IMG/VR virus record: IMGVR_UViG_2718218494_000001
Origin: an uncultured virus (IMG/VR IMGVR_UViG_2718218494_000001)
Lineage: Duplodnaviria; Heunggongvirae; Uroviricota; Caudoviricetes
Strand: one strand, 5' to 3'
DNA length: 64,000 nt
Part shown: piece by piece, positions 1 through 64,000 of the stretch
How positions within the stretch are numbered: position 1 is the first letter of the stretch
Layout: every line of letters begins with the position of its first letter
Position numbers and translations under genes: made by a program
Notes under the pieces: model-generated
Seen by the model: the letters and a program-made list of their open reading frames with translations, nothing else
The model's database searches: none
Told to the model about the DNA's origin: nothing

Positions 1-414
1 TCAGTCAACAAACATCGAGACCGGGATTTGAAATCGATTTGCCAGCGCCCGCATGTGATCAAAGGTCAGACTGCGTTCACCACTGAGGAACCGGCTGACG
101 AGCGATTTATTACCTATCTCGTTTTCGAAATCGGACTGAGAAAGCCCGTATTGCTGCATAAGAACCCGCAGCAACGATACACCGTTTTTGCCTGCTTCGA
201 AGCGCGTATTAAATTCTTCAAATTCCACCGCGTTATCTTCCCAGGCATCGATGCGGGCAGTCAGCATATCAACCAGCGGGCTGCCCGGATCATGTTCCAG
301 AAGATATTCAACGAGTTTACGTGCCTCTTCGTAATCTTTGCGGGACGAACTGCCACCCAGCAGAGGGACAATACTCGCCAGGTCATTCACCGCTTTATTG
401 GCATCGCTAATCAT
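1..414 (-). CDS. higA: HigA-like antitoxin (E. coli YgjM type, C-terminal HTH); no cognate toxin gene directly upstream
   Basis: Resembles E. coli HigA along its length (LLEHDPGSPLVDML, LMQQYGLSQSD, EIGNKSLVSR.LSGERSLT, RFQIPVSMFVD). Confidence 0.75.
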   Translation of the reverse strand: MISDANKAVNDLASIVPLLGGSSSRKDYEEARKLVEYLLEHDPGSPLVDMLTARIDAWEDNAVEFEEFNTRFEAGKNGVSLLRVLMQQYGLSQSDFENEIGNKSLVSRFLSGERSLTFDHMRALANRFQIPVSMFVD

Positions 415-693
415 TCAAACCTGCTGAATTTTAAAGTTAACACCGCAGGCTCTGGCGTACCGAACCAGCGTCTGAATACTCATTCGCGAAGCGTTCTTCT
501 CCATACGTGAGATAGTAGGCGCTTTGATGCCCATACGTTCTGCAACCTGTGCCGACGTCAAACCCGCTTCTTTTCTCCATGTTGCTAAGGTTTCCCGAAG
601 TAGCTCCGAGGCTTCTTCTGCCTCGAATGCCGCGCTGTACTCATGATCGTTCATTGCTTCGGTATGAACCTGGCTAAGGGTTTTATATTTCAT
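415..693 (-). CDS. XRE-family HTH antitoxin of the upstream RelE/HigB toxin
   Basis: HTH motif (GLTSAQVAERMGIKAPTISRME); overlaps the toxin stop codon. Confidence 0.8.
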   Translation of the reverse strand: MKYKTLSQVHTEAMNDHEYSAAFEAEEASELLRETLATWRKEAGLTSAQVAERMGIKAPTISRMEKNASRMSIQTLVRYARACGVNFKIQQV

Positions 694-1003
694 TCTGCAT
701 TTCCTCCAGTCTGCGAAGTGCCTGATCTATTTCTGCCGGGGGCGTTTTTGGCGATTTTTTGATAAAGATCCGAAGTAGAAAAATACGTTCACCACTCTGA
801 TATACCCAGATTCCGCGGGCGATATCTGCCCCCATTGTACGTATTTCGAAAAGGCCGTTTCCAAGCGGCTTGGTATCTGGCTCGCGTAGCTGGCGAGGGT
901 TTGCTTCCAGCTTCATGAGTAGCCTGGCCATTTTTGCACGAATGGCAGCAGGCAGAGCCGTAAACTCTTTTTCAGCCTCATCATGAAAGATGACTGTGAA
1001 CAT
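683..1003 (-). CDS. RelE/ParE (HigB-like, DUF891) toxin
   Basis: KPLGNGLFEIR and FIKKSPKTPPAEI motifs; toxin-first gene order; start taken at MFTVIF. Confidence 0.85.
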   Translation of the reverse strand: MFTVIFHDEAEKEFTALPAAIRAKMARLLMKLEANPRQLREPDTKPLGNGLFEIRTMGADIARGIWVYQSGERIFLLRIFIKKSPKTPPAEIDQALRRLEEMQNEI

Positions 1004-1034
1004 GAATGTAATCTCTGGTCCGTATGTGCACATA

Positions 1035-1074
1035 TTAGCTCAAAAGCTAACTTAGCTCAAGAGCTAAGTTAGCT
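1035..1074. promoter_or_regulatory. Tandem palindromic operator of the TA operon
   Basis: TTAGCTCAAAAGCTAA and TTAGCTCAAGAGCTAA in tandem just upstream of the toxin. Confidence 0.7.
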
Positions 1075-1083
1075 GGCTTCTCA

Positions 1084-1308
1084 CTACCCGACCTTTACGA
1101 CTTCAATGCCCAGGATCAGAGCGATGAATTCTGCTTTGTTCTGAAGCAACCAGGTGCGTGCTTCGGGTGCCTGAGCTTTGCTGATATCGATATCAAACTG
1201 ATTAAGCGCTGCAGCATCGGCGTGTCCAAGTGTAATACCGCGCCACTGCATCCCTGCAAAATAGGCGTTCCCTGCCCCCTGCTGGATTTTTCCTTTCACG
1301 TGTTCCAT
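1084..1308 (-). CDS. Hypothetical leading-region protein
   Basis: ORF with GAGG RBS, co-oriented with neighbours. Confidence 0.6.
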   Translation of the reverse strand: MEHVKGKIQQGAGNAYFAGMQWRGITLGHADAAALNQFDIDISKAQAPEARTWLLQNKAEFIALILGIEVVKVG

Positions 1309-1318
1309 TGCCCAGACC

Positions 1319-1531
1319 TCATTTCACACCCAGACGGCGGAACATATCGGCGATGATATTCCGGCGCGTATATGAAGCACCTGCGGCTTTCAGATCGGCC
1401 AGCACGTTATAGGCGTAACTGGCATCCTTTCCATGAAAAGCGATCACCTTTTCCGCTTTTGGTTCAAAACAGGATGGGGAAGTTTCCCGGAAGAAAGCCT
1501 CTGATGAGTGTTGATGGCCGTATACTTTCAT
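1319..1531 (-). CDS. Hypothetical leading-region protein
   Basis: ORF with GAGG RBS, co-oriented with neighbours. Confidence 0.6.
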   Translation of the reverse strand: MKVYGHQHSSEAFFRETSPSCFEPKAEKVIAFHGKDASYAYNVLADLKAAGASYTRRNIIADMFRRLGVK

Positions 1532-1591
1532 TTTGCGTTACCTCTGGTCTTTAAGGGATGGCAGCGATACGCCGCCATCCGTGTTTATTTC

Positions 1592-1948
1592 TCAGCAGTC
1601 GTTTGCCGCCAGTTCACTCATCAGTACATCCCGTGCTTCCAGCGCGCGTTCCTCTTCGGCTAGCGTCAGCAGATAGCCGCGCTTTGCCGCAGCGCCCATT
1701 AACACCGGACGGTCTTTCAACGGCAGCGCATCCAGATAATCCAGCGCACCACCCAGCAGATGGGCCTGATACAGCTCGTAATGCATACCGCAGCTCCGAC
1801 CAGCCTTTTTCTCGATACGTTCAAGCACTACATCGGCGCGGATAACATCGAACGGGTTTCGGGAATGAATGTTGCGCACAAAACCGTCAGTCCGGAGGGT
1901 TGTGCTTTCTTTGGTGGAGGGTTTTTCGTTGACGTTTTGTGTGCTCAT
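1592..1948 (-). CDS. Hypothetical protein; first gene after ssDNA-promoter repeat 1
   Basis: AGGAG RBS before MSTQNV. Confidence 0.65.
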   Translation of the reverse strand: MSTQNVNEKPSTKESTTLRTDGFVRNIHSRNPFDVIRADVVLERIEKKAGRSCGMHYELYQAHLLGGALDYLDALPLKDRPVLMGAAAKRGYLLTLAEEERALEARDVLMSELAANDC

Positions 1949-1978
1949 CCAGCTTTCTCCTTTGTCTGTTTTTCTGCC

Positions 1979-2568
1979 TTTTAAAACCATCACCCGTTGA
2001 GTTGCCGGGGCCGCGGTTTTGACTTTGTGCGGGGACCTGCTGAACCTGCCCCCTGGATATAACCTTCACCCGTTTGAGAGCCGTTCGCCGCGAGGGCGTA
2101 AACGAGCACGGCCCGGTGCAGATGTCCGGGGGTGAGCGGGAAATTTTTTTCGGTCTAATGAAGCGCAGCGGAATGGCCGGGAAAAATTTATTGCGAAAGG
2201 CTCTGCCGTCCCCTGGACAGCAAGACGGGTTGTGCTTGTCTCAGCCCCGGCGAATGGACTCAAACGGGTGATACGGGTACCAGGGGAAAGGAGCAGGCAC
2301 CCGCCGCAACGACGAAGAGCGCGGGCGCGAAACGGCGTTGCCCCGCAGAGTGCCGGCAGTCCTTCGCCGGCACGGTGAAAGCGGCGCGGCCGGAACGGCC
2401 GCAGCAAGCGCTGCCGTTGACTTTGACCTCAGACATCAGACACTAGCCGTCAGGCCCGAAACCGCGTAGCGGGTTCGGCGGAGCCCGGCAGGTGCGCAGC
2501 AGCTGCCCTGGCGGAGTGTGGCTCGACGACTGGACAGCGCAGCTGGCCAGGAGCCGAAGGGGTCCAGT
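1979..2568 (-). repeat. Leading-region repeat copy 1 (Frpo/ssi-like single-stranded promoter)
   Basis: Near-identical to 13684-14335 and largely to 10344-10960; long-range inverted repeats CACCCGTTTGAG/CTCAAACGGGTG and CCCCTGG/CCAGGGG. Confidence 0.75.
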
Positions 2569-2583
2569 GTTGTTATGCCTTTC

Positions 2584-2934
2584 TTATCGTTCCAGACGTT
2601 CGACGGTGGCCAGCAATTGCGGATAGGTCGCTGACTGACACTTTTCGTACAGTGATTTAGCTGCGGGTATCCCTTCCAGATAATCATCCGAGTCCCGAAT
2701 TTCCTGAGCCAGATATTCAATAAAGGCGGGTTCCACAACGGAGCCATTCAGCACATTAAGCAGAACCTGTGTTTCGTCGTCATCGAGAGGAAGGGCACAG
2801 GCGCGAACCAGATGCGCATAGCGATCAAAGATATTATTCAGCCGTTCAGTCACCCCTTCCCGGTGGGAGTTCAGATGTGCTCGCAGCTTAGGCGAAGGTG
2901 TGAAAGAGGGGTTGCGGGAGATCTCTTTTTTCAC
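2584..2934 (-). CDS. Hypothetical plasmid protein
   Basis: Clean ORF, translationally coupled to the upstream ORF. Confidence 0.7.
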   Translation of the reverse strand: MKKEISRNPSFTPSPKLRAHLNSHREGVTERLNNIFDRYAHLVRACALPLDDDETQVLLNVLNGSVVEPAFIEYLAQEIRDSDDYLEGIPAAKSLYEKCQSATYPQLLATVERLER

Positions 2935-3203
2935 TGGTTATCCTCAGAATACTGGCCCGACATCATTAAGAATTTGCGCCGCTCCCTCACGAACTGTCGG
3001 TACCATTTACGGGCAACACTGGCCAGATCGTCCTCAGAAGCGCCACAGGAAAGCGTACTCCCCATGAACCCTCCACCACAGCAAATCTGGGCGCCGGTGT
3101 TACCAGAATGTCCCGGGGACTCCAGGTGAACATAACCGCCACTGTCGGGTGCGTAAAAACTGAAAATTTCGCCGGTTTTACGGGATGTTATCGTGAAGTT
3201 CAT
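2931..3203 (-). CDS. Hypothetical plasmid protein
   Basis: AGGAG RBS before MNFTIT. Confidence 0.65.
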   Translation of the reverse strand: MNFTITSRKTGEIFSFYAPDSGGYVHLESPGHSGNTGAQICCGGGFMGSTLSCGASEDDLASVARKWYRQFVRERRKFLMMSGQYSEDNQ

Positions 3204-3902
3204 GCTGGCTCTCCTTTGGCTCACCCGCGACTGCGCTTCGCCTCACTGAGTTAAGTGGAACAATTTCTGTTCATTACGCAATCAACTGTATGACAGATGT
3301 CATACATAATCAACAAAAAAAAGCCTGCTTAAAAAGCAGGCGAACATCACTGGATCATATAAGGAATGAACTGCAGTATCACCTGGCAGACCGGGCGACT
3401 GATTTACCAGGAAAGCGGATACCGCGCATTGCACGAATAAGTTATAGCAGCACTTTTCCGGAAGGAAAACCCGCCCGGCAGGCGGGCGGGTTAAGTGCTA
3501 TGCAACCTGATGTAGCGCCGGGTTTCCCCGGGGAGCCTTTGGACAGCCTCACTGACTCGTGGTCTTTTAACTCTGCCGTTGCTGTTTCCACCCCTCCGTA
3601 AAGAGGGCTACGCTACAGAGAGAACTTATCACCAGAACCCAAATGTTCACAATCAATCACTATTTTTTTCAGACTGATGACAGGGTGTTACGAAGAATGA
3701 AGGATGTTAATGTGACTTGCGATTCATTGAATCTGTGTTGTAGGTAGATGAAAGATTTTTGCCCGCCTGTCGCGCGGGTTTTTTTTCCTGCTTACAGGAA
3801 AAAGGGGCTACCGGCGAACCGGCAACCCCTTCATAAAGGCGCTTCAGGCATGTCAGACCAACGCAGCCCTGAAAAGGCGGAGTATTCCCCGCCTCCAGGT
3901 TG

Positions 3903-4064
3903 CTACTTACCGTTGGATTCGTAAGCCAGGCTTGCCGCGACCTCCCTGTTCCCGTCCTTTAGCCGGACTTCGCATAAGCGGTTCCGGGTCAGGCATGTGA
4001 ATATCAAGAGCGTTAAACAGACGATTAATACGCACCAGACCAGGGCGTTTCGCGGTAGTTTCAT
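3903..4064 (-). CDS. hok: Hok/FlmA-family type I membrane toxin (53 aa, not in the ORF track)
   Basis: Translates [53 protein letters not shown]; fold-back element at ~3836-3850. Confidence 0.93.
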
Positions 4065-4077
4065 GGTTTACTCCTCC

Positions 4078-5173
4078 TGTGTAAGTTCACACAGATATTG
4101 CAATTGCCTCAGAACACTAAAGGAGGGATTGCCAGATGTTGATGCAGCATATCGGTGTCGGCTATTTTGGGTATTACCGAGCAACTGCTTATGCGATGAA
4201 ACACTCTCTTATGCCCGAGATTGCGAAGTTAAGAATGAAGGCTCTGAACTTCTGGGATAAGCACGGGATCCGTGCCGCAGCTGATGCTTTTGACGTATCA
4301 ACGCGAACACTCTACTGGTGGCGCCGGTTACTGCGCACCGGTGGTCCAGAAGCACTAATTCCAAGAAGCAAAGCCCCTCTGGTTCGCCGTTCAAGGCACT
4401 GGCATCCTGATGTACTCAAGGAGATCAGGCGTCTGAGAACTGAGTTACCCAATCTCGGCAAAGAGCAGATTTTTGTCAGGCTGAAACCATGGTGTGAAGC
4501 GCGGCATTTTACCTGTCCCAGCACGTCAACCATTGGAAGAATCATTGCTGGTGCTCACGATAAAATGCGGATGATCCCCGTACGCCTCAGCGCCAGGGGC
4601 AAAGCCCGGTTGATAAAAAAACGCTCAGTGAAGCCCAGAAGACCAAAACAATACCGCCCGGTAAAAACAGGCGAACTCATAGGGATGGACGCGATTGAAC
4701 TCAGGATGGGGGACCTACGCCGCTATATCATTACCATGATCGACGAGCACAGCGACTATGCGCTGGCCCTGGCGGTCCCTTCACTCAACAGCGATATTAC
4801 CAGCCATTTCTTCAGCAAGGCCACAAAGCTCTTTCCTGTCGCTATCAGACAAGTTGTCACTGACAACGGTAAGGAGTTCCTCGGTAACTTTGATAAAACG
4901 CTACAGGAAGCCTCGATTAAACACATCTGGACCTATCCGTACACACCGAAAATGAATGCGACCTGTGAGCGATTTAACCGGACACTTAGAGAACAATTTA
5001 TTGAATTCAATGAATTGTTGCTTTTTGAGGACCTGAATTTGTTTAATCAAAGAATGGCTGAATATCTGGTGCTGTATAACAGCAAAAGGCCACATAAATC
5101 ACTCGAACTGATGACGCCAGTGGACTATATTTTACGTGAGAGTAAAAATTGCAATATGTGGTGGACCCATACA
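4078..5173 (+). mobile_element. IS481-family insertion sequence, 1096 bp (ISKpn28-like)
   Basis: TGT...ACA ends; imperfect IRs sharing ATATTGCAATT; 5-bp target duplication CCTCC (4073-4077 and 5174-5178). Confidence 0.9.
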
Positions 5174-5215
5174 CCTCCTTGCAAATTGCACGGTAAGAGG
5201 CCATACTGGTGTTGA
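4136..5215 (+). CDS. tnpA: IS481-family DDE transposase; reads through the right IR
   Basis: N-terminal HTH plus rve core (MD, TDNGKEF, ERFNRTL, YNSKRPH). Confidence 0.92.
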   Translation: MLMQHIGVGYFGYYRATAYAMKHSLMPEIAKLRMKALNFWDKHGIRAAADAFDVSTRTLYWWRRLLRTGGPEALIPRSKAPLVRRSRHWHPDVLKEIRRLRTELPNLGKEQIFVRLKPWCEARHFTCPSTSTIGRIIAGAHDKMRMIPVRLSARGKARLIKKRSVKPRRPKQYRPVKTGELIGMDAIELRMGDLRRYIITMIDEHSDYALALAVPSLNSDITSHFFSKATKLFPVAIRQVVTDNGKEFLGNFDKTLQEASIKHIWTYPYTPKMNATCERFNRTLREQFIEFNELLLFEDLNLFNQRMAEYLVLYNSKRPHKSLELMTPVDYILRESKNCNMWWTHTPPCKLHGKRPYWC

Positions 5216-5272
5216 CTAGACATTCAGTGGGCCTCGTGGGTTAATGAAAATTAACTACGGGGCTTTCTGCTT
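5214..5272 (+). ncRNA. sok: Sok antisense RNA
   Basis: GACTAGACAT...GTTAATGAAAATTAAC...GGGGCTTT matches the R1 Sok layout and is antisense to the mok start; hok leader hairpin at ~5310-5333. Confidence 0.85.
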
Positions 5273-5392
5273 TCTGCCACACAACACGGTAACAAACCAC
5301 CTTCACGTCATGAGGCAAAAAGCCTCAAGCGCCACGTCGATTATACCGGGCCGGTGCTATTTCTTACCAGGTATATCCACGCTTTATGCTGC

Positions 5393-5794
5393 TTAGCGCT
5401 TTAAATATCTAATGTATACCCATCCCGCGATCAAGACGCCCGTGCCCAGCGCAAGATTAGGCAAAATAACATCGTTTGCACTTGCATATATGGTATTAGG
5501 ATCATGTTGCCCCCAGAATGCCAGCTTGTACCCGATGCCCCAGACAAAGAATATAATCCCGGCAATCAGAACGCCGAATTTTATTACGCCGAGCAGGATT
5601 CCATCTAACCAGTCAGGCGGATCACGCCATGTGATGACCGCAGCTATTAGTGTGCAGATGATTTGGCCTGCATAATAACAAGGGGAACCATACCATTCCG
5701 GAGCAACATGCTTCACGATAAAATAGAACAGCACGTTCATTAAGATAACGAGCAACCAGTACCTCATAGTTCTGCTTTCCTTGTATTTGGCCAT
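5393..5794 (-). CDS. Hypothetical multi-pass membrane protein (lower GC)
   Basis: About four hydrophobic segments. Confidence 0.6.
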   Translation of the reverse strand: MAKYKESRTMRYWLLVILMNVLFYFIVKHVAPEWYGSPCYYAGQIICTLIAAVITWRDPPDWLDGILLGVIKFGVLIAGIIFFVWGIGYKLAFWGQHDPNTIYASANDVILPNLALGTGVLIAGWVYIRYLKR

Positions 5795-5822
5795 CTGAGT
5801 TGTCAGACAGCATTGTACTTAT

Positions 5823-6149
5823 TCATCGGGCGGACTTGCCATTGAAATACTCCGGACGCGCAGCCAGTTCACGCTCGATTAACTCGTCGGCAAACAAAGG
5901 GGCAACACGATTAATACGTGCCTGCATGTTGCGCCTTCTCACCGCTGCTTTCCGTTCATCGCTCCAGCGTTGGATCTGTTTCTGGCCGAGAAAATCCACG
6001 CATACAGCGTAACCTGAGCCAGCCACCCAGCGTGACATCACCTCTTCAGGTGCCGCCTGCCCAGCCTCCACGACAACGGAAATCAGTTCCCGTGGACCTG
6101 GGCAGGGCCTGTGCGGCAGTTTCCAGCGCAGAGAATAGCGCCACTTCAT
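5823..6149 (-). CDS. Conserved leading-region protein downstream of psiA
   Basis: Overlaps the psiA stop; typical IncF arrangement. Confidence 0.7.
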   Translation of the reverse strand: MKWRYSLRWKLPHRPCPGPRELISVVVEAGQAAPEEVMSRWVAGSGYAVCVDFLGQKQIQRWSDERKAAVRRRNMQARINRVAPLFADELIERELAARPEYFNGKSAR

Positions 6150-6874
6150 ACACCACTCCGATCAGCCAGCTTATTTGGCACCTGCCAGCGTTCAGCAACA
6201 CGAATATGCTCAGGTGTTTCCCGGACAATAAACGGAATTTCGTACATCACTGCATACAGCGGCTCACCGCTGATGCGAAGCCAGTCAAGTTCCTTCAGCG
6301 ATGCGAATCGCGACTGCCAGCGCCAGAACGGTGCTGCAAGCTCTGCCGCGTCAAACTCGTCGCTCCACCGGGTGTACCAGGTGCAGACGGTTTCCGGTGA
6401 CTGAAAATTCAGTTCTGTGACAGCCTGTCCCAGCAGGTTCTGACGCAGTAACCAGGACTGCTCGACCTGACGGGCTTCACGGCGCATTTTTCGGGTGAAG
6501 GCAAAGTCCTGACGTTTTAGCCTGCGTACTGTTCGGGTATGAAGGACTTCCGGAAAATTTTCAGCCTGCACATCCATTGTCAGCGGCAGCGGACAGTATT
6601 CCCCGTGGCTGGAGATAAGCATATCCAGCGCCTCTTCTACCTGTTTCAGGCTGGAAAGGCGGTCTTTTGGATCACGGTGAATGCCAGGAATACGGCGGGC
6701 AACGTCACTGTTAATCCGGCTACAGCCTGTCAGCAGGCGCAGGAATGTCCGGACGTGTGGCATCGATGGCAGACGTGCGCCGCGCTGGCGAGCCTCTTCC
6801 ACCGTCATGATGGCCTGCAGCGCTGCCTGACGGGCTGGTTTCAGGGATACAAGAGCACTGGATGACGGGATCAT
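6146..6874 (-). CDS. psiA: Plasmid SOS inhibition protein A
   Basis: ALVSLKPARQAALQAI N-terminus, AERWQVPNKL C-terminus; follows psiB. Confidence 0.92.
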   Translation of the reverse strand: MIPSSSALVSLKPARQAALQAIMTVEEARQRGARLPSMPHVRTFLRLLTGCSRINSDVARRIPGIHRDPKDRLSSLKQVEEALDMLISSHGEYCPLPLTMDVQAENFPEVLHTRTVRRLKRQDFAFTRKMRREARQVEQSWLLRQNLLGQAVTELNFQSPETVCTWYTRWSDEFDAAELAAPFWRWQSRFASLKELDWLRISGEPLYAVMYEIPFIVRETPEHIRVAERWQVPNKLADRSGV

Positions 6875-7302
6875 TGTGCGCCCTCCTGTGACAGCGTGCT
6901 GATGATGCTGGCAAACGAGTAGCCACCGGCGTCAAGACACTCGATGAGATCCAGAGTATGGGTGATGAGTTCAGGGTTGAATGCATCCATCACGCGAACG
7001 ACAGAGAACGGCTGACCGTCACGGGTAACAAAGACCACTATCCAGCGAGGATTCAGCTCCCCCGAACTGCATACCGCCACATCAAAGTGACCATGAGGGG
7101 GGGTAAAACGGATCTGGACAGGAAAGAAGCCGCCAAATTCGCACCGGTATTCGGCATTCACGGACCAGCCGGACGGTGAGGTCAGATCGCGCATGACAGC
7201 GTGACTCAGCTCCCGGCGAAAGTCTTCACCGGCGGCGCGGTAGTCTTCCAGCTCATCAGAAGACATGGTTTTCAGGACATCCAGAGTCAGTAACGTTTTC
7301 AT
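6871..7302 (-). CDS. psiB: Plasmid SOS inhibition protein B (RecA inhibitor)
   Basis: MKT.LTL.VL.TMS..ELEDYRAAG.DFRRELSHAVMRDL. Confidence 0.95.
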   Translation of the reverse strand: MKTLLTLDVLKTMSSDELEDYRAAGEDFRRELSHAVMRDLTSPSGWSVNAEYRCEFGGFFPVQIRFTPPHGHFDVAVCSSGELNPRWIVVFVTRDGQPFSVVRVMDAFNPELITHTLDLIECLDAGGYSFASIISTLSQEGAQ

Positions 7303-7368
7303 TTTCAGTCTCCTTATCGCCGCCCCGCAGGGCGGCGTCTCCGTTATCAGGCGGCGCAGGCCGGGTTG

Positions 7369-9405
7369 TTATGGTCGGTGACGGTCGCCGGCATCAACGT
7401 CGGTATCGTTCTGACTTGTTGCCAGACTGAGTTCAGACTTTGCGGCAAGCTGTTTCTGGTTGTCAGCACTGGTCATCCATTCCGGAACCCAACGGATTTT
7501 TGAGAGGAAGTGCTCTGCATGTTCAGCGGCATCCTTTTTCTTCATCTTCGCGGCGTCCTGTGCTGCGCCAGCCAGTCCGGTCTGAGAGAGTGCCTGTACA
7601 ATGTGTGGCAGCTTCATGTGCGAGAAAAGGTTATCAGCCGTCGGTTTCCACCAGTCACGAAGGTCAAACTGAATGGCGTTTTCCACCCCATCCAGCGAAC
7701 TCTGGTGTTTACGACCAAATTCATCCTTGCCCTGTACACCATCTATGGAACAGGCGGTGCAGAAAGCCATCAGTGCCATCAGGGTTGCGCCATCGAGCGT
7801 AAAGAAGGTGGTCATATCCTTTCGCCAGTTTTCCGGCAGCAGGGCTTCAAGACGTTCTTTTTCTGACTGGATGGCCTGAAACGCAACGCTGTTTTCACCG
7901 TCAGGTGCTTCACGGGTCAGCGCGTAATGCGACACACTCACGCTAATGCAGAACGGCTCTTTGACGGACGTTGTGGTATGGAAAACCGAGTTACACATTT
8001 TCCAGACCATCAGCGCGACGGCTTTCTGCGGCTGCTGCAACAGGGCCGCCTGAACCGCCAGTGTGCGTTCAGAAGAAAGGCGGGTCAGCAACGGGACACT
8101 GACGGCGTCCAGCGGATCGACTTTTTCAGGTGCCTGATCGGTGGATGCATCCTTCTCCTCCATTTTTTCATCGGCGCACAGCACCACACCGCGCTGTACT
8201 TTCACCTCCTGGCCAGTCCAGGAAACCACCACTCCGGCAGATTGCTTCATTTCATCCGTCCATGCCCGGTGTTTTGCCCGGTGCGCGATGGTCTGCTGTT
8301 CTTCCCAGACGGCTTCCAGAGCCCCGGCCACGACGTCATCATTCACGCTGGGGTTCTCGTCTTCATACTTAGCTTCCAGAGCTTCCAACTCTGCAAGACG
8401 TTCTGATTCGGCTTCGGTATATTCCACAGGCGGGACAGCATGCAGGCGCCAGATTTTAGTGTCCTTCCCGTAGTGTGAAATCGGGTCAAGACGACCATCA
8501 CACCATGACCAGCCTTCCGCTTCGCGGAGGTGCTCCGCGATGTTCTGCAGTTTTTCCAGCAGGGCGGTATCGAGCGATGCACTTTTGACATAGCCGCGGT
8601 TTTCGCTGCTGAAGAGATCAACCCGGATTTCATCCGGACTGAATGCGGCCTCTCCCACAAAGCGGAATTTGTCGCCGTTTGTGGAAACCTCTTCTGAGGT
8701 AATGAGGTTACGGATCGAGGAAACTGATACTTCATTATTCCAGGACCGTTTGCGGGCGGATTCCAGCACTTCCACCTGGCGTTTCTGATCGCTTTCGAGC
8801 GCCAGTGCCTGGCAGTGTTCGGTGGTGATTTCATCCTTCGCCAGCGCCGCCAGAATTTCGGGAGCCAGTTCGGTCAGTTTCAACATGCGCTGAACATGAC
8901 GCGTACCGAACCCCAGCAAATCGCCAATCTGCGCGGGGGTTTTCCCCTGCTCTGCCAGTGTGCGGAACCCGGCGATCTGTTCAGACGGATGCATTGCCAT
9001 CTGCTGTTCGTTTTCTGCCATTGATGCCGCAACAGCCAGTTCATCAGGTACCTTTTTCACCATCACCTGATATCCGGCATCGATACGGTTTTCACTCTGC
9101 AGGAGCTGCAGCGCTTTCAGGCGACGACCACCGGCAGCCACACCACAGCGACCATCCGGGAGGTTATGCACGACCAGATTCTGCAACAGGCCAATGGCTT
9201 CAATGGAATCAGCCATTGAACAGACTTTCTCCGCCGGATAGGGAATGGTCCTGACGTTCAGGGGAGACTTCACCAGTGCAGACACCGGGACATACTCGAC
9301 CTGTGCGGCATCGAGAGCCACTTTAAGCGCCTCAGCCTCGGCAGACTTAAGTGTTTTTTTGCTGGTTTTCGGTGCAGTTTTTACCTTAGACTCTGTTGCA
9401 GACAT
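7369..9405 (-). CDS. ParB/RepB/Spo0J-family leading-region protein
   Basis: ParB N-terminal motifs (KSPLNVR, GLLQNL, AGGRRL, ENEQ); position between ssb and psiB. Confidence 0.9.
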   Translation of the reverse strand: MSATESKVKTAPKTSKKTLKSAEAEALKVALDAAQVEYVPVSALVKSPLNVRTIPYPAEKVCSMADSIEAIGLLQNLVVHNLPDGRCGVAAGGRRLKALQLLQSENRIDAGYQVMVKKVPDELAVAASMAENEQQMAMHPSEQIAGFRTLAEQGKTPAQIGDLLGFGTRHVQRMLKLTELAPEILAALAKDEITTEHCQALALESDQKRQVEVLESARKRSWNNEVSVSSIRNLITSEEVSTNGDKFRFVGEAAFSPDEIRVDLFSSENRGYVKSASLDTALLEKLQNIAEHLREAEGWSWCDGRLDPISHYGKDTKIWRLHAVPPVEYTEAESERLAELEALEAKYEDENPSVNDDVVAGALEAVWEEQQTIAHRAKHRAWTDEMKQSAGVVVSWTGQEVKVQRGVVLCADEKMEEKDASTDQAPEKVDPLDAVSVPLLTRLSSERTLAVQAALLQQPQKAVALMVWKMCNSVFHTTTSVKEPFCISVSVSHYALTREAPDGENSVAFQAIQSEKERLEALLPENWRKDMTTFFTLDGATLMALMAFCTACSIDGVQGKDEFGRKHQSSLDGVENAIQFDLRDWWKPTADNLFSHMKLPHIVQALSQTGLAGAAQDAAKMKKKDAAEHAEHFLSKIRWVPEWMTSADNQKQLAAKSELSLATSQNDTDVDAGDRHRP

Positions 9406-9474
9406 AATTGATACCTCTTAGCTATTGATGAATGTCTGCCGGACAGCCCACCTGTCCGGCCTTCTTCTTACTGC

Positions 9475-9723
9475 TTACTTCGTTTTGCGTACTCCGTAGT
9501 CCCGGATGTAGCGGTTCATTATGTCCTCGCCGCCCGGTTCAAAATTCCATACGCGCCAGATCATGCTGCCGTCATCCTTATGACGGACGACAAGGCGAAA
9601 ATGGGTCCCCTGGTCATCTTCAATCGCCACATTCTGATACTGCGCTGCGACAACCTGAGCCTGCTCGCGGGTAAACGTGCCATCCGGCAGGGATACAAGC
9701 GGGGACAAAACGTTATGGTCCAT
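9475..9723 (-). CDS. DUF905-family protein
   Basis: [11 protein letters not shown]...[19 protein letters not shown] motif. Confidence 0.8.
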
Positions 9724-9771
9724 GTGTTTCTCCTTTTCTGCCCCGCCTGAACGGGGCGTCTTCATCGTGGT

Positions 9772-10314
9772 TTAAAAGGGCGCGTCATCATCCATTGGTG
9801 GGAAATCATTCGGGAGAGGCTGAGGCGGTTGCTGAGACGGGGCGGCATCCTGACGGCCTTTCTTACCGCCCTTCGCTTTCGGGGATTTAGCTGCGGCCTG
9901 AGCAGGTTGTGCCGGGGTGGCAGGATTCTGCGGCTGCGCGGCGCTCTCAGGCACTCCGGATTCACGGCGGCCGCCGAGCATCTGCAGGGTGCCGTTCTGC
10001 CCGACCAGCACCTCGGTGACGTAGCGCGTGACTCCGGCATCGTCCTGCCAGTTGCGGGTGCGCAGTTGGCCCTCGATGTAGGCCTGTGCGCCTTTACGCA
10101 GGTATTCGCCCGCCACTTCCGCGAGCTTGCCGAACATGACAACACGGTGCCACTCGGTGTTTTCGCGCATCTCTCCCGTCTGCTTGTCACGCCATGTTTC
10201 AGACGTGGCCAGCGTCAGATTGGCCACTGCGCCCCCGTTGGGCATGTAACGCACTTCCGGGTCCTGTCCCAGATGTCCAACCAGAATGACTTTGTTAACG
10301 CCACGTGCTGCCAT
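9772..10314 (-). CDS. ssb: Plasmid single-stranded DNA-binding protein
   Basis: [19 protein letters not shown]; acidic DDDAPF tail. Confidence 0.97.
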
Positions 10315-10343
10315 GATGAATCTCCTTAATCCGTTGTTTTGCC

Positions 10344-10960
10344 TTTTAAAACCATCACCCGTTGAGTTGCCGGGGCCGCGGTTTTAACTTTGTGCGGGGA
10401 CCTGCTGAACCTGCCCCCTGGATAAAACCTTCACCCGTTTGAGAGCCGTTCGCCGCAAGGGCGTAAACGAGCACGGGCGACGGCAGCTGTCCAGGGCGCG
10501 GTTTACCGCGTGCCATTTACCCTGGACGGATGATGGCGACTGTGGTTGTCTCAGCCCAGGCGAATGGACTCAAACGGGTGATACGGCACCAGGGGAAAGG
10601 AGCAGGCACCCGCCGCAACGACGAAGAGCGCGGGCGCGAAACGGCGTTGCCCTGCAGAGTGCCGGCAGCTTTATCGCCGGCACGGTGAAAGCGGCGCGAC
10701 CGGAACGGTCGCAGCAAGCGCTGCTGTTGACCCTGACCTCAGACATCAGACACTAGCCGTCAGGCCCGAAACCGCGTAGCGGGTTCGGCGGAGCTTACCG
10801 CGTCTTTTCGCGGTTAGCGGAGTGTGGCTCGACGACCGGACAGCGCAGCTGGCCGGGAGCCGAAGGTGTCCAGTATGGGTGTGCTTTTAAAGCCTTTAAG
10901 GGTTAAAAAGAGGCATCACAGCAGGGAGAAGAAGAGGAAGCAGACAGACAGCAGGCAGCA
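10344..10960 (-). repeat. Leading-region repeat copy 2 (Frpo/ssi-like), upstream of ssb; internal segment differs
   Basis: Direct sequence identity with copies 1 and 3. Confidence 0.75.
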
Positions 10961-11089
10961 AACAGGGAAGACGCGGAAAGGAAATGCGGGCGGCGCGTCA
11001 GCGCGGCCCGGTTTTCCCGGCGCCGCAGGCGCGCGGTCTTTCGAGGCGCGGCCAGACGGGGACAGGTGCCCCGCCGGCTTAACGTGTCA

Positions 11090-11653
11090 TCAGACGGTTA
11101 TTCTGAGGATGGCGGTCGCTACCTGGGTATACGTGAATGTTCCCCGCGGCAACGGCTCCCAGACGTCCGCCAGGGACTCCAGCGCCTTTTGCTGACGCGG
11201 GCCGTCCAGACATATTCCAGTCAGAATCCCGCCAGGCTCAAGCAGAGTTAATGCCCGCCGGATATGCCGGATATCATCACCGCGATGAAACGGCGGATTC
11301 ATGATAATTCGTGTATACCGGCGCTCCGGATGATATTCGAGAAAATCTCCGCACCAGATCCGGACCTCCGGGAAATGCGCCTGCAGGTGACGGGCTAACC
11401 CGGCGTGCAGCTCCACGGCGTCACACTTCGCCCGGGGAACTGCATCCCTGATCGCCTGCAGTATGGCGCCCGTTCCGGCGCTGGGTTCCAGAATGCGATC
11501 GGTTTCCCGGACATCAGCCAGCTCAACCAGCCGGCGACATTCCGGGGAGGGGGTGACAAAAAGCTGCGAACTACCCTGAATTTCAGCGACAGGGGCGCGC
11601 CCTTCCAGTTTGTCCCGCATCGCCTGAATACGGTGTTTAAGGCCATGATGCAT
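11090..11653 (-). CDS. SAM-dependent (N6-adenine-type) methyltransferase
   Basis: LEPSAGTG and MNPPF motifs. Confidence 0.85.
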   Translation of the reverse strand: MHHGLKHRIQAMRDKLEGRAPVAEIQGSSQLFVTPSPECRRLVELADVRETDRILEPSAGTGAILQAIRDAVPRAKCDAVELHAGLARHLQAHFPEVRIWCGDFLEYHPERRYTRIIMNPPFHRGDDIRHIRRALTLLEPGGILTGICLDGPRQQKALESLADVWEPLPRGTFTYTQVATAILRITV

Positions 11654-11700
11654 GAATGTACTCCCTGACCTCCCCGGCAAGATGCCGGGGAGCCTTCCTG

Positions 11701-13056
11701 TTATTTTTTCGGAATTTCAACGGTTTTCATGTCTGTGATATACACATTCACGAGCGTACAACCGTGCGTCATGCACCGGCGGAAGCGGTAGGCGCCGTGT
11801 GTTTCGGTTTCTGCAGCACCCCGCACGCCTTTATAATCAGCGGGTAATTTCGCCCACTCGGCTTTTGTCATTTCCCGGAACCCTTCCCCCGGATAATTGA
11901 CGATCGGTGGGCGCTTCGCCGCTTTCTTCGCGTCGCTGGCTTCCTCCGCTGTCGGGGCTTTGTAGTCCGTGATACGGTCGGGCGTGAGTTTCATCGTGCC
12001 GCTGTAGCCCAGAAAGCGATAACCGGGCGTTTCGACTGAACTCACCTCCCCCTTACTCCGGTTAACCCGGAGAATGGTTAACCATTCTCCCCGGCTCAGT
12101 ACCTGCCCGCCTGGTTCAAATTCCTGTGTTCGGGTGACAACGCCACCATTTTCATTGAGCATCGCGCGTTCGTAGGCCAGGCGGTTCTGGTAATGATTAA
12201 CCCAGCGCTGTTGGTGGCTAATCGTGCGCTCATGACAGCGGATCGCAATATCACGCGCCTGTTCAAAAGTAATGATCTCCTCAGACAGGGCAGAATGGAG
12301 AGACATCGAGCCCTCATACTGGCTTTTCTCTGCCGGGCGGGGGTATTTGTCGAGCGTGAAGCAGGCATAAATATGGTCATAATTACTGACCAGTAACGCC
12401 ATTTTCAGATCGAGCGTCTGCGCACGCCACATCGTCATATACTCTTCAGACCGGGTAATGTGCTTTTGGGACTTGCGTAATTCCGCCTCGATTTTTTTGA
12501 TACGGCGGTAACGCACATCCGGACGCTCCTTGTATTTCGCGTGCCGCAGAGAGGCCTGCGCGCGCTGTTCCCAGTATTCGGCGCGCTCGAACAGCATCAC
12601 CGCACGTTTCATGCCGTTCTCAATTTTCTGCGCATGCCGGCGCGCGCGGCGCTCGCTGTGGTGGCCTACCAGGATCGGCTGTCCCAGCGGGACAGCCGAT
12701 GCCAGCGAATCAACATGCGCAAGCGCCTGCTCCGATTCAACCGCCCGCCGGTCACTGTAGTCACTGAACCGCCCGGCGCGCTGCTCCTGGCGATCAAACA
12801 GGGTGCTGTCCTCGTCCTCGATATCACCGGCGAGGGAAAGCAGGACATCCTCCCGCCCCGGCGTCCAGGCTGGCGCCACAAAAAGTTCCTGTTTGGGCGC
12901 CCAGCGAAAGCCTGCTTTGTTGATCAGGGAATACGTTTCTTCATCGAGCCGTAATGATGCGTAAAGTCGCAATTTATTATCATCGGGTGAATAGGTTGCC
13001 CGGTAAGTCTGGCCTGCGGTGTTTTCCGTCATGATCTGTGCGGTAGTCGGTGCCAT
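11701..13056 (-). CDS. DUF3560-domain leading-region protein
   Basis: GQPILVGHHSERRARR signature. Confidence 0.85.
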   Translation of the reverse strand: MAPTTAQIMTENTAGQTYRATYSPDDNKLRLYASLRLDEETYSLINKAGFRWAPKQELFVAPAWTPGREDVLLSLAGDIEDEDSTLFDRQEQRAGRFSDYSDRRAVESEQALAHVDSLASAVPLGQPILVGHHSERRARRHAQKIENGMKRAVMLFERAEYWEQRAQASLRHAKYKERPDVRYRRIKKIEAELRKSQKHITRSEEYMTMWRAQTLDLKMALLVSNYDHIYACFTLDKYPRPAEKSQYEGSMSLHSALSEEIITFEQARDIAIRCHERTISHQQRWVNHYQNRLAYERAMLNENGGVVTRTQEFEPGGQVLSRGEWLTILRVNRSKGEVSSVETPGYRFLGYSGTMKLTPDRITDYKAPTAEEASDAKKAAKRPPIVNYPGEGFREMTKAEWAKLPADYKGVRGAAETETHGAYRFRRCMTHGCTLVNVYITDMKTVEIPKK

Positions 13057-13107
13057 TGTGTTTTCTCCTTCCTGCAGTTGCCGCCCCTCGCGGGGCGGCT
13101 CACCTCA

Positions 13108-13338
13108 TCAGTTAAATGCGCGTTTCAGTTCCAGCGTGCGGAGTACCTGCCCGAGGGCGGTATTTTTCATCGCGGGGATGTGGACACCGCGCCCTTTGCG
13201 GTGACTTCTGGCGATATGACGCCCGAAAGCTCTGAGAGCGGGATCAATCTCCGGTGCGGTGATATCTGCGCGCAGAATGCGCGAATGACGACGGGGCTTT
13301 ACAGCGCCTGCGGAAGGTGAAAAAATAGAAACGATCAT
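13108..13338 (-). CDS. Conserved small leading-region protein
   Basis: AGGAG RBS; typical IncF position. Confidence 0.65.
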   Translation of the reverse strand: MIVSIFSPSAGAVKPRRHSRILRADITAPEIDPALRAFGRHIARSHRKGRGVHIPAMKNTALGQVLRTLELKRAFN

Positions 13339-13429
13339 AGAGTTGACTCCTTATGGTAGTTAACGAAGCCGGAAAAACCGTTCGTGCGATTTTTACGGCG
13401 TGGGAGAAGCAGGGTTTACCCTGCTTTTT

Positions 13430-13657
13430 TCATATCTGCGGTTTGCTTCCCGCTTCTTCTTCCTCCTTCTTAAGCTGATCGGTAATGTCTTCCGGTTCGC
13501 CCAGAAGCCAGCCTTTGACGGGTTCACAGCGTTCAATAAACGCTTTTATCGCCCGTTTTCCGGTCGTGGCCTGCACCCGGGTAAACATCGGCAGATTGCC
13601 GCTGGCATTGCTTCCCAGAAATGCGATCCGATACGTTCGCAATGAAGGATCCTGCAT
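13430..13657 (-). CDS. Hypothetical protein; first gene after repeat copy 3
   Basis: ORF with AGGA RBS. Confidence 0.6.
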   Translation of the reverse strand: MQDPSLRTYRIAFLGSNASGNLPMFTRVQATTGKRAIKAFIERCEPVKGWLLGEPEDITDQLKKEEEEAGSKPQI

Positions 13658-13683
13658 TTTTCTTTTTCCTGATTTTTAAAGAA

Positions 13684-14335
13684 CATCACCCGTTGAGTTG
13701 CCGGGGCCGCGGTTTTGACTTTGTGCGGGGACCTGCTGAACCTGCCCCCTGGATATAACCTTCACCCGTTTGAGAGCCGTTCGCCGCAAGGGCGTAAACG
13801 AGCACGGCCCGGTGCAGATGTCCGGGGGTGAGCGGGAAATTTTTTTCGGCCTAATGAAGCGGCAGCGGAATGGCCGGGAAAAATTTATTGCGAAAGGCCC
13901 TGCCGTCCCCTGGACAGCAAGACGGGTTGTGCTTGTCTCAGCCCCGGCGAATGGACTCAAACGGGTGATACGGGTACCAGGGGAAAGGAGCAGGCACCCG
14001 CCGCAACGACGGAACGCGCGGGCGCGAAACGGCGTTGCCCCGCAGAGTGCCGGCAGTCCTTCGCCGGCACGGTGAAAGCGGCGCGACCGGGACGGTCGCA
14101 GCAAGCGCTGCCGTTGACCCTGACGTCAGACATCAGACACTAGCCGCCAGGCCCGAAACCGCGTAGCGGGTTCGGCGGAGCTTACCGCGTCTTTTCGCGG
14201 TTAGCGGAGTGTGGCTCGACGACCGGACAGCGCAGCTGGCCGGGAGCCGAAGGTGTCCAGTATGGGTGTGCTTTTAAAGCCTTTAAGGGTTAAAAAGAGA
14301 CATCACAGCAGGAAGAAGAAGAGAAAGCAGACAGA
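13684..14335 (-). repeat. Leading-region repeat copy 3 (Frpo/ssi-like)
   Basis: Near-identical to copy 1. Confidence 0.75.
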
Positions 14336-14440
14336 CAGCAGGGAGCAAGCCGGAAACGTAAAGATGCAGGCTGGAGAGAATATGTTTTTCATGCCGCCGG
14401 AAAGAAGCCATGATAAACCGGCGGCATACCAGACGGGGCG

Positions 14441-14758
14441 TCAGGAACGGAGCTTATTTTCCTTCCTGAACTGCGCAACGCTATACCAGATTGAAGCCAG
14501 GAAAGCGAAAACGGTGATCAGGACACGAAATTCGTCACCCGGCTCTTTCCCCTTCAGCATCAGCGTTATGATGATGCCGGCAACGATAATCCACGCAATA
14601 CCACTCCAGAGGCGCAGCTTATCCGCCACGACATTAATCAGAACAAAAGCAACGGCCAGGATAGCCCCCCACAGAGCCGGAACAGGCTGAAACGGAATAA
14701 AAAACAGGTTAATACCTGTTAAAAGCGTCACGGCAGCAAACATCAGAGACATACGCAC
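14441..14758 (-). CDS. Hypothetical membrane protein
   Basis: Four hydrophobic segments; GGAGG RBS before GTG. Confidence 0.6.
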   Translation of the reverse strand: MRMSLMFAAVTLLTGINLFFIPFQPVPALWGAILAVAFVLINVVADKLRLWSGIAWIIVAGIIITLMLKGKEPGDEFRVLITVFAFLASIWYSVAQFRKENKLRS

Positions 14759-14792
14759 AGATTACCCTCCCTGGACACACTGAGTAAGAAAA

Positions 14793-15047
14793 TCAATTCT
14801 GCTGATCATCGCCCGGTTTATTATATTCGGGTGCATTTGCGCGCGGCAGCTGCTGACTGTTCAGTCGATGTACGCGGAACCGTTCATGGAAATATTCGCG
14901 CAGGTGTTCAGGCTGTTCCCGTTCAACAAGTTCCGGCATGACGGGCTTGTTCATGCGCTCCTGCCAGGCAACATCAGCAGCCACCTTATCGACGGCAACT
15001 TTGTCCTGCTCCTCCTTTGAAAAAGAGGCAATATTCCACTGCGACAT
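14793..15047 (-). CDS. holE: DNA polymerase III theta subunit homologue (HolE/Hot family)
   Basis: DKVAVDKVAADVAWQERMNKPV..ELVEREQPEHLREYFHER aligns with E. coli theta. Confidence 0.85.
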   Translation of the reverse strand: MSQWNIASFSKEEQDKVAVDKVAADVAWQERMNKPVMPELVEREQPEHLREYFHERFRVHRLNSQQLPRANAPEYNKPGDDQQN

Positions 15048-15283
15048 ACGCAAATTCAGCAAAAGAAGAAAAGGTACGCAGATATTACGCTCTTAATCCT
15101 TAACTGGCGACCTGTTGAGGTGAGGCCAGTACGCAGCGCCGCAGGTGTGGCGAACCGCCTCACCGGCAGGCGAAGCCTGCCAGGATTTTCGCGCGGCCGC
15201 ACCGATCTGCAAAGCCGGGTAAGCTCCTCACAGATCGTGCCGTCTCAGACCTTAAACGGGGCGTCGGGCGCCCCGATATAGTA

Positions 15284-15709
15284 TCAGTCCAGAGCCGCGT
15301 AAATAGCAGCGCATTCGTCATGAGAGTCAATGAAATTCCACAGCTGCGATTCCCGCAGCATCAGGTGGCGTGTCAGGGCAGCATCACCGCGTTCATGGTG
15401 CAGCCAGATACGGCGGTTGATCGCCAGCGCCGTAATGATAACTCCGGCCGCATCCGCGCTGACGGACCGATCAAACCAGTTATCCGGGTTAGTCAGATGG
15501 AAACGGTCACCGTCAGGCATCATGTAGCCGCCGCCCTCCGGAATACGGATGAAATGCCAGAAGCCTCCGCAGTAATCGGTGATGTGTTTCTCAGCGAGCG
15601 CATAGACCTGCATCTCTCCGGCCAGAAAATCGTTACCAAACAGATCCGGCAGGAACGAGAGACGGTCGGACTCCTCTACATTCAGCATGGTTTGACGGGC
15701 ATGATACAT
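15284..15709 (-). CDS. klcA: KlcA/ArdB antirestriction protein
   Basis: R.SFLP.LFG, DY.GGFWHF, GGGYMMP, SADAAG, AIYAALD; GGAGG RBS. Confidence 0.88.
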   Translation of the reverse strand: MYHARQTMLNVEESDRLSFLPDLFGNDFLAGEMQVYALAEKHITDYCGGFWHFIRIPEGGGYMMPDGDRFHLTNPDNWFDRSVSADAAGVIITALAINRRIWLHHERGDAALTRHLMLRESQLWNFIDSHDECAAIYAALD

Positions 15710-16229
15710 AGCAACCTCCACAGGTTCATAAGATTGCGGCACCGGGTTGTGCCGTGCCGACACGACAGCCCGGCGGAAAGCGGAAGATGCAAGGGCGACA
15801 CCGGAGGCCGCAGCGCAGATAAAGCACGAAGCTGGTCTGGACGGTTTTAGAGCGAAACCTGAGCGAGAAAACGACGGGAAGAACGGCGAGCTTCATAAAA
15901 AAACTGCGACCGGGCGAGGATGGCGGCGCCAGCGAACCCTTGCATCTGCAGCGGCCGGGCTAAAGTGAAGGCACGGCACTACCCGAAGCGATGCAGGAGA
16001 TACAACATGAGGTCCCCTGTCGCGGTTTACGAGCGCAGGGAGAAAAGCAGAAGCTGGCATCGCGACGCGATGGCTGCGTATAAAGGCCGCAGACCGGAGG
16101 GAGGGGGCCGGACAAAGCGGAGCCGGCGGCAAAGACAAGCCGGCGACGTCCTTATCCGGTGTTGATGGCATGGCGCCAGTTTATCAGCTGCCCGTCACCA
16201 GGCGGCCCGGGAGACCTCTCGTTCTGAGC

Positions 16230-16460
16230 TTATCGGCGATCTGGTTTATCACTGGCCACGGAGATACCAATGTACATACCGCTTCCCCAGATAATCTGAG
16301 AGAGCACAAATAGCCACAGAGGGACGTCAACAATCAACAGCGGAAGAAGAGCAACCGTCACGATTAAAATCAGGCGGCTACCGAATTGCCGGCGCACCGG
16401 TTCAGCGGCGTCAACCGGGACGCCTGCATATCGCAGAACCTGCCTTAAACCCGTATTCAT
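16230..16460 (-). CDS. Small membrane protein
   Basis: MNTGLRQ start with GGAG RBS; two hydrophobic helices. Confidence 0.5.
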   Translation of the reverse strand: MNTGLRQVLRYAGVPVDAAEPVRRQFGSRLILIVTVALLPLLIVDVPLWLFVLSQIIWGSGMYIGISVASDKPDRR

Positions 16461-16635
16461 AATCACTCCACTCAGAATAAATGCACTGTACTTCAGTATA
16501 TTACATTTTATTAGATAACGATTCTCCGGACTGGCAGCGATCCTTCTGAAATTTCCCTGTTTTTGCAGGAACAGCAAATGGTTACAGACAACGGCAACAA
16601 GATGACTTGAATAAAAACGGCCTCCGCAAAATAAT

Positions 16636-18545
16636 GTCGCGGTAGGGATACCCGTTACCGGATACCCCCCGCACAGATCCCGGCGTGCGCGATTTACGCA
16701 CCGGGCTCCTGCCTCGGGTGTCTGGCGGTGAACCGCTCCACAGGCCATGGATGAAGAACCCGAACCCTTGGTAGCCATGCGGCTGCCAGTTTGTTTGCTT
16801 TCGTCCAGGTCGTATCATCCTTCTGGCTCCTGCGCCTGAGCGCCCGGCGCCAGAGGTTTGTTACGTGTGTCCTGAACTTCTGCATGGTGGGGAAGTTGCC
16901 CGGTACCGAGTGATAGTTCAGGTATCCCTGAACCACTCTCCTGAGCCATTTTCCCTGTTCGGGGATTGAGTAATGCCAGCGCCTTCGCAGACCGTCTTTG
17001 ATGGCTTTCAGAGTTGCCGTCATCCGATCCCGGCGGGTCTTTCGTATCAGCATGAACCTGCCGTTGCGATCTTTCCCGCTGATGTGCGTGAACCCGAGGA
17101 AGTTGAACGTTTCTGGTTTGCCTTTTCCCCTGATGGCACGGTTTTCGGCAGCGAAGCGGCCGAACTCCATCAGACGGGTTTTCTCCGGGTGAACCGTGAG
17201 TCCGAACTCCCTCAGTCTGCGCTGCATGGCTATACGGAAGCGCCGGGCATCGTATCGTTTGTCGAACCCGATGACGATGTCATCGGCGTATCTGACCATT
17301 ACCACATTGCCTGTGGCATAGCGACGTCGCCACTGATGCGCCCACAGATCGAAGACGTAGTGGAGGTATATGTTTGCCAGCAGCGGTGAGATGACCGCAC
17401 CCTGTGGGGTGCCTTCCTCCGTTGCTCGCCATTGACCCTCCTCCGACGTCCCGGCTGTGAGCCACTTACGTATGAGCCTGATTACCCTCCGGTCGCCGAT
17501 CCGATGCTCTGTGAACCTGATCAGCCATTCGTGGCTCACCCTGTCGAAGAACTGACTGATGTCGGCATCCAGTACCCAGTTTACGTTAGTGCGTACCAGC
17601 CCTGTGGCCAGTGCGTCCAGTGCATCGTGCTGGCTTCGCCCGGGTCTGAACCCGTATGAGAACCCCATAAAGTCGTTTTCATAGACTGCGTTCAGGATTT
17701 TCACCAGCGCATACTGGACGATCTTGTCCTCCAGCGAGGCGATGCCGAGCGGGCGTTGTTTTCCATCCGCTTTTGGGATGTAGTGACGCCTGCCGGGCTG
17801 CGCCCTGTAGCTGCCCTGATGTAGCCTCCGGTGCAGATCTGTTATGTTGTTCTTCATGTTTCCGGCGTAGTCCATCCACCTGATGCCATCCACTCCGGCG
17901 GCCGCTTTCCTGCTCAGGGAGAGGAATGCGGCTTCCAGTGCTTCGACTGTCAGCAGGTGGAACAATGCTGTAAACCGTTCTTTCTTCCGCTGCTTCGCAG
18001 CTTCCCGCACGCGTGACAGCCTCTGTGACATGCTTTCCCGGCTCTGTGTCCGGCGCATGTGTGGCTGTTCCGCGTTCCCCTTGGCCCCGCTCCTTCGCTC
18101 CACTGACTCCGCTCCTTTCGGGTTGTTCGCCTGCTTCGCCGCTACTATGAGCGAGTCCGACTTCTCCTCTCCGTACATCACCGGCTATGACTCCTCGTCT
18201 TCCCGGTGCGGGCCATCTCCGACACTGGCAGATGGTCAGAGGGGAGATCTCCCGGTTCCCGCGTAGAGATCGTATTGACATGCCAGGGTCTCAGACCCCG
18301 CCGGGTCCATGTGGCACTCGCAGTATCGCACCCTATGATGTTGCCTTCCGTTAACAGTACAACGTCGGCACCCGGTAATTTAATATACATTTCGTGGCTC
18401 AATGGCTGGCCTGTCAACACCCCTGTCAACGCTTCGCCCCATACCTCGCGGTATGCAACGCATGACTCGGGGACCTTGTGGATTGCTGGTCCTTCAATGG
18501 TCGGGGACTTTCACCCCTTGATCTCTAACCGGTCTCCCGGCGCAC
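16636..18545 (-). mobile_element. Group II intron, 1910 nt, apparently complete
   Basis: Minus strand starts GTGCG; ends with domain V (GAGCCCGGTGCG...CGCACGCCGGGATC) and domain VI ...CCCTACCGCGAC. Confidence 0.93.
16694..18181 (-). CDS. ltrA: Group II intron reverse transcriptase/maturase; no endonuclease domain
   Basis: AAGVDG, RPLGI, GFRPGRS, GTPQG, YADD, FLGF motifs. Confidence 0.95.
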   Translation of the reverse strand: MMYGEEKSDSLIVAAKQANNPKGAESVERRSGAKGNAEQPHMRRTQSRESMSQRLSRVREAAKQRKKERFTALFHLLTVEALEAAFLSLSRKAAAGVDGIRWMDYAGNMKNNITDLHRRLHQGSYRAQPGRRHYIPKADGKQRPLGIASLEDKIVQYALVKILNAVYENDFMGFSYGFRPGRSQHDALDALATGLVRTNVNWVLDADISQFFDRVSHEWLIRFTEHRIGDRRVIRLIRKWLTAGTSEEGQWRATEEGTPQGAVISPLLANIYLHYVFDLWAHQWRRRYATGNVVMVRYADDIVIGFDKRYDARRFRIAMQRRLREFGLTVHPEKTRLMEFGRFAAENRAIRGKGKPETFNFLGFTHISGKDRNGRFMLIRKTRRDRMTATLKAIKDGLRRRWHYSIPEQGKWLRRVVQGYLNYHSVPGNFPTMQKFRTHVTNLWRRALRRRSQKDDTTWTKANKLAAAWLPRVRVLHPWPVERFTARHPRQEPGA

Positions 18546-18546
18546 A

Positions 18547-18562
18547 CTGTATATATATACAG
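18547..18562. promoter_or_regulatory. LexA (SOS) box of the umuDC-like operon
   Basis: CTGTATATATATACAG, perfect consensus. Confidence 0.93.
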
Positions 18563-18583
18563 CTTTAAGCGAGGAAAAAAACG

Positions 18584-19009
18584 ATGAAGTTCATTCCTGC
18601 AGTATCAGAAGCCAGCATAGTAAAAATTCCTTTGTTCACAGAGCGATGCCCTGCGGGTTTTCCGTCACCGGCATCAGACTACACTGAGTCTGAACTGGAT
18701 CTGAATGAGTACTGCATTCACCGGCGCCACTCCACCTATTTTGTCAGGGCGATTGGCAACTCAATGACTGATATTGGCCTCTATTCCGGCGATCTGTTGG
18801 TCGTGGATAAAGCAGAACAGCCGCGGCACGGGGATATTGTTATCGCGGAAATTGAGGGTGAATTTACGGTAAAACGCCTGCTTCTGACGCCGCGGCCAGC
18901 CCTGCAGGCGATGAACCCGGACTTCCCTTCCCTGTACCCGGATCCGGAAACGCTGCAAATTTTCGGCGTGGTGACAGCCTTCATTCATAAAACCCGGAGG
19001 GCAGACTGA
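18584..19009 (+). CDS. umuD: DNA polymerase V autoproteolytic subunit
   Basis: CPAGFPSPA cleavage site, GNSM, FTVKRL. Confidence 0.95.
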
Positions 19010-20280
19010 TGTTCGCCCTGGCTGACGTCAACTCCTTCTACGCCAGTTGCGAGAAGGTTTTCAGGCCGGATTTGCGCGGCAAACCTGTCGTCGTTCTCAG
19101 TAACAACGATGGCTGCGTTATTGCCCGGAGTGCTGAAGCCAAACTGCTGGGTATAAAGATGGGAACCCCCTGGTTCCAGCTCAAAGAGGCGCAGTTTCCT
19201 GAAAAATTGTACGTTTTTTCCAGCAACTACGAGCTCTACGCGAGCCTGAGTAACCGTGTGGTCGCCCTGCTGGAAGAGCTGTCGCCCCGCGTCGAACAAT
19301 ACTCAATTGACGAATGTTTCCTGGATGCCCGGGGAATTGGCCACTGTATGGATCTGGAGGATTTTGGCAGGCAGCTGCGTGGGCATGTTCTCAGTGGAAC
19401 CGGACTGACGATCGGTGTCGGCTTCGGCGCCACAAAAACACTGGCCAAATCGGCGCAGTGGGCGTCAAAGGAATGGCCACAATTCAGGGGGGTACTGGCG
19501 CTGTCGCCCGAAAATCCACGCAGAACGGCAAAATTACTCAGCCTGCAGCCGGTGGAAGAAATCTGGGGCGTGGGGAACCGGATAGCGAAAAAGCTGCACG
19601 TTATGGGGATCACCACCGCCCTGCAGCTGTCGCTGACGAACCCCACATTTATCCGGAAAAACTTCAACGTAGTGCTGGAGCGCACGGTACGTGAGCTGAA
19701 CGGCGAGAGTTGCATTTCACTGGAGGAAGCGCCGCCGCCGAAACAGCAGATTGTCTGCAGTCGTAGCTTCGGGCAGCGGATCACCACCTACGAAGAAATG
19801 CGCCAGGCCGTCTGCCAGTATGCCGAGCGCGCGTCGGAAAAGTTGCGCGGTGAGCGACAGTACTGCCGGCATATCAGCACCTTCATCAAGACATCCCCTT
19901 TTGCGGTTAATGAGCCGTATTACGGTAACGTGGCCACGGAAAAACTGAACACCCCTACCCGTGACACCCGGGACATTATCGCGGCAGCGGTCAGGTCTCT
20001 GGACAGGATCTGGCTCGATGGCCACCGCTACGCAAAAGCGGGGATAATGCTCAATGATTTCAGTCCGAACGGCGTCGCGCAGCTGAATCTGTTCGATGAC
20101 GTGCAGCCACGGCCGCACAGCGATGCGCTGATGAAGGTACTCGACGGCATTAATCATTCCGGACTCGGGAAAGTCTGGTTTGCCGGACGGGGTATTGCGC
20201 CGGACTGGCAGATGAAACGGGAGATGCTGTCACCGGCATATACCACCCGCTGGAAGGAGCTGCCGGTTGCCCGTTTCTGA
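19009..20280 (+). CDS. umuC: Y-family DNA polymerase V subunit
   Basis: [24 protein letters not shown]. Confidence 0.96.
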
Positions 20281-20358
20281 CCGTCGAAATGACAGACGGG
20301 ACTTGCCGCCAGAGCTTACTTTACCGATCATACAGATGACTTGTCTCAGGAGGGAACC

Positions 20359-20553
20359 ATGACAAACATCATTCTGTGTGATGTGACTGCCAGCGTCTGA
20401 GAACTTAAAAACGATCCGGTGGCCACCGCCAGTGCCGGCGGCGGCTACCCGGTCGCGATTATTGACCGCAACCGCCCTGTTTTTTATTGTGTGCCCGCGG
20501 CTCTGTATGAACAAATGCTCGATGCGCTGGACGAAAAAGACCTGGTGCAATTG
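20359..20553 (+). pseudogene. stbD: StbD/Phd-YefM-like antitoxin pseudogene (in-frame TGA at 20398, interrupted by IS; frame continues at 21876)
   Basis: MTNIILCDVTASV*ELKNDPVAT...FYCVPAALYEQMLDALD; no stbE toxin follows. Confidence 0.8.
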
Positions 20554-21875
20554 TTGACATCCTCCCCGCCCTGAAGGGCGAGGATTCCTACAGCGTTCAG
20601 ACCGGAGCCTGACTCGCCTCGGTGGGTTCCTGCTTCAGCGGGCGGCCCGACTGTATCATCCCTCCACAGGCAAGCACGGCATGTCCTGCCGCTAAAATGT
20701 TACGTGCTCCGTTGATATCGGCGTTCTCGGTATAGCCGCATACCTGACACACGAATTTACTTTGCGTTTGACGGTTTTCTTTCGCCGTATGACCACAGCA
20801 GGCACAACGCTGGCTTGTGTATGCCGGAGGTATCGCCAGTACCTGACCACCACGCCAGAGCTGCTTGTACTCAAGCTGTCTGCGCATTTCGTACCAGCCC
20901 TGATCCAGTATCGAACGGTTTAAGCCTGATTTGGCTCTGATGTTTCGTCCGGGCCGCTCTGCCGTACCTTTTGCCGATTTCGACATGTTACTGACCTTCA
21001 AGTCCTCAATGACGATCATCGCGTGGTTTTTGCTGATTTCACTGGTGACTTTGTGAAGGTAGTCGCGCCGGATATTGGCAATGTGTGAGTGCAGACGCTG
21101 GATTTTTTTCTTCTGTTTCTGCCAACTGGCACTGAATTTAACTTTGCGGCTTAACTGCCGTTGAAGCATAGCCAGCTTACGCTGGCTTGCTTTGAAGCTG
21201 TTGACTGGCTGGTATACGGTGCCATCAGAAAGCGTGGCAAGTTTCGTGACTCCGGCGTCCAAACCGACCATTGACGCTGCCTTATGAACCTGTTCAGGCA
21301 CTTCGTATTCCGTCTGGATGCTAACGTACCATTTGCCGCATGACTGGATGACCGTGACGTTTTTAACTTCGCCGATGACTTCACGGCTATTGCGATAGCG
21401 TATCCAGCCCAACTTAGGAAGCGATATACGATTGTTGGTCTGATCGAGCTTCACGCCTTGCGGGCATCGTTTTGGCCGCGTTTCTTGAAACGAGGGAATG
21501 CTGCACGCTTCTGGAAGAAATTCTTGTAGCCGCGCTCCAGATCTTTGAGCGACTGCTGCAACGGCAGTGATGGCGTGTCTTTTAGCCACTGGGTATCAGG
21601 GTGTGATTTCCACTCAATGAGCCATGAAGCCATTTTGGTGTAGGAAACATATTTGTTCCCCGCTTCATGGTTTTCGTTTTGAAGCGCCAGCGCACGGTTA
21701 AAGACGAAGCGACAAGCCCCAGCGAAGCGCCGCATATCGCGCTCCTGCTGACCATTCGGTCTTAACTGGAATTTGAAGGCTTGAAGTCGTTTCATGAGGC
21801 TATTTTAACCGAAGTTAGTCGGAAAACCGCGCCTTATATCCCCGCCCTGAAGGTCGGGGTTTTACGGCGCACTGG
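20554..21875 (-). mobile_element. tnpB-only IS200/IS605-family element (IS1341 group), 1322 bp
   Basis: Subterminal hairpins CCCCGCCCTGAAGG at both ends; on the minus strand TTAT precedes the left end and the right end is TCAA; removal restores the stbD frame. Confidence 0.87.
20597..21795 (-). pseudogene. tnpB: TnpB RNA-guided nuclease, frameshifted near 21465
   Basis: N-half MKRLQAFKFQL..KKRGQNDA and C-half PQGVKLDQ.. are in different frames; RuvC D/E/D and Zn finger are intact. Confidence 0.9.
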
Positions 21876-22023
21876 ATAACAGGGGCCTCTTGCCGTCCCC
21901 CAAAAACAAACGGTATGTTTATGCGCTGTGATGATTCCCCCGGATTCTTTTTATGGTCCAGTGGTGTCTACAAAGTCAATTAATACGATAACGTGACGGA
22001 CTTTCAATATGTTACCCACACGG

Positions 22024-22038
22024 TTATCCCCACTCAAT
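22024..22038. other. Prophage left att junction
   Basis: TTATC-CCCACTCAAT: right part of the guaA-type core TCATTCCCACTCAAT. Confidence 0.8.
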
Positions 22039-22098
22039 TATTTACAGCACTCGTAACCAATTGACTGAAAACAAGTTTATGAAACTATAAATTCTGCG

Positions 22099-22148
22099 TA
22101 CCGTTTTATATACCGTCACCGGGAAACAGTACCATGAAAAATACCATG
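22099..22148. repeat. Integrase arm-type sites (left)
   Basis: TACCGTT, TACCGTCA, TACCATGA, TACCATG; related to the TACCGTCA repeats at 61628-61677. Confidence 0.7.
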
Positions 22149-22631
22149 CTACCTGGTTAGTTTATCGTACTGTCTTTCGCAGACCCTTCCGGCTTCAGCT
22201 GCCCGGTCAGCGTATTCTGCCAGTTGCCGGTTTCGTTCGAGAGATTTTTCGAGCACGTCGGCAAGCAAAACTCCGGTGTCTGCGGCTGACGACCCAGCGC
22301 CGACAGTGGCGTTATACTGCCTGAGCTGCTCACGGATGGCAACGAGCTGCTGCTGCAGCCGGCCAGCGCGAGCGGCAGCATCAAGAGCATCATTGCGCGC
22401 CTGGTCGATCCTCTGCTGCGCCTCACGTTCATTGGTTGCTTTCTCCTGTTCATCATGTTTACGGGCTTTCTCATCTTCTGCTTTGCGGTCAGCCTTCGCC
22501 TGCGCATACCCGGCGTCGTACTGTCTGTCACCGTGAATATTCCAGGCTACAACGCCGCCGGCCACCAGTGCAGCAAGCATCGACACGATAAGCAACTGTT
22601 TCCAGTATGCTTTCACGAATGCCGTGATCAT
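22149..22631 (-). CDS. Rz-like inner-membrane spanin (DUF2514)
   Basis: N-terminal TM plus coiled coil; follows the endolysin. Confidence 0.85.
   Translation of the reverse strand: MITAFVKAYWKQLLIVSMLAALVAGGVVAWNIHGDRQYDAGYAQAKADRKAEDEKARKHDEQEKATNEREAQQRIDQARNDALDAAARAGRLQQQLVAIREQLRQYNATVGAGSSAADTGVLLADVLEKSLERNRQLAEYADRAAEAGRVCERQYDKLTR
22157..22393 (-). CDS. Rz1-like outer-membrane lipoprotein spanin embedded in Rz
   Basis: MMLLMLPLALAGC lipobox in an alternate frame inside Rz. Confidence 0.7.
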   Translation of the reverse strand: MMLLMLPLALAGCSSSSLPSVSSSGSITPLSALGRQPQTPEFCLPTCSKNLSNETGNWQNTLTGQLKPEGSAKDSTIN

Positions 22632-23257
22632 GATGCCAGCACCTTCTTGGCCGAAAGATACCGTACACGGCGATCGTCGATACCATTCTGGCCGCCATTG
22701 ATGATCTGCGTGACGCGCATCAGGTCGTCGGTGTACTTCAGGCATCCATATTTAACGAAGTACCAAGCCGCGCTCCGCGCTGCATAGTCGTCCTGCGCCA
22801 GCAGCTCCGGCTGCTTAACCATATCCACCTTCAGGGCAGCCCCGCAATCGCGGTAGTTGTTCAGTCCGGTGGTCTGGATGAGACCGCGCCCGCGGTAAAA
22901 CCAGCCGTCGGTCGGCCCGTTATTCCCCATGCGTTTGCTGTACACCAGATTGGCAATGGCCCGCTGCCTCTCCAGTGGCAACGATGGTTCACCCTGCCGG
23001 CGCCCGAGGGAATTAGCCTGGCCCTGCGTCAGTCTCCCGGCACGGACGAAACCAGCCAGCCCCGCCACGCTGTAATTGAAGCTCTCAACGAGCTGGGTAA
23101 AGCCAGTGCTTTCATGCCCGGCCTGGGCAATAAACATCGCCTGATCCAACGGCTTGATAATGCCAAACTCTTTCATGGCCGCCACAATGTGCGGATGCCA
23201 GCGTGTGGCCAGCGCCAGGCTAACGCCGGCAGCTTTCTGAAACTCGTTAATGTCCAT
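22628..23257 (-). CDS. Endolysin, glycoside hydrolase family 19
   Basis: AQAGHES, YRGRGLIQ.TG, INGG.NG motifs. Confidence 0.92.
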   Translation of the reverse strand: MDINEFQKAAGVSLALATRWHPHIVAAMKEFGIIKPLDQAMFIAQAGHESTGFTQLVESFNYSVAGLAGFVRAGRLTQGQANSLGRRQGEPSLPLERQRAIANLVYSKRMGNNGPTDGWFYRGRGLIQTTGLNNYRDCGAALKVDMVKQPELLAQDDYAARSAAWYFVKYGCLKYTDDLMRVTQIINGGQNGIDDRRVRYLSAKKVLAS

Positions 23258-23552
23258 GTTGCGACCTCGATATCTTGAAGATTTGCACGACGTTGCCGCG
23301 CGTCTTCAGCACCGCGGCGAACATCACAGCATTGATAACGACCTCAGAAAGATCTGCGGTCATGGGGAAGTGGTACAGGTATGAGTACGCGGTGCGAAGC
23401 GGGATACTGGCCGCCGCCACGATGAGGAAATAGGCTATCCACCCGCCCCAGCGGCGGTGGCGCGATCCGTTGCGCTGGAAGAACATCACCCTCAGCGCTA
23501 TCCCGCCGCAGATGAGGGCATTAGCGATAAGCAGCAGATCATGGCCTGTCAT
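23247..23552 (-). CDS. Phage holin family protein
   Basis: Three TM helices; RGNV motif. Confidence 0.8.
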   Translation of the reverse strand: MTGHDLLLIANALICGGIALRVMFFQRNGSRHRRWGGWIAYFLIVAAASIPLRTAYSYLYHFPMTADLSEVVINAVMFAAVLKTRGNVVQIFKISRSQHGH

Positions 23553-23943
23553 CGTCTTTTCCTCCCGGGATTAAATCGCGCGGATTGTCAGAGCGGTGAT
23601 ACAGCCATATCCCGACCCGCACCGCGACAATTGCCGCAACGAACGCGCCGGCGGAGTAGACAATACCCCGCTCGAACGAGTCCTGTGTGATGGTGGGGAT
23701 CATGCTGGCCACGCCGATAAGGATTGATGCTGTGGGTTTGTAGAAGAGAAGACCGCAGAGAAAGCTGAGCAGCGCCAGGAGAACGCGGCGCTTGACCGGA
23801 TACTCAACAGCAGAGGTAACAAAAATTACCGCACCGGCCAGCGACCCCAGCGCCACTTCTGGAGGGACGCCGGCGATAACCGCCGCCAGCGCACCGTAGC
23901 TAAGCCCCTGATTTATTGTATCAGCGGTTAGCGATGCAGACAT
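23539..23943 (-). CDS. Putative holin/antiholin
   Basis: Hydrophobic; first gene of the lysis cassette. Confidence 0.7.
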   Translation of the reverse strand: MSASLTADTINQGLSYGALAAVIAGVPPEVALGSLAGAVIFVTSAVEYPVKRRVLLALLSFLCGLLFYKPTASILIGVASMIPTITQDSFERGIVYSAGAFVAAIVAVRVGIWLYHRSDNPRDLIPGGKDDDRP

Positions 23944-24066
23944 GATGACCACCGTTTACTATGCATGATGAACCTCCTTAGTTGGGTAAGCTCATCATAC
24001 ACAATAAACCGTTTATGGATAAATGGTAAACTTACTGTACTGATAAAATCAGTTTTATTCTATCTT

Positions 24067-24219
24067 TCACTGACTACTTTCTCTTGCTATCTCTATCTGT
24101 TCATCATGTGTTAAATGATTACCATCGCCATCATCTGTTTGGATAACCATCTCTTGTGCATCAGAAATTAACTGCGCAACAATTGGACGATTTGTAAAAA
24201 TATTTTCTAACTCATCCAT
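24067..24219 (-). CDS. 50-aa acidic protein downstream of the tailspike (not in the ORF track)
   Basis: GGAG RBS; MDELENIFTNRPIVAQLISDAQEMV...ARESSQ. Confidence 0.5.
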   Translation of the reverse strand: MDELENIFTNRPIVAQLISDAQEMVIQTDDGDGNHLTHDEQIEIARESSQ

Positions 24220-24227
24220 ATCTGCTC

Positions 24228-26594
24228 CTATAAATTTACTCTTACATATTTAGTATCCGGGTCGTAATAGAACCCACCAACTGACGTTGTTGTTATTGGC
24301 AAGTTTGCATTAACAAAACCATCAGAGTTTATTTGTTTGCGGAGAAGAGGTTTAAACCCAAGCACAGGGTTTGTCACCGCATCCGATCTGTACTCATGAG
24401 AACTCGCCTTTGCCTGGAGATGGTATACGTTACCACCCGGATCAGTATATTTATACTCGTTATCAAACGAGCGCTGGTCCGAGTATGAAAACGCTGTGTT
24501 GAATTTGTTGTACGCGACATTAAATTTGTTGTTGGCGCCCATTCCCAAAGAAAAAATATAATCAAAATCTTTTGCATTTACTTTTATGTCGCAATACTGA
24601 CCTCCATTAAACTTAACAGCCGATTGTCTCCCAGTGCCGATGGAAAACACATCAGCATGCACAACGGTAACATCTACGTTGCAGTGTTGGATATATGCAT
24701 TGTTTGCTGCGGTAGCGAAGAATACAACCCCGTCCGTTACATTAAAGCCAGAGCCTTTGGCATCGCAGGAGATTACGGGTGTTGTCGCTGAGTTTCCAAT
24801 ATACGCTACTATATATTGGGCGTTATACGCTGTTACATAGCCACTACATGCCTCGCAACCATACCCTGTAATAACGCCACCACCCTCAACGATATCCGTT
24901 GCTGAAACTTTGTAAGTGATGTTCTTGCATCTGTTCCATAGATGCAAACCGGCATGGTATGCCTTATTGGTTACCAGTGTTACGCTGCCATTGACGTTGT
25001 TACTTTCAGACTCAATACCTGCGTATGCTGAATCGTTAGCTATAACATCCATAATGAAATCGGAACACGCATCAAGTTTAAAAGTGCTTCCCAGCGCCAA
25101 ATCTGAACTTGCAGACGTTGGCTGTGGGTAAATCTGACCAGATTTTTTAGCAGTACAAAATATTTTCATGTTCTTACAGCCATTATTGGCGAAGAACGGA
25201 AAAACTGAATTACTTAATGTTACGGATGAGCCTATGTACAAACCATCAACACCACTAGCCCAAAAAGAAAGGGTGTTCGCTAATGGAGATGTGAATATTT
25301 CTCTAGAATCTATTTTAGTTGCACTTTGGTATGCGTACAATGGCCTGTTAGTTGGATCATCAGAAGTTATAAGTAACTTCCCATCCAAAGTGAACTCGTT
25401 GCCTGTAACTTTTAAGGTTGTAAATCCAGAATAGCTTGCAGATAATGGGGTCGCTCTTGATAATGTTGAATCCTCACCATGCATGGTAATGTTACTGGCA
25501 GTTATAACCCATCCGTTTGTGGCCTGACTATTTGCAGGGAAATCATTGTAATATTTTGCGTTTGCCCTTAACTCTACGTAATCACCATCACTAAGCGATG
25601 AAAGCATTTTTGCAAAAGGAACTGTATCTGGATGTGAAGAACCAAGACCACGGCACCCATACCATTCAGGCCTTACTATTCTACTTGAGTAATACTCATC
25701 CCTTACGAACACCAATCCTGAATTACCTGATGTTACAACCTTTCCTCCATCAGCGATGAAGTTTGCAGCATCCTGAACAATAAATGTTCCACCACCAACG
25801 ATGTATCCATAATCAAACTCTTTAACCTGTACTCTTGTTCCTATTATATTTGGAACTATAGTTTGAAGTGTTGATATTGTTGGCGTGCTGCCTATATAAA
25901 GCAAGCCACTACCAGAAGCCAATTGAATAAGAACATCAGATGCAGATCCTGATTCAGGCAAAACGACTATTGGATCACCCTGATCGTTAAAGGCAATTAA
26001 TTTATTTTTCCTTATTTCAACCCCTGGTAACGTTGATATCCTAGATTCTGGAATTCTTACTGTTCTCTCAAAGAGAGTATCAGAATGAGAAATTGAAGAT
26101 TCATATTTCTGGTCAGTATAATTTTTCGTGGCCGCATCCTGCGCCTGTGACGGGTCACGCAGGTTACGAATGCGGTTATTGAGCGCGTCGTAATAGTTAG
26201 CGATGAACGACGGCTTGCACAGCGCCAGTCGGAGAAAGCTGAAGCATTGCTGGATAAGCATGGTCAGCTTGTCGAACGCATCCTCATGAACTTCTGCGAA
26301 GAACTTCCCCTGGTTACGAAGGTCAGTCTCCTGGGTAACTGGCAGGTCACGTGAGATAGAAATCTGCCATCCGTTGGCCAGCGGTGACATCAGCACGACA
26401 TTCCCGCCAGAATAGGTACCCGCACCGGTAACGGAATAATCGGTATCCAGAGTCAGCACCGTAATATTTTCGTTAAGGTCAGCGACCTGGACGGTGAGAT
26501 CTGACTTCTTGAAGATGCGGAACGTGTACGGGAAAGATGTGGTAACGCCGTTCCCTGTGTAGTCGTTATGGTCGACTTCGGTTGAGACCGTCAT
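24228..26594 (-). CDS. Tailspike / receptor-binding protein, probable polysaccharide depolymerase
   Basis: T7-fibre-like N-terminus (YTGNGVTTSFPYTF, HEDAFDKLTM) then an AT-rich beta-helix-like body (RPEWYG..G.G...DT). Confidence 0.88.
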   Translation of the reverse strand: MTVSTEVDHNDYTGNGVTTSFPYTFRIFKKSDLTVQVADLNENITVLTLDTDYSVTGAGTYSGGNVVLMSPLANGWQISISRDLPVTQETDLRNQGKFFAEVHEDAFDKLTMLIQQCFSFLRLALCKPSFIANYYDALNNRIRNLRDPSQAQDAATKNYTDQKYESSISHSDTLFERTVRIPESRISTLPGVEIRKNKLIAFNDQGDPIVVLPESGSASDVLIQLASGSGLLYIGSTPTISTLQTIVPNIIGTRVQVKEFDYGYIVGGGTFIVQDAANFIADGGKVVTSGNSGLVFVRDEYYSSRIVRPEWYGCRGLGSSHPDTVPFAKMLSSLSDGDYVELRANAKYYNDFPANSQATNGWVITASNITMHGEDSTLSRATPLSASYSGFTTLKVTGNEFTLDGKLLITSDDPTNRPLYAYQSATKIDSREIFTSPLANTLSFWASGVDGLYIGSSVTLSNSVFPFFANNGCKNMKIFCTAKKSGQIYPQPTSASSDLALGSTFKLDACSDFIMDVIANDSAYAGIESESNNVNGSVTLVTNKAYHAGLHLWNRCKNITYKVSATDIVEGGGVITGYGCEACSGYVTAYNAQYIVAYIGNSATTPVISCDAKGSGFNVTDGVVFFATAANNAYIQHCNVDVTVVHADVFSIGTGRQSAVKFNGGQYCDIKVNAKDFDYIFSLGMGANNKFNVAYNKFNTAFSYSDQRSFDNEYKYTDPGGNVYHLQAKASSHEYRSDAVTNPVLGFKPLLRKQINSDGFVNANLPITTTSVGGFYYDPDTKYVRVNL

Positions 26595-26750
26595 ATGAAA
26601 TCTCCGGATGTCGCAGCGCCCGGCGCGCCACACTGGAGATCATTCTATTACCCATCAAACCATATATGAATAAAACAGATCGAAACTAGCAAAAACATTA
26701 CCATTAAGGTAAACAAAAGAGCTCTGGAAAACTTTGTTACCTTTTGATAT

Positions 26751-26766
26751 ATGTATATATATACAG
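26751..26766. promoter_or_regulatory. Defective LexA box upstream of the antirepressor
   Basis: ATGTATATATATACAG lacks the first conserved C. Confidence 0.75.
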
Positions 26767-26786
26767 TATTTATGGGAGTATTCCTA

Positions 26787-27047
26787 ATGCCAGAGCGGTA
26801 CCAGTATCCTGTCGACGAAGGTTTTGCGGATCGTATTCACACCCCGGAAGGGGTCAGATCCCTGGTTGTAAAATCACAGCTGATGGAGTTGCTCAGGGAG
26901 ATGGAGCGAGACGGCCACGATGTCAGCGGTGCGGCGGCGGAACTGGTGGCACTGGTTAACTATGTGACGAGCTCGCAGTTGTCGATGCGGGAGCTTCAAA
27001 CACACCTGGACTTCTGCGCAATGCAGATCAGGCAGCAACTCAGATAG
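26787..27047 (+). CDS. ant: Antirepressor, SPC32H Ant-like (86 aa)
   Basis: RIHTP.GVRSLV..S.LM.LLRE...AELVALVNYVTSSQ..M.ELQTHLD as recalled for SPC32H Ant; position next to tailspike; SOS-box-like site upstream. Confidence 0.8.
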   Translation: MPERYQYPVDEGFADRIHTPEGVRSLVVKSQLMELLREMERDGHDVSGAAAELVALVNYVTSSQLSMRELQTHLDFCAMQIRQQLR

Positions 27048-27235
27048 TGATTGAAATCAAAATAACGATGGGTTTATTATTACCAAAATGGTAAATTTAC
27101 AACCCATTTCCCTTGTGCCATAGTGATCGGGCATCGGCAAAATCCGGTGCCGGGATTGGCGTCCCGGATAACTAAACGGCGCACAACACGCGCACTGCGT
27201 GTTTTTTTGTGCACGCGCTCTGACGCACCTATCCA

Positions 27236-27313
27236 ATGGTGGGCTGGGCGGGGGTCCGAAAGGACGCCGGTATCCGTTTAGGCCGGTACGCCAACTCCGT
27301 TCAGTTCACCACC
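27236..27313 (+). ncRNA. C4/CI-like antisense RNA (P1 c4 / P4 CI type)
   Basis: GGTGGGCTGGGCGG/CCGTTCAGTTCACC stem, GTCC-GAAA-GGAC hairpin, CCGG hairpin; loops CCGTTTAG and CGCCAA complementary to flanking target pairs. Confidence 0.8.
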
Positions 27314-27361
27314 AGTAATTGGCGTTGCGGTGGTGATAACTCTACTAAGCGGGGTATCACA

Positions 27362-28051
27362 ATGAACACCAAACCTTCTATTTTCAATTTCGAATCCGAC
27401 TCAGCTATTCGCGCCATTATGATCGATGGAAATCCTTGGTTTTTTGCATCCGATGTTTGCCGCGCGATTGGCATCGCAAACCATCGTGATGCAGTTCGCA
27501 AACTTGATGATGATGAGAAGGGCGTCGGCTCAACCGACACCCTTGGTGGTGAGCAGGAATCAGTTATCATCTCTGAGTCTGGCCTCTACACTCTTATCCT
27601 CCGCTGCCGCGATGCGGTGACGCCGGGCACCATCCCCTACCGCTTCCGCAAGTGGGTAACCAGCGAGGTGCTGCCGCAGATCCGAAAGACTGGCCGCTAC
27701 GTTCGGGAAGAACTCTCCCAGGCTGATAAAGCCCGCATGCTGGCGCAGGAGATGACCAGCAGCATGTTGCCGGCGATCATGGATGCACTGCAGGTCGAGC
27801 AGAAGCATTACACCTTCCCTCTTAACCGACGTTATCAGGATCACATCCATTCACCTGATGGCCTGCGTGAACTGGCGAAAAGCTCAATGGTGATGAAGCT
27901 GCTCCGCGAACTCGATGCTGATGGGCATGACGTATCCGGCGCGGCGGCGGAGGTCACGGCCATGCTCAGCTACATTGTTGGTATCGGCACCGTACTGCGC
28001 GACATAGAGACGCATGCTCAGTACGTGATGGCTAAGGCCAAGGGTTACTGA
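27362..28051 (+). CDS. Bro-N domain antirepressor with a C-terminal Ant-like domain
   Basis: Bro-N (PWF.A.DVC, ISESGLY.LI, FRKWVTSEVLPQIRKTG.Y); C-terminus similar to 26787-27047. Confidence 0.85.
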   Translation: MNTKPSIFNFESDSAIRAIMIDGNPWFFASDVCRAIGIANHRDAVRKLDDDEKGVGSTDTLGGEQESVIISESGLYTLILRCRDAVTPGTIPYRFRKWVTSEVLPQIRKTGRYVREELSQADKARMLAQEMTSSMLPAIMDALQVEQKHYTFPLNRRYQDHIHSPDGLRELAKSSMVMKLLRELDADGHDVSGAAAEVTAMLSYIVGIGTVLRDIETHAQYVMAKAKGY

Positions 28052-28094
28052 AGCTGCTGGAGAAGGTAACAGTAGATAACAGATCGGTAGATGC

Positions 28095-28116
28095 AAGCCC
28101 GCAATGCGGGCTTTTT
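28095..28116 (+). terminator. Rho-independent terminator
   Basis: AAGCCCGC-AAT-GCGGGCTTTTT. Confidence 0.8.
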
Positions 28117-28136
28117 ATGCGCTTTGTTGTGACATG

Positions 28137-28520
28137 TCACGCAACGCAGTTGTTTCCTCTCCAAGAGACATTTTTGATTATTTTATCACTGCCGAATTCG
28201 ACATAAATTGTGCAGCTAAAATTAATAGAGTAACCGCCATCAGTTGTGGCGTAGGTATTTGAATATACAGTATTACCTATAACGTTTGAAGTTGTATTAT
28301 ATGTTGTAGTTTGAGGAACATTGTAAGTTCCAGAGTTTGAGTAGACGTACACTCTGTTGCCATCTGGAGATGTTAACTCCCCTGTCGGATACCCCCATTG
28401 TTGAACCATTGAGTCAATTGTTTGCCCGCGCCATGAGAGCATGTTACGCTCAAACTGAGCCGATGTTTGGCAGCCAGACAATACCATTGCGATAAAAATT
28501 ACTGCTAATCCTCTTAACAA
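28137..28520 (-). CDS. AT-rich lipoprotein (moron)
   Basis: LSGC lipobox, AAGGAG RBS, TTG start. Confidence 0.8.
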   Translation of the reverse strand: MLRGLAVIFIAMVLSGCQTSAQFERNMLSWRGQTIDSMVQQWGYPTGELTSPDGNRVYVYSNSGTYNVPQTTTYNTTSNVIGNTVYSNTYATTDGGYSINFSCTIYVEFGSDKIIKNVSWRGNNCVA

Positions 28521-28662
28521 TTTTTTCTCCTTATTAGGTAGTCATTATGAAATCTAAAATGATAACCTTCTTTTTAAGATTGACTGTTTTAGCCGTCTTT
28601 ATATTAGCTTTAAATATAGTTATTTACGGCATACCAAGAATATTTGGCATGCCATGGATAAA

Positions 28663-31428
28663 CTAGTTGCCCACCGCCTTCCCTAAATCTGGCGCTCTGC
28701 GTGGCGCAGTATCGCCAGGCTCCCACCAACTCGTTGTGTTGAATTCCCGCTGAGCGCGGTCCCTAACCCGGTCGTTGTACCCTGGGTTTGCCATCTCCTG
28801 AAGCTGCTGCAGGATCAGGTGATTGGTGATCGCCTTAGCATACCAGAGGTTGGCAAACGGGGTGATCATACGAGCGGTCTTTAGCGCATCGGCGCCGAAA
28901 GAAGTATCTTCTCCCTGAAGCGCTTTCTGTGGGTTGGTGATCAGCAACTTTGTCAGCTGTTCGGCGAAACTCAATACCGGACCGCCAATTGTGGCCGCGA
29001 TGCTTGACCCATATTGCGTGTGATCCTGGAACAGGAAATCACCATAGATACCGAACGAACCGCCTTTCAGCAGCGCCTGCACCCAGGTAGTCGGCTTTGT
29101 CATGTCCAGCGGGTCATTGCCTGTCAGCAGGCTGTTCATCTGGTTAGCAAACATCCCGGCCAGCGTCGTACCCGCAATATAGGACGCCAGGAATTTGATA
29201 GCTGGCACCGTATCAAGATCCTTGGAGCGGTTAACCAACTGGCGAAAACCAGCGAACGGCGTGGTTTTAAAGAGCATGAAGCTTTTAAGCAGCTGGCCGG
29301 CATCATCGCGGGCGTAGGTATCAAGCCCGGTGGCCGTTGTCACTGCGCTGGTCATCTCACCGTGAGTGATCCCCAGCAATTTCTGAGCAGCTTCCGCCCG
29401 GGCGTTACGCACCATGCGCGTAATCGTCTGCTCTGCCTCTGCGTCGAATGCTTCCTTCATCCGCTTCAGGCGTTCAGGTGACATATCGCCAAGCGCTGCC
29501 AGTGCCGTATCACTACCGGCGCGCACCTGGGCGATCCTGTCAGCCATAATATTGGTGATCACCTCATCCGGAACGGCGTAAATAGCGTCCGGCGTCATGC
29601 CCATATGTCCGGCTGTAGTCATTGGCCGCAACTCTGCTGCTGCCATGATAGCCCAGTCCTCATTACTCCATCCCTTATTTGCCAGGATGGTTTTATCTGA
29701 GCCCTTAACTTCATCCAGGGTCTTAAATTTGCGGGTTAGCTCGCCAATGTTTTTATACATCAGCAGGCCGAATGACGCCTTGTTTGCCCGGTCCATTGCA
29801 ATCAGCCCTGACCACTTCAGGGTTTTCTCAGCAAACCAGCCGGTAATGCCGCGAGACAGATCAAACCCGCCCATCTTCGATACGACAGCAGCATGCGAAT
29901 CTACAAGCAGGCCAAGCTCTGCATTCGCGCGCTTCGCATCGCCGTTAAACAGGTTCCTCAGCGTATTTGCAGAGAGCCGCATACCATTACGGTCAAAGCC
30001 CAGAGCCTGCGCATTCGCGCGCATGATAGCCTGATCGCTGGTTGCGGTCAGAACGCTGGTACCGAGCATGGCGCTGGTCATAAGGTTGCGGAGACCGCCA
30101 ACAGCCGACGTGAATACGCTCGATGTGGCCGCGCCATTAAGGCCGGCCATTGAGTTAAACATGCGCTCGACCATCTTGCGCTCATCGTTCATCTTGCCGA
30201 CTTCCTTCCCGCCAGTCACCGCACGCTGATATACACGGTCCAGCACCAGGGAAAAGTTTCTTGCAGCATCAGGTCCGAATGCTTTCACCACCCCAAGATC
30301 GCGCGAAGAAGACTGCAGGTGCGACATCATCACGCCAGCAACCGGCTGCTGAGTGTAGCGCTCCATGTAGGCAAAATGGGATTGGGCGTCTTTAAACGCC
30401 ATCACCCTGCTCTGGGATCCGCGGTTCTTTATCCCGCCGGTCCCCATGAATGCGCCCGGGTCGATTTTGTTGGCACCGTCGGTGGCCTTCGTTTCAAAGA
30501 TCGCTTCCAGCGCCTGGCGATACTCTATGTCATTCATCGGGCTGCCGTCAGGATTAACGTAATTGCTGCGATCCTGGGTGTTGTAAACGTCGTCCACCCA
30601 TGCCTGCCGCGCAAACTCAATCGGCGGCTGGCGGCCAGAAAGCCTCGCCTTAGCCTGTTCTGCCAGCGGCAAAGATGCCAGCCACTCATCGCGCCCGGCG
30701 TTGCGGATAAAATCGGCGTCATCTACATACGGCAAATGCCAGTCGTCGCGCAACCCGATATCAAAACCGTTGTCGTTCATCTCCTGCCGGGCTCGGCTGG
30801 TTACGTCGCTCCAGACTTTTGCGATCTTCTTCGCCTGCGGGTTACCGGTATCTTCACCATACAGCTCTTTCAGGATCTGCAGTTGTGCAGACTTAGCCGC
30901 CTGCTGATCGAAAAAGCTGCGAAAACGCTGCTCACCAAGGGCCTTGCTTTGCTCGAAGAATTTTCGAACGTCATCGCCGGCTTTGAGCATTTCAGCGCTG
31001 AGCTGGCGTGACCAGTCCTGATAGGCGCCTGTCGCCAATTCCTCAGCAGAAGTGACATTGATGTCAGGATCCTTGCCGAAAATCTTCGTGCGGCGCCCGG
31101 CAAATATAAACTGCTGCAAATTGGCGGGTGTCTGCTGTTCTGGCGGGATATTCGCATCGAGGGTGTCTGTTACCCTGCTGATTGCCAGCGCGTTCTGTGC
31201 GACGCGCTGGCGCTTCTTATAGACATCATGCACAACGCGCTGACGCACAAGCTCAGCGGCCTCCATGTACGTCTGTGCATCAGGGATACCAGTCTTTCCT
31301 TCCCTGGCGTTTTTCCGGTGAACGTCGCGCACGGCCTCTTTTATCCGGTCTTCAATATTTTTCAGCTCATCAGCCTTGGGCTGGCGACCCAGCGTCTGGG
31401 CAATGGCTTCAACACATGCCTGTTTCAT
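28663..31428 (-). CDS. Internal virion / DNA ejection protein
   Basis: Large ORF, last of three ejection genes; start MKQACV. Confidence 0.8.
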   Translation of the reverse strand: MKQACVEAIAQTLGRQPKADELKNIEDRIKEAVRDVHRKNAREGKTGIPDAQTYMEAAELVRQRVVHDVYKKRQRVAQNALAISRVTDTLDANIPPEQQTPANLQQFIFAGRRTKIFGKDPDINVTSAEELATGAYQDWSRQLSAEMLKAGDDVRKFFEQSKALGEQRFRSFFDQQAAKSAQLQILKELYGEDTGNPQAKKIAKVWSDVTSRARQEMNDNGFDIGLRDDWHLPYVDDADFIRNAGRDEWLASLPLAEQAKARLSGRQPPIEFARQAWVDDVYNTQDRSNYVNPDGSPMNDIEYRQALEAIFETKATDGANKIDPGAFMGTGGIKNRGSQSRVMAFKDAQSHFAYMERYTQQPVAGVMMSHLQSSSRDLGVVKAFGPDAARNFSLVLDRVYQRAVTGGKEVGKMNDERKMVERMFNSMAGLNGAATSSVFTSAVGGLRNLMTSAMLGTSVLTATSDQAIMRANAQALGFDRNGMRLSANTLRNLFNGDAKRANAELGLLVDSHAAVVSKMGGFDLSRGITGWFAEKTLKWSGLIAMDRANKASFGLLMYKNIGELTRKFKTLDEVKGSDKTILANKGWSNEDWAIMAAAELRPMTTAGHMGMTPDAIYAVPDEVITNIMADRIAQVRAGSDTALAALGDMSPERLKRMKEAFDAEAEQTITRMVRNARAEAAQKLLGITHGEMTSAVTTATGLDTYARDDAGQLLKSFMLFKTTPFAGFRQLVNRSKDLDTVPAIKFLASYIAGTTLAGMFANQMNSLLTGNDPLDMTKPTTWVQALLKGGSFGIYGDFLFQDHTQYGSSIAATIGGPVLSFAEQLTKLLITNPQKALQGEDTSFGADALKTARMITPFANLWYAKAITNHLILQQLQEMANPGYNDRVRDRAQREFNTTSWWEPGDTAPRRAPDLGKAVGN

Positions 31429-33338
31429 TATGGGTTCCTCAGGAAGCACGCTGCTGCAACGGAATAAACTTTCGACTCTGCCTGTACGGTCTGGATCTGG
31501 TCGTCAAATTCAGACAGAACATCAGAAAGTTTTGCTGGCTGTCCGGTGTCAGGGTGCGCGATCGTTAATTCTGGATTCGCAGTTGCCATATCACGTGCGG
31601 CCATCAGGTCGTAACTGTTTGATGAAATCGCCTGGCCGGTGTCAGGATCAACACTGACCTGCCCGCCAGTTTCGTCGGCTGCCGTAAATGCACTTTCTGC
31701 GCGCGGCGCCGGAGCTTCTCCAGCCAGTTCTGACGGCGTTTCATACCTGACACCATTCTCTTCGAAAACCTGCTGCATTGCATGGTACTGCTCGTTTGCT
31801 GATTCCAGCATGCCGGGCCGCGTCGGACCATCCAGCCCACGGGCCATCATTCCGATGTTCACCGGTTGCCCGTCAGAAAGCTGGCGATACGCTTCATCCA
31901 TGGCCGACACATGGCTGTTGATACTTTCGTTGCTGGCATGCAGAACAGGGGCCGACTCGATGTCGTAATAAAGCCCCTCGTTCAGAGTGTGGGCCGCATC
32001 GATGTCGCTAGGTTTAATTTCTGTCTCACGCACCAGGCCACGCATACTTTCAGGGATGATCCCCTGCTGAATACGGGACAGATCAGCGCGGGCCTCATAA
32101 AACTGACCGCCCTGCTGATGTGGCGCAAGAGTGTCGCGGGCATTCTGAAGGCGCTCTCTGGCAGTAGCGAGCTGGTTGGCTATGTCATCAAGCTTCGCCC
32201 TGTTTTCAGCATAATAACGGCGATTAGCGCCACCGCTTCCGGTTGGTGCTGCATCTCGGATGGCTTTATCCTGAGCCTCAAGTTTCGCTACTGTACGCTC
32301 ACCATTAGCAATTTCTGACTGCCACACCTTCCTGTCACCACGGGATAAAAGTTGATCTGCGTTCTGCTGCAATTCATTCATTCGCGATTCGTAGGTAACC
32401 TGCGGCACCTCTGGCGCAGTAGGGCCATCACCTAACGGGGAAGGTTGCGGTGCTGCCTCATTTCCCGGTGACGGTGAAGAAGTTTCTTCAGGAACGCTCT
32501 GAACCTCTGCCGCGGGGATCGGCGCTTCGGTATCTGCCGGAGGTGGTGTATCAGCATTTCGCGAGGCCAGGTGATGAGCACCACCAAAGGCACCGCCAAG
32601 CACAGCGTCAACCAGCATCGCCTGCCCATCAAATACCCGGTACTGCTTCGCCATATCGGAATAGCCTTTCTCCTCCAGTGTTTCGCCAACTGAATAACGG
32701 TTAAGGCCACCAAATCCTGTGTTGATTGCGACGCCTGACGCGATGCGCGTGGCCAGCGTCGTACCGATAGCAGCGGGAAGCGCCATGCCTGCGGCATTGA
32801 AGGAGCTCTGTTGTGCAGCCAGATTACGCGCCGTTGACTCGTCTACACCTTTGGCTCTGAAGTCCTGATATGACTGTTCATAGGTAGAGCCAAAAGCCGT
32901 GGCGGCGCCGACCGTAGGGCCGCCGATGATTGAGGCACCAATCGCTGGCGCAAACTGGCCGAGCCCATAAAGCACCTCTGCGGCCGTACCCTGACTGCCG
33001 GCGTCTGGTTTCACATAACCAAGCATTTCCTGCAACTGCTTACCGATCGTGTCGTAGGTGTCATTAAGGGTTTTATCAGCATCAGGGAACATAACGCGGA
33101 AAATGTTAACCGTCGGCGCCACATCTGCTGTAAATGCGGGATCGCTGATTAGGCGCTTGCTGAATCCCACAGCTGATTGAGCAAGACCAATTGTTCCACC
33201 AATCAACCCGCGTACAGGTGCGGAGGCTGCCCCCTGAAAAAACGTCGGATCGTAGTCTTCTGGCCGCGCCGGATTAGCCGTCGTTTTATCGTCCGTCCAT
33301 GCCTGGCCTTCAGGAGCCAGAGAAAATACATCAGCCAT
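31428..33338 (-). CDS. Internal virion / DNA ejection protein
   Basis: Ala/Gly-rich, coupled to neighbours. Confidence 0.75.
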   Translation of the reverse strand: MADVFSLAPEGQAWTDDKTTANPARPEDYDPTFFQGAASAPVRGLIGGTIGLAQSAVGFSKRLISDPAFTADVAPTVNIFRVMFPDADKTLNDTYDTIGKQLQEMLGYVKPDAGSQGTAAEVLYGLGQFAPAIGASIIGGPTVGAATAFGSTYEQSYQDFRAKGVDESTARNLAAQQSSFNAAGMALPAAIGTTLATRIASGVAINTGFGGLNRYSVGETLEEKGYSDMAKQYRVFDGQAMLVDAVLGGAFGGAHHLASRNADTPPPADTEAPIPAAEVQSVPEETSSPSPGNEAAPQPSPLGDGPTAPEVPQVTYESRMNELQQNADQLLSRGDRKVWQSEIANGERTVAKLEAQDKAIRDAAPTGSGGANRRYYAENRAKLDDIANQLATARERLQNARDTLAPHQQGGQFYEARADLSRIQQGIIPESMRGLVRETEIKPSDIDAAHTLNEGLYYDIESAPVLHASNESINSHVSAMDEAYRQLSDGQPVNIGMMARGLDGPTRPGMLESANEQYHAMQQVFEENGVRYETPSELAGEAPAPRAESAFTAADETGGQVSVDPDTGQAISSNSYDLMAARDMATANPELTIAHPDTGQPAKLSDVLSEFDDQIQTVQAESKVYSVAAACFLRNP

Positions 33339-36169
33339 TATTCAACCCTCACGACTATTGCCTGATTTGTTTTTGGGTCTGTCGCCCAGCGCCCGCTGCC
33401 GCTCACCAGGCGATACTGGTTATTACCAATGTTCACCGGCGTAAAGTTTGAAGCGGCATTTTCATTCAGCCCGGCGTCTTTCAGCGCCTGCTGTGCCGCC
33501 ACTGTGTAGCGATCCTTGAAAGTAGATTTATCCATGCCGAACGGCATTACCACATCACCACCATTGAAGCCTTTGTAAACCCCGCCGGTGGCGTATTGCG
33601 CGGCCTTCTCGACCACATCAGAATTAGCCGCATCGGTGCGGGTCATCGCGGTATCGCCAGACTGGTAAGCGATCCCGGCGTAAGCGGATTTGAACAGGCT
33701 ATAACTCAGCTGTCTGGCCTGCGGGTTATTGGCAAATGCATTGCCAACCTGATCATCAAACGCACGCTTCAGCTTATCCTCGCTGGGTAGTTGAACCGGT
33801 GTGATCCCGGCATCTTTCATGCCCTTCGTGGGGTTAAGCAGTTGATCACCGGCCAGGATAACTTTAGAGACATCATATTTATTCATGGTCGGCTTGTAGC
33901 CAATAAACTGGCTGTACGCGATCGATGGCTTCGTGTTGTCGTACTGATTATCCGGAGTACCGAGCAACAGCGCAGAGTAGGCGGTTGCCGCGCTGCTCGG
34001 TGCAATGGCTGACGCAACCTGTCGCATCGCGGGCGCCGGAAGTGTCTCGCCCATGTTCTGCAGGAGCTTTATCGTCTGGTCGACATTTTGCGTTCCGCGT
34101 ACCTGCTGAGCCAGAGCATTAGCCTCTTCACTGCTTAGTATCGGGGCATTGATTCCAAGCTCACGCAGCCGATCCTGAGATGAAAAGCGGTTGGCTACTT
34201 CAGCAGTGATATCGTTTGGATTGTTACTTGAGATAGGCTTATAGGCGCCGATATCCACCGCGGCATTGAACGGATTATTCTGGCGCTGGCTGATCACCTT
34301 CGTAGCGGCGGCTGATACCTGGTCGAATAATTCAGCTCGCGATGCATAGCCCTCCCCGGTCTGTTCCGGCGTCGGCTTCAACTGGTTGACGTATGCCGTG
34401 ATGCTGCTGGTAGGCATGTTGCGGAATGAGCCAATGTACTGCCCGGCAATCTGCGTATTCCTGAATTCGGTGTAACGCTGGTTTCCCTCCCGCACGCCGT
34501 AGGCAGCAATAAAATCAGCTTCCCCTGGCGGGTTTGGGAACTCAACACCTCGCATGTAAGCCGCGGTGGCGTCGCGAACCTGGCTATCGATAGCCGTTCT
34601 GTATTCGGCCTGCTGCTGCCGACGGATCTGGTCAGCCTGGCGCAGAAAAGTGGCCTGCGCTTCCGGCGTTGCGGCGTCGAATGCTGCATTGCCGGTGTAG
34701 CGTTTATTGCTGGTTGGCAACTGAGAGAGTCCCAGCGCGGCGCTGACGCCGGTTGATAGCTGGTCAGGACTGTATGGTTGCGTGCCATTTTCATGTTTGA
34801 TGATGGCGGCACAGAGCGCCTGCAGCGTATCAGGGTTTGATGCATCAAGCGGCTGGTTTGCCGTTACGCCTAACTGCGCGCAAACCGCTTTGATGTATGC
34901 GGCCGTGTCGTTATTGTCAGACGGCGGCGCCCAACGGTTAATGATCTCGCCAACGGTATCAATCCCCTGCCGCTGGTAGGATATGAGGTTGCGGCCCAGC
35001 GCGCGGATCCCATGCTCTGGAGTCTCGAATTTTGCAAACCGGCCATCACTACCAGTCTGCCCTACCCATGGGTTTGATGAGCTGGCTTCGAGGTTCCCCG
35101 GGTTGTTGTTGCGGATACCCCTGGTATCGCCGCTATCACCTTTCACATAATACTGATCTTGCTGCTCATGCAACTTTTCAGCATATGCAGTCGCATCATC
35201 AGGATTATCAAATATTCCAAGGTGCTTTCCTGTTTTTTCATATAGCGCGATTGCTTCATCATCTGAAAGTAATTTACCGTCATCACTGACCGTTGGTATC
35301 AGGACTTCACCTGCATCAGTGCCTATGGAAATAGTTCTTACCGTGCTGATAGTACCATCTTCGTTTTTTACAGATGGTCGGTTGAATAAGTTAATGTTCC
35401 CCTGGGTAACCATTCCTTTCGTAGATGATGGCTCACCACCATAAGGGTTAACAGTAGCCCGCCGTGAACCGGCGGCCGTATCGCTCAGCTCACCGTTGCT
35501 CTGAATGAATCCGATCGCGTTATTTGCTGACCACTGAGAAAGCGCGCCATCAGCTACCTTCTCTTTGAATTCCACCTTTTTGGCCTGGATCTGCTCAGGG
35601 CTCCACCCATGTGCAGCGCCGAAGCTTTCTATTTGCTGAAACGCCTGCTGATTAGCCAGCACATAGTTGGCGTTATCGCCATACATTGCCGAAGCGGTTT
35701 TGGCGCCGGTGGTCAGCGTTGCCTGGAACTGCCCCTCTTCATACGCATTGAGCTGCCCTATCTCATGCCGGCCAGCCTGAGACGTAAACTGGATGCGCTG
35801 CTGCTGAGCCTGCTGCAGGAATCCCTGACGCGCCGACTCCGGCAACTGCATCGCCAGCTCCTGAGCCTTTGCGTCAAAGAGCTGGGTGTATTCCTGCCCC
35901 TTGCCAAGAGCGTTTTTACCCTGCAGGTTAAGGAGGCCATTCTGCGGGTTGGTCATCAGATCGCTTGCGGTCTGCGTCAGTTGCAGCGAAGCATCCTGTG
36001 CCATAGCGACATCAGCGCGCTGTTTAGCCTGGCCGAATACGTCAAGCGCCTGGCTTCCTGCGCTCAGTAGCGCATCGCCGGCGTTTGGTTGATCGAATGC
36101 CTGAAATCCCTGAGTGGAAACGCCGCGGCTTTCAACCTGACGCCCGGCGACTGTTGGTACAACTGGCAT
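33338..36169 (-). CDS. Internal virion protein with a lysozyme-like domain
   Basis: [11 protein letters not shown]...[10 protein letters not shown]...WAP motif; start MPVVPT. Confidence 0.8.
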
Positions 36170-36179
36170 AGTTTTCTCC

Positions 36180-36719
36180 TTATCGACCGGTAGGTGTGCC
36201 GACGGCAGCAGAAATTGGTGCGGCCTTGCTCTGCGTGAACGGGTTCCAGGTTCCGCCGAATGACTGATAAGCGCCATAGGCTTTCAGTGGCGCAGTAAGC
36301 AGCGTTGTCGCCGCGCCGATAGTTCCTGAGCTTTTAGCCGCGCTTGCCTGCGCTTCATAGTTAGCCGCCTGCGTCTGATATCCGTATGCTTCTCGCTGAG
36401 CATTATTGACGGTAGTCAGAGCATCCAGTGCGCCAAACTGCGCCGTATCCCCGAAAATATCCAGCGCAGATCCTGAGCTCATATCAGCACCAGTTGCGCC
36501 CATTATTGCCGCCTGCGTGCCCTGCCGCTGCCGGGTCTCACGACGGCGCTGATCAGCCTCCGCGTTACCGCGATTTATGGCGTCATTAGCCTGGGCAGTT
36601 GCAACATCAGCATTCTGCTGAGCAACCGCGGCAGTATATTTACCCTGCTGATACTGGTTATATGCAGACAGGCCGCTGAGCGCTAAAGTCGCGCCGGCGG
36701 CAATAGTCGGATCACACAT
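36180..36719 (-). CDS. Virion core protein (T7 gp14-like)
   Basis: MCDP start; Ala/Gln-rich. Confidence 0.8.
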
Positions 36720-37183
36720 CAGTTTTTCTCCATGTAAAAGCGGTGGAACGGCAGGCCGAGCACACCATACGGCGCCGGGTCTTCCAGGGTAAAACCGAGC
36801 CAGTGCAGCCACGCCTTTGCGACGTGGTTACGGGCATCGACATAATTTTCGAGATACGGATAGACGGACAGCATTGCAGCAACCACCTTCCGGCAGCGGC
36901 GCAGAAATGTTCGCTGATAGCGCTCCAGATCATCCGTGCCGACAAGCCAGGGGATCCCGCTGCCGCCAATCATTGAAGCGGGCGCCACGCCAAAGACAGT
37001 GACAACGCGGCCGTTTATCAAGCCGGCACAACAGAAGGTTGATGTGCGAAGGCCACATTCCAGAACACGGGCAGCACTCCAGCCATTCGTGGCGGCAAAC
37101 TCTTCGATGTCTGCCAGGCGCACGCGGGGGATAATTTCAGCGATGTGCTCTGCGGTGGCCGGGACTATCTGAGCGTTAATCAT
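36719..37183 (-). CDS. GNAT-like virion assembly protein (T7 gp13-like)
   Basis: LENYVDARN...WLHWLGF motif. Confidence 0.75.
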   Translation of the reverse strand: MINAQIVPATAEHIAEIIPRVRLADIEEFAATNGWSAARVLECGLRTSTFCCAGLINGRVVTVFGVAPASMIGGSGIPWLVGTDDLERYQRTFLRRCRKVVAAMLSVYPYLENYVDARNHVAKAWLHWLGFTLEDPAPYGVLGLPFHRFYMEKN

Positions 37184-39681
37184 TAAAAGCCTCCCACGGT
37201 AATGCGAGGGATCACCGCCAGCACAGAAAGCGGCAGCGGGTCAGTCTGACGGATTTTTACCCGCCCATTTTTATCCCAGTTGCTGTCGAGTTTGACCTCT
37301 ACTTTGCCTGTGGCGTCATCAACCGGATCGTCGTAAAACTCAAACTCGCGCTGAGGGTATTCGTACCACTGGCCGCCTGGAGTTGATGCCCAGATGCCTC
37401 GGCTGGCGTTGACCACCAGCGTCACGGAATTGATCAGCTGTTTCTTATCGAGCAGCGTCTCCTGCCCGTTAATATTGATGTCCAGGGTTTCAAACTGGGC
37501 GTTAATCGGCAGGCCGATGTGGACCACTGCGCCGGGTTTCTCCAGCGTAACGGCGCCGCCGGTGACGACTTTCTGCGGCTCTACACTGGCGTCGGACAGT
37601 ACATTGACGGTCTGTCCTTCAAGGTGATCGAGTCCGGCGAATGTCTGGCGGGCCATATACCAGTTAGTGGTGGCGGTATTGCGCAGGACAGGAGGAATAT
37701 TCCTGTTGGCTGTGACGGTTACCGAGTTGCCGCTTTCAACCGAAATAATGTCGCAGCGCAGCTGCATGGCAACGGCGCTACCATCTTCAGGATCGGTTCC
37801 TATGTAGGGGAACTGGATCTGTGCGCCGACGTCTCCCGCGGTAAAATAGCTGGCCCCGCTCATCGTCAGGGTATACGGCACCTGATAACTCCAGTCCCCG
37901 CTTCCACCGCTGATAGTGGCCTCCCGGCTGCTGGCATTGCGTCCGTCATAGGTCAGTCCGCTGTCGACAAAGAAAGCGTCAAGGTCATCGGTAAACTGTC
38001 GGCTTGCCAGCCTCTCGATATAGCGTTTTGTCTGGCCGTTGATGGTGCGGTTAACCACGAAATAGATCGCATCCTCGCTGCCTTCACTGATACCGCAAGT
38101 GCTCTCATATTTCCCGGCACTGGATTGCGGAGACCAGGCGAATACCTGTTGATCACGCAGATAGGTCAGCACCAGCAATTTCCCATCGTCGCGCACGCAG
38201 AACGCGCTGGAGAACGGGACAATACAAAACGCCCAGTCGACAATGCTGCGCTTCTGGAAAAGGTGATTAGCGAGGATTGTCAGGTCGTTGCCCTGGAATC
38301 CATCAACATCAAACGAGTAGGCCAGATCCCGCACGACGCTGCCCTTCTCCTGGATAAAGAGCGCAATATTCGAAACCGCGATAGGAGGCACATCGCTGCA
38401 GCCGTTTGAGCCCTGAGAACTCAGGGAGAATGCAGAAGGCGTAAGCACTTTATTCTGGTCACCGGTCACAACAAACTCACCGCCGGAGGTCAGAACAACC
38501 AGCGATCCGACATCGATAAGGTGACGAATTTCGTTAACCTGCCGGCCAGCGTAGGTATAAACGATCCTGTCATCATCCTGCGTCGGGTTGCTCTTGCCGA
38601 AGTCTTTATAGTCACCGGTACGGCTGGCCCAGATGGTTTGCGGATACGCAGGGGATGCAGCGAAGTACAGCCTCTGCTGGTAGTAGACGACCGTCGCCGG
38701 ATAGCCATTGACGCTGTTCCATGCATAGCGCGCCCACTTGTAGCTGGCCTTGTCAGCCCCGACAACGTTCTCAGGGACACGAGAAACAACATCAGCGGTT
38801 GCAGTCATCCCGTCACCGGCTACAGCAGTGATCCGCACAATGCCAAAGCCACTATGCAGGTATTCCCATTGCACGCCTGTATCATCATCGCCGGTTCCTC
38901 CCCAGCCGTCCCACGCCATACCTTCAGTGTGTGATGGGCGTAACGTCCCGGTTTTTCCTTCGGTATTGGCGCGATAGTAGTTGCTGTCGGCGCGCCGGAT
39001 ATCCTCGATCGATGTGCTCTTGCTTGTTTCCCATACCGGTACAGAGTCAACGGCTGGCTGCTCAAGGTAGAACAGCTTTCCGACCTGCTCGGCGCTGAAT
39101 ATTGCAGAGCTCGAGGTAAGCGTGATTGTGCCAGTGGTGGCGCTGGCCCAGACAGTTTTGGACTCGTCGACGTTGATATCTTCAAACGGGCCGTTAGTTG
39201 TCTGCACATCGACGATCTGCCAGTTGTCATGCGCGTAACGGCGCAATTCTTTAGGCGGATAGGAAGGATGCACGATCGTCATCACGTCGGCGCTTTGGGT
39301 GAATTTCAGGCCGAAAACATCATTTTCTGTATAAGGCGTCGCCAGCTCGTAAATCACATCGCCGGTGGTCAGCACCAGGCCGCCGTCTTTGATGACGCGC
39401 ATGTAATTGTGGCCAAACTCCAGCGCATAGGTCTGCACCGTCGAAAACTGGAAAGGTATCAGGCGACATTTGCGATCCGGGTATTTTGCCGCGGCGATGA
39501 ACTGCGTGCCCGGGCGGTTCTCTACCCCGCCATACTGCCGCACAATAAAGTTATCGCACTTGCGCAGCGCCACCTGGTACTTTGCCATATCGATGCGGCC
39601 ATAGAGCGATGGAGCAATTTCGCCACCTGAGAAGCTCGGTTGTATCCAGCTAATAGATGCTGGGTAATGCGGTCTGGCCAT
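37183..39681 (-). CDS. Tail nozzle (tail tubular protein B)
   Basis: SFSGGE..P.LYGR.D, NF.V..YGG..NRPG, YQQRL.FA. Confidence 0.88.
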   Translation of the reverse strand: MARPHYPASISWIQPSFSGGEIAPSLYGRIDMAKYQVALRKCDNFIVRQYGGVENRPGTQFIAAAKYPDRKCRLIPFQFSTVQTYALEFGHNYMRVIKDGGLVLTTGDVIYELATPYTENDVFGLKFTQSADVMTIVHPSYPPKELRRYAHDNWQIVDVQTTNGPFEDINVDESKTVWASATTGTITLTSSSAIFSAEQVGKLFYLEQPAVDSVPVWETSKSTSIEDIRRADSNYYRANTEGKTGTLRPSHTEGMAWDGWGGTGDDDTGVQWEYLHSGFGIVRITAVAGDGMTATADVVSRVPENVVGADKASYKWARYAWNSVNGYPATVVYYQQRLYFAASPAYPQTIWASRTGDYKDFGKSNPTQDDDRIVYTYAGRQVNEIRHLIDVGSLVVLTSGGEFVVTGDQNKVLTPSAFSLSSQGSNGCSDVPPIAVSNIALFIQEKGSVVRDLAYSFDVDGFQGNDLTILANHLFQKRSIVDWAFCIVPFSSAFCVRDDGKLLVLTYLRDQQVFAWSPQSSAGKYESTCGISEGSEDAIYFVVNRTINGQTKRYIERLASRQFTDDLDAFFVDSGLTYDGRNASSREATISGGSGDWSYQVPYTLTMSGASYFTAGDVGAQIQFPYIGTDPEDGSAVAMQLRCDIISVESGNSVTVTANRNIPPVLRNTATTNWYMARQTFAGLDHLEGQTVNVLSDASVEPQKVVTGGAVTLEKPGAVVHIGLPINAQFETLDININGQETLLDKKQLINSVTLVVNASRGIWASTPGGQWYEYPQREFEFYDDPVDDATGKVEVKLDSNWDKNGRVKIRQTDPLPLSVLAVIPRITVGGF

Positions 39682-40286
39682 CAGCACATCCTCGCTACGG
39701 TAAACGGATCGTCAGACATTTGCGGTTCCTGCGATTCGTTCATGCTGTGAGAGCCAGCACTGAGGATGATCCGGCTATACATGCTCAGGGCGTTATTGCC
39801 GAGGTCGGCATTACCCGTGAGAACCATGTTAATAGCCGCGGCCAGGCGCCAGGATAGAGCCTCCTGGAAGATGGAATCGAACATGTTCACGTCGGTGATG
39901 CGGGCAACATACCGAAGCCAGGCCTGCGGCAGATCGGTGTAAATCAGTCGCCCAGTGCCGGCGCTATCCGCGCCGACCACATACTGCACGCGCATAGCAG
40001 CCGTCGGATACCGTACGCCAGGAAGCGGGATCTCAATAATACGGAGGCAGTCAGTGGGATAGGTATACGCATAATCCCAGTCCTGCGGCGGATTGTTGGT
40101 GTCAGCCAGCGCGATATTCTTGGTCGCAAAATTCCAGTCAAAGTCGGCCAGCACAGCATCGCGAATCGACTCGTAATACAGGGAGCATTGCCCGGCTTCT
40201 TTGCTGGCTTCTTCCAGACTATTGATGCTCCGGTTATTACCGATGTTGCTTAGCGCCCGGTTGCAGATCTCAATGACAGAGGCCAT
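39681..40286 (-). CDS. Tail adaptor (tail tubular protein A)
   Basis: ICN.AL.NIG, WNFA, Y.YP.DCLR. Confidence 0.85.
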   Translation of the reverse strand: MASVIEICNRALSNIGNNRSINSLEEASKEAGQCSLYYESIRDAVLADFDWNFATKNIALADTNNPPQDWDYAYTYPTDCLRIIEIPLPGVRYPTAAMRVQYVVGADSAGTGRLIYTDLPQAWLRYVARITDVNMFDSIFQEALSWRLAAAINMVLTGNADLGNNALSMYSRIILSAGSHSMNESQEPQMSDDPFTVARMC

Positions 40287-40609
40287 TACTCGCCCCCTTC
40301 ACCGTAAAGCGTCTGCGCCGCCGTCTTCGGCGCCTCACCTGAAACAGGCGCCAGCGCCATATCGGTGATTTGCAGATCCGCGCTGCGGAAAGTGCCATCG
40401 TCGCCTTCACGCGCCGAAATACCCTTAATCACTGCTTTTGCGGTGATCATCACCTCAGTGCCTACATTCTGCGGCTGCGCTTTCAGCTTGTTCAGGGTGT
40501 CATTGTTCAGCGTGATGCACAGCCCCCACGGATATTCGTCGCGGGTTTTGGTCTCGCCGCTTTCATCCTGGTAGCTGTCGGTGCCGGTTTTGAGATTGAC
40601 CATTTCCAT
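40286..40609 (-). CDS. Capsid staple/minor capsid protein
   Basis: YPWGLCITL and LQITDM motifs; position. Confidence 0.65.
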   Translation of the reverse strand: MEMVNLKTGTDSYQDESGETKTRDEYPWGLCITLNNDTLNKLKAQPQNVGTEVMITAKAVIKGISAREGDDGTFRSADLQITDMALAPVSGEAPKTAAQTLYGEGGE

Positions 40610-40659
40610 AGAACGCTCCTACAAGAAAGGGGCCGAAGCCCCCTGGTTTATTCTGAGGC

Positions 40660-41001
40660 TCAGACGCCTAAATCTTTTCGCTTTTCGGCGATCTTCTCGC
40701 GCAGCGTTTCGGCTTTGGTGTTGTGATGAGGTTTCTCGTTAAAGAGCAGTTCGTACTCTTCGCGGAGCTTATCCAGCTCGTCATCGCCACCACCGCCTTC
40801 GTTCAGCGGCTCAGGTTTAACGACGGCGGGAGCCACAACCTTTTGCGTTGCCTTCGCCTTTGCTTCCTTCGCCGCTTCATTCAGCGGCTCCAGCGCCGAG
40901 CCAGGCACCCCGTCATACTCAATCTCTGAACCCTCCGGCCAGAGGTTGTTATGGATATGGGACAGACGCAGCACGCGGTATTTTGCTTTTTCAGCTGACA
41001 T
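40660..41001 (-). CDS. Hypothetical virion-region protein
   Basis: ORF with AAGGAG RBS. Confidence 0.65.
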   Translation of the reverse strand: MSAEKAKYRVLRLSHIHNNLWPEGSEIEYDGVPGSALEPLNEAAKEAKAKATQKVVAPAVVKPEPLNEGGGGDDELDKLREEYELLFNEKPHHNTKAETLREKIAEKRKDLGV

Positions 41002-41011
41002 CGATATCTCC

Positions 41012-41455
41012 TTAGCCGGTCACTTTAGAGCGGGTTGGGTACGGGGTATTCGTATCAACGTCCAGGTTGATACCGGAGGTGAACGCGCCAGCAGTCAGCG
41101 GGCCGGTGGCTACGGAGTAGTTCACACGCAGATAGCGCTGAACGCCCGCCGGTACCTTCGCCGACACAACGCGCTTACCAGCTTTAAGCGCTGCCAGAGC
41201 CAGGGCGCCGCTGTCATAAATGGTCGTCCAGGTGCTGTTGTCAGGACTGGTCTGCAACTGCACGTTGACGGTAGCGGCGCCAGCAGCGGTAGCCGTGGTG
41301 TTAACGAGAGCCCAGAACTCCAGCGGATAACCAACGCCGATATCACGGCGGGTGCCGTCGACAGGCGCCAGGTCAATCACATCGGTAGAAGCAGCAGTAG
41401 CCGTAACCGCCTGCGCTTCGGAGAACATCAACAGTTTGTCGAGGATCATCTTCAT
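41012..41455 (-). CDS. Bbp16-like capsid cement protein
   Basis: MILDKLLMFS.AQAVTA.AAST..IDL; RYLRVNY. Confidence 0.75.
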   Translation of the reverse strand: MKMILDKLLMFSEAQAVTATAASTDVIDLAPVDGTRRDIGVGYPLEFWALVNTTATAAGAATVNVQLQTSPDNSTWTTIYDSGALALAALKAGKRVVSAKVPAGVQRYLRVNYSVATGPLTAGAFTSGINLDVDTNTPYPTRSKVTG

Positions 41456-41502
41456 TTCTCCATTTAGCAGCCCGTTACCGGGCCGCTGGTTATAGTCAGG
41501 GG

Positions 41503-42489
41503 TTAAACCACGCGAGCTTCAGTTTCCAGAAGCGCATCGGTTTCGCGAATCGGAACGCCACGGAAACTGGTCCACCATTCGCCTTCAGTCTCTTTGACGC
41601 TAATCGCCAGAGAGGATTTCTCCAGAGATTGCAGGTCAAGAGCCTGGGCAACGGTGCGGTTCATGTAGAACACCGGGCGCCCCATGCCACGGTTAGGGAT
41701 GCGATGCAGCGCTTTCACCATGAGCTTGGCGATGTTCGCCGCCGCAGCAGGGTCGGACAAGTCGCTGATATCGATGTTCGCGATGCGCACAACGTAGCGC
41801 CAGTCGCGCAGGCACAGGCCGTTATCCCACTTATAGTGGGTGCGGTAGCCTTCATACTGGCCGTCGTTGGCATCTTTCAGAGTCTGCTGGCCTTTATCTT
41901 CCATCTGCAGACCTGCTTTCTGGCCTTTCGGGAAGATACCGTGAACGGTGTTTTCGCCCCATACAATGAGCCAGATTGAAGTGTTATCGGTGCCAGTACC
42001 GCCGGCGTCGATAATGTTTTGCGCGTTGGTAGCCGTCAGGTCGGAGTAGCGAGAAGACAGGCCCATGAACTGCTGCGGGTTAACGCTGGAGTCGCCATAA
42101 AAAAGCGTTTGAGCCATCTGCTGATTCATCGCCTCGAGGAAAGCGCGATCTTCTGACAGCCGAAATTCAGCGGTATTTCCGTTCAGATCTGCCAGAGATT
42201 TATCAATCTCCGCATAGGTTTCCAGCATGCCAATGCCATCGGTAACCTGCACAGTGGTCGATTTGCTCGGCTGTACGCCGTAGTTGAGCAGACGCCAGGT
42301 CGCCGACGGCAGGCCAGAGCGAATGGTCGTACGATGACCGGTCGGCAGGTTGCCTTCAACGATCAGCATGTCCTGCAGTATCGGGTTGGTTTGGGAAAGG
42401 AGTTCGATAATTTTATCGACTTTCCCGTTCGGGTCGATGCGCTTACCCCAGTCTGCCAGCGTCAGCGCAGTAATGCCTTTAACAGCCAT
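41503..42489 (-). CDS. Major capsid protein
   Basis: IIELL.QTN.IL.D, GLPSATWR.LN.G, F.GVPIR.TDALL.TEA. Confidence 0.93.
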   Translation of the reverse strand: MAVKGITALTLADWGKRIDPNGKVDKIIELLSQTNPILQDMLIVEGNLPTGHRTTIRSGLPSATWRLLNYGVQPSKSTTVQVTDGIGMLETYAEIDKSLADLNGNTAEFRLSEDRAFLEAMNQQMAQTLFYGDSSVNPQQFMGLSSRYSDLTATNAQNIIDAGGTGTDNTSIWLIVWGENTVHGIFPKGQKAGLQMEDKGQQTLKDANDGQYEGYRTHYKWDNGLCLRDWRYVVRIANIDISDLSDPAAAANIAKLMVKALHRIPNRGMGRPVFYMNRTVAQALDLQSLEKSSLAISVKETEGEWWTSFRGVPIRETDALLETEARVV

Positions 42490-42503
42490 GGTTATATCCT
42501 CTC

Positions 42504-43184
42504 TTATTTGCCATAAAGCACTTCGGCCGCACTACGCTGACCGCTTTCTTTTCCTGTCACCACGCCATCTTCTGACATGGCTTTTCCTACTTTGACGAAC
42601 GCCTTAACCAGCTCCGGGTGATTACCCAGACCTGTGCCGTTAAGATACTCTTTCAGCGCCGGCGTGCCGAAGGTGTCCAGGGCTCGCTGAGCAACACCGA
42701 GGTTGGCCGTCAACTTATCGCCGCCGATCTCTTTATCGGCCTTGACGGTTGCTGCCCATTCTTCAGTTTGTGCCTGCCATGCATCTGCCTGACGCTGCTG
42801 CACACCGGCCAGAATTTTCGGGTATGCATCCACCAGCTTCTGTGCCTGCTCATTGGTCAGGTTCAGTTCACGGGCAACCGGCTCGAAGTCCTTCAGCGCT
42901 TCAGCGTCCAGCTCGACGCCCTCACCTGCCTGGAATTCGTATTTCTCCGGCGCGCCTTCCTGCTTCTGCTCTTTGTCATCAGGCTTGTCTGCTGGCTTAT
43001 CACCATCAGCGGGCTTATCGTCCTGAGGCTTGTCACCTTCAGCGCCATGCTGTGGCTTATCGCCTTCTGGTTTTGCCGGGTCAGCAGCAGGTGCGGGTGG
43101 CTCAGACGGTGCCGGTGCAGTGCCACCATCAGCAGGTTGCTCATTGCAAAGACGGCGATGCAGCAAACGTTCAAATAAATTCAT
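42504..43184 (-). CDS. Capsid scaffolding protein
   Basis: Pro/Asp/Lys-rich N-terminus, TGLGNHP; upstream of the capsid gene. Confidence 0.8.
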   Translation of the reverse strand: MNLFERLLHRRLCNEQPADGGTAPAPSEPPAPAADPAKPEGDKPQHGAEGDKPQDDKPADGDKPADKPDDKEQKQEGAPEKYEFQAGEGVELDAEALKDFEPVARELNLTNEQAQKLVDAYPKILAGVQQRQADAWQAQTEEWAATVKADKEIGGDKLTANLGVAQRALDTFGTPALKEYLNGTGLGNHPELVKAFVKVGKAMSEDGVVTGKESGQRSAAEVLYGK

Positions 43185-43186
43185 GG

Positions 43187-43483
43187 TTACTCCTGTTCAC
43201 TGGCCTCTGCGGCCATCTTCAGATACTGTTCAGGGCAGTGCGCCATGACGCGCTGGAACAATGCCAGCGCCAGGTTGCGCTGCCCCTCGTTGAAAGCAGT
43301 CACTTGCGGATCACCGGCAAAGCAGGCAGAAAACACCTTGCCCTGCTCCAGTACCCCCCAGATCACCCGGCGGCCCTGCTCGCTACCCATGACGAAACGG
43401 ATATCTTCAATGTCACGCTGTTGAAGGAGTTCCTTCTCGCGTGCCGATTCAGCAGCCAACTGGTCATCATCAAAATCTGTCAT
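43187..43483 (-). CDS. Bbp19-like protein
   Basis: GRR..W and AFNEG.RN motifs. Confidence 0.7.
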   Translation of the reverse strand: MTDFDDDQLAAESAREKELLQQRDIEDIRFVMGSEQGRRVIWGVLEQGKVFSACFAGDPQVTAFNEGQRNLALALFQRVMAHCPEQYLKMAAEASEQE

Positions 43484-45162
43484 TGCTGGCCACCTGCAGG
43501 AGCACCTGCTGCGTTAGAAAGCGCTGTCAGTACGCTGGGATCCTCCGTCTGCGCTTCACTGAGAGTCTTGGCACCCTGAGCGGCAGCCATGCCCATAGCC
43601 ACCATTTGCTGCTGTTGCTGCTGCTGAGCGCGCTGCTCGCGAACCTGCTCAACCTGTTCCTGTGGAACGATGACTGTCGGCGAGACACCGGACATCTCAG
43701 CGAATGCATCAATGGCTTGATCCACGTTGAGTTTGTCCAGCGCTTCCGGTTTGGCCTGTGCCAGCTGGCCAATGAAGCCGACGGTGGATGACAGGCTTGA
43801 TAGCCCAATAGATTTCTGCGCCTGCGCCATCACCGAGATGTACTCAATGCGCAGCGGCATACCCTGCAGGACGTCCGGCGGGGGCGGGAGAAGGTTTTTT
43901 CTCGCCATGATGGAGAAGGTGCGATCGATAAGCGGGTTCAGGCATTCGTCGTTCAGACGCTCAAGAACAGGCCCAAGCATCAGCAACTTCTCTTCTTTCA
44001 TCTCGATCACTGCTTCAACCGGCATCGAGCGGGTATTGATGTTCTGCAACATCATGAAGAGGTCGACAAAGTAGGCGCTGTTGATGATCTGCCGAGTGTC
44101 CTGAATGTCTGCCAGCAGGTCGGCGGTATTCGGGTTAACCAGATAGGCAGGCTTGAAACCATCCTGCCCGGTGACCTGATCGATATAGGTTATATCGCCA
44201 GGCAAAAGGGAAACACGCTGGTTGCGGAGTGATGACGGACCAACCATCGGCGGGTTGGTGGCCTTGTCGATCAGCTGGCTTTTGCGCTTCTGCTCCAGTT
44301 GCAGAGCTTTAACCTGGCCGAGGGCAATCATGCCCGGGCAGGATGAGCCGTATACATCCTCGCCGTTCACTTCCCAGCGCGGCGCCATAATCGGGAATTC
44401 ATCGAAACCAGACTCACGCAGCAACTTATCGCTGTCGCCTCCAACCTCGTAATAAACCGATTTGACCGGCTTATTTTTGCTGTTGAGCTTGGCAGTATCG
44501 CGGTCGATGTTCGGATAAACGGCATGTATAACTTCGATCCAGCTTTCGTAGTTACCGGAATCCCACATGCCCTTCACTGAATCGCTGACGTTATTGAGGC
44601 CAAACTCCATAACCAGCTGGCGCACAGTCATGGAGAATTTGCGGAAACAGGTGTCAACGCTGCCGCGCGCAGAGTTAGCCATGTAGTAACTGCCGATCGG
44701 AAACATCATCGTGCGGATAACGTCGCTGTCATCTTCCAGCACAGCCATAGCGCCGGTACTGTAATTCCCCAGGCTGGCGTAAAGCAGCGGCAGCGACTGG
44801 TAGATATTGGATTTGTTGAACACTTCGTTCATGCGGCGCTGAACGACTTCAAGCCACAGTTTCACTGGGCCGTAGTCCATCATGTCAGGGTCAGGCGTTG
44901 CCAGCTTGAACCACGGGCGCGCAGGAGAAGTGATCCCCGACATCATGCCGCTCGATAGCGTGCGTGCTGCCAGGGTGGCGGTGGGGTCAACAATTTTCGT
45001 ATTGCGGCGGTCATCCCGGTTTACATCGGTGACCAGGAAGCGGGAGCCACGCGGATTGATGAAATCGCTCAGTTCGCGCCAGTGCGGATCGAACGATGAG
45101 CGATCATTAGTGAGCTGTGCCTGCTGCTTTTGCAGTTGCTCTTTCAGGGTTTCCGCTGCCAT
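43480..45162 (-). CDS. Portal (head-tail connector)
   Basis: SGITSPARPWF, EEKLLMLGPVLERL. Confidence 0.93.
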   Translation of the reverse strand: MAAETLKEQLQKQQAQLTNDRSSFDPHWRELSDFINPRGSRFLVTDVNRDDRRNTKIVDPTATLAARTLSSGMMSGITSPARPWFKLATPDPDMMDYGPVKLWLEVVQRRMNEVFNKSNIYQSLPLLYASLGNYSTGAMAVLEDDSDVIRTMMFPIGSYYMANSARGSVDTCFRKFSMTVRQLVMEFGLNNVSDSVKGMWDSGNYESWIEVIHAVYPNIDRDTAKLNSKNKPVKSVYYEVGGDSDKLLRESGFDEFPIMAPRWEVNGEDVYGSSCPGMIALGQVKALQLEQKRKSQLIDKATNPPMVGPSSLRNQRVSLLPGDITYIDQVTGQDGFKPAYLVNPNTADLLADIQDTRQIINSAYFVDLFMMLQNINTRSMPVEAVIEMKEEKLLMLGPVLERLNDECLNPLIDRTFSIMARKNLLPPPPDVLQGMPLRIEYISVMAQAQKSIGLSSLSSTVGFIGQLAQAKPEALDKLNVDQAIDAFAEMSGVSPTVIVPQEQVEQVREQRAQQQQQQQMVAMGMAAAQGAKTLSEAQTEDPSVLTALSNAAGAPAGGQQ

Positions 45163-45176
45163 CTGCCGCGCTCCAG

Positions 45177-45383
45177 TTACTGACCGAGCAGCGTTTTGCC
45201 GCTGGTATTTGCGGCGGAGGTATCACCCTGCGCCCCGGTCAGCAGCGTAGAACTACGCCCGGCGGCCGCACGGCGACGCCTGGTTTCTTCATCGCGGGAA
45301 TCGACTACAGCCTGATCCTGTTCCTGCGGAGCCGCCTGAACTTCTGGTGCTGCAGGTACTGAAGGCTTGCTGCCAATGCACAT
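45177..45383 (-). CDS. Small structural-operon protein
   Basis: GRSSTLLTG...KTLLGQ motif typical upstream of podophage portals. Confidence 0.7.
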   Translation of the reverse strand: MCIGSKPSVPAAPEVQAAPQEQDQAVVDSRDEETRRRRAAAGRSSTLLTGAQGDTSAANTSGKTLLGQ

Positions 45384-45450
45384 ATCGATACTCCATACGC
45401 GTTTAAATTATTACCAATTTAACCACATATGATTTATTTGTCGTAGTGTA

Positions 45451-45487
45451 TTGACCTTTTGACGATAAATTATTACCTTTTTGGTAA
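45451..45487 (+). promoter_or_regulatory. Rightward promoter overlapped by a repressor operator
   Basis: TTGACC-17-TACCTT with TTACC-N5-GGTAA at 45473-45487. Confidence 0.65.
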
Positions 45488-45488
45488 A

Positions 45489-46168
45489 CACAACATGAAA
45501 GCGCACCCCATTCCCTTCCATTGGTGGCTTTGTCGTTACTCAGATGGCGGAGTGCGCTTCCAGGTGTGAAAGCATCCGGCGTATGGCACATGCGTCGATA
45601 GCGGTCCGGGGGCTCCTTGGTACATGGCCCAGCGGGTAGCCGGAATGTGCAAGCCATGCCCTGCATGCACGACAGCGACTCACCATCGTGGCGGTACGGT
45701 GTGACACCTCGGAAGAGACGAGGGCACAACAGGTAAGAGCATTGACCGAGCCTAAAAGTAATTGGCAGATACCCTCTCAGGGGTTGGTCATATCGGGACT
45801 GCAGTCGGCGCAGCTGAGATAGAGCCACAATGCAGCGTTCAGTGCTCTTTCCGTTGTGGTGAATGCGCAGGCTGATGCGCTAACTTATCAGCTAGATGGT
45901 GAGGTAATGGCTCACCATGGCGACGACGGGTAGTCCATTTGCAAGCCGGAGATCAGCGCCGGCCACCACAACCCAATCACGCATCAGGACCGTGATACCC
46001 GTAGTTTCAGTGCAAGTTTGGCGGTGGCAGTTATTCCCTTTCTGACCACCGCCATTTTTACAGCAGGACGCCATTGCGATGACTTCATGCTGTAAACCCT
46101 GTGACACCCAGCCAAGGACGGCACTTTCCATCATCCATGTTTCGCCCGGTTCGTCCGGGCATTTTTTT
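45489..46168 (+). ncRNA. Putative modular structured non-coding RNA / long leader
   Basis: No credible ORF; consecutive long stems, two related pseudoknot modules, terminators at ~46020-46059 and 46144-46168. Confidence 0.6.
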
Positions 46169-46184
46169 AAGGTGAGATTAGACT

Positions 46185-46496
46185 ATGAGTGACAAAGACA
46201 TTGAATCTGAAATTCAGGCTAAAGGCTTAACCGCGCCGCGCGTTACGCGAGACGACATGATCGCAAACATTGCTCACGCTGAAATCGTTAAGCACGTTTC
46301 TGTTACCGGGCAGGTTCTTCGCTGGGCGATCATTACGACAAAGAATGGCTTCGCGGTAACCGGAAAGCCATCATGTGCAGTCTCATCTGAAAACGACGAT
46401 GAGGCGATCGGAAAACAGATTGCTCTGAAGAACGCAGAGAACGAGCTGTGGCCACTGATGGGTTACGCTTTGAAAGAAAAGCTGAGCCAACAGTGA
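46185..46496 (+). CDS. N4 Gp49/Sf6 gp66-family protein
   Basis: APRVT, NGFAVTG.SCAVS.EN.D..IG..IA..NA...LWPL.GY.LK. Confidence 0.85.
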   Translation: MSDKDIESEIQAKGLTAPRVTRDDMIANIAHAEIVKHVSVTGQVLRWAIITTKNGFAVTGKPSCAVSSENDDEAIGKQIALKNAENELWPLMGYALKEKLSQQ

Positions 46497-46537
46497 AAAG
46501 CGAATTAGACGGCTTTAACGCCGTGACATGTCACAAT

Positions 46538-46563
46538 AGCCCGCCGATGCGCGGGCTTTTTTT
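46538..46563. terminator. Terminator hairpin between convergent genes
   Basis: AGCCCGC...GCGGGCTTTTTTT. Confidence 0.75.
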
Positions 46564-48038
46564 TACGCCCACGGGTCGTACTCGCTGATCACGTTGGGCT
46601 GCTTGCCACCGGCAGCAGGGAAATCTGAACGCTTCGTCACCGGGTATGCGAATGTCAGAAGCAGCGCATCGCCCTTGCCAGGCGACCGGCCCAAACGCTC
46701 TTTGATATCCTCTTTCGGCTCCATGACGATCTTACCGTCCACCCTAACCTTGTACTCTGCCGCGGAAAGGTCGTCCGCCGTCTCCTGGTCATCCAGCGCG
46801 CCGCCGAGCTTGAGCCACGTCTTACAGGCGTTGAACATCTCTCCGCGCTTATTCAGCATCTGCGGGTCTGACGATGCGCCGCCGAACGGCACAAGCTGCC
46901 AGGTGCGGCCCCAGCCGTCACCGATGGACTTCAGCCCGGTGCCGTAGCCGAAGTCGATAAACACCGCGTCAGCCTGGTACTGGTCCTCAAAGTCAGCGAT
47001 ACGCTTAGCCATAATCAGATCGTCAGTGGTCTTGTTGCCGGTCCACAGCACTTTGCTGTGCAGCCCCTGGCGGAGATAAATCACCGCGTCATCCACGCCG
47101 GAATATGCCGGGTCGACGCCGATTATCCGCGGGGCGTGCGCCACCTGCGCAGCGGTCACAACGCGCTTCATCGCCTCGTCTGTCAGACCGGTAGGGATGA
47201 ACTGCAGCTCTGACGCATCAGGGAAGATCCCGCGCACGCGGACCTTCACGAAATCGCTGTCCTCGCCGTAGTCATCGACCCACTTTTGCAGCTGCTGCTT
47301 GTTGGTGCCTTCGACGGTGCGGCTGTCGATTTGCGCGCATTTCCAGCGGTGCTTGTATTTGCGGAAGCACTCTCGGAATCGCCCGGTGTTACGCGTCGGG
47401 TTACCGAACGCCACCCAGATAATTTCGGTGTCCTCGTCCGTCAGCGCGCCCTCGGCAACCTCCCAGACCAGATCCGCGATGTTGGATGCTTCGTCGAACA
47501 CCACAACGATGCGCTTACGCTCGTTGTGCAGGCCTGCAAACGCCTCGGTGTTGTGCTCAGACCAGGGAATAGCATCGGCGCGCCAGCGTTTGTCGTGGCC
47601 CGGATCGTTGCTGTACATCGCGGTGGCGGTGCAGGTGAACCACTCTTTCGTGATAGCCAGGTTCGACCATTTGATGATTTCCGGCCAGGTCTTCGTGCGC
47701 AGCTGGTTATCGGTGTTAGCGGTCACCACCACCTTGCAATCTTCACAGGTGGACATGGCCCAGTTAATCAGCATGGAGATAAACGCAGATTTTCCGATGC
47801 CGTGGCCGGATGCGCGGGACAGCATCAGCGGCTGGTGACGTGTCGCGGGATTCTGCAGGTGCTCGCCTATTTCGCGGAATGCGTCAGCCTGCCACTGGCG
47901 CGGACCAGTGGCGTGCGCCAGTTCTGTGCCATCCTCGCCCCACGGAAACGCATACAGCGCATAGCCCAGCGGGTCATGGGTGAAGCTGGCGATATCGTCG
48001 ATCAGCTGTTCTTCCGGGGATAAAGCGGCGTCTGTCAC
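46563..48038 (-). CDS. terL: Terminase large subunit
   Basis: ASGHGIGKS Walker A, FDEAS Walker B, GVDPA nuclease motif. Confidence 0.95.
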   Translation of the reverse strand: MTDAALSPEEQLIDDIASFTHDPLGYALYAFPWGEDGTELAHATGPRQWQADAFREIGEHLQNPATRHQPLMLSRASGHGIGKSAFISMLINWAMSTCEDCKVVVTANTDNQLRTKTWPEIIKWSNLAITKEWFTCTATAMYSNDPGHDKRWRADAIPWSEHNTEAFAGLHNERKRIVVVFDEASNIADLVWEVAEGALTDEDTEIIWVAFGNPTRNTGRFRECFRKYKHRWKCAQIDSRTVEGTNKQQLQKWVDDYGEDSDFVKVRVRGIFPDASELQFIPTGLTDEAMKRVVTAAQVAHAPRIIGVDPAYSGVDDAVIYLRQGLHSKVLWTGNKTTDDLIMAKRIADFEDQYQADAVFIDFGYGTGLKSIGDGWGRTWQLVPFGGASSDPQMLNKRGEMFNACKTWLKLGGALDDQETADDLSAAEYKVRVDGKIVMEPKEDIKERLGRSPGKGDALLLTFAYPVTKRSDFPAAGGKQPNVISEYDPWA

Positions 48039-48619
48039 TGGTCACCACCCTGGCGCTCTTTCAGGCGGCGCCGGGCGGCGGCCATGCGGTCAGCAATGGT
48101 GACATTCACGTTAACTTCCATGCGCTCTTTGAATGCCATCACATCAACGTGCTTACCAATCAGCTCGAGGTTCTTCACCTTGTCTGGCCATTTTATTTTT
48201 TTGAGGATAGTCTCGATCGTGGTCTCATCCATGTTCATGATGGTTGAGGACAGATCGAAACCGCTGAGCGTGGTGCGCCAGATTTTCGGCCACTCGCGGA
48301 TAGGCTTCAGGCCGCCGTCATCATTCAGGATATCCAGCACGTCCATCTGGTCTATTTCCACCAGGCGCAGCAGCACGTAATCGGCGCTGACGCGCAGGCG
48401 CTTGTTGCGCTCCTCCATCAGCTCAGCGATTCGTTTTTGGATACGCTCATCACGCATCATAGTGCTGGCTTTGACGTGGGCAGACTTTGGGGAGAACCCG
48501 GCATTGATGGCCGCCTGCGTCTGATTTTCAGGGCATTTCACATACTCCTGGGCGTAGGCTTCCTGCATCACCGTCAACGGTTTGTATTGAGTTGATTTGC
48601 GCTTCGGATCCTTTGGCAT
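48035..48619 (-). CDS. terS: Terminase small subunit
   Basis: N.TQAAI.AG.S..SA; DKVKNLELIGKH. Confidence 0.9.
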   Translation of the reverse strand: MPKDPKRKSTQYKPLTVMQEAYAQEYVKCPENQTQAAINAGFSPKSAHVKASTMMRDERIQKRIAELMEERNKRLRVSADYVLLRLVEIDQMDVLDILNDDGGLKPIREWPKIWRTTLSGFDLSSTIMNMDETTIETILKKIKWPDKVKNLELIGKHVDVMAFKERMEVNVNVTIADRMAAARRRLKERQGGDQ

Positions 48620-48696
48620 GGTAAACACCCCGAAAATAATTACCTTTTAGGTAATAGTAACACGCAAAACAAAGCCGCCATAGTCGGCGGCCGCGG

Positions 48697-48963
48697 TCAT
48701 TCCAGTTTAAATTCATCCTCTAACTCATGAGATCGGGCGGCGACATGGTCGTATAGCACGACGTACTCAACGCAGCTTGATAGGGGCATTGGCCGCTCAA
48801 ACTCAAGCCAGAAGCAGTCGGCATAAGCTCGACCAAACCAGTACCCGCCGCCGAACTCCTTACCACGCTGGATCATCATCCATCGGCCATCAGGTACAGC
48901 GTCGATAAAATCCCCGCGGTAAACGACAGTATAATTACGGTCTTTGCCACCCATGATCTTCAC
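48697..48963 (-). CDS. Hypothetical protein preceded by an SOS box
   Basis: 88-aa aromatic-rich ORF. Confidence 0.7.
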   Translation of the reverse strand: MKIMGGKDRNYTVVYRGDFIDAVPDGRWMMIQRGKEFGGGYWFGRAYADCFWLEFERPMPLSSCVEYVVLYDHVAARSHELEDEFKLE

Positions 48964-48973
48964 CCCTAAAATA

Positions 48974-48989
48974 CTGTATATTTAAACAG
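48974..48989. promoter_or_regulatory. LexA box
   Basis: ta-CTGTATATTTAAACAG-ta. Confidence 0.85.
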
Positions 48990-49028
48990 TATAATCATGC
49001 GAGGATTTAGTCAATCTGTCGTGACATG

Positions 49029-49367
49029 TCACAGCGGTAGTTTTGTTTCGTGCCAGCCGTACATAACCCAGCATGCGGCTTCCCCTGAGTGCGGGCATGA
49101 TGCCACTGGCAGTTGATCTCCGCACTTGCCGCAGCGCCGTTTGCTGATGGCGTTAATCCGGCCGCGCACCCGGGCATCATCCTGGCGGATCAGCAGCGCG
49201 ATGTACTCGGCCATTTCGTATGGATCGCGACCAGGGCGCCGGGCGGCGCAGTTCCGCGCCAGCATCTCTACTTCCTGCTCGTCGAGCACCAGTTCAATTT
49301 TGCGCTCACCGGCGGCGGACTGCCGCGCGCGCTGCGCGGCTTTGCGTTCTGCTGGGGATTTAGGCAT
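49029..49367 (-). CDS. Hypothetical protein (RHH-like with Cys cluster)
   Basis: KSPAERKAAQRAR, CGKC. Confidence 0.7.
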   Translation of the reverse strand: MPKSPAERKAAQRARQSAAGERKIELVLDEQEVEMLARNCAARRPGRDPYEMAEYIALLIRQDDARVRGRINAISKRRCGKCGDQLPVASCPHSGEAACWVMYGWHETKLPL

Positions 49368-49606
49368 CAGTCGTCATCCTCATCCCAATCGTCACCTTCC
49401 TCATCCTCTTCATCATCGCAGGATGCGAGCAGAGGATTCATCCGCCGCCCTACCTGGCTGGCGTAGCCGCGGCGACAGAGGTTGTGCAGCACGCTGTAAA
49501 TTTCGAACATTTCGGTCCGCTCATCACCAATATCAAGCTCACAGGCCAGCGTGTGGCATTCAGTAGCGAGTGCCGATATCTTCTCAAGCAGTTCGACCTT
49601 ATTCAC
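49367..49606 (-). CDS. Hypothetical protein with an acidic tail
   Basis: Coupled ORF. Confidence 0.65.
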   Translation of the reverse strand: MNKVELLEKISALATECHTLACELDIGDERTEMFEIYSVLHNLCRRGYASQVGRRMNPLLASCDDEEDEEGDDWDEDDD

Positions 49607-50267
49607 CTTTCACCTCCTGAGGGGCGGCTGGCAGCGGCATCCAGTGGGTTACGTTTTGCAACTTCAATCTGTCGCATGGCTCATAGCCATCAATGGTAAA
49701 TCCATCATCAGAACTATACATAGCCTCGCCATAAACCTGATCTCCATCGAAAGCGATAACTGCCTCAAAATCTATCGGCATCTGCTCGCTTACCGGAATC
49801 CATTTACCCGGCACGGTAGCGGGTTCACTGCCGGGTGACTGAGGGGCGGCTGCGAGCATGGCGGCGCGGCAGGCGTTCCAGGAATCAGCGGCCGCATTTC
49901 GCTGGTCTTCATCCCACTGGAATACAGCGCGGTCACGACGCCTGGCACTGGCAAGAATTTCGATACTGTCCGGAGTGGCTTCTTCCGGCACTACCGGCGC
50001 TGGCTGCGCGTGGCGATAGAGCGGCTCAACCTCTCCCGCCAGGTCACCTCTACTGGCGAGATGCCACCGTTTATCTGGCCCACTGCGCCAACGCCACGCC
50101 ACCGGCTCGCTGTCCATCGCGGCCAGCGCCAGTTCAGCAAGCTGCAGGTCAGCCAATATTTCTTCGCGTGCGCTTTCGAATGCTTTCTGTCGTGATGCCA
50201 TTTTCAGCGCTTTGACGTTTTCACGAGCGCGTTCGTGAAGCTGCGCTCTGGTTAATTTGCTGGTCAT
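49599..50267 (-). CDS. Eaa-like DUF551 protein
   Basis: WIPVSEQMP...VTHWMPLPAAP. Confidence 0.8.
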   Translation of the reverse strand: MTSKLTRAQLHERARENVKALKMASRQKAFESAREEILADLQLAELALAAMDSEPVAWRWRSGPDKRWHLASRGDLAGEVEPLYRHAQPAPVVPEEATPDSIEILASARRRDRAVFQWDEDQRNAAADSWNACRAAMLAAAPQSPGSEPATVPGKWIPVSEQMPIDFEAVIAFDGDQVYGEAMYSSDDGFTIDGYEPCDRLKLQNVTHWMPLPAAPQEVKGE

Positions 50268-50476
50268 TGGTTGGCTCCCCGTGAAATTTTGTGGCCCGGC
50301 GCATAGCAGCGCTGGCGGTCTTTGCTGATGCGCCAGCCAGCTTTGCGCGCCTGCTGAGAAATATCGGTCATATTCCGGCCAATAAAATCAGCCTGCCCCT
50401 GCGGATAGATTTTCCCTGACTGACAACCATCACAGTCGCAGTAGAGGTCCGCGCAAAATCCTTCAGTGATAGCCAT
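50264..50476 (-). CDS. Hypothetical Cys-rich protein
   Basis: YCDCDGC...ARKAGW. Confidence 0.65.
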   Translation of the reverse strand: MAITEGFCADLYCDCDGCQSGKIYPQGQADFIGRNMTDISQQARKAGWRISKDRQRCYAPGHKISRGANQ

Positions 50477-50647
50477 CTACTCATCCTCCCCGGTAATTTC
50501 GTGGTAGCCGTAATTGCATTGATTCAGGAAAATATCCTTAGCTTCTGCCGCAATCTCTTCATCGGTTGCATCATCTTCAACTTCGAATATTTCCTCGAAA
50601 TTTCCGCCAACAATCCCGGTCTCAATGGTCACTTTGAATTTACGCAT
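50477..50647 (-). CDS. Small acidic protein (56 aa, not in the ORF track)
   Basis: MRKFKVTIETGIVGGNFEEIFEVEDDATDEEI...; fills the gap exactly. Confidence 0.6.
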   Translation of the reverse strand: MRKFKVTIETGIVGGNFEEIFEVEDDATDEEIAAEAKDIFLNQCNYGYHEITGEDE

Positions 50648-51390
50648 CACTCAGCCTCCACCTTGATGCCAGCGGCAGACGAGAGTAACTCAAGCGCCAA
50701 TCGCACTTGATGCTCAACTTCATCAGCTAATGGTGATTTGTAAGTATTCCTATAGTCCGGCAACTTCACAGTGACGGTGCGGGGTTCCAGGCATTCAGCA
50801 GGCTTAGTGCTCCAGCCGTGCCACCACATGAAGGCGCAGTAAGCGGCAACGTCGCGCGGATCACCTTTGGCGATATGCTGGTGAAAGTGCGTCTGGCATT
50901 GACTTGGCCACCCATCCTGTTTCCAGTCCGCGTCGTAGCCGTATTTTAATTGGGCCTTGTACAGCTTCTCTGCTAGGGCAGTGCAGAAGTCGGTCACCAA
51001 CTTCTGCGTATCCGGGTGAAGCTCGGATGGAATTACCGGTGCAGGCTTCACGGTGCGGGACTCCAGCTCGGCGATGCGAAACATCACGCGCCGTGATTTT
51101 TCTCTCTCCCGCTCAAGCTCTGCGTCCAGCTCGGCGATGCGCTTCTCTGCCGCTTCCGCCCTGGCCTCCTGCTCATGCGCTTCGCTCCATCCGCGATTGC
51201 AGTGAGCCTCCGTGGCTTGCGACTTCTCCAGCGCCTCTACCAATGCGAGAATGTTTTCCGGCGTCATTAACTCTTTGAATGTTTGCCTGGCAATGGTCGC
51301 CTTCACATATCGAGCTATATGGGCAGTCTCCTTGACGTCAGTTGCCGCCGCTTTCAGGCTCTGCGCCAGTTTGGTGATATCAGTTGTCAT
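50647..51390 (-). CDS. Ead/Ea22-like protein
   Basis: P.NILALVEALE, coiled coil, AAGIKVE tail. Confidence 0.75.
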   Translation of the reverse strand: MTTDITKLAQSLKAAATDVKETAHIARYVKATIARQTFKELMTPENILALVEALEKSQATEAHCNRGWSEAHEQEARAEAAEKRIAELDAELEREREKSRRVMFRIAELESRTVKPAPVIPSELHPDTQKLVTDFCTALAEKLYKAQLKYGYDADWKQDGWPSQCQTHFHQHIAKGDPRDVAAYCAFMWWHGWSTKPAECLEPRTVTVKLPDYRNTYKSPLADEVEHQVRLALELLSSAAGIKVEAE

Positions 51391-51812
51391 GCGGCACGCT
51401 CCCATTTCACGCCATTTTTCACCAACTGGCGGCAGTGCCGAATAATTTCAGCTCGCCCAACTTTGTTACCCAGCCTCCATGGGGAATAAAACTTCTCTTT
51501 ATCAACCTCTTCCCCGGTTGAGTTTTCGGCGTCATACGCATACCCAATGCCATCCCAATCAGTGGTTTCATCGATTAGCCGGTTGTGGAGAATGTCAAAC
51601 GCCTCTTGGCTATCTGCCTCCCCCCAATAGTCAACGGTGACGACTTCCCACGTCTGGTACCACATGCAGTTTGAATAAATCATCCCTTCGCCGCGTGACC
51701 ACACTTCCCGTCGGTATTGGCGTGGCATAAGAGCAATCAAAATCTTCATGGCGGCGGTGTTAATTTTTTTCTCAATGCGCGGTTTTTCGTTGGTATAGCG
51801 TCGCTTGTTCAT
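51387..51812 (-). CDS. Hypothetical protein
   Basis: Coupled ORF. Confidence 0.65.
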   Translation of the reverse strand: MNKRRYTNEKPRIEKKINTAAMKILIALMPRQYRREVWSRGEGMIYSNCMWYQTWEVVTVDYWGEADSQEAFDILHNRLIDETTDWDGIGYAYDAENSTGEEVDKEKFYSPWRLGNKVGRAEIIRHCRQLVKNGVKWERAA

Positions 51813-52000
51813 TTGGCCCCCTCGCGCAGCTGCTTGGCAATATAATCCGCAAGTTCGCCTTTTTTATTTAGGTTTTGCATCTCAATCAGGTCGGACATTG
51901 CAAGTCCATTGGTCGGCGAGATAACAACAAAGTTACCGTTAACTTCAAACTGGCGACCTTGCTTCTCCATGCGTTTCACAAAATCAGCGACCTTTGACAT
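51809..52000 (-). CDS. Hypothetical protein
   Basis: GGAGG RBS. Confidence 0.6.
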   Translation of the reverse strand: MSKVADFVKRMEKQGRQFEVNGNFVVISPTNGLAMSDLIEMQNLNKKGELADYIAKQLREGAK

Positions 52001-52394
52001 TTAACACCTCCAAAACGAAAGACTTCGCCCACTCGGCCTCTAGATGACATTCCATTGACACAAGATGCGCGGCAAACTCCTCCACCCCATCAGCCTTAAT
52101 CCCGGCTACGATGCGATCGGTGGCGGGGGTTTGTACTGCCGTGACATTAGACCGGTGGTCATTCCATCCGCGCGCATATATCGGATTTATGGACATGCCG
52201 TCCTTCACGCAGTACCGCTGGCCACCACCATTGATAACTTCAATCTCTTCCGCAACGGCTGCCTTCAGCGCCATATTCTCCGCAGCAAGCTGCTGGTACG
52301 ATTTCGCCAGCTTCAGGAACTTCTGCTCTCTGATCGACAGCTCGCCCGCAGACTCCAGCGACCGAATGAGCTCGTTTACTGTTTCGATGTTCAT
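51984..52394 (-). CDS. Hypothetical phage protein
   Basis: Start MNIETV; LAAEN.ALK and TPATD motifs. Confidence 0.65.
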   Translation of the reverse strand: MNIETVNELIRSLESAGELSIREQKFLKLAKSYQQLAAENMALKAAVAEEIEVINGGGQRYCVKDGMSINPIYARGWNDHRSNVTAVQTPATDRIVAGIKADGVEEFAAHLVSMECHLEAEWAKSFVLEVLNVKGR

Positions 52395-52586
52395 GCTGTC
52401 ACCCACTCGATCGCCAGATAAGCCACATACAGGACGGCGACGATTGCCACCCAACCAATGATGTTTGCCACCATCACGAACAGCAGCAGTGACCGCCGAC
52501 TGTAATTCACGAAATCAAAATCCATACTTACCCCCGCTTACCCGTTTAACTTATTGATTCAATTGATATCAATGAAGATCGTTGTT

Positions 52587-52934
52587 TTAGAACTCTTCGA
52601 CCTTCCACCCGCCGCCGGCTTTTGCCGGGAGCTTCGTTACTCCGATGATCCGGAATGGGTACTGGTCGGCGGCGACTTTGGTTTTCACCCTGGCATCGTC
52701 GGTCCAGTAACCCCCCTTCACTTCGTGCATTTCCAGTTGGCCGTTTGCCAGCATCACGGCGAAGTCAGGCGTGTAGAACGTGTTGTCAGCCAGACGCAGC
52801 TTGATGCCTTCGAACCGGTACCAGGCTATCTCCCCGTAGCGCTTACGCAGTTCAAGCTCTTGCGCATACGCCGTTTCGGTTTTGTTCATCTGGCCCGCTT
52901 TAAGCCGGCCTAGTGCCTGTACTGTCTTTCGCAT
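52587..52934 (-). CDS. PD-(D/E)xK nuclease (DUF1064-like)
   Basis: YTPDF...EVKG. Confidence 0.8.
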   Translation of the reverse strand: MRKTVQALGRLKAGQMNKTETAYAQELELRKRYGEIAWYRFEGIKLRLADNTFYTPDFAVMLANGQLEMHEVKGGYWTDDARVKTKVAADQYPFRIIGVTKLPAKAGGGWKVEEF

Positions 52935-53053
52935 GATTTTTACCTTATTGGTAATTTATAACCATAAACGGATCAATATCAATAGTCTTGCGCATATTTT
53001 ATTACCCTTTTGGTAAACATTAAGGCGTAAAAAAACGCGCTTCCGCGCCGGTA

Positions 53054-53839
53054 TTACTTGATGAGTCCTGCTGCCTTCCCTCGCCGGTATTCCTCCATCA
53101 GCCACTGTGCCGGGGTTATACCTCCGAGTGTCGCCGCGTTAGGCATGCATCCGAAGCTTCGACCTGGTGGATGGTAGGTATTGCCACCGGGGTCTGGAGG
53201 GGTGCTTATAGGCTCTGGCTTCGACTGGATGCTCAGAATCGGATCAGGTATCTGATGACCTGCCGCGACCTTTGATGCCCATTCGTCAAGAAGCTTACGC
53301 GCATGTTTCTCAACTTCAATCTCACTTAACTGACGCTGGTACATCGCGCGCCTGGTATCGCACACAATCCAGTACATGACAGGGTGGCGCCACGGGAATT
53401 GTTCTGGTCCGCCAGGCTGTAGGCTTTTCTCCTTGGCGTAGCGGTGAAACTCCCCCATCACATCTTCGATGCTCACGCCAAGCACCATCTTGCTGTCTTT
53501 GCACCACTTGATGAATTGACCTGGTGACGGCCAGAACGGTGATTCACAGGCACGGGCATGGCGCATTCCTGCTGATACCTGCTCGCGGGTACGGATACCA
53601 CCTTCGGCGAAAGCGGCGATCCACTGGCGCTTAGCGTCGGTCTCCTGCTGTGCGGTCTTAAGGTTGGTCTGCTCTGCTGCCGGAAACAGTTGCTTGAGCT
53701 GTTTAAACAGGGCATCGACAAGTCTCTCTGCGCTGATGTTCACAACATTGTCTTGCTGAGCCTGGTGATTGTCCGGACCCATCATGCGAGCCAGGGCGCC
53801 GGCATCACGATTCTGAATTGCTGCGAATACGTTACTCAT
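53054..53839 (-). CDS. Replication protein P-like helicase loader
   Basis: LF.QL...FPA, KRQW..AFAE.GI, PSPGQFI.WC. Confidence 0.85.
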   Translation of the reverse strand: MSNVFAAIQNRDAGALARMMGPDNHQAQQDNVVNISAERLVDALFKQLKQLFPAAEQTNLKTAQQETDAKRQWIAAFAEGGIRTREQVSAGMRHARACESPFWPSPGQFIKWCKDSKMVLGVSIEDVMGEFHRYAKEKSLQPGGPEQFPWRHPVMYWIVCDTRRAMYQRQLSEIEVEKHARKLLDEWASKVAAGHQIPDPILSIQSKPEPISTPPDPGGNTYHPPGRSFGCMPNAATLGGITPAQWLMEEYRRGKAAGLIK

Positions 53840-54603
53840 AAGAAATCCTTCCAGCCTTCAGGGCTGTTCCAGTGTGGTACTTCATCGTCAGAGCTTTCAC
53901 CGCGCTTTCCTGCCGCTCTTTTTTTCCTGTTCATCAGCAGCCGGGCAAACTTCTGCTCCCACTGCACGTGTTGCATCACATTGCCTTCTGCCATCCAGTA
54001 GGTGATGAATTCGATCAGATCTGATTTCTTGTAACCGTCAGCTGGTAGCGCATGGCCCCATGTTCTGGCGCGCATGACAAAGTCCTCTGACGGCTTCCAG
54101 TTTTCATGCATGGTGAATTTGCCAATTGGCTCTCCGATACCATCAACGACAACCGGAGGGACTTGAATTACTTCGCGCGCAGAGAGAGGGGTTTTTATTT
54201 CCCTGATCCCTGATCCCTGATCCATTCCTAATGGTACTTGTACCGTATCAGTACCGTACTCATACGGTACTAGGGGTAAACCTTTGATTTTGCTTTCTTT
54301 TGGCTTATTCACTACCTGATGTTTAAGGAAATTAGTTATGACCCCAAAATGCTTGCCATCAGGGGTGGAAAACATGGATAAATAACCACAGTTGGAAAGC
54401 TCCCGTATTAGTACCGGAATAGGAACGGATGGTTCTCGGATAGGGAAAACTGCAGCTTTGATAAGCTTCGGGTTTGCATTGAAATAGCCTTCATCATCTG
54501 CGTAATTAAGCAGACCAATAGCCAACAAGCAGGCTGGTTCTGATACCTCTGCCATGTCTTCATCGGCCCAGAACTCGGGCTTAATGGTGCGAATGCGGGC
54601 CAT
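53836..54603 (-). CDS. Replication initiator with a DnaT-like C-terminal domain
   Basis: MARIRTIKPEFW, ADDEG, EFITYW...WEQKFA. Confidence 0.85.
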   Translation of the reverse strand: MARIRTIKPEFWADEDMAEVSEPACLLAIGLLNYADDEGYFNANPKLIKAAVFPIREPSVPIPVLIRELSNCGYLSMFSTPDGKHFGVITNFLKHQVVNKPKESKIKGLPLVPYEYGTDTVQVPLGMDQGSGIREIKTPLSAREVIQVPPVVVDGIGEPIGKFTMHENWKPSEDFVMRARTWGHALPADGYKKSDLIEFITYWMAEGNVMQHVQWEQKFARLLMNRKKRAAGKRGESSDDEVPHWNSPEGWKDFL

Positions 54604-54812
54604 CAGATCACCTCCACGGCATTACCTTTTGAGGCCTCATGCATTAGCCGTTTTATCTCAGCATGGCGGCGGCGGTTAGTCTCGAGGGTGCATTCGACAC
54701 AATGCCCGTTGTATACCCATCGCTCACTGTCATGGCCGTGCTTACATTGCTTACCGGTGTAGTAGCGCTTTAGTCCTGCCTTTGCCGCTTCGACGCGAGT
54801 AATGATCTCCAT
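54603..54812 (-). CDS. Small Cys/His protein
   Basis: YYTGK.CKHGH..ER..NG.CVEC. Confidence 0.7.
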   Translation of the reverse strand: MEIITRVEAAKAGLKRYYTGKQCKHGHDSERWVYNGHCVECTLETNRRRHAEIKRLMHEASKGNAVEVI

Positions 54813-54959
54813 AGTTCCTGTCTCACTCTGGTTGTGGTTACGGTAATTTTGCAGCAAGCCAAAAAAAAGATCAACCGTATTTGGATAATTATTACCGAAT
54901 TGGTGTACAGGGAGAGGCAGGAGCCGCCTGGGGGTGGCGGCGAGGGTGAGTTTTGAGGA

Positions 54960-55193
54960 TTAACGTTCGTGGAACCAGAGGACCAGGTCGGATTTTGCGG
55001 AGATCCACTTACGGGATTTGCAGGCTTTAAACAGTCTTTCTAACAGAGGCTTACGTGGAATTCTTCTACGGCCAGTCAGGTGAACCTGAATGTAGTGGCT
55101 GGTCGTGCCGGCGTCACTTGCGAACTCTTCACGCTCTGCCGGAGAGAGGTCGAGCCAGCAGCGTTTGAAGTCAAATTTTTGCACATCGCTCAT
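54960..55193 (-). CDS. cro: Cro-like regulator
   Basis: FASDAGTT..YI HTH; divergent from the repressor. Confidence 0.75.
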   Translation of the reverse strand: MSDVQKFDFKRCWLDLSPAEREEFASDAGTTSHYIQVHLTGRRRIPRKPLLERLFKACKSRKWISAKSDLVLWFHER

Positions 55194-55231
55194 ATTTTTT
55201 AGTCCCGGACTAACTTTAGACAGCCTGATTA

Positions 55232-55293
55232 TTACCAATCTGGTGTAAAAATCAATGACTGTTACCTTTTTGGTAAGTTTACCTTTATGGTAA
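55232..55293. promoter_or_regulatory. Immunity operator cluster
   Basis: TTACC-N5-GGTAA at 55262 and 55279; variant at 55232. Confidence 0.85.
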
Positions 55294-55346
55294 TATTCTA
55301 TTAAATTTAATCAGTTAGGTAACAATTCCAGGCTAAAAAAATAGAA

Positions 55347-55928
55347 ATGAAAAGCATCTACGACATAAGACGCGACAACCTCAATGAGATAATCCGGAAG
55401 GATTTCGATAACACGCAACTCCGGTTTGCCGAGAGAATCAAAAAATCAGCTAACCTCGTTAACAGGTGGAGCAAGGGGACAAAAAATATCGGCGCTAACG
55501 CGGCACGCGAGATCGAGTCGTTCGCCGGAAAAGGTCGTTTCTGGCTGGATATCGACCATCTGTCAGATACCCCGACGCTGCCGGAGATTATCGACCCGCA
55601 GGAATGGAGTGTGGAAAAGCAGGCAGCGTTTACCCTGGGTGTATGGATGGGACAGCATCCGGATCTGAACTCAGAGAAAAAGGTTTCGGAAGCGGCCGGT
55701 ATCGGCCAGGCGACCGTAAATCGCATCCTGAACTGCGAAGGCTCCACCAGCATTGGCGTACTGTCGGCTATCGCCAGGGCGTTCGGCCGCGATGCATATG
55801 AGCTGATCCTGCCGCCTGGTAATGCTGGTCTGATTGACTATGACCACCATGAATACGCCGGGCTGCCGCAGGAAGAGAAAAACAAGATCACCGCCTTCAT
55901 CAAGTTCATCGTCAGCCAGAACCAATAG
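55347..55928 (+). CDS. Prophage repressor with two HTH domains and no S24 autocleavage domain (SPC32H Rep-like)
   Basis: IRRDNL..TQ..FAE and GIGQATVNRIL HTHs; no peptidase motifs. Confidence 0.85.
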   Translation: MKSIYDIRRDNLNEIIRKDFDNTQLRFAERIKKSANLVNRWSKGTKNIGANAAREIESFAGKGRFWLDIDHLSDTPTLPEIIDPQEWSVEKQAAFTLGVWMGQHPDLNSEKKVSEAAGIGQATVNRILNCEGSTSIGVLSAIARAFGRDAYELILPPGNAGLIDYDHHEYAGLPQEEKNKITAFIKFIVSQNQ

Positions 55929-56148
55929 CCTCTAATCTACCTGTCACTCCTGCCGGGGGGATAACTTCCCGCGTCTCATACATTTACCAAAATGGTAAAC
56001 TTTTCCTCGTCACATCTATTGACTAATTCGTAAATTGATCAGATTATTACCTTAACGGTAACAGCAGGGCGTTGAATTACCAGAAACCCACCACCGGGTG
56101 GCTTTCTCATACCCCTGATATTTACCAAATGGTAATAGTGAGGTGTGT

Positions 56149-56298
56149 ATGCAATGGCAAATCATTAACGGCTGGTACTGCGTTACGGCATGCGGGCTGA
56201 TGAGCTGGAAGTTTCGCACGCTGCCGGAAGCTATCAGCTGGGCATTCGTCAGCAAACTGGCAGCAAAAACGGAAATGGGTATGGGGGTGAGCAAGTGA
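56149..56298 (+). CDS. Small early protein (49 aa, not in the ORF track)
   Basis: GAGG RBS; MQWQIINGWYCVTACGLMSWKF. Confidence 0.6.
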   Translation: MQWQIINGWYCVTACGLMSWKFRTLPEAISWAFVSKLAAKTEMGMGVSK

Positions 56299-56594
56299 AC
56301 ATTCAGCAGATTAACAACCTGAAAAAAATCATGAACAACATCGACGGCGACTACCAGCTTAACCAGATGCTGTACGAGCGCCACGTCGAGCTTATCGACG
56401 CGATCAAGTTCCATCAGCTGCAAAAGCCATTCTACGAACTGGAGCGCAAAGGCGTGCGCAGCGAGATCCTGGAAGAGCTGATGATGAGCTCTGAGTTTGA
56501 AGAATGCCTGGCTGCGTATCAGCGGGAACTCACCGGCATCATTGCCAAGTGGGATCTGGCTGACCAACTGGATACGGCGAGGAACGCGGCATGA
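56295..56594 (+). CDS. Hypothetical early protein
   Basis: GTG start overlapping the previous stop. Confidence 0.65.
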   Translation: MNIQQINNLKKIMNNIDGDYQLNQMLYERHVELIDAIKFHQLQKPFYELERKGVRSEILEELMMSSEFEECLAAYQRELTGIIAKWDLADQLDTARNAA

Positions 56595-57490
56595 TGCAGA
56601 ACGCTGGAAGCATGGACAGAACCAAATATCTCGGCGGCAGTGATGTCGCCGGTATTCTCGGCATTAGCCCATGGCGCACTCCGCTTGAGGTGTATCTGGA
56701 TAAGGTTCAGCCACGTATCAAACCAGTAGATCCTTCAAAGCAGAAAGTTTTCACGCGTGGCCAGCGTATGGAGCCATATGTAATTGACCTGCTTTCTGAA
56801 GAGACGGGCCTAGAAATTATTCACCGCGGTAACCGGTATATCCATCGTGATTACGGATTTATCGCAGCAGAGATCGATGCAGAAGCGGCTACCGGAGAAA
56901 ACATCGAGATCAAAACAGTGAGCCCATTCAAGGCCAAAGAATGGGGAGAGGTTCAGACAGATGCTATCCCGGTGCATTACACGGCGCAGGCCATGCATGG
57001 GCTAATGGTTACAGGGAAGCAGGTATGTGTATTCGGCGTCCTGATCGGGGGTGATGACTTCCGTATCTATCGTGTTGAGCGAGACGAAGAAACCATCCAG
57101 GCCATTCTCGAGAAAGAGGTCGCTTTCTGGGACCGGGTTAAAAACCTGAACCCTCCAGAAGCAACCAGCGTCAGCGACATATATCTGATGTTCGAAAAGG
57201 ACTCAGGAACAAGTATCGAGGCTGACGGAAAGGCTCTGGCCCTTTTCAATGACCTGCGAGATATGAAATCAAAATTCAAGTATCTGGAAGATGAAATTGC
57301 CGTATCGGAAGAGAAATTAAAGCTCTACATGCAGGAGCACTCGATTTTGACGCTGGACGGAAAGCCGATCTGCACCTGGAAATCTCAGGTAAGCAACCGG
57401 TTTGATCAGCAGTTATTTCAGGCGGCACACCCAGAACTATTCGAAAAATTCAAAACAGCAACGACATCACGCGTTTTCAGAATGAAGTAA
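56591..57490 (+). CDS. YqaJ-family recombination exonuclease
   Basis: LGGSD...LG.SPW.TP, EIKT, Y.AQ. Confidence 0.9.
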   Translation: MMQNAGSMDRTKYLGGSDVAGILGISPWRTPLEVYLDKVQPRIKPVDPSKQKVFTRGQRMEPYVIDLLSEETGLEIIHRGNRYIHRDYGFIAAEIDAEAATGENIEIKTVSPFKAKEWGEVQTDAIPVHYTAQAMHGLMVTGKQVCVFGVLIGGDDFRIYRVERDEETIQAILEKEVAFWDRVKNLNPPEATSVSDIYLMFEKDSGTSIEADGKALALFNDLRDMKSKFKYLEDEIAVSEEKLKLYMQEHSILTLDGKPICTWKSQVSNRFDQQLFQAAHPELFEKFKTATTSRVFRMK

Positions 57491-57499
57491 GGAGAAAAA

Positions 57500-58522
57500 A
57501 TGTCTACCAACGCACTTAAGGCAGCTGCGACAGGAAACCAGGTCGCGCAGCATAGCGACAAACCAACCACTCTGGCTGGCTTGCTCGCAGATCCAAAAAT
57601 TAAGGCTCAAATGGCTTTAGCGCTTCCTAAGCACATGACTGCAGATCGCCTTGCACGAATCGCTACCACTGAGATCCGCAAGGTTCCAAAACTGGCCGCA
57701 TGTGACCAGGCCAGTTTCCTCGGGGCAATTATGCAGTGTGCTCAACTCGGGCTGGAACCGGGCGGTGCACTTGGCCATGCATACCTGATTCCGTTCGACA
57801 AACGCCAGAAAGTAAATGGCCGCTGGGAAACTGTATCGACAGAAGCGCAGCTGATTATTGGTTATCGCGGAATGATTGACCTCGCCCGTCGGTCAGGTCA
57901 AATCCTGAGCATATCAGCGCGTACAGTCCATGCGAACGACAAATTCAGTTACTCATACGGACTGGAAGAAACGCTCGAGCATTCACCTTGCGAGACCGGT
58001 GACCGAGGAGAACTTACGCATGTTTACGCCGTTGCACGCCTGAAAGATGGCGGCGTTCAGTTCGAAGTTATGAGCCGGGCAGACGTTGAGAAAGTTCGTG
58101 CCCTGAGCAAAGCCGGAAGCAGCGGACCGTGGGTGGACCACTTTGACGAGATGGCCAAAAAGACGGTGATCCGTCGCCTGTTTAAATACCTGCCTGTTTC
58201 TATCGAACTGCAAAAAGCGGTTGTGATGGATGAACGAGCTGAAGCCGGCCTGAGCCAGGATAACGCAGCTGTTATCACCGGTGAGTATTCCGTCGTAGAC
58301 GATGAGCAGCAGAGCATGACAGCGGTTTCTGAATCTGATCGAGAAGAAGCGCGTGAATACGCTAGCGCCATTCTGAACAGCCTCGATCCTTCTGTGGATG
58401 ATGCAAAGGCGCTTTTTAAGCGGGCAGAAGACGAAATAAACGCGCTGGCTGAAAAGTTAGGCGATGAATATCACCAGGGATTCATGACGACGCTTAACGA
58501 TATGCGTCCTGAATTTGCATAA
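57500..58522 (+). CDS. recT: RecT recombinase
   Basis: ALPKHMTADR, QLGLEPG.ALGHAYL, IGYRGMIDLARRSG, EMAKKT. Confidence 0.95.
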   Translation: MSTNALKAAATGNQVAQHSDKPTTLAGLLADPKIKAQMALALPKHMTADRLARIATTEIRKVPKLAACDQASFLGAIMQCAQLGLEPGGALGHAYLIPFDKRQKVNGRWETVSTEAQLIIGYRGMIDLARRSGQILSISARTVHANDKFSYSYGLEETLEHSPCETGDRGELTHVYAVARLKDGGVQFEVMSRADVEKVRALSKAGSSGPWVDHFDEMAKKTVIRRLFKYLPVSIELQKAVVMDERAEAGLSQDNAAVITGEYSVVDDEQQSMTAVSESDREEAREYASAILNSLDPSVDDAKALFKRAEDEINALAEKLGDEYHQGFMTTLNDMRPEFA

Positions 58523-58573
58523 CACCACCACCGCGGCGCCGGGCGCGCCGCACTGAAAAAAAGAGAGGTAACG

Positions 58574-58822
58574 ATGAAAGGTGCATTTAACAGAAAGCAA
58601 CTACTGGAGGTGGTGCCTGTATCGATGAGCACTATCGACCGCATGGAGAAAAACGGGGAGTTCCCTAAGCGTTTCTGGATCACAGACAAGCGCTGTGCCT
58701 GGAACAGCGAAGAGATCGAGCGCTGGCTGGATGAACGTCAGCAGAACGGTACAACGGAGTTTGCTGGAAAAAAGCCTCCGCTTGAGCAACGAGTATTTCG
58801 CCGGGTTGGTAATGCGGCGTGA
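58574..58822 (+). CDS. AlpA-family regulator / probable excisionase
   Basis: S.STI.R.EK.G.FPK...AW...EIE.W. Confidence 0.85.
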   Translation: MKGAFNRKQLLEVVPVSMSTIDRMEKNGEFPKRFWITDKRCAWNSEEIERWLDERQQNGTTEFAGKKPPLEQRVFRRVGNAA

Positions 58823-58931
58823 CGTCGCTGGCGAGGTACTGGGAAAGGTGGTCAGGATGGTTTCTGTACCTGGCCGCCGTATCCGCCTGGCTGTTCCTGC
58901 TGGCGGTCATTTTTCGAGAGGGTTGGATACG

Positions 58932-59225
58932 ATGAATCGGATGGAAAAATACCACGCGGATTATGTCTCGCAACGCAAAGCGCCCCCTCTTGTCGCCGTA
59001 ACGCCGGCGGCAATGGAGATCGAGCAGCGCGCTATTGCTCGCGAGAAAAAAGGCCAGTACCGCCTGGCCGCTCGCCTCTGGCTTGAGTGCATGGATGCGG
59101 CCACTGGAGAGGTTGAGCGGGCCCGTATCGCTATACGCCGCGATCAGTGCATTGGCCGCGGGAATCGGCTTCGCCATGGATGCTATGCCGGGATCTGCGC
59201 CACCGCAGGGGTGATTTATGACTAA
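58932..59225 (+). CDS. PerC-family protein
   Basis: A..RE.KG.YR.AA.LWLE motif. Confidence 0.7.
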   Translation: MNRMEKYHADYVSQRKAPPLVAVTPAAMEIEQRAIAREKKGQYRLAARLWLECMDAATGEVERARIAIRRDQCIGRGNRLRHGCYAGICATAGVIYD

Positions 59226-59372
59226 CCCACACGACAGCATTCGCGTAGGAAGTATCACGCTGGTTTATTCGTCCGTGCGCCGTGGCTGGCTGGCGCCAGG
59301 CGGCCAGGTTATCCAGAACCCGCTGAAGGCTCAGCGCCTGGCGGAGCAACTGAATAGCAAGAAGGTGTCAGC

Positions 59373-59966
59373 ATGAGCGGAAAATACACCCTGATCTATG
59401 CGGATCCGCCTTGGGCATACCGCGACAAGGCAGCCGACGGTGACCGCGGCGCCGGTTTCAAGTATCCAGTGATGAATGTTCTGGATATCTGCAGGCTGCC
59501 GGTATGGGAGCTCGCCGCCGAAGATTGCCTTCTGGCTATGTGGTGGGTACCGACTCAGCCGGTAGAGGCGCTGAAAGTCATGGAGGCCTGGGGATTCCGC
59601 CTGATGACCATGAAGGGATTCACCTGGCACAAGACGAACAAGCATAAAGGGAACAGTGCGATCGGCATGGGCCATATGACCCGGGCGAACAGCGAAGACT
59701 GCCTGTTTGCGGTGCGCGGGAAACTACCGGCCCGCATGGACGCCTCGATCTGCCAGCACGTCACGGCGCCGCGCCTGGAGAACTCGCGCAAACCAGACGT
59801 TATCCGCGAGAAACTGGTGCAGCTGCTTGGCGATGTCCCACGCATTGAGCTCTTCGCACGCCAGTCGTCTCACGGTTTCGACGTGTGGGGGAATCAGTGC
59901 TCGTCGCCGGCGGTGGAGTTGCTGCCAGGCTGCGCCGTGCCAGTAGTGAAGACGGAGGCCGCATGA
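59373..59966 (+). CDS. MT-A70-family adenine methyltransferase
   Basis: YADPPW, SRKP, IELFAR, WGNQ. Confidence 0.9.
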   Translation: MSGKYTLIYADPPWAYRDKAADGDRGAGFKYPVMNVLDICRLPVWELAAEDCLLAMWWVPTQPVEALKVMEAWGFRLMTMKGFTWHKTNKHKGNSAIGMGHMTRANSEDCLFAVRGKLPARMDASICQHVTAPRLENSRKPDVIREKLVQLLGDVPRIELFARQSSHGFDVWGNQCSSPAVELLPGCAVPVVKTEAA

Positions 59967-60145
59967 CAACCATACTTTCAAACTTCCTGTGCGGTGCAGC
60001 GCTGATATGGCTGGGATACCTTGTCGTTCTGTTCATCCTTTGGGAGCGGCCTACACGTACTCATACAGCCTTTTTTGGCAGGTTATCGATACTTTTCGGC
60101 GTTGTGTGCGCGCTGGCAATGGCGCTCAAGGACGGTGCTGCATGA
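59963..60145 (+). CDS. Small two-TM membrane protein
   Basis: Start MTTILS with GGAGG RBS. Confidence 0.55.
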   Translation: MTTILSNFLCGAALIWLGYLVVLFILWERPTRTHTAFFGRLSILFGVVCALAMALKDGAA

Positions 60146-60333
60146 ACATTGCCGAAGAGGCCTCGCTGATACGACAACTCGAAGAGGCGCGCGCCATTAT
60201 CAACCAGAGGAATGGTGAGATCATTCACCTGCAGAGAGAAGCGGCGCGCTACCGTGAACAGCGGGATTCTGCAAACGCGATGGTTAAGTTCCTGCGTTGG
60301 CTCTTTGAGAATTCTTCGCAGGCGACACAATGA
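60142..60333 (+). CDS. Small coiled-coil protein
   Basis: Start MNIAEE; coupled ORF. Confidence 0.55.
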   Translation: MNIAEEASLIRQLEEARAIINQRNGEIIHLQREAARYREQRDSANAMVKFLRWLFENSSQATQ

Positions 60334-60349
60334 GCCGCCTCCGGGCGGA

Positions 60350-61600
60350 CTATTGTTCATTCATCCACTTTTCAAATGCAGACGGGGAGAACGGCACCAG
60401 GTCGTAATGCTCCCCGTTTATCCATGCATCAACCATATTTGCCCACTGCTGCAGCATGTAGGCCCGCTGCCGGGAATACTCGGCCTTGTTGTAAACTGCC
60501 CTCACGCCCTTCTGTTCATGCGCAAGCGCCTTCTCTATCCAGTCTGAAGGGAAACCCGCTTCATGCAAAAGCGTGCTCGCTGTGCGCCGCAGGTCGTGCA
60601 CTGTTAGAGGTTGCAGGTTCTCCCCAGCATCCGCTGCCGCAGCAACCGCGCGATCGATGACTGAGTTAAGAGCGGCATTGGATAACGGCTTACTGGTGCT
60701 GTAGCGACCTGGCAACAGATAATCACTCCCGCCGGCACACATCTGCAGGCCTACCATCAGATCCTGTGCCTGATGCGGAAGGTAGATGACATGCGACCGG
60801 CTTCCCTTCATCCTGTCAGATGGGATCGTCCAGGTTCCTTTGCTGAAATCCACCTCTTTCCACGTCGCCATGATGAACTCGGTTTTGCGCACCATCGTGA
60901 TCAGGATGAGCTTCACAGCCAGTTTTAAGGTTGGCAAAGTGCTGACGGTATCGAGAGACCTGAACAGCACGCCGATTTCTTCCGGCTGCAGGCAACGGTC
61001 ACGCGGTTTAAACATGGCGATCGCCGAAGGTTTGATATCTGCGGCCGGGTTGAATAACCCGTGCCCGCGGTCATTGGCGTACCGGTAAACGCTGCTGATG
61101 ATTTCACGCGCCTGCACCGCCGTCGCACGTCCGCCGCGCTCGACTATGCGATCGCAAAGATCACGCACCATAGGGGTCGTTATCTCGGACATCATTTTGT
61201 TTCCGAGAACAGGCAAAATATCCCTGTCGATAACTGATTGCTTCATAGCCCGCGTACTGTCAGCCAGGACCACATGTTTCATGTAGGCGTCGGTATGTAC
61301 CGTAAATGTTTCGGCGCCGCGGATCCGTTTGATACCGTCACGCTTCGCCGCAGCCGGCGACTGGCCTGCGTTCAGCAGCTTTTTAGCCGCTATCAGTTCA
61401 TCCCTGGCTTCGGCCAGCGTGATACCGTCACGACCATACTGACCGATAACCAGCGTCTCCCGGCGGCCGTTAATGCGGTAATCGTAACGAAACGAGATAG
61501 TGCCTGAGATCAGCACGGCTACATACAGTCCGTCGCGATCGGAGACCTTGTACATTTTGCCCTGCGGTTTCAGGTTTTTTAGTTTGGTATCGGTAAGCAC
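60350..61600 (-). CDS. int: P4-like tyrosine integrase
   Basis: Arm-binding N-terminus (D.DGLY), HDLRRT, LAH, VY. Confidence 0.95.
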   Translation of the reverse strand: MLTDTKLKNLKPQGKMYKVSDRDGLYVAVLISGTISFRYDYRINGRRETLVIGQYGRDGITLAEARDELIAAKKLLNAGQSPAAAKRDGIKRIRGAETFTVHTDAYMKHVVLADSTRAMKQSVIDRDILPVLGNKMMSEITTPMVRDLCDRIVERGGRATAVQAREIISSVYRYANDRGHGLFNPAADIKPSAIAMFKPRDRCLQPEEIGVLFRSLDTVSTLPTLKLAVKLILITMVRKTEFIMATWKEVDFSKGTWTIPSDRMKGSRSHVIYLPHQAQDLMVGLQMCAGGSDYLLPGRYSTSKPLSNAALNSVIDRAVAAAADAGENLQPLTVHDLRRTASTLLHEAGFPSDWIEKALAHEQKGVRAVYNKAEYSRQRAYMLQQWANMVDAWINGEHYDLVPFSPSAFEKWMNEQ

Positions 61601-61627
61601 ATTTCACCCGTGATGCATCATTTTTTC

Positions 61628-61677
61628 TGACGGTACGAGAGTATACCGTAATGGTAATACCGTCAGGTATACCGTCA
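61628..61677. repeat. Integrase arm-type sites (right)
   Basis: TGACGGTA, TACCGTAA, TACCGTCA x2. Confidence 0.7.
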
Positions 61678-61792
61678 AAAAATGTGAGATAGAGTGAATA
61701 GTGTTGAAGTGATATAAAGAAAAACCCCCTGTAAAAACAGAGGGTTGAATTTCAATTTGAGTAGATATGATTAGCTATAATGTAGCCGTTAA

Positions 61793-61800
61793 TCATTCCC
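61793..61800. other. Prophage right att junction
   Basis: TCATTCCC: left part of the guaA-type core. Confidence 0.8.
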
Positions 61801-62236
61801 CGTTACTGTGGATAATCAATATATTGTGTCTCTGGCAGTTGCTTTTCCTACCATATGTTGTCCCTCCCCGTTCTATTTTGTGATCGCACAGTGTGAAAAA
61901 CGACATCACAGTGGAGACGCTGCTGACGGGATGATGTTCATCCAGGGTCGTAAGATCGGCCGGTACTGGTTACCCGCCGGACGAAGGGCCGGCCAACGCG
62001 CAGCGTCGGTAGCTGGCTTTAAAAATGCCGGCGGAAACTTAAAGATTAAGCTGCATACTCTGCGAAATTTTGCAAATTTCACTCAACATGCTTCGTTCAG
62101 ATCCCAATAGAGCTTTCACCATCGCCTGTAATAGCCGCCCTGCTGCGTGATTACTCCGCTCATCGGGTTGCTGGCGACAAGCCAATACCTGTTCGTGACA
62201 GGCATTGATTGAACCGTTATCCCTAACTAATAATGT

Positions 62237-62910
62237 GCCGACGATGCAGGTGGGACCGTGGTCCCAGGCAGATAAGCTGACAGATGACGCAGGTGGGACC
62301 GTGGTCCCAGGCAGATAAGCTGACCGACGACGCAGGTGGGACCATGGTCCCAGGCAGATAACCTGACCGATGACGCAGGTGGGACCGTGGTCCCAGGGAG
62401 ATAACCTGACCGGCGATACAGGTGGGACCGTGGTCCCAGGCAGATTACCTGACCGATGACGCAGGTGGGACCGTGGTCCCAGACAGATAACCTGACCGAC
62501 GACGCAGGTGGGACCGTGGTCCCAGACAGATAAGCTGACCGATGACGCAGGTGAGACCGTGGTCCCAGACAGATAAGCTGACCGATGACGCAGGTGGGAC
62601 CGTGGTCCCAGGCAGATAACCTGACCGACGACGCAGGTGGGCCCGTGGTCCCAGTCAGATAACCTGACCGATGACGCAGGTGGGACCGTGGTCCCAGACA
62701 GATTACCTGACAGATGACGCAGGTGGGACCGTGGTCCCAGACAGATTACCTGACAGATGACGCAGGTGGGACCGTGGTCCCAGACAGATAACCTGACCGA
62801 CGACGCAGGTGGGACCGTGGTCCCAGGCAGATAACCTGACCGATGACGCAGGTGAGACCGTGGTCCCAGGCAGATAACCTGACCGACGATGCAGGTGGGA
62901 CCGTGGTCCC
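62237..62910. repeat. sopC: sopC centromere, 16 x 43-bp repeats
   Basis: Each unit carries the TGGGACCGTGGTCCCA palindrome; directly downstream of sopB. Confidence 0.97.
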
Positions 62911-63000
62911 AGAGAGAATATTCAGGCCAGTTATGTTTTCTGGCCTGTGAGAAAGGAAATGAAGTAAAGGGAGATAACCGTAGACTAAAGCGTGTCCGCA

Positions 63001-63972
63001 TTAGACTCCTGGTTTCTCAAGCTCCTTAAGAATGGCTTCTATTTTCTCTATACACTCCGCAGGAATGCGGGACTTATCCAGGTTAAGCACCATTTTATCG
63101 CCCTTATACAATGCTGTTGCCCCTGGAGCAAACTGATGACGTGAGCTCAGATTAACTCTTGATGCGGGAGATTGTTTCAGTACGGATGTTAAAAGACTAA
63201 TGACCTCTTCAGCTTCAAAGATTAGTCCCGCTTTCTTCTGATCGTGGAGAGTCTCAGCCTGCTGCTTCAGTAATTCTTCTTTATCTGCAAAAGCCTTCTG
63301 AAGGGCTTCACCTGACCGGGCAGACAGTTCTCCAGGATGTGCAAACAGGGCAACAACGGATTTAGGCAGTTTGGCCGTATTAATACAGCGGGTAATGATC
63401 TTACGAGAAATGTTTTCCGCATCGGCAAGCGCAGAAATATTTCCTGCAAACTCATTCTGCAGCCGGCTTGTATAACGCAGGCCACGTTCATAAGCACTCG
63501 TCGGCCGATAATCGTTACCCAGCCGGGACAATGCAGCCATCTGCTCATCGTCCAGTTCACCAACCAGAACGCGATAATCACTTTCCGTCAGGATTGCGGC
63601 TTTACGGCGACGGCTGCCGTCTGCAATTTCTATGACATCAGAAACCCGGCGGCCGAAAGCTGGAGTCTGCTGACCGGTCAGTAAAAATGAAGGTATGAGA
63701 TCATCCAGAGCATCTTCGGTAAGTAGTTCCTGATCACGCTCATTTCCTGACCATACGCGTGAGGCGCTCTCAACAGAGTCTCCCCGGAGCACCTCAAGGG
63801 TAAATTTTACTTCCCGTCCACATACCGGAAGAGAGATAGCATTACCGCGGGCCATAGCACCCACGCGCGCAATTAATGAATCCACCATCGGCGCGGCCGG
63901 CGCCGGTGATGAAGTATCTTCAGTCGATTGAGTATGTGTGGTATGCCTTGGAATGACAGGGGCACGCTTCAT
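63001..63972 (-). CDS. sopB: Plasmid partition protein SopB
   Basis: [27 protein letters not shown]; 323 aa. Confidence 0.97.
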
Positions 63973-64000
63973 TATCTAATCTCCCAGCGTGGTTTAATCA
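63972..64000 (-). CDS. sopA: 3' end of SopA (partial)
   Basis: ...[12 protein letters not shown] overlapping the sopB start. Confidence 0.85.

Follow-up and report, generated by a model that had tools for sequence, protein, structure and literature searches.

Known targets of group II introns comprise single genes, insertion sequences, terminators and attC sites. Among the introns without an endonuclease, RmInt1 of Sinorhizobium meliloti (class D) recognizes its target by EBS/IBS pairing together with a few distal exon positions read by protein, and it inserts into single-stranded DNA at replication forks. Recognition by IIC introns proceeds without EBS2, via a stem-loop and an IBS1 of 3-4 nt (PMC3753933, PMC3522654). 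The class E (IIE) ribozymes described by Nagy et al. (2013, PMC3753933) have an IIB-like size, an endonuclease-less IEP, an extra terminal DId3 stem-loop and a 5-nt domain V loop, the last of these a trait of IIE and IIF introns. EBS2 proved dispensable for class E splicing, and a role in homing was proposed for it instead (PMC3753933); the portions of that paper dealing with IIE describe no target class.

The intron analyzed here is the same element as Kl.pn.I5 of the Zimmerly bacterial group II intron database, which a table in PMC6764390 equates with Se.ma.I1. From three copies, Leclercq and Cordaux (2012, PMC3522654) derived a homing-site consensus spanning -25 to +10, and they noted plasmid-to-chromosome retrohoming as well as the lack of a free Kl.pn.I5 site in the MGH genome; the main text on Kl.pn.I5 in that paper contains none of the terms 'LexA', 'SOS' or 'palindrom'. 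Among the openly accessible papers listed in a literature search, none deals by title or abstract with a group II intron homing to LexA boxes. Our copy lies in a 64,000-nt stretch of DNA from an uncultured virus (IMG/VR IMGVR_UViG_2718218494_000001), referred to below as the window (Table 1). It is an intact copy of a mobile intron whose family very probably retrohomes into LexA operators.

A class E intron at a umuDC-like operator

The window intron is 100% identical to NC_009649 119263-121172, the copy named Kl.pn.I5-1 and assigned to class 'E1' in the supplement of PMC3522654. The Rfam covariance model RF02005, which covers domains I-IV, matches it with 186.6 bits (E 1e-54; cut-off 49), and the segment containing domains V and VI (16712-16636) folds at -43.9 kcal/mol (z -4.1). 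The Rfam Intron_gpII model (D5-D6) found no match to the window even at E<=1. A Pfam scan of the intron-encoded ORF detected RVT_1 alone (aa 135-365, E 4.6e-47) and no HNH or other endonuclease domain. The element is a class E intron with an IIB-like ribozyme and an RT that lacks an endonuclease domain. The stop codon of the RT falls within the domain V loop.

An intron-free allele (G001:C2), in which window positions 16256-16635 are fused directly to 18546-18966 at 99.5% identity, fixes the intron borders at 16635/18546 and shows the insertion to be precise, with no duplication of the target. The 5' exon, read on the minus strand, ends in CTGTATATATATACAGT, made up of the box at 18547-18562 and the T at 18546, and the intron begins immediately afterward with GTGCG (18545-18541). 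The insertion point separates T19 from A20 in a perfect predicted LexA box, called from the CTGT-N8-ACAG motif and the SOS-type genes that neighbor it. The window contains two CTGT-N8-ACAG matches versus 0.79 expected, and at least two arise in 18 of 100 shuffles; the motif count within the window alone is not significant, and it is the position of the junction that exceeds chance.

In an empty allele (L339), a homologous promoter-like site (352-380) directly adjoins the box. In the occupied window, the -10 hexamer lies 1.9 kb from the operator and gene, and a search of 18380-18800 for promoter-like sites gave none. Because the intron separates the operator from the -10 hexamer, the umuDC operon is severed from its predicted promoter.

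Table 1. Coordinates of the intron, its predicted recognition elements and the associated boxes and genes in the window.
Feature	Position	Strand	Details
Group II intron Kl.pn.I5 (class E)	16636..18545	-	1910 nt, intact; 5' GTGCG to 3' ...CCGCGAC
Intron-encoded RT/maturase ORF	16694..18181	-	495 aa (longest ORF)
Domain V	16708-16676	-	AGC triad, 5-nt loop UAAAU, 2-nt bulge
Domain VI	16672-16639	-	bulged A at 16643, 7 nt from intron end
EBS2 (predicted), AUGUAUAU	18383..18390	-	internal loop of domain I, RF02005 alignment
EBS1 (predicted, revised), loop UACUGUU	18353..18359	-	first distal hairpin of domain I; compensatory changes
ACUG loop, second distal hairpin of domain I	18321..18324	-	RF02005 alignment
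Promoter-like site TTGAAT-17-AATAAT, umuDC-like operon	16607..16635	+	-10 hexamer abuts insertion point
LexA (SOS) box (predicted), CTGTATATATATACAG	18547..18562	.	operator of umuDC-like operon; motif scan
umuD-like gene	18584-19009	+	Pfam Peptidase_S24; antisense to intron
umuC-like gene	19009-20280	+	Pfam IMS/IMS_C; antisense to intron
Unoccupied box-like target, ATGTATATATATACAG + T/A	26751..26768	+	insertion point 26767/26768; upstream of small ant-like ORF
Second unoccupied target, CTGTATATTTAAACAG + T/A	48974..48991	+	insertion point 48990/48991

Target sites across the intron family

Collection of family members yielded 252 intron 5' ends, 247 of them with at least 40 nt of flanking sequence. 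After 10 intron-intron junctions had been set aside, the remaining 237 flanks reduced to 154 distinct sequences and then to 93 locus-level clusters, which come from plasmids, chromosomes, prophages and metagenomes and are not phylogenetically independent of one another. CTG-N10-CAG occupies exactly positions -17 to -2 in 136 of the 154 distinct flanks and in 78 of the 93 clusters, and the flank consensus, TACTGTATATAwAwACAGT/AT (the slash marking the insertion point), is the LexA consensus. Most of the 15 clusters without the exact box have near-boxes; two belong to distant relatives whose EBS sequences differ, and the left half is replaced in three. As an internal control, an unbiased scan with the first 18 intron bases placed CTG-N10-CAG at -17 to -2 in 20 of 24 family copies, compared with 1 of 19 other intron-like matches and 0 of 74 non-intron matches. 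The single boxed sequence among the 19 is a divergent relative of the family.

The insertions occupy varied contexts that include the E. coli sbmC locus, genomic islands, prophages, a ColE1-type plasmid and the chromosomes of Burkholderia and Trinickia, and the intron is found in both orientations relative to the neighboring gene. The 68 flanking ORFs scanned include 12 of the Peptidase_S24 type, two of DinI and one GyrI-like SbmC, and one further insertion (L383) is flanked by a colicin-like gene. The umuD and umuC, dinI, sbmC and colicin-type genes are all members of the SOS regulon. The 3' exons of the family are scrambled in part, through recombination among copies of the intron; dispersed identical copies of the element are reported to mediate plasmid-chromosome recombination (PMC11022923).

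The element is matched in 4,313 of 72,556 plasmid records and in 219 of 5,426 complete E. coli genomes. In all of the best 60 plasmid matches the intron lies beside umuD with identical flanks, the pattern expected if a single old insertion had been inherited with its plasmid backbone and no class of sites were targeted. The 93 flank clusters in differing contexts and the existence of empty alleles leave this account with next to no probability, and the cluster counts refute it. The flanks support instead what the initial, sequence-only reading proposed, homing to LexA operators as a class; the operators concerned are those of gamma- and beta-proteobacteria, and retrohoming is the presumed route. 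This targeting is not a property of all introns matched by RF02005. In Chlorobium, Cupriavidus, Variovorax and 141 Burkholderiaceae-family genomes, the exons of other RF02005-type introns are unrelated to the box. Two loci with exons ending in GTTC-N7-GTTC-TGA (L092 and L096) were considered as insertions in an alpha-proteobacterial type of LexA box, a reading dropped because both hosts are Cupriavidus, a beta-proteobacterium.

Each of the three boxes in the window has both empty and occupied alleles. The ant-side site reads TGTATATATATACAGT at 26752-26767, followed by A at 26768; it begins with ATGT, not CTGT, and is consequently missing from the list of CTGT-N8-ACAG matches. It had been predicted at the outset to be an unoccupied target, and homologous sites do carry the intron elsewhere. 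In L152, the flank matches window 26118-26767 at 94.9% identity over 653 nt and runs straight into the intron, and in L277 the last 24 nt before 26767 are held in common, with weaker homology upstream and the intron directly following. The site at 48990 is occupied in L025 (99.1% over 107 nt) and in L336 (97.3% over 298 nt). A 3' exon matching the 48990 site is a loose end in run X11.

Recognition of the box

The elements on which the sequence-only reading was built, namely the minus-strand exon end, the ACUG, the EBS2-like stretch and the ant-side box, are all present in the window. Its assignment of the spacer-pairing site also holds: EBS2 pairs with exon positions -6 to -13 (ATATATAT) with one G-U, and in sister lineages it covaries with the spacer at -12 to -6 (AUGGAUA with TATCCAT; AUGUUUA with TAAATAT). 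In a swap control, EBS2 paired better with its own sites in 8 of 9 types, by a margin of at most 1.5 of 8 pairs; the control is weak, and several EBS2 types have one site only.

The ACUG loop, by contrast, had been taken for EBS1, a function now reassigned to the loop that precedes it. This loop, UACUGUU, is complementary to ACAGT (-5 to -1), with A+1 as a possible partner for its 5' U. Compensatory changes accompany it in L011 (CCUGU with ACAGG) and L160 (CUGUGU with ACACGG), and other RF02005 introns have at this position the loop/exon combinations UAAGCG/CGCTTA (L355), ACCACA/TGTGGT (L363), CCAGUAC/GTATTGG (L358), CCAGUC/GACTGG (L350) and UCAGGA/TTCTGA (L092). In relatives that retain the exon end ACAGT, the ACUG loop reads AUCG or AACG, with 0-3 of 4 pairs formed, and it was rejected as EBS1 on its change to AUCG in Burkholderia-type relatives with an unchanged exon end. 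By analogy, it probably corresponds to the terminal alpha' loop that characterizes IIE and IIF introns; a search for the partner of this loop gave no clear alpha. The structure of domain I is taken from the covariance model and not from single-sequence folding, which for the distal part of the domain is no better than shuffles (z +1.1).

The left half of the box lies outside both pairings. Its CTG (-17 to -15) carries 1.2-1.4 bits, as compared with 0.6-0.85 bits at the EBS2-paired positions -9, -8 and -6, and with conservation above that of several paired positions, RNA pairing alone does not explain the target. A loose motif derived from EBS2, TATA.A.ACAGT, is failed by 52 of the 93 clusters, most of which are still LexA boxes. 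CTG is present in 35 of 41 insertions with the right-half motif versus 66 of the 110 sites with this motif in 37 genomes no smaller than 3 Mb, a difference (crude binomial p ~4e-4) to be read as a hint only, given non-independent clusters and a baseline drawn from other genomes.

Both the conservation of a half-site outside any EBS and this excess of CTG would also follow from IIC-like recognition of structure, in which the palindromic box folds in single-stranded DNA and an intron without an endonuclease inserts at the 3' foot of the hairpin with a short IBS1. We consider this mode improbable for Kl.pn.I5, a class E intron in which EBS2 covaries with the spacer. The hairpins predicted for the target DNA have low stability (-1.1 to -3.2 kcal/mol), and those of two used sites are at the level of shuffles. 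Sites without the left half are used, including those with ATGT or GTGT and the three with a replaced left half. The half-sites are never substituted complementarily, and the sequence itself is conserved beyond what mere pairing would require. The analogy with IIC introns drawn in the sequence-only reading survives in part: IIC and IIC-attC introns resemble Kl.pn.I5 in lacking an endonuclease and in having a class of functional DNA motifs as their target. It fails on the class E ribozyme, the use of EBS1 and EBS2, and a target whose sequence is conserved; the hallmarks of group IIC, absence of EBS2 and a terminator or attC stem-loop, are not found for the window intron. As judged from these comparisons of sequence, recognition is by base pairing and not by an IIC-like hairpin, and the conserved left half-site is unexplained by pairing.

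The box consensus could in principle also reflect selection after insertion. The intron would then enter more widely, wherever ACAGT follows AT-rich DNA, and the copies in LexA boxes of accessory genes would persist as harmless or useful enough. The occupied operons are indeed accessory (umuDC, dinI, sbmC, bacteriocin and prophage genes), none of the 68 flanking ORFs scanned is of the RecA or LexA type, and approximately 40% of the genomic matches to the loose right-half motif are not part of a box, yet insertions at such places are few. Insertions at non-box intergenic sites should, however, be equally harmless. This difficulty, together with the nucleotide-exact position in 78 of 93 clusters, the match of the exon to covarying EBS1 and EBS2, and the occurrence of both orientations relative to the gene, makes such an origin of the consensus very unlikely.

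Possible coupling to the SOS response

For an intron that homes to LexA operators, the mechanism proposed here would place every insertion between T19 and A20 of a 20-nt box, TACTG(TA)5CAGT/A. By comparison with other endonuclease-less introns, the RNP may reverse-splice into transiently single-stranded DNA, with the inserted RNA then copied by the RT. EBS1 pairs with ACAGT and EBS2 with the spacer at -6 to -13, and the left half-site TACTGT (-19 to -14) may be read by protein; alternatively, the left half-site may be conserved merely since such right halves occur mostly within real operators. As the box is a palindrome, either strand could be hit, and the strand used would be the one that offers CAGT/A and the better EBS2 match. 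A common mechanism with RmInt1 is likely, but the target of RmInt1 is an insertion sequence and not the operator of a regulator.

Sense insertions, at sbmC, the colicin-like gene and prophage genes, place the intron just 3' of a predicted LexA-controlled promoter, such that SOS induction would transcribe it. Contigs of four RNA-library runs that cover this stretch contain no exon-exon joint; contigs show neither strand, level nor absence, and thus allow no inference for splicing. A tentative extension of the homing mechanism, possible but doubtful at present, is that the life cycle of the intron is wired into the SOS response, with an RNP that reads the whole operator and with DNA damage activating both the intron and its targets. 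The RNA would in that case read the right two-thirds of the operator and protein the left half-site, bound LexA would mask the targets until its cleavage frees them, and a sense-inserted intron would be transcribed from the LexA-repressed promoter that it has invaded.

If LexA-operator homing is confirmed, the operator of a global repressor would constitute a new kind of landing pad for group II introns, and the dozens of natural site variants offer a ready set for apportioning class E recognition between RNA pairing and protein contacts. Coupling to SOS, if true, would tie the spread of a retroelement to the DNA-damage response and would rewire the SOS regulon of the host, as either a price or a pay-off. 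An example of such rewiring would be the plasmid umuDC operon, with its promoter severed from it in thousands of Klebsiella plasmids of clinical origin. With this error-prone polymerase operon split from its predicted promoter, SOS mutagenesis on resistance plasmids may change.

LexA operators as insertion sites

A LexA (SOS) operator box, CTG-N10-CAG, precedes the intron in all six of the copies examined first. These copies sit in varied surroundings: the sbmC promoter of E. coli, two alleles of umuD, a genomic island and a region that resembles a prophage. Searches of three collections with the intron 5' end gave at least 252 5' ends from the family (Kl.pn.I5 copies and relatives), at least 247 of them with 40 nt or more of flank. 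Among the matches listed, 10 are intron-intron junctions and the other 237 reduce to 154 distinct 40-nt flanks, or 93 locus-level clusters when grouped by sequence upstream of the box. The box lies exactly at -17 to -2 before the insertion point in 136 of these 154 flanks and 78 of the 93 clusters among the matches listed, which bears out the proposal of the sequence-only reading that the intron homes to LexA operators as a class. The position table, T-19 A C T G T A T A T A (T/A) A (T/A) A C A G T-1 followed by A+1 T+2, reads as the LexA consensus. The first scan, made with 18 intron bases only, provides an internal control: among the matches listed, three with flanks too short, the box is found in 20/24 family copies, in 1/19 other intron-like matches (a Herbaspirillum relative) and in 0/74 non-intron matches.

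The 15 remaining clusters include three with a single CTG mismatch (L016, L152, L170), two boxes in which the cut falls one base further on (L103, L115), one spacing variant (L074), two distant relatives whose EBS sequences differ (L160, L176), one rearranged copy (L202) and four degenerate sites (L141, L158, L194, L208). In the last two clusters (three loci: L132 with L185; L193) the left half is replaced by ...GGGAAGACCC. At these loci and at L140, ...GGGAAGACCC stands directly before (T/A)TATA(A/T)A(A/T)ACAGT and the intron; possibly another element has inserted in the AT-rich spacer and this is its end.

Among the matches listed, 68 ORFs adjoining sites include 12 UmuD-like, 2 DinI and 1 SbmC product, and 47 lack a Pfam match. 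One ColE1-type plasmid of 11.97 kb has the intron inserted with a TTGACA-type promoter and box on one side and a colicin-like gene on the other. Targeting of LexA boxes by the entire RF02005 (group-II-D1D4-6) class was considered and ruled out, since the exons of other RF02005 introns are unrelated; the habit is one of the Kl.pn.I5 clade and its relatives of Burkholderia type. Homing of group II introns to LexA boxes was not found in the literature outside subscription journals. Leclercq & Cordaux (PMC3522654) used three Kl.pn.I5 copies to derive a consensus for the homing site, and LexA, SOS and palindrom are all absent from the text of that paper; a 2026 mBio paper (PMC13712751) describes the plasmid role of this LtrA as uncharacterised.

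Structure and distribution of the intron

The minus-strand junction in the window reads ...GCTTAAAGCTGTATATATATACAGT (5' exon), then GTGCGCCGGGAG... (intron). In G001, the nearest genome compared, contig C2 carries an intron-free allele that joins window 16256-16635 directly to 18546-18966 at 99.5% identity, and the intron borders are therefore exact, without target duplication. No endonuclease domain was found by Pfam in the intron ORF, in keeping with the earlier description of the intron as endonuclease-less.

Window features
Feature	Position	Strand	Remarks
Kl.pn.I5 intron	16636-18545	-	1910 nt
RF02005 match	18511-18286		186.6 bits, E 1e-54 (Rfam search)
Longest intron ORF	18181-16694	-	495 aa; RVT_1 sole domain (Pfam)
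EBS2, AUGUAUAU	18390-18383		complementary to exon -6 to -13
UACUGUU loop	18359-18353
ACUG loop	18324-18321
Promoter-like TTGAAT-17-AATAAT	16607-16635		now 1.9 kb away from operator
umuD-like gene (Peptidase_S24), then umuC-like gene (IMS)	after box	+	Pfam
330-aa ORF, upstream 114-aa ORF	20597-21795	-	directly after umuC
Empty box, ATGT...ACAGT/A	26767/26768		upstream of small ant-like ORF
Empty box	48990/48991
sok antitoxin RNA	5168-5334		Rfam
AS-pc01 antisense RNA	13333-13429		Rfam
isrK and C4 antisense RNA (phage immunity-type)	27131-27316		Rfam

Domains V and VI fold from the last 77 nt of the intron; the loop of domain V has 5 nt, and domain VI contains a bulged A. Kl.pn.I5 resembles IIE/IIF introns in the 5-nt loop and in an additional terminal stem-loop in distal domain I, both given as IIE/IIF traits by Nagy et al. 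2013 (PMC3753933). The window intron is 100% identical to NC_009649 119263-121172 (K. pneumoniae MGH 78578 plasmid), listed as Kl.pn.I5-1, class 'E1', in the Leclercq & Cordaux 2012 supplement (PMC3522654) and equated with Se.ma.I1 in a table of PMC6764390. Matches occur in 4,313/72,556 plasmid records, Klebsiella predominating, and in 219/5,426 complete E. coli genomes; many in both searches begin only at query base 6. A variant common on E. coli and Klebsiella plasmids differs from GTGCG in its first five bases (e.g. L006 1496-1500); the annotation of its ltrA includes an internal stop, and these copies at the umuD box are therefore apparently dead.

Six short contigs (0.7-12 kb; L025, L035, L046, L057, L060, L066) pair enterobacterial introns and flanks with assembly labels of Nocardiopsis, Leucobacter, Brevibacterium, Arthrobacter, Streptomyces and Actinomadura. 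L057 matches the site in the 11.97-kb Klebsiella plasmid, and the six contigs are probably contamination. The window itself resembles a phage-plasmid or a plasmid that carries phage modules, and its ORFs include tail-fibre-like, terminase-like and antirepressor ones. A Cys-rich motif lies at the C-terminus of the 330-aa ORF, which together with its 114-aa neighbour resembles a split or frameshifted IS200/IS605-type TnpB (accessory) gene.

Exon-binding loops and the left half-site

The sequence-only reading had assigned EBS1, the loop that pairs with the exon end, to ACUG. That loop makes 4/4 pairs in the Kl.pn.I5 type only; in Burkholderia-type relatives it is AUCG or AACG, with 0-3/4 pairs, while the exons still end in ACAGT. 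The assignment thus fails, and EBS1 is instead the hairpin loop before it, UACUGUU, which covaries with the exon. This loop makes 5/5 pairs in 12 of 15 sequence types among the matches listed; among the exceptions, the main Kl.pn.I5 type averages 4.72 over 29 sites and one Burkholderia type 4.80, and the rearranged or misaligned copies L202 and L323 make up one exception each. Changes in step include CCUGU with exon ACAGG (L011), CUGUGU with ACACGG (L160) and, by G-U, GCUGU with ACAGT (L020). In five more RF02005 lineages, read off the sequences, the loop at this position complements the final 6-7 bases of the exon: UCAGGA with TTCTGA (L092), CCAGUC with GACTGG (L350), CCAGUAC with GTATTGG (L358), UAAGCG with CGCTTA (L355) and ACCACA with TGTGGT (L363). 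The ACUG loop probably corresponds to the terminal alpha' loop known from IIE/IIF introns; a search for its pairing partner picked out no clear alpha.

The EBS2 proposed earlier holds: it can form 8 pairs, including one G-U, with the window spacer, and TATACAT in the other umuD allele allows 7 Watson-Crick pairs. Sister lineages pair AUGGAUA with TATCCAT and AUGUUUA with TAAATAT, and a distant relative pairs AAAUC with GATTT; a swap control was weakly positive.

The left half-site lies beyond EBS2, yet is conserved to the same degree as the paired positions, and among the matches listed 52/93 clusters fail a loose EBS2-derived motif, the majority still being LexA boxes. Pairing would leave this conservation unexplained. 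Recognition of the box as a hairpin, as in IIC introns, is unlikely: predicted DNA hairpins are weak (-1.1 to -3.2 kcal/mol), and the L001-type and 26767 sites are no different from shuffles. In other introns the protein reads distal exon positions, to which the left half may be likened. CTG stands at the right distance in 66/110 TATANANACAGTA matches in the 37 genomes of 3 Mb or more and in 66/159 over all 61 genomes (reversed control, 139 matches), compared with 35/41 insertions carrying TATANANACAGTA among the matches listed, a crude hint that the left half contributes to targeting.

Unoccupied, repeated and oriented insertions

The ant-side site, predicted by the sequence-only reading to be an unoccupied target, is empty in the window and filled at two homologous loci among the matches listed, which confirms that prediction. 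Metagenome contig L152 matches window 26118-26767 at 94.9% identity over 653 nt and then runs directly into the intron; in viral contig L277 the final 24 nt before the intron are the same, with a weaker match upstream (83.6% over 225 nt). The box at 48990/48991 is a second, additional unoccupied target, occupied in L025 (99.1% identical flank) and L336 (97.3%). Its 3' exon is also a loose end joined to the intron 3' end in RNA-library run X11. Contigs of this run break at the intron 3' border with three other 3' exons, and word depth on the intron is about 5x that of the flanks (window 16300-18900); the strain therefore has at least 4 copies at different boxes.

Head-to-tail tandem introns with a period of the intron length occur in viral contigs (L263-L266, L303-L304) and in genome contig G064:C1 (L346/L348, period about 1915), the first copy adjoining the LexA box. 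Adjacent copies in L264 differ at 6 positions, which argues against a mere repeat of assembly. An occupied site may be open to a second hit, because insertion leaves the 5' exon intact and a +1 G is tolerated elsewhere. Loci L151, L177, L180, L193 and L302 share a 3' exon (ATATTTAACAGCGT...) with L001 and have clearly different 5' exons, as expected from homologous recombination between dispersed copies; PMC11022923 reports plasmid-chromosome fusion at ltrA.

Insertions occur in both orientations, sense and antisense to the adjoining gene, as expected since the box is a palindrome. Among the matches listed, 25 of the 34 clusters with a usable 3' flank have the start of a same-strand ORF no more than 75 nt downstream, and 37 of 91 clusters have an opposite-strand ORF starting 17-75 nt upstream. 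At the occupied box of the window, CAGT/A occurs on the minus strand only, the umuD-proximal side being CAGC/T. In the empty allele the -10 hexamer of a promoter-like TTGAAA-17-AATAAT runs up to the insertion point, and no further promoter-like site was predicted in window 18380-18800. Being antisense, the intron is not removable by splicing from the umuDC transcript, and the umuDC-like operon would be uncoupled from its predicted promoter. Sense insertions place the intron just behind a LexA-controlled promoter, where its expression may be SOS-inducible.

Follow-up and report, generated by a model that had tools for sequence, protein, structure and literature searches.

The window, a stretch of 64,000 nucleotides from an uncultured virus record (IMG/VR IMGVR_UViG_2718218494_000001), carries a complete epsilon15-like prophage inserted in a pKPN-type plasmid of Klebsiella pneumoniae. 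We propose, with a probability of roughly 65%, that, with guaA already occupied, the integrase of a resident prophage placed this second copy in the plasmid, and that the virion module was recombined later. The plasmid copy is likely a stray second copy and is probably locked in, and its capsid and tail genes were likely exchanged afterwards. New here, as judged by sequence comparison, are arms 100% identical to those of ST512-KPC3phi13.3 (hereafter phi13.3), the chromosomal guaA prophage of the same Klebsiella lineage, and the apparent presence of pure and hybrid forms at one insertion. A first-pass annotation had overlooked both that the element is the twin of a chromosomal guaA prophage and that two versions of the virion module exist at one junction.

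Insertion site and integrase of the prophage

Comparison of the junctions with the empty plasmid site of pBIC-1a, ACGGTTATCCCCCGTTACTGTGG, a sequence predicted beforehand from the window, revealed that the prophage is flanked by an exact duplication of CCC (Table 1). TCATTCCC (61793-61800) and CCCACTCAAT (22029-22038) occur once each in the window in that orientation. Joined right to left, they give the free attP, of which an intact example exists at IMG/VR locus L020, and the joined form equals the core stated for epsilon15, phiV10 and ZX5, attgagtgggaatgatt (PMC9782041). The first-pass annotation, which had rebuilt this core and placed the prophage at 22024..61815, was correct on the core and on the presence of a complete prophage there, while the empty site sets the limits at 22029-61800. 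It had also read the rebuilt sequence as the guaA 3' end; this is the core of the phage group, but the Klebsiella gene itself, judging from the lysis-side junction in chromosomal lysogens, ends in ...GAG TGG GAG TAA or, in some cases, in GAA TAA. The ending GAA TGA comes from the phage.

The plasmid target is otherwise intact, and the crossover falls within a short overlap whose shared bases lie at one end, the plasmid contributing CCC alone, as the annotation had it. The flanks are contiguous in related plasmids: of 1,897 plasmid records matching the empty 91-bp site, 770 have their best place at an identity of at least 99%, and the 24 listed at 100% identity are all full length. The junctions proved real: out of 72,556 plasmid records, 8 contain both at 100%. 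Contigs span the right junction in 4/4 runs examined, one of which is a possible source of this DNA, and the left one is supported by the 8 assemblies and IMG/VR L028, contig bridging concerning the right junction. Among 39 lysis-side loci from an IMG/VR scan, one has this plasmid flank, 26 have Klebsiella-type guaA-downstream flanks, one is the free attP, two are flankless and nine have other flanks with TT or CT before CCCACTC. A search of metagenome contigs for the left-junction pattern gave no match, and no excision scar was evident in a spread of 60 of the 1,897 empty-site records, imperfect matches being judged without their sequences.

CCC likely corresponds to the first three bases of a 7-bp overlap, CCCACTC. 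These seven bases occur in attP, in the host site and also in a second plasmid site, whereas the site studied here has the first three only, contiguously. The second plasmid site, whose empty form was confirmed, has exactly CCCACTC in common and would bound the overlap to this heptamer, with cleavage positions placed presumptively. Two observations count against our preferred reading: the core flanks of this plasmid site resemble attP weakly, and a better-looking look-alike 420 bp from the insertion was left unused. The look-alike was spotted post hoc; a search of the 12-kb empty region allowing up to two mismatches gave 1 match vs 0.03 (5/200 shuffles). With up to three mismatches the window holds two matches vs 1.77 expected. 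The look-alike at 21604 is not supported as a cause of the insertion.

The integrase is identical to that of phi13.3 (416/416) and shares 82.7% identity with epsilon15 Int. Its catalytic motif, which we take to be R238, K265, H335/R338, H361 and Y370, is intact, with all these residues present. An identical integrase adjoins guaA in MK422448, which places the primary site elsewhere than in the plasmid. The motif TACC[GA]T, counted on either strand, occurs 4 times in the first 200 bp of the prophage and 5 times in the last, vs 0.24 per 200 bp elsewhere in it; these putative binding sites agree with the arm sites already noticed inside both ends. The intact integrase, the arm repeats and the empty site support the initial claim that a complete guaA-type phage entered an F-like plasmid by off-target insertion of the integrase type. 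The plasmid backbone indeed lies outside, with umuDC to the left and sopC to the right.

PHROGs matches were obtained for 42/42 ORFs tested, covering head, short-tail, ejection, lysis, immunity and recombination modules, and 8/8 large structural ORFs lack an internal stop. The prophage is 100% identical to that in NZ_CP008829.1. PADLOC matched one of eight unassigned or accessory proteins, a type II methyltransferase; a tRNA search found none, and no canonical CTG-N10-CAG box occurs in 26551-27400.

Table 1. Coordinates of the prophage, its junctions and the flanking plasmid genes in the window
Feature	Position	Strand	Details	Basis
Epsilon15-like prophage, complete	22029..61800		39,772 bp including both CCC copies	limits set by empty site
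Lysis-side junction	22022..22038	+	plasmid GGTTATC, shared CCC 22029-22031, phage ACTCAAT; phage-type overlap CCCACTC 22029-22035	
Integrase-side junction	61793..61815	+	phage TCATT, shared CCC 61798-61800, plasmid CGTTACTGTGGATAA; plasmid-type overlap CCCCGTT	
att-core look-alike, unused	21604..21618	+	13/15; in frameshifted IS605-family tnpB; mismatch at overlap position 1	
Tyrosine integrase	60350..61600	-	416 aa, with arm-binding domain	Pfam PF13356, PF22022, PF00589
Short-arm arm-type repeats TACC[GA]T	22099..22147	+	at 22099, 22111, 22130, 22142; putative binding sites	sequence
Long-arm arm-type repeats	61630..61675		at 61630 (inverted), 61644, 61651 (inverted), 61658, 61670; putative binding sites	sequence
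AlpA-type excisionase	58574-58822		within right arm	PHROGs
Left arm	22029..26177		spanin 22149-22631, GH19 endolysin 22628-23257, holins 23247-23943, tail-fibre tip	PHROGs
Tail-fibre gene	24228..26594	-	resident-prophage tip, donor N-terminal anchor; left crossover ~26128-26203	three-way site analysis
Swapped morphogenesis module, 20.4 kb	26204..46683		antirepressors, ejection proteins 28663-36169, tail tube, protease	
Swapped module, further genes			capsid 41503-42489, portal 43480-45162, terL 3' end	
Terminase large and small subunits	46563..48619	-	right crossover ~46684-46693 inside terL	
Right arm	46684..61800		replication genes 53054-54603, cro, repressor 55347-55928, recE/recT 56591-58522, methyltransferase, integrase	
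Plasmid umuD-umuC	18584..20280	+	left flank	
Plasmid sopC repeats and sopB	62238..63972	-	right flank; sopC repeats 62238-62912, 15.7 x 43 bp	

Chromosomal twin, mosaic structure and carrier plasmids

Over both arms (19.3 kb) the prophage has no difference from chromosomal phi13.3 (MK422448) up to both cores, in prophage ends where relatives diverge by 3-4%, and the two repressors are identical (193/193). Plasmid and chromosomal copies are both present in 3/4 runs examined. In X3, X10 and X12 a branch leads into guaA at 61800, guaA is occupied by the sister prophage and the depth over the shared arm is doubled (X3, for example, gave 25 vs 46 vs 22.5); seven resident alleles (46608-46683) recur as second alleles in 3 runs. 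Run X1 counts against our preferred reading, as no guaA branch is found among those listed, yet the sequence of the second copy is present.

The module between the arms is 96-97% identical in DNA to ST11-OXA245phi3.2 (phi3.2, MK416010) by BLAST, values more reliable than those of a whole-length MAFFT alignment, which gave 35-66% per kb against phi13.3 over 28-45 kb and is indicative only. At the protein level, its capsid is 41% identical to that of phi13.3 vs 99% to that of phi3.2, and its portal 62% vs 99%. Five of the eight carriers have, as in the window, this 20.4-kb virion module of another phage at the same junction; the remaining three carry a pure 99.99% duplicate, a copy of 39,630 bp that differs from phi13.3 at 3-5 positions.

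The carriers are plasmids of 133-286 kb that look like one clonal insertion, judging from two features of their backbone. First, over 18-22 kb of aligned left backbone, four carriers have 0-2 differences, vs 44 to an empty plasmid. Second, a private traL/ISKpn26 junction occurs in 7 records, all of them carriers (7/8). The prophage is retained in 7/7 records with this marker, a small and related sample, and poor excision from the plasmid site is plausible. In 5/5 carriers inspected, ISKpn26 has replaced the pilin gene traA together with the beginning of traL, and two of these carriers also lack traM-traJ-traY; the contig of the window ends before the tra region. Loss of the tra operon is described for pKPN-fff (PMC5142620). 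Given these losses and the private junction in 7/8 carriers, neither self-conjugative spread nor zygotic induction by that route, both suggested in the first-pass annotation, is supported; transfer with a helper plasmid is conceivable for carriers that retain the traM region. A phage-plasmid of the P1/N15 type was ruled out by the discrete insertion with att junctions and the common empty form of the plasmid.

Origin of the plasmid copy

The sharing of 3 bp at one end of the overlap fits what is known of off-target insertion by tyrosine integrases. In the strand-swap model of lambda, as presented in PMC2297512 and PMC2817482, 2-3 nt are swapped at one end of an overlap of 7 bp. By analogy, Int would begin at the CCC end by exchanging the first pair of strands; once replication or repair had fixed the result, the integrase side would keep the plasmid-type overlap and the lysis side the phage-type overlap, which matches the observed ends. 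Since the guaA prophage has the same repressor, the plasmid copy would be repressed by its chromosomal sister. The mismatched ends would excise poorly, and the copy would therefore be inherited clonally. In one sub-lineage, homologous recombination may then have imported capsid, tail and ejection genes from a phi3.2-like relative, the presumed donor, with crossovers placed in the tail-fibre gene and terL.

Possible, if on the unlikely side, is the reverse order of events: a recombinant phage with resident arms and a donor virion module, formed in the course of lytic growth, would have infected an immune sibling and entered the plasmid site. The three pure-duplicate plasmids would then result from exchange with the copy in the chromosome or from mis-phased assembly. 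The resident-derived DNA does form a single 19.3-kb arc through attP on the circular map, as one double crossover gives, the window's arm and phi13.3 have the same derived alleles, and hybrids are in the majority with 5/8 carriers. Against this, at 3/3 shared differences from phi13.3 the pure duplicates have the alleles of outside relatives, so that the hybrid-first route needs more events; the argument comprises three sites, one of them in a homopolymer that also differs in length between runs. Moreover, of the three IMG/VR contigs with the hybrid crossover pattern none extends to a guaA flank, and two have an identifier prefix in common with plasmid-junction contigs. The hybrid module might itself sit in the chromosome of pure-duplicate carriers, through a reciprocal swap or mis-phasing of near-identical copies.

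That an unrelated superinfecting phage entered the plasmid and had its arms overwritten later by gene conversion from the chromosomal prophage is very unlikely. Related phages do enter plasmids independently, at the second site, and the two copies evidently recombine, but identity with the resident up to both cores, in a region of 3-4% divergence among relatives, would require both conversion tracts to stop within tens of bases of the junctions. We give equally little credence to an integrase-free joint, formed at CCC by microhomology or with the help of a transposon: only 3 bp are in common and an IS605-family element lies ~150 bp to the left, but the breakpoint lies precisely where the 7-bp attP core begins, the arms are complete, no plasmid sequence was lost, and the off-target insertions described for GIsul2 retain the same triplet (PMC9376610). 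An assembly artefact is scarcely credible and already largely refuted: perfect 15-kb and 4-kb repeats with the chromosome invite mis-joins and read-level support is confined to the right junction, but the same junctions recur in 8 records of several sources, the right one is bridged in 3 runs that also show a distinct branch into guaA, the two rebuild attP and the empty site exactly, and the presence of the prophage goes together with that of a private marker outside it.

The insertion is a natural off-target record that sets limits to the region of strand exchange in the epsilon15/guaA integrase family, in agreement with GIsul2, and captures phage mosaicism at a fixed address, pure and recombinant forms having the same junction. 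Well-studied clinical Klebsiella plasmids have 19-40 kb of near-perfect sequence in common with a chromosomal prophage, which matters for assembly, for prophage counts and possibly for plasmid-chromosome exchange. As the insertion is rare (8 records) and apparently a clonal passenger, it carries little direct clinical weight unless packaging in place is demonstrated. A rather improbable extension would make the twin a 19-40 kb homology bridge, allowing reversible plasmid-chromosome fusion at guaA and trade of modules, with in-place packaging by the locked copy on induction. Packaging would then run from the terminase region through the lysis end into plasmid DNA, the pilin-less plasmid would move by phage, and hybrid carriers would make two virions from one immunity region.

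Comparison with known systems

Megablast to epsilon15 aligned 46% and 28% of the two halves of the prophage at ~80%, the assignment here being to epsilon15-like phages and not to the genus, for which the threshold of whole-genome nucleotide similarity is ~70%. Secondary sites were reportedly the subject of work by Harmer et al. in 2017 for GIsul2 and by Rutkai in 2003 for lambda. The prophage resembles the uetakeviruses epsilon15, phiV10 and vB_EcoP_ZX5, as these are described in PMC9782041, in its size (~39.7 kb), gene order, attP core and integration at the guaA 3' end, and its integrase is 82-83% identical to theirs; Uetakevirus members are short-tailed phages of 39-41 kb. It is a mosaic of phi13.3 arms and a virion module 96-97% identical to that of phi3.2, and both of these prophages are chromosomal at guaA, whereas that of the window is in a plasmid.

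Complete prophages inside large plasmids are also described as 'Hodors', whose plasmids are presented as conjugative vehicles in Bacillota (PMC12934698), unlike the five inspected carriers, which are without the pilin gene. For lambda, off-site integration with attB present amounted to 0.51% of attB reads, and secondary att sites kept a short run of bases beside the integration point (PMC5605937); these events were chromosomal and obtained in the laboratory, whereas the present one is natural, plasmid-borne and inherited in a clinical lineage, with presumptive cleavage positions. A close parallel in the off-target site is GIsul2, a guaA-targeting tyrosine-integrase element found in IncC plasmids at a site cut down to GGGA and, experimentally, also TGGG (PMC9376610). 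Both contain this same triplet, CCC, when read on the opposite strand, and a circular form of GIsul2 at the plasmid site went undetected in work cited there. GIsul2 is a 15-kb island, whereas the element described here is a full 39.8-kb phage with a chromosomal twin and two versions of its virion module.

Junctions, empty site and plasmid carriers

The first-pass annotation had proposed that an integrase placed a guaA-type prophage in an F-like plasmid at a site sharing only CCC; both of its junction strings are present where it had located them, and the DNA on either side is that of pKPN-type IncFIB/IncFII plasmids from Klebsiella pneumoniae. These sides are joined in pBIC-1a in the very sequence foretold for the empty site, and the duplication is thus exactly CCC, without plasmid loss. 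The junctions and empty site of the plasmid insertion are therefore real. Of 1,897 plasmid records matching the 91-bp empty site, 770 do so at ≥99% identity at their best place, and both junctions occur together in 8 of 72,556 (the carriers NC_021654.1, NZ_CP008829.1, NZ_CP007729.1, NZ_CP014649.1, OW848987.1, OW969721.1, NZ_MN922301.1 and NZ_CP037929.1). The window's own genome is a single 68,357-bp contig, so that the host chromosome and the tra region fall outside its scope. Three DnaA-box-like 9-mers surround the empty target, with 1, 2 and 0 mismatches to the consensus.

Over 18–22 kb of aligned left backbone, four carriers differ from the window at 0–2 sites and an empty plasmid at 44. 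Beside ISKpn26, traA and the start of traL are missing in all five carriers inspected, as is traM-traJ-traY in two of them; tra loss through ISKpn26 recombination is described for the eighth carrier (PMC5142620). Among the best 5,000 records, the fused traL/ISKpn26 junction is found as a single piece in seven, all carriers and none an emptied descendant of their lineage, while five others match it in two parts that still have traL and traA between them. Given the traA/traL loss, PLSDB's label 'conjugative' is wrong as regards self-transfer, and the suggested spread by self-conjugation is not supported. The insertion is one clonal event, not spreading on its own, and the pilin gene is lost in the five carriers inspected. 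The plasmid copy may also be locked in: excision from secondary sites is impaired in ICEBs1 (PMC3715440) and suspected to be so in GIsul2, a guaA-targeting integrase island (PMC9376610).

No description of this insertion was found in the main texts of the openly accessible literature searched; the original pKN-LS6 paper may mention the phage. Of the pKPN-498 papers, PMC4937214 has the string 'phage' 0 times and PMC5142620 three times, each on Mu. PMC5347186 and PMC6867608 name carrier plasmids in tables only, the latter listing CRISPR spacers that match them, and the PMC7371120 text gave no match to guaA, phi13.3 or phi3.2 as typed.

Features in the window and in compared loci
Feature	Location	Remark
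Group II intron of the plasmid	window 16694-18181 (-); L003:8090-9577; L012:11555-13042	same protein accession
IS605-family tnpB	window 20597-21795 (-)	broken across two frames
att look-alike	window 21604-21618	unused; within tnpB
DnaA-box-like 9-mers	window 22012-22020, 61807-61815; L002 ~6170-6205	three within 35 bp
Crossover in tail-fibre gene	window ~26128-26203	
Small antirepressor-like gene and Bro-N gene	window 26751-28051 (+)	supplied by donor side
Crossover in terL	window ~46684-46693	
Second plasmid landing site	L073:2549-3805 (CP023938.1); L004:16279; L010:21852; L003; L012	
sul2-CR2 (ISVsa3) unit	L014:38634-41929 (NZ_CP084708.1)	in place expected for prophage integrase

A chromosomal twin and an exchanged module

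All 42 prophage ORFs tested matched PHROGs, the small remaining ones lying outside that scan, with functions covering lysis, tail, ejection, head, terminase, replication, immunity, recombination and integration. Two Klebsiella relatives, phi13.3 (MK422448) and phi3.2 (MK416010), are both located at guaA. To the chromosomal phi13.3 the window's prophage is identical over 22029–26177 and 46684–61800 (0 differences), including the repressor (193/193) and integrase (416/416). In three of four sequencing runs (X3, X10 and X12), one contig spans the plasmid junction while another runs from 61800 into guaA, depth is roughly doubled across the arm common to both copies, and at 46608–46683 seven second alleles agree with phi13.3, which together indicate that guaA is occupied by a same-repressor sister in at least these three samples. 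In the fourth, from a possible source of this DNA, one contig spans the plasmid junction and a loose end is phi13.3 sequence, a guaA branch not being listed. The plasmid copy would accordingly be repressed. The window's repressor comes from the resident prophage while its antirepressor-like and Bro-N genes come from the donor, and window 26551–27400 holds no canonical LexA box; inducing one copy might release both. In one short IMG/VR locus (L017) 200 bp separate the plasmid junction from the guaA junction, which the collapsed twin probably brought about as a scaffold artefact.

The middle 20.4 kb is unlike phi13.3: its capsid and portal have 41% and 62% amino-acid identity to the phi13.3 proteins, against 99% for both to phi3.2. 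This hybrid form occurs in five of the eight carriers; in the remaining three the prophage is 39,630 bp long and differs from phi13.3 at 3, 5 and 3 sites, so that two versions occupy one plasmid junction. At the three differences common to these pure duplicates the allele is that of outside relatives, one site being a homopolymer that varies among runs as well, whereas two derived alleles are common to phi13.3 and the window. Among these plasmid copies of the three isolates, the pattern modestly favours an early duplicate that would later have been overwritten by the hybrid. Alternatively, the hybrid may have arrived first, with later exchange or mis-phasing giving the pure duplicates. What this analysis adds to a known kind of insertion is the twin in the chromosome and the exchanged module.

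The att core and other landing sites

The integrase carries arm-binding and catalytic domains and shares 82.7% identity with the epsilon15 enzyme. Its attP core is the one published for epsilon15, phiV10 and ZX5, the last integrating at the guaA 3' end (PMC9782041). Free attP reads TAATCATT-CCCACTC-AATTATTT, an imperfect inverted repeat (6/8 matching by eye) flanking 7 bp. A second plasmid site is empty in CP023938.1, and related phages occupy it in NZ_CP068692.1 and NZ_CP097707/8; what it has in common with attP is exactly CCCACTC, which limits the exchange region to at most 7 bp.

At this second site, where the phages show at least two haplotypes, the full core adjoins a resolvase and the truncated start of an integrase gene, with IS5075 alongside; it is probably a GIsul2-family att remnant. 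One such phage, only ~29 kb in the record, lies on a blaKPC-2 plasmid recorded too from a conjugation assay (NZ_CP068687.1). In NZ_CP084708.1 the CR2 terminus abuts CCCACTC, an arrangement already known from att sites of the GIsul2 family. The group II intron seen in the window's plasmid is also inserted in the related prophage of strain IR12197_1, whose two halves are split over two plasmid records. An epsilon15-like circle from E. coli that contains a Mu-like phage is filed as a plasmid (CP088505.1), as are NZ_CP129740.1 and NZ_CP129873.1, which yet carry the chromosomal genes purM, ppk and guaA with a guaA prophage and are probably chromosome fragments.

The window's target at the overlap, CCCCGTT, agrees with CCCACTC at positions 1–3 and 6; the int side has the plasmid-type overlap and the lysis side the phage-type one. 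Strand exchange at the CCC end and then replication would leave both types on the sides observed; Int action and the cleavage positions are inferred. In the lambda model the Holliday junction forms via 2–3 nt swaps at one end of the overlap, which is 7 bp long (PMC2297512, PMC2817482), and lambda secondary sites, used despite attB being present, retain a short run of T next to where integration occurs (PMC5605937). Off-targets of the GIsul2 guaA integrase are GGGA, in IncC plasmids, and TGGG, seen experimentally (PMC9376610), which keep the same triplet as the window's CCC. Given these parallels, the insertion belongs to a known kind, off-target integration.

What the first reader, a model, noticed from the sequence alone, without database searches (positions are those of the whole stretch)
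45489..46168. Modular structured non-coding RNA array with two covarying pseudoknot modules
Seen: ~680 nt with no credible ORF between terL and the head operon, on the opposite strand, behind a promoter whose -10 lies under a repressor operator. It is built from three paired module types. (a) Two long stems, both opening CACAACA (45489-45568, 45725-45858), each closing an unrelated insert. (b) Two modules of the form GCGYA-loop-TGCGY...insert...GCCGGA-tail; the loop/tail complementarity changes together, GCACAT (45586) with ATGTGC (45645) and GCTGAT (45871) with ATCAGC (45952). The second module is closed by a perfect 9-bp helix GTTGTGGTG/CACCACAAC. (c) Two stem + TGTGACAC + hairpin units (~45667-45723, ~46061-46123). 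Two terminators follow. Inference: a processed array of scaffold-plus-cargo RNAs (decoy, antisense or anti-defence RNAs, possibly released by RNase III), or a cis antitermination leader. CACAAC also resembles the GcvB-target motif used by phage sponge RNAs (speculative). I cannot assign a family.
Basis: partly seen in the sequence, partly recalled or inferred. Interest (0 to 1): 0.85.

Follow-up and report, generated by a model that had tools for sequence, protein, structure and literature searches.

The report
Modular phage stable-RNA array with tRNA-shaped scaffold
This non-coding stretch of a Klebsiella prophage is a transcribed string of structured RNA modules that many unrelated enterobacterial phages share, one of them a tRNA-shaped scaffold that here carries a copy-like mimic of a ribosomal RNA hairpin, and none of the modules matched any curated RNA family.

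Summary
Window 45470-46170 (+) is an ORF-free, transcribed array in an epsilon15-like (Uetakevirus-type) prophage on a Klebsiella plasmid.

- **A stems** (45489-45568, 45725-45858): about 20 bp, conserved sequence, variable apex.
Covariation supports it strongly. It matches 1868 of 5426 complete E. coli genomes and is unannotated there.
- **B2** (45853-45972): a cloverleaf-shaped scaffold with a closing stem, D-like arm and T-like arm. Its cargo is hypervariable (26-145 nt).
- **Slot**: B2 sits exactly where sister phages carry tRNA-Arg(UCU).
- **Cargo**: in this window it mimics 16S rRNA nt ~241-280, with compensatory stem changes.
- **3' part**: a weakly DicF-like terminator hairpin and a conserved unit of about 110 nt.

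No Rfam 15 family matches B1 or B2. In three of four RNA-seq assemblies laid, contig depth over the array is about 2-30 times that of the flanking genes.

Best reading: a tRNA-operon-like stable-RNA array whose products act in trans. Processing and function are inferred, not shown.

The parts
45473..45487 (.). Operator-like palindrome TTACC-N5-GGTAA, just upstream of the first module. Putative promoter region; a -35-like TTGACC lies at 45451-45456.
   Evidence: Sequence. The homologous palindrome in epsilon15 is annotated as a repressor site with an overlapping IHF site. The promoter scan found no consensus match. One RNA contig starts at 45467.
45489..45568 (+). A1: long stem. 5' strand 45489-45506, 3' strand 45552-45568, variable apex. 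Candidate RNase III-type processing stem.
   Evidence: MFE fold. By offset it corresponds to the stem that the epsilon15 record annotates as an RNase III site. That annotation is a prediction, not an experiment that I saw.
45575..45725 (+). P1 hairpin 45577-82/45592-97. Loop GCACAU 45586-91 complementary to AUGUGC 45645-50. P2 base 45604-09/45632-37 closing a variable hairpin. Variable P3. H-type pseudoknot S1 45675-78/45686-89 and S2 45681-84/45698-701. P6 hairpin 45707-11/45719-23.
   Evidence: Model R2 hit of 144.7 bits, E 4.8e-46, the only hit in the window. In 24 sequences below 93% identity, 97.2% of cells pair, 12 pairs change on both sides, and 0 of 500 shuffles reach this. 99 distinct copies came from IMG/VR.
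45725..45858 (+). A2: long stem (5' strand 45725-45745, 3' strand 45839-45858) with a roughly 90-nt apex. Its last bases overlap the 5' strand of the B2 closing stem.
   Evidence: MFE fold. 10 distinct A-stem variants have compensatory changes and apex distances of 26-188 nt.
45853..45972 (+). B2: tRNA-shaped scaffold. Closing stem 45853-61/45964-72; linker AAU; D-like arm 45865-69/45876-80 with loop GGCUGA; cargo 45881-45944; T-like arm 45945-49/45959-63 with loop AGAUCAGCG. Loop-loop complementarity GCUGA 45871-75 with UCAGC 45953-57.
   Evidence: Model R1 hit of 89.2 bits, E 6.3e-24. In 43 homologues, 97.8% of cells pair, 13 pairs change on both sides, and 0 of 500 shuffles reach this. It occupies the slot of tRNA-Arg(UCU) in L003, L002 and L008. 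ARAGORN does not call it, and the Rfam tRNA model gives no hit at E<=10.
45884..45930 (+). Cargo hairpin of B2: a mimic of a 16S rRNA helix (nt ~241-280 of the nearest held genome's 16S).
   Evidence: Rfam SSU model, 33.4 bits, E 1.8e-7. 85% identity over 40 nt to the 16S of G001. The loop and flanks are identical and the stem changes are compensatory.
45975..45997 (+). Conserved trailer hairpin (AUCACG.../...CGUGAU) directly after the tRNA/B2 slot.
   Evidence: Conserved in most of the 8 aligned relatives (columns 1-24). It flanks the tRNA in L003.
46005..46059 (+). T1: weakly DicF-like stretch. Hairpin 46020-46053 followed by a U run (internal terminator-like site).
   Evidence: Rfam DicF scores 19.4 bits against a cut-off of 48, E 0.18. 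The hairpin is conserved, with some compensatory changes.
46060..46168 (+). 3' unit: conserved hairpin 46061-46094, small hairpin around 46112-46123, and the terminal intrinsic terminator 46144-46160 plus U run.
   Evidence: Alignment of 9 Uetakevirus-type loci, terminator scan, and an RNA contig ending at 46169.
46185..46496 (+). Gp49-family gene (PF13876) downstream on the same strand. Read-through transcripts reach it.
   Evidence: Pfam E 5.2e-15. RNA contigs 45467-46440 and 45593-47288 span the terminators.

Best explanation
The region is a polycistronic operon of stable structured RNAs, built like a tRNA operon. It sits as a promoter-to-terminator cassette in the opposite orientation between the terminase and portal genes of an epsilon15-like prophage.

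Shown:
- It is ORF-free.
- Its RNA-assembly depth is well above that of the neighbouring structural genes in three of four runs.
- It is made of modules that recur, shuffled, in many unrelated enterobacterial phages. These include P1/P7, Stx-converting and other lambdoid phages, HK620, Uetakevirus, and Klebsiella and E. coli myophages.
- Two modules (B1, B2) and the A stems have covariation-supported secondary structures.
- B2 is interchangeable with a genuine tRNA gene.

Inferred:
- The primary transcript starts near 45467-45489 and ends at T1 or T2, with read-through.
- The roughly 20-bp A stems are cut by RNase III.
- B2 is matured like the tRNA it replaces (RNase P at the 5' side of the closing stem, 3' trimming).
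- The tRNA-like chassis (7-9-bp closing stem stacked on a T-like arm, D-like and T-like loops joined by 5-6 Watson-Crick pairs) gives a nuclease-resistant frame that presents a variable cargo.
- In this phage the cargo copies the shape and loops of a 16S rRNA 5'-domain hairpin. It would then act in trans as a decoy for whatever binds that hairpin: a ribosomal protein, an assembly factor or a nuclease.
- B1 is a separate stable RNA of unknown partner.
For: **Transcription**
- X10: contigs 45589-46053 (depth 654) and 46055-46169 (434) against flanks of 13-76.
- X5: contig 45467-46440 (34) against 0-22.
- X8: contig 45593-47288 (177), which also spans the Gp49 gene and part of the terL-like ORF, against neighbouring contigs of 7-8.

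**Strand**
- The tRNA in relatives and the terminators lie on +.
- Many G-U pairs would be A-C on the other strand.

**Non-coding**
-.

**Modularity**
- The whole region matches 239 phage records, but only 1 covers 80% or more of it.
- B2 alone matches 190 records and B1 alone 165.
- A 98%-identical sister phage swaps A2-apex+B2 for A-apex+tRNA-Arg, with junctions at the module ends.
- An unrelated myophage carries B1, an A stem and a 95.8%-identical B2 between baseplate and tail-fibre genes, behind what reads as its own promoter and before its own terminator-like hairpin.
- P1 has a C1-operator promoter, a dicF-like region, A stems, three tRNAs, B2 and B1 in the ban leader.

**Structure**
- B2. 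The T stem covaries in genome hits: GTAGG/CCTAC, GCAGG/CCTGC, GTCGG/CCGAC.
- B1. A stems.

**tRNA likeness of B2**
- Cloverleaf order, with no linker between the T-like arm and the closing stem's 3' strand; the closing stem is most often 7-9 bp.
- CCA follows directly or after one base in 16 of 70 distinct units, against about 3% expected.
- A tRNA lies within 700 nt, always on the same strand, in 9 of 60 loci.

**rRNA mimic**
-.
Against: - No processing site, 5' or 3' end, or discrete product was seen. The RNA data are assembly contigs, which carry no strand or end information. X10 seems to hold a variant copy, so its contig breaks may be sequence variants. The fourth run (X1) is flat at 39.9 in a single contig and says nothing.
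- High depth could reflect RNA stability rather than promoter strength.
- B2 is not recognised as a tRNA by ARAGORN or RF00005. Most units lack CCA (54 of 70).
- The loop-loop pairing never shows compensatory change within either family, so the loops could be conserved as protein-binding sequence instead.
- The A2 3' strand and the B2 closing stem compete for 4-6 bases.
- Only 1 of 70 distinct cargos clearly resembles rRNA, so 'decoy of host RNA' is not a general rule.
- An operator over the promoter would predict silence in a lysogen, which sits uneasily with the high RNA depth.
Confidence: 0.6

Rival explanations
1. It is a cis-acting leader. B1 (perhaps with the A stems) modifies RNA polymerase or blocks Rho, so that transcription runs through the internal terminators into the Gp49-family gene and beyond. 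This would be a processive antitermination RNA of the HK022 put type, or an rrn-like leader.
For: - B1 is the first or second module after the putative promoter in the window, in SPN9TCW-type phages and in the CWW26 myophage.
- In P1 it lies directly upstream of ban.
- RNA contigs cross both terminator-like hairpins (45467-46440 and 45593-47288).
- The pseudoknot loop sequences are highly conserved, as expected for a protein or RNAP contact.
- By recall, the 3' strand of the A stems resembles the core of the rrn boxA element. This was not tested.
Against: - The same modules occur upstream of unrelated genes or of none. In the cases read (window, CWW26 myophage) they lie between a putative promoter and a terminator-like hairpin.
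- In P1, B1 lies about 2.3 kb from the promoter.
- B2 is exchangeable with a tRNA gene, which a leader element would not be.
- The boxA-like bases sit in the 3' strand of a helix, where they would be paired.
- Contigs across a terminator do not prove a single transcript.
Confidence: 0.15
2. It is an array of base-pairing regulatory sRNAs or anti-sRNA sponges. On this reading the T1 and T2 units bind Hfq, the T1 unit acts like DicF, and the CACAACA motifs sponge GcvB. These would be released from a precursor as in the dicBF operon.
For: - Weak DicF-like match at 46005-46054 (19.4 bits, E 0.18).
- P1's equivalent leader carries an annotated 'dicF-like region'.
- The 3' unit has the hairpin / single strand / terminator layout that I recall as typical of Hfq-binding sRNAs.
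- DicF is made from a polycistronic precursor by RNase E and RNase III (passages of PMC5069750).
- Two CACAACA copies fall in 680 nt.
Against: - The DicF and AgvB scores are far below the Rfam cut-offs.
- CACAACA is in predicted helices and not enriched window-wide.
- B1 and B2 are compact, highly paired folds with little single strand.
- No target was predicted or tested.
Confidence: 0.12
3. These are decayed remnants of a phage tRNA cluster, or DNA-level recombination linkers, with no RNA function of their own.
For: - tRNA genes occupy the same slots in relatives.
- T-arm-like hairpins occur in some cargos and A-stem apices.
- Module boundaries coincide with mosaic junctions.
- epsilon15 has a deletion that fuses part of B1 to T1.
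Against: - Compensatory changes maintain helices in B1, B2 and the A stems.
- The scaffold sequences are nearly invariant across very different phages and GC contents.
- RNA depth is high.
- B1 is kept in 1868 of 5426 E. coli genomes.
Confidence: 0.06

Closest known systems
Phage tRNA gene clusters with co-encoded stable RNAs of unknown function (T4 species 1 and 2 RNAs; recalled, not tested here)
   Same: Non-coding RNAs sit in line with tRNA genes on one transcript and are interchangeable in position with tRNAs. They are presumably matured by the tRNA-processing enzymes.
   Different: Here the non-tRNA members form sequence families shared across many temperate enterobacterial phages. They have a fixed scaffold and a hypervariable insert. 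No sequence comparison with the T4 RNAs was possible.
tRNA (Rfam RF00005) and engineered 'tRNA scaffolds' for RNA expression (the latter recalled)
   Same: B2 has the cloverleaf order of helices: a closing stem of mostly 7-9 bp abutting a 5-bp T-like stem, a D-like arm, an elbow-like loop-loop contact, and sometimes N-CCA. The insert lies where the anticodon arm would be, as in laboratory tRNA scaffolds.
   Different: There is no anticodon arm. The T-like loop has 9 nt, and I see no canonical T-loop sequence in it (my reading). The D/T contact is 5-6 Watson-Crick pairs. ARAGORN does not detect it, and RF00005 gives no hit at E<=10.
dicBF operon / DicF (RF00039) and the P1 ban-operon leader
   Same: A repressor-controlled prophage promoter drives a long transcript that yields small RNAs by RNase III/E processing. 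The P1 leader holds the same A, B1 and B2 modules plus tRNAs and a 'dicF-like region'.
   Different: The window's DicF-like stretch scores 19.4 bits against a cut-off of 48. It shows no obvious similarity by eye to P1's dicF-like region.
rRNA operon leader-trailer helices and ribosomal-protein operator mimics of rRNA (recalled concepts)
   Same: Long flanking stems enclose a stable-RNA cargo. A hairpin copies an rRNA protein-binding site with compensatory stem changes, as autoregulatory mRNA operators do.
   Different: The mimic sits on a tRNA-like chassis in a phage, not in an mRNA leader. No binding partner is known.
Bacterial Y-RNA-like YrlA and other tRNA mimics (recalled)
   Same: Modular non-coding RNA with a tRNA-like domain, also found in phages.
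   Different: No Ro-binding helix, no rsr neighbour, different loop sequences. No Rfam family matched at E<=10.

Membership tests
tRNA (RF00005 / ARAGORN) | Recognised by tRNA covariance model or ARAGORN; anticodon arm with 7-nt loop; canonical T loop | tested here: not met
   ARAGORN finds 0 genes in the window. There is no RF00005 hit at E<=10 in 45300-46300. The real tRNA-Arg in L002, L003 and L008 scores 68-73 bits.
tRNA (RF00005 / ARAGORN) | Cloverleaf order of helices, with the acceptor 3' strand directly after the T stem | tested here: met
   Parsing of 85 distinct units and pair counts on 43 sequences.
DicF (RF00039) | Score at or above the Rfam gathering cut-off (48 bits) | tested here: not met
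   19.4 bits, E 0.18 at 46005-46054.
AgvB-type anti-sRNA (RF02702) | Rfam cut-off of 56 bits; accessible CACAACA-type GcvB target mimic | tested here: not met
   15.4 bits, on the terminator only. Both CACAACA copies lie in predicted helices. The motif is not enriched in the window.
Any Rfam 15 family | Match at gathering score | tested here: not met
   No family at gathering score in 45400-46200. None for B1/B2 loci of other phages.
RNase III processing stem | About two turns of mostly paired dsRNA flanking the cargo | tested here: met
   A1 and A2 fold in the MFE structure. There are 10 variants of about 20 bp at -25 to -32 kcal/mol.
RNase III processing stem | Cleavage by RNase III | not testable with these tools
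   The only evidence is a feature annotated in the epsilon15 GenBank record.
HK022 put-type antitermination RNA | Paired stem-loops just downstream of the promoter, acting in cis on RNA polymerase | not tested
   No model or sequence of put was available. Position relative to the promoter varies.
SSU rRNA (RF00177 clan) | Full-length rRNA gene | tested here: not met
   Only a 47-nt local match, so it is a mimic or fragment. The true 16S of G001 scores 1576 bits.

The most novel reading that the evidence does not exclude
B2 defines a natural 'tRNA-scaffold display' system. It is a widespread, uncurated family of phage RNAs in which an almost invariant tRNA-shaped chassis, matured by the host tRNA machinery, carries interchangeable cargo hairpins. 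Phages would swap these like cassettes. In this phage the cargo is a structural copy of a 16S rRNA 5'-domain helix, which would titrate a ribosomal or rRNA-directed host factor. B1 would be a second new pseudoknotted RNA class, present in about a third of complete E. coli genomes.
Probability: 0.3. Interest if true: 0.9.

Novelty: new variant of a known kind. Interest (0 to 1): 0.78.

Why it matters
- **Unannotated families.** Two abundant, well-structured RNA families sit unannotated in well-studied phages (P1, HK620, epsilon15, phiV10, Stx2 phages). B1 matches about a third of complete E. coli genomes.
- **A tractable question.** The families give a concrete handle on why phages keep non-coding islands beside their tRNA genes.
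- **Possible new mechanism.** If B2 really is a natural tRNA chassis for presenting RNA cargo, it would be a new way for phages to deliver RNA mimics, including an rRNA mimic, into the host. It would also be a ready-made stable scaffold for RNA engineering.
- **Annotation clean-up.** Some 'hypothetical proteins' called in these regions look like artefacts. Examples are a PHROG family antisense to the array, and possibly plp/upl of P1.

Tried and rejected
- **Own genome and earlier findings:** neither was available.
- **Rfam:** searched at permissive E-values on the window region and on 8 + 1 other loci. Nothing matched B1 or B2.
- **b1 and b2 as one family:** model R1 (b2) does not hit b1, and R2 (b1+c1) does not hit b2 or c2.
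- **More kissing-loop variants:** I looked in all fetched loci and in genome hits. Only the two known pairs appeared, plus wobble-compatible single changes.
- **Cargos as host rRNA mimics in general:** of 70 distinct cargos, only the window-type cargo matched (2 of the 70), apart from one 13-nt exact match that may be chance.
- **Coding potential:** rejected.
- **B2 outside Enterobacteriaceae genomes:** 1 weak hit in 151 family representatives of the class, although IMG/VR holds GC-rich examples.
- **B1 in genus representatives:** 1 weak partial hit in 151. The first-look filter scores few candidates, so this is not evidence of absence.
- **Literature:**
  - Module sequence strings gave 0 papers.
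  - Searches on dicF-like/phage, tRNA-like prophage RNAs, epsilon15 with RNase III, and phage/tRNA/boxA arrays gave nothing that describes these modules in the listings or passages I read.
  - The P1 genome paper and the 1994 dicF paper are not held.
  - For the 2023 catalogue of 10,006 phage csRNAs, I read passages and searched the supplementary text. Three supplementary files could not be searched, so the modules may be listed there.
  - The Pas-sRNA preprint was read (abstract, sections 15 and 17). I found no link to these modules.
  - The P22 OMV paper was read (passages), with the same result.
- **RNA-seq contig ends at 45589 and 45593 in two studies:** at most a weak hint of a 5' end inside the B1 P1 loop. 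Not used as evidence.
Full report
**Context**

The window matches five Klebsiella pneumoniae plasmids at 100% over 45400-46200.

The local gene order, read along the + strand, is:
- major capsid (41503-42489, -)
- portal (43480-45162, -)
- a 68-aa gp3-like ORF (45177-45383, -)
- the non-coding region
- a Gp49-family gene (46185-46496, +)
- a 491-aa ORF placed like the epsilon15 large terminase (46563-48038, -)
- terS (48035-48628, -)

The same layout is seen in epsilon15, phiV10-type, SPN1S-type and other Uetakevirus genomes. So the region, with the Gp49-family gene, is a plus-strand island inside a minus-strand packaging and head block.

**Is it non-coding and transcribed?**

- Two minus-strand ORFs overlap the region. 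The 141-aa ORF has no Pfam or PHROG match.
- The 80-aa ORF hits one PHROG of unknown function (E 2.3e-7) over the most conserved DNA.
- Read in the same anchored frame, 5 of 9 related loci carry stops and the residues change by frame shifts. The PHROG most likely collects spurious ORF calls.
- Four RNA-seq assemblies from four studies were laid on 43400-48100.

| Run | Contigs over the array (depth) | Flanks |
|---|---|---|
| X10 | 45589-46053 (654); 46055-46169 (434) | 13-76 |
| X5 | 45467-46440 (34) | 0-22 |
| X8 | 45593-47288 (177); this contig also spans the Gp49 gene and part of the terL-like ORF | neighbouring contigs 7-8 |
| X1 | one flat 45.8-kb contig (39.9) | uninformative |

- Contigs give no strand and no true ends, and X10 shows variant letters. 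So I use only the depth contrast and the fact that contigs bridge both terminator-like hairpins.
- The + strand is indicated by three things: the tRNA orientation in relatives, the terminator at 46144-46168, and the many G-U pairs in the supported helices.

**Modularity**

- The whole region finds 239 phage records, but only one covers 80% or more of it. Local BLAST shows blocks that come and go.
- The clearest case is Klebsiella phage ST512-KPC3phi13.3 (L003). Window 45391-45744 and 45975-46169 are 98% and 96% identical to it.
- Between those blocks, the window's 230 nt (A2 apex, A2 3' strand, B2) are replaced by 137 nt ending in a tRNA-Arg(UCU). phiV10-type and SPN9TCW-type phages also have the tRNA there.
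- An unrelated myophage (CWW26/ZCEC13 type) carries B1, an A stem and a B2 that is 95.8% identical, cargo included. They lie between baseplate and tail-fibre genes, behind what reads as its own promoter and before its own terminator-like hairpin.
- HK620 has an A stem and B2 with another cargo in its late leader, between pR'/qut and tQ.
- A Stx2 phage has B1, an A stem and B2 just after the cI terminator.
- P1 has a C1-controlled promoter, a 'dicF-like region', A stems, tRNA-Asn, tRNA-Thr, a B2 (58 bits), tRNA-Ile and B1 in the ban leader.

**B1 (45575-45725)**

- I tested 24 representatives below 93% identity.
  - 97.2% of cells pair.
  - 12 of 31 pairs change on both sides.
  - The covariation score is 0.264 against 0.106 for shuffles (0 of 500 reach it). 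Slid controls pair 27-47%.
- Support is strongest for pseudoknot stem S1 (4 of 4 pairs covary), P6 (3 of 5) and the P2 base (3 of 6). S2, which pairs the S1 loop with a downstream GGUG, has one compensatory C-G to A-U pair.
- The loop GCACAU and the downstream AUGUGC are invariant, partly because the search pattern fixed the latter.
- B1 matches 1868 of 5426 complete E. coli genomes, 569 of them over 80% or more of the query. No annotated feature lay under the match in any of the 25 rows listed.

**B2 (45853-45972)**

- A second pattern scan also hit its limit, at 119 stretches.
- I parsed 85 distinct units. Each has this order:
  - closing stem (most often 7-9 bp, up to 23)
  - linker, usually AAU
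  - 5-bp stem with loop GGCUGA
  - cargo of 26-145 nt (leaving out two mis-parsed units)
  - 5-bp stem GCCGG/CCGGC with loop AGAUCAGCR
  - then, with no linker, the 3' strand of the closing stem
- In 43 sequences, 97.8% of cells pair. All 9 closing pairs and 4 of 5 D-like pairs change on both sides, and 0 of 500 shuffles reach this.
- The T-like stem is fixed in that set because the pattern forced it. It covaries in hits found by the model in genomes.
- The loop-loop pairs GCUGA/UCAGC never covary. Single changes are wobble-compatible in some cases and break a pair in one.
- Model R1 finds B2 in 14 of 151 genus representatives of the family, one genome with 7 copies. It finds it in 1 of 151 family representatives of the class.
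- CCA follows the closing stem directly or after one base in 16 of 70 distinct units.
- tRNA genes lie within 700 nt in 9 of 60 loci, always on the same strand.
- ARAGORN, RF00005 and every other Rfam family miss it.

**The cargo**

- Window 45884-45930 matches the SSU rRNA clan (33.4 bits, E 1.8e-7).
- It also matches the 16S gene of the nearest held genome at 85% over 40 nt. That corresponds to nt ~241-280 of that 16S. By recall this is helix 11 of the 5' domain.
- The apical loop and flanking bases are identical, and the stem differences are compensatory. This argues for selection on the fold rather than for a stray fragment.
- Of 70 distinct cargos, only this type matches the rrn operon (2 of the 70, the window's version and the myophage's), apart from one 13-nt match.

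**A stems and the 3' part**

- Ten distinct A-stem variants form roughly 20-bp helices with a bulge and a mismatch. Both strands change together.
- Nine of the ten 3' strands end in GTTGTGG or GATTGTGG. Where I read on (window, L003), that end runs into the next tRNA or B2.
- By offset, the epsilon15 record's 'RNaseIII' feature corresponds to A1. epsilon15 itself has a deletion that joins the start of B1 to T1.
- The 3' 200 nt are conserved across 9 loci. They comprise a trailer hairpin, the T1 hairpin, a strongly conserved hairpin at 46061-46094 and the final terminator.

**Interpretation**

- The data fit a tRNA-operon-like stable-RNA array whose members are exchanged as cassettes. B2 is a tRNA-shaped chassis for variable cargo, and B1 is an independent pseudoknotted RNA.
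- Processing by RNase III and RNase P, and a decoy role for the rRNA mimic, are inferences.
- A cis antitermination role for B1 and a base-pairing sRNA role for the T1 and T2 units remain possible.
- I found no description of these modules in the papers I could search, with the gaps stated under Tried and rejected.

Noticed in passing
L010 (phage P1 AF234173) 2000-2099 +, and weaker 2261-2382 +: The B2 model hits the plus strand of the P1 ban leader, exactly across the junction of the annotated minus-strand genes plp and upl (58.3 and 25.1 bits). Those two small ORFs may be mis-calls over an ncRNA, or they may overlap it.
   Followed up: partly
L001 (epsilon15) 2790-2860: epsilon15 keeps the B1 P1 hairpin and the start of P2, but a deletion joins them to the 3' half of the T1 hairpin. 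It therefore lacks most of B1, A2 and the tRNA/B2 slot.
   Followed up: partly
window 45892-46134 (-): phrog_4647 (unknown function) matches an 80-aa ORF antisense to the most conserved ncRNA stretch. The frame is broken in 5 of 9 relatives, so this PHROG is probably built from spurious ORF calls.
   Followed up: yes
L139, L145, L222 cargos; L011 2205-2285: Some B2 cargos, and the A-stem apex of the Stx2 phage, contain hairpins with canonical T-loop-like sequence (GTTCGAGTC, GGTTCAATTCC). This hints at descent from, or recombination with, real tRNA genes.
   Followed up: no
G125 (genome search handle): One Enterobacteriaceae genome carries 7 separate B2 copies (E 2.6e-21 to 1.6e-10), presumably in several prophages.
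   Followed up: no
window 18286-18511 (-), 5168-5334 (-), 13333-13429 (+), 27131-27316 (+): Rfam gathering-score hits elsewhere in the window: group II intron domains D1-D4, sok antitoxin RNA, AS-pc01 antisense RNA, and isrK followed by C4 antisense RNA (a P1/P7-type immunity pair).
   Followed up: no
window 46169 / 46559: One RNA contig of run X10 joins 46169 to 46559, skipping 389 nt between the two T-run terminators that flank the Gp49-family gene. This is probably an assembly join through similar terminator tails, or a variant prophage that lacks the gene.
   Followed up: no
window 46563-48038 (-): The 491-aa ORF placed like the epsilon15 large terminase has no Pfam hit at E<=0.001.
   Followed up: no
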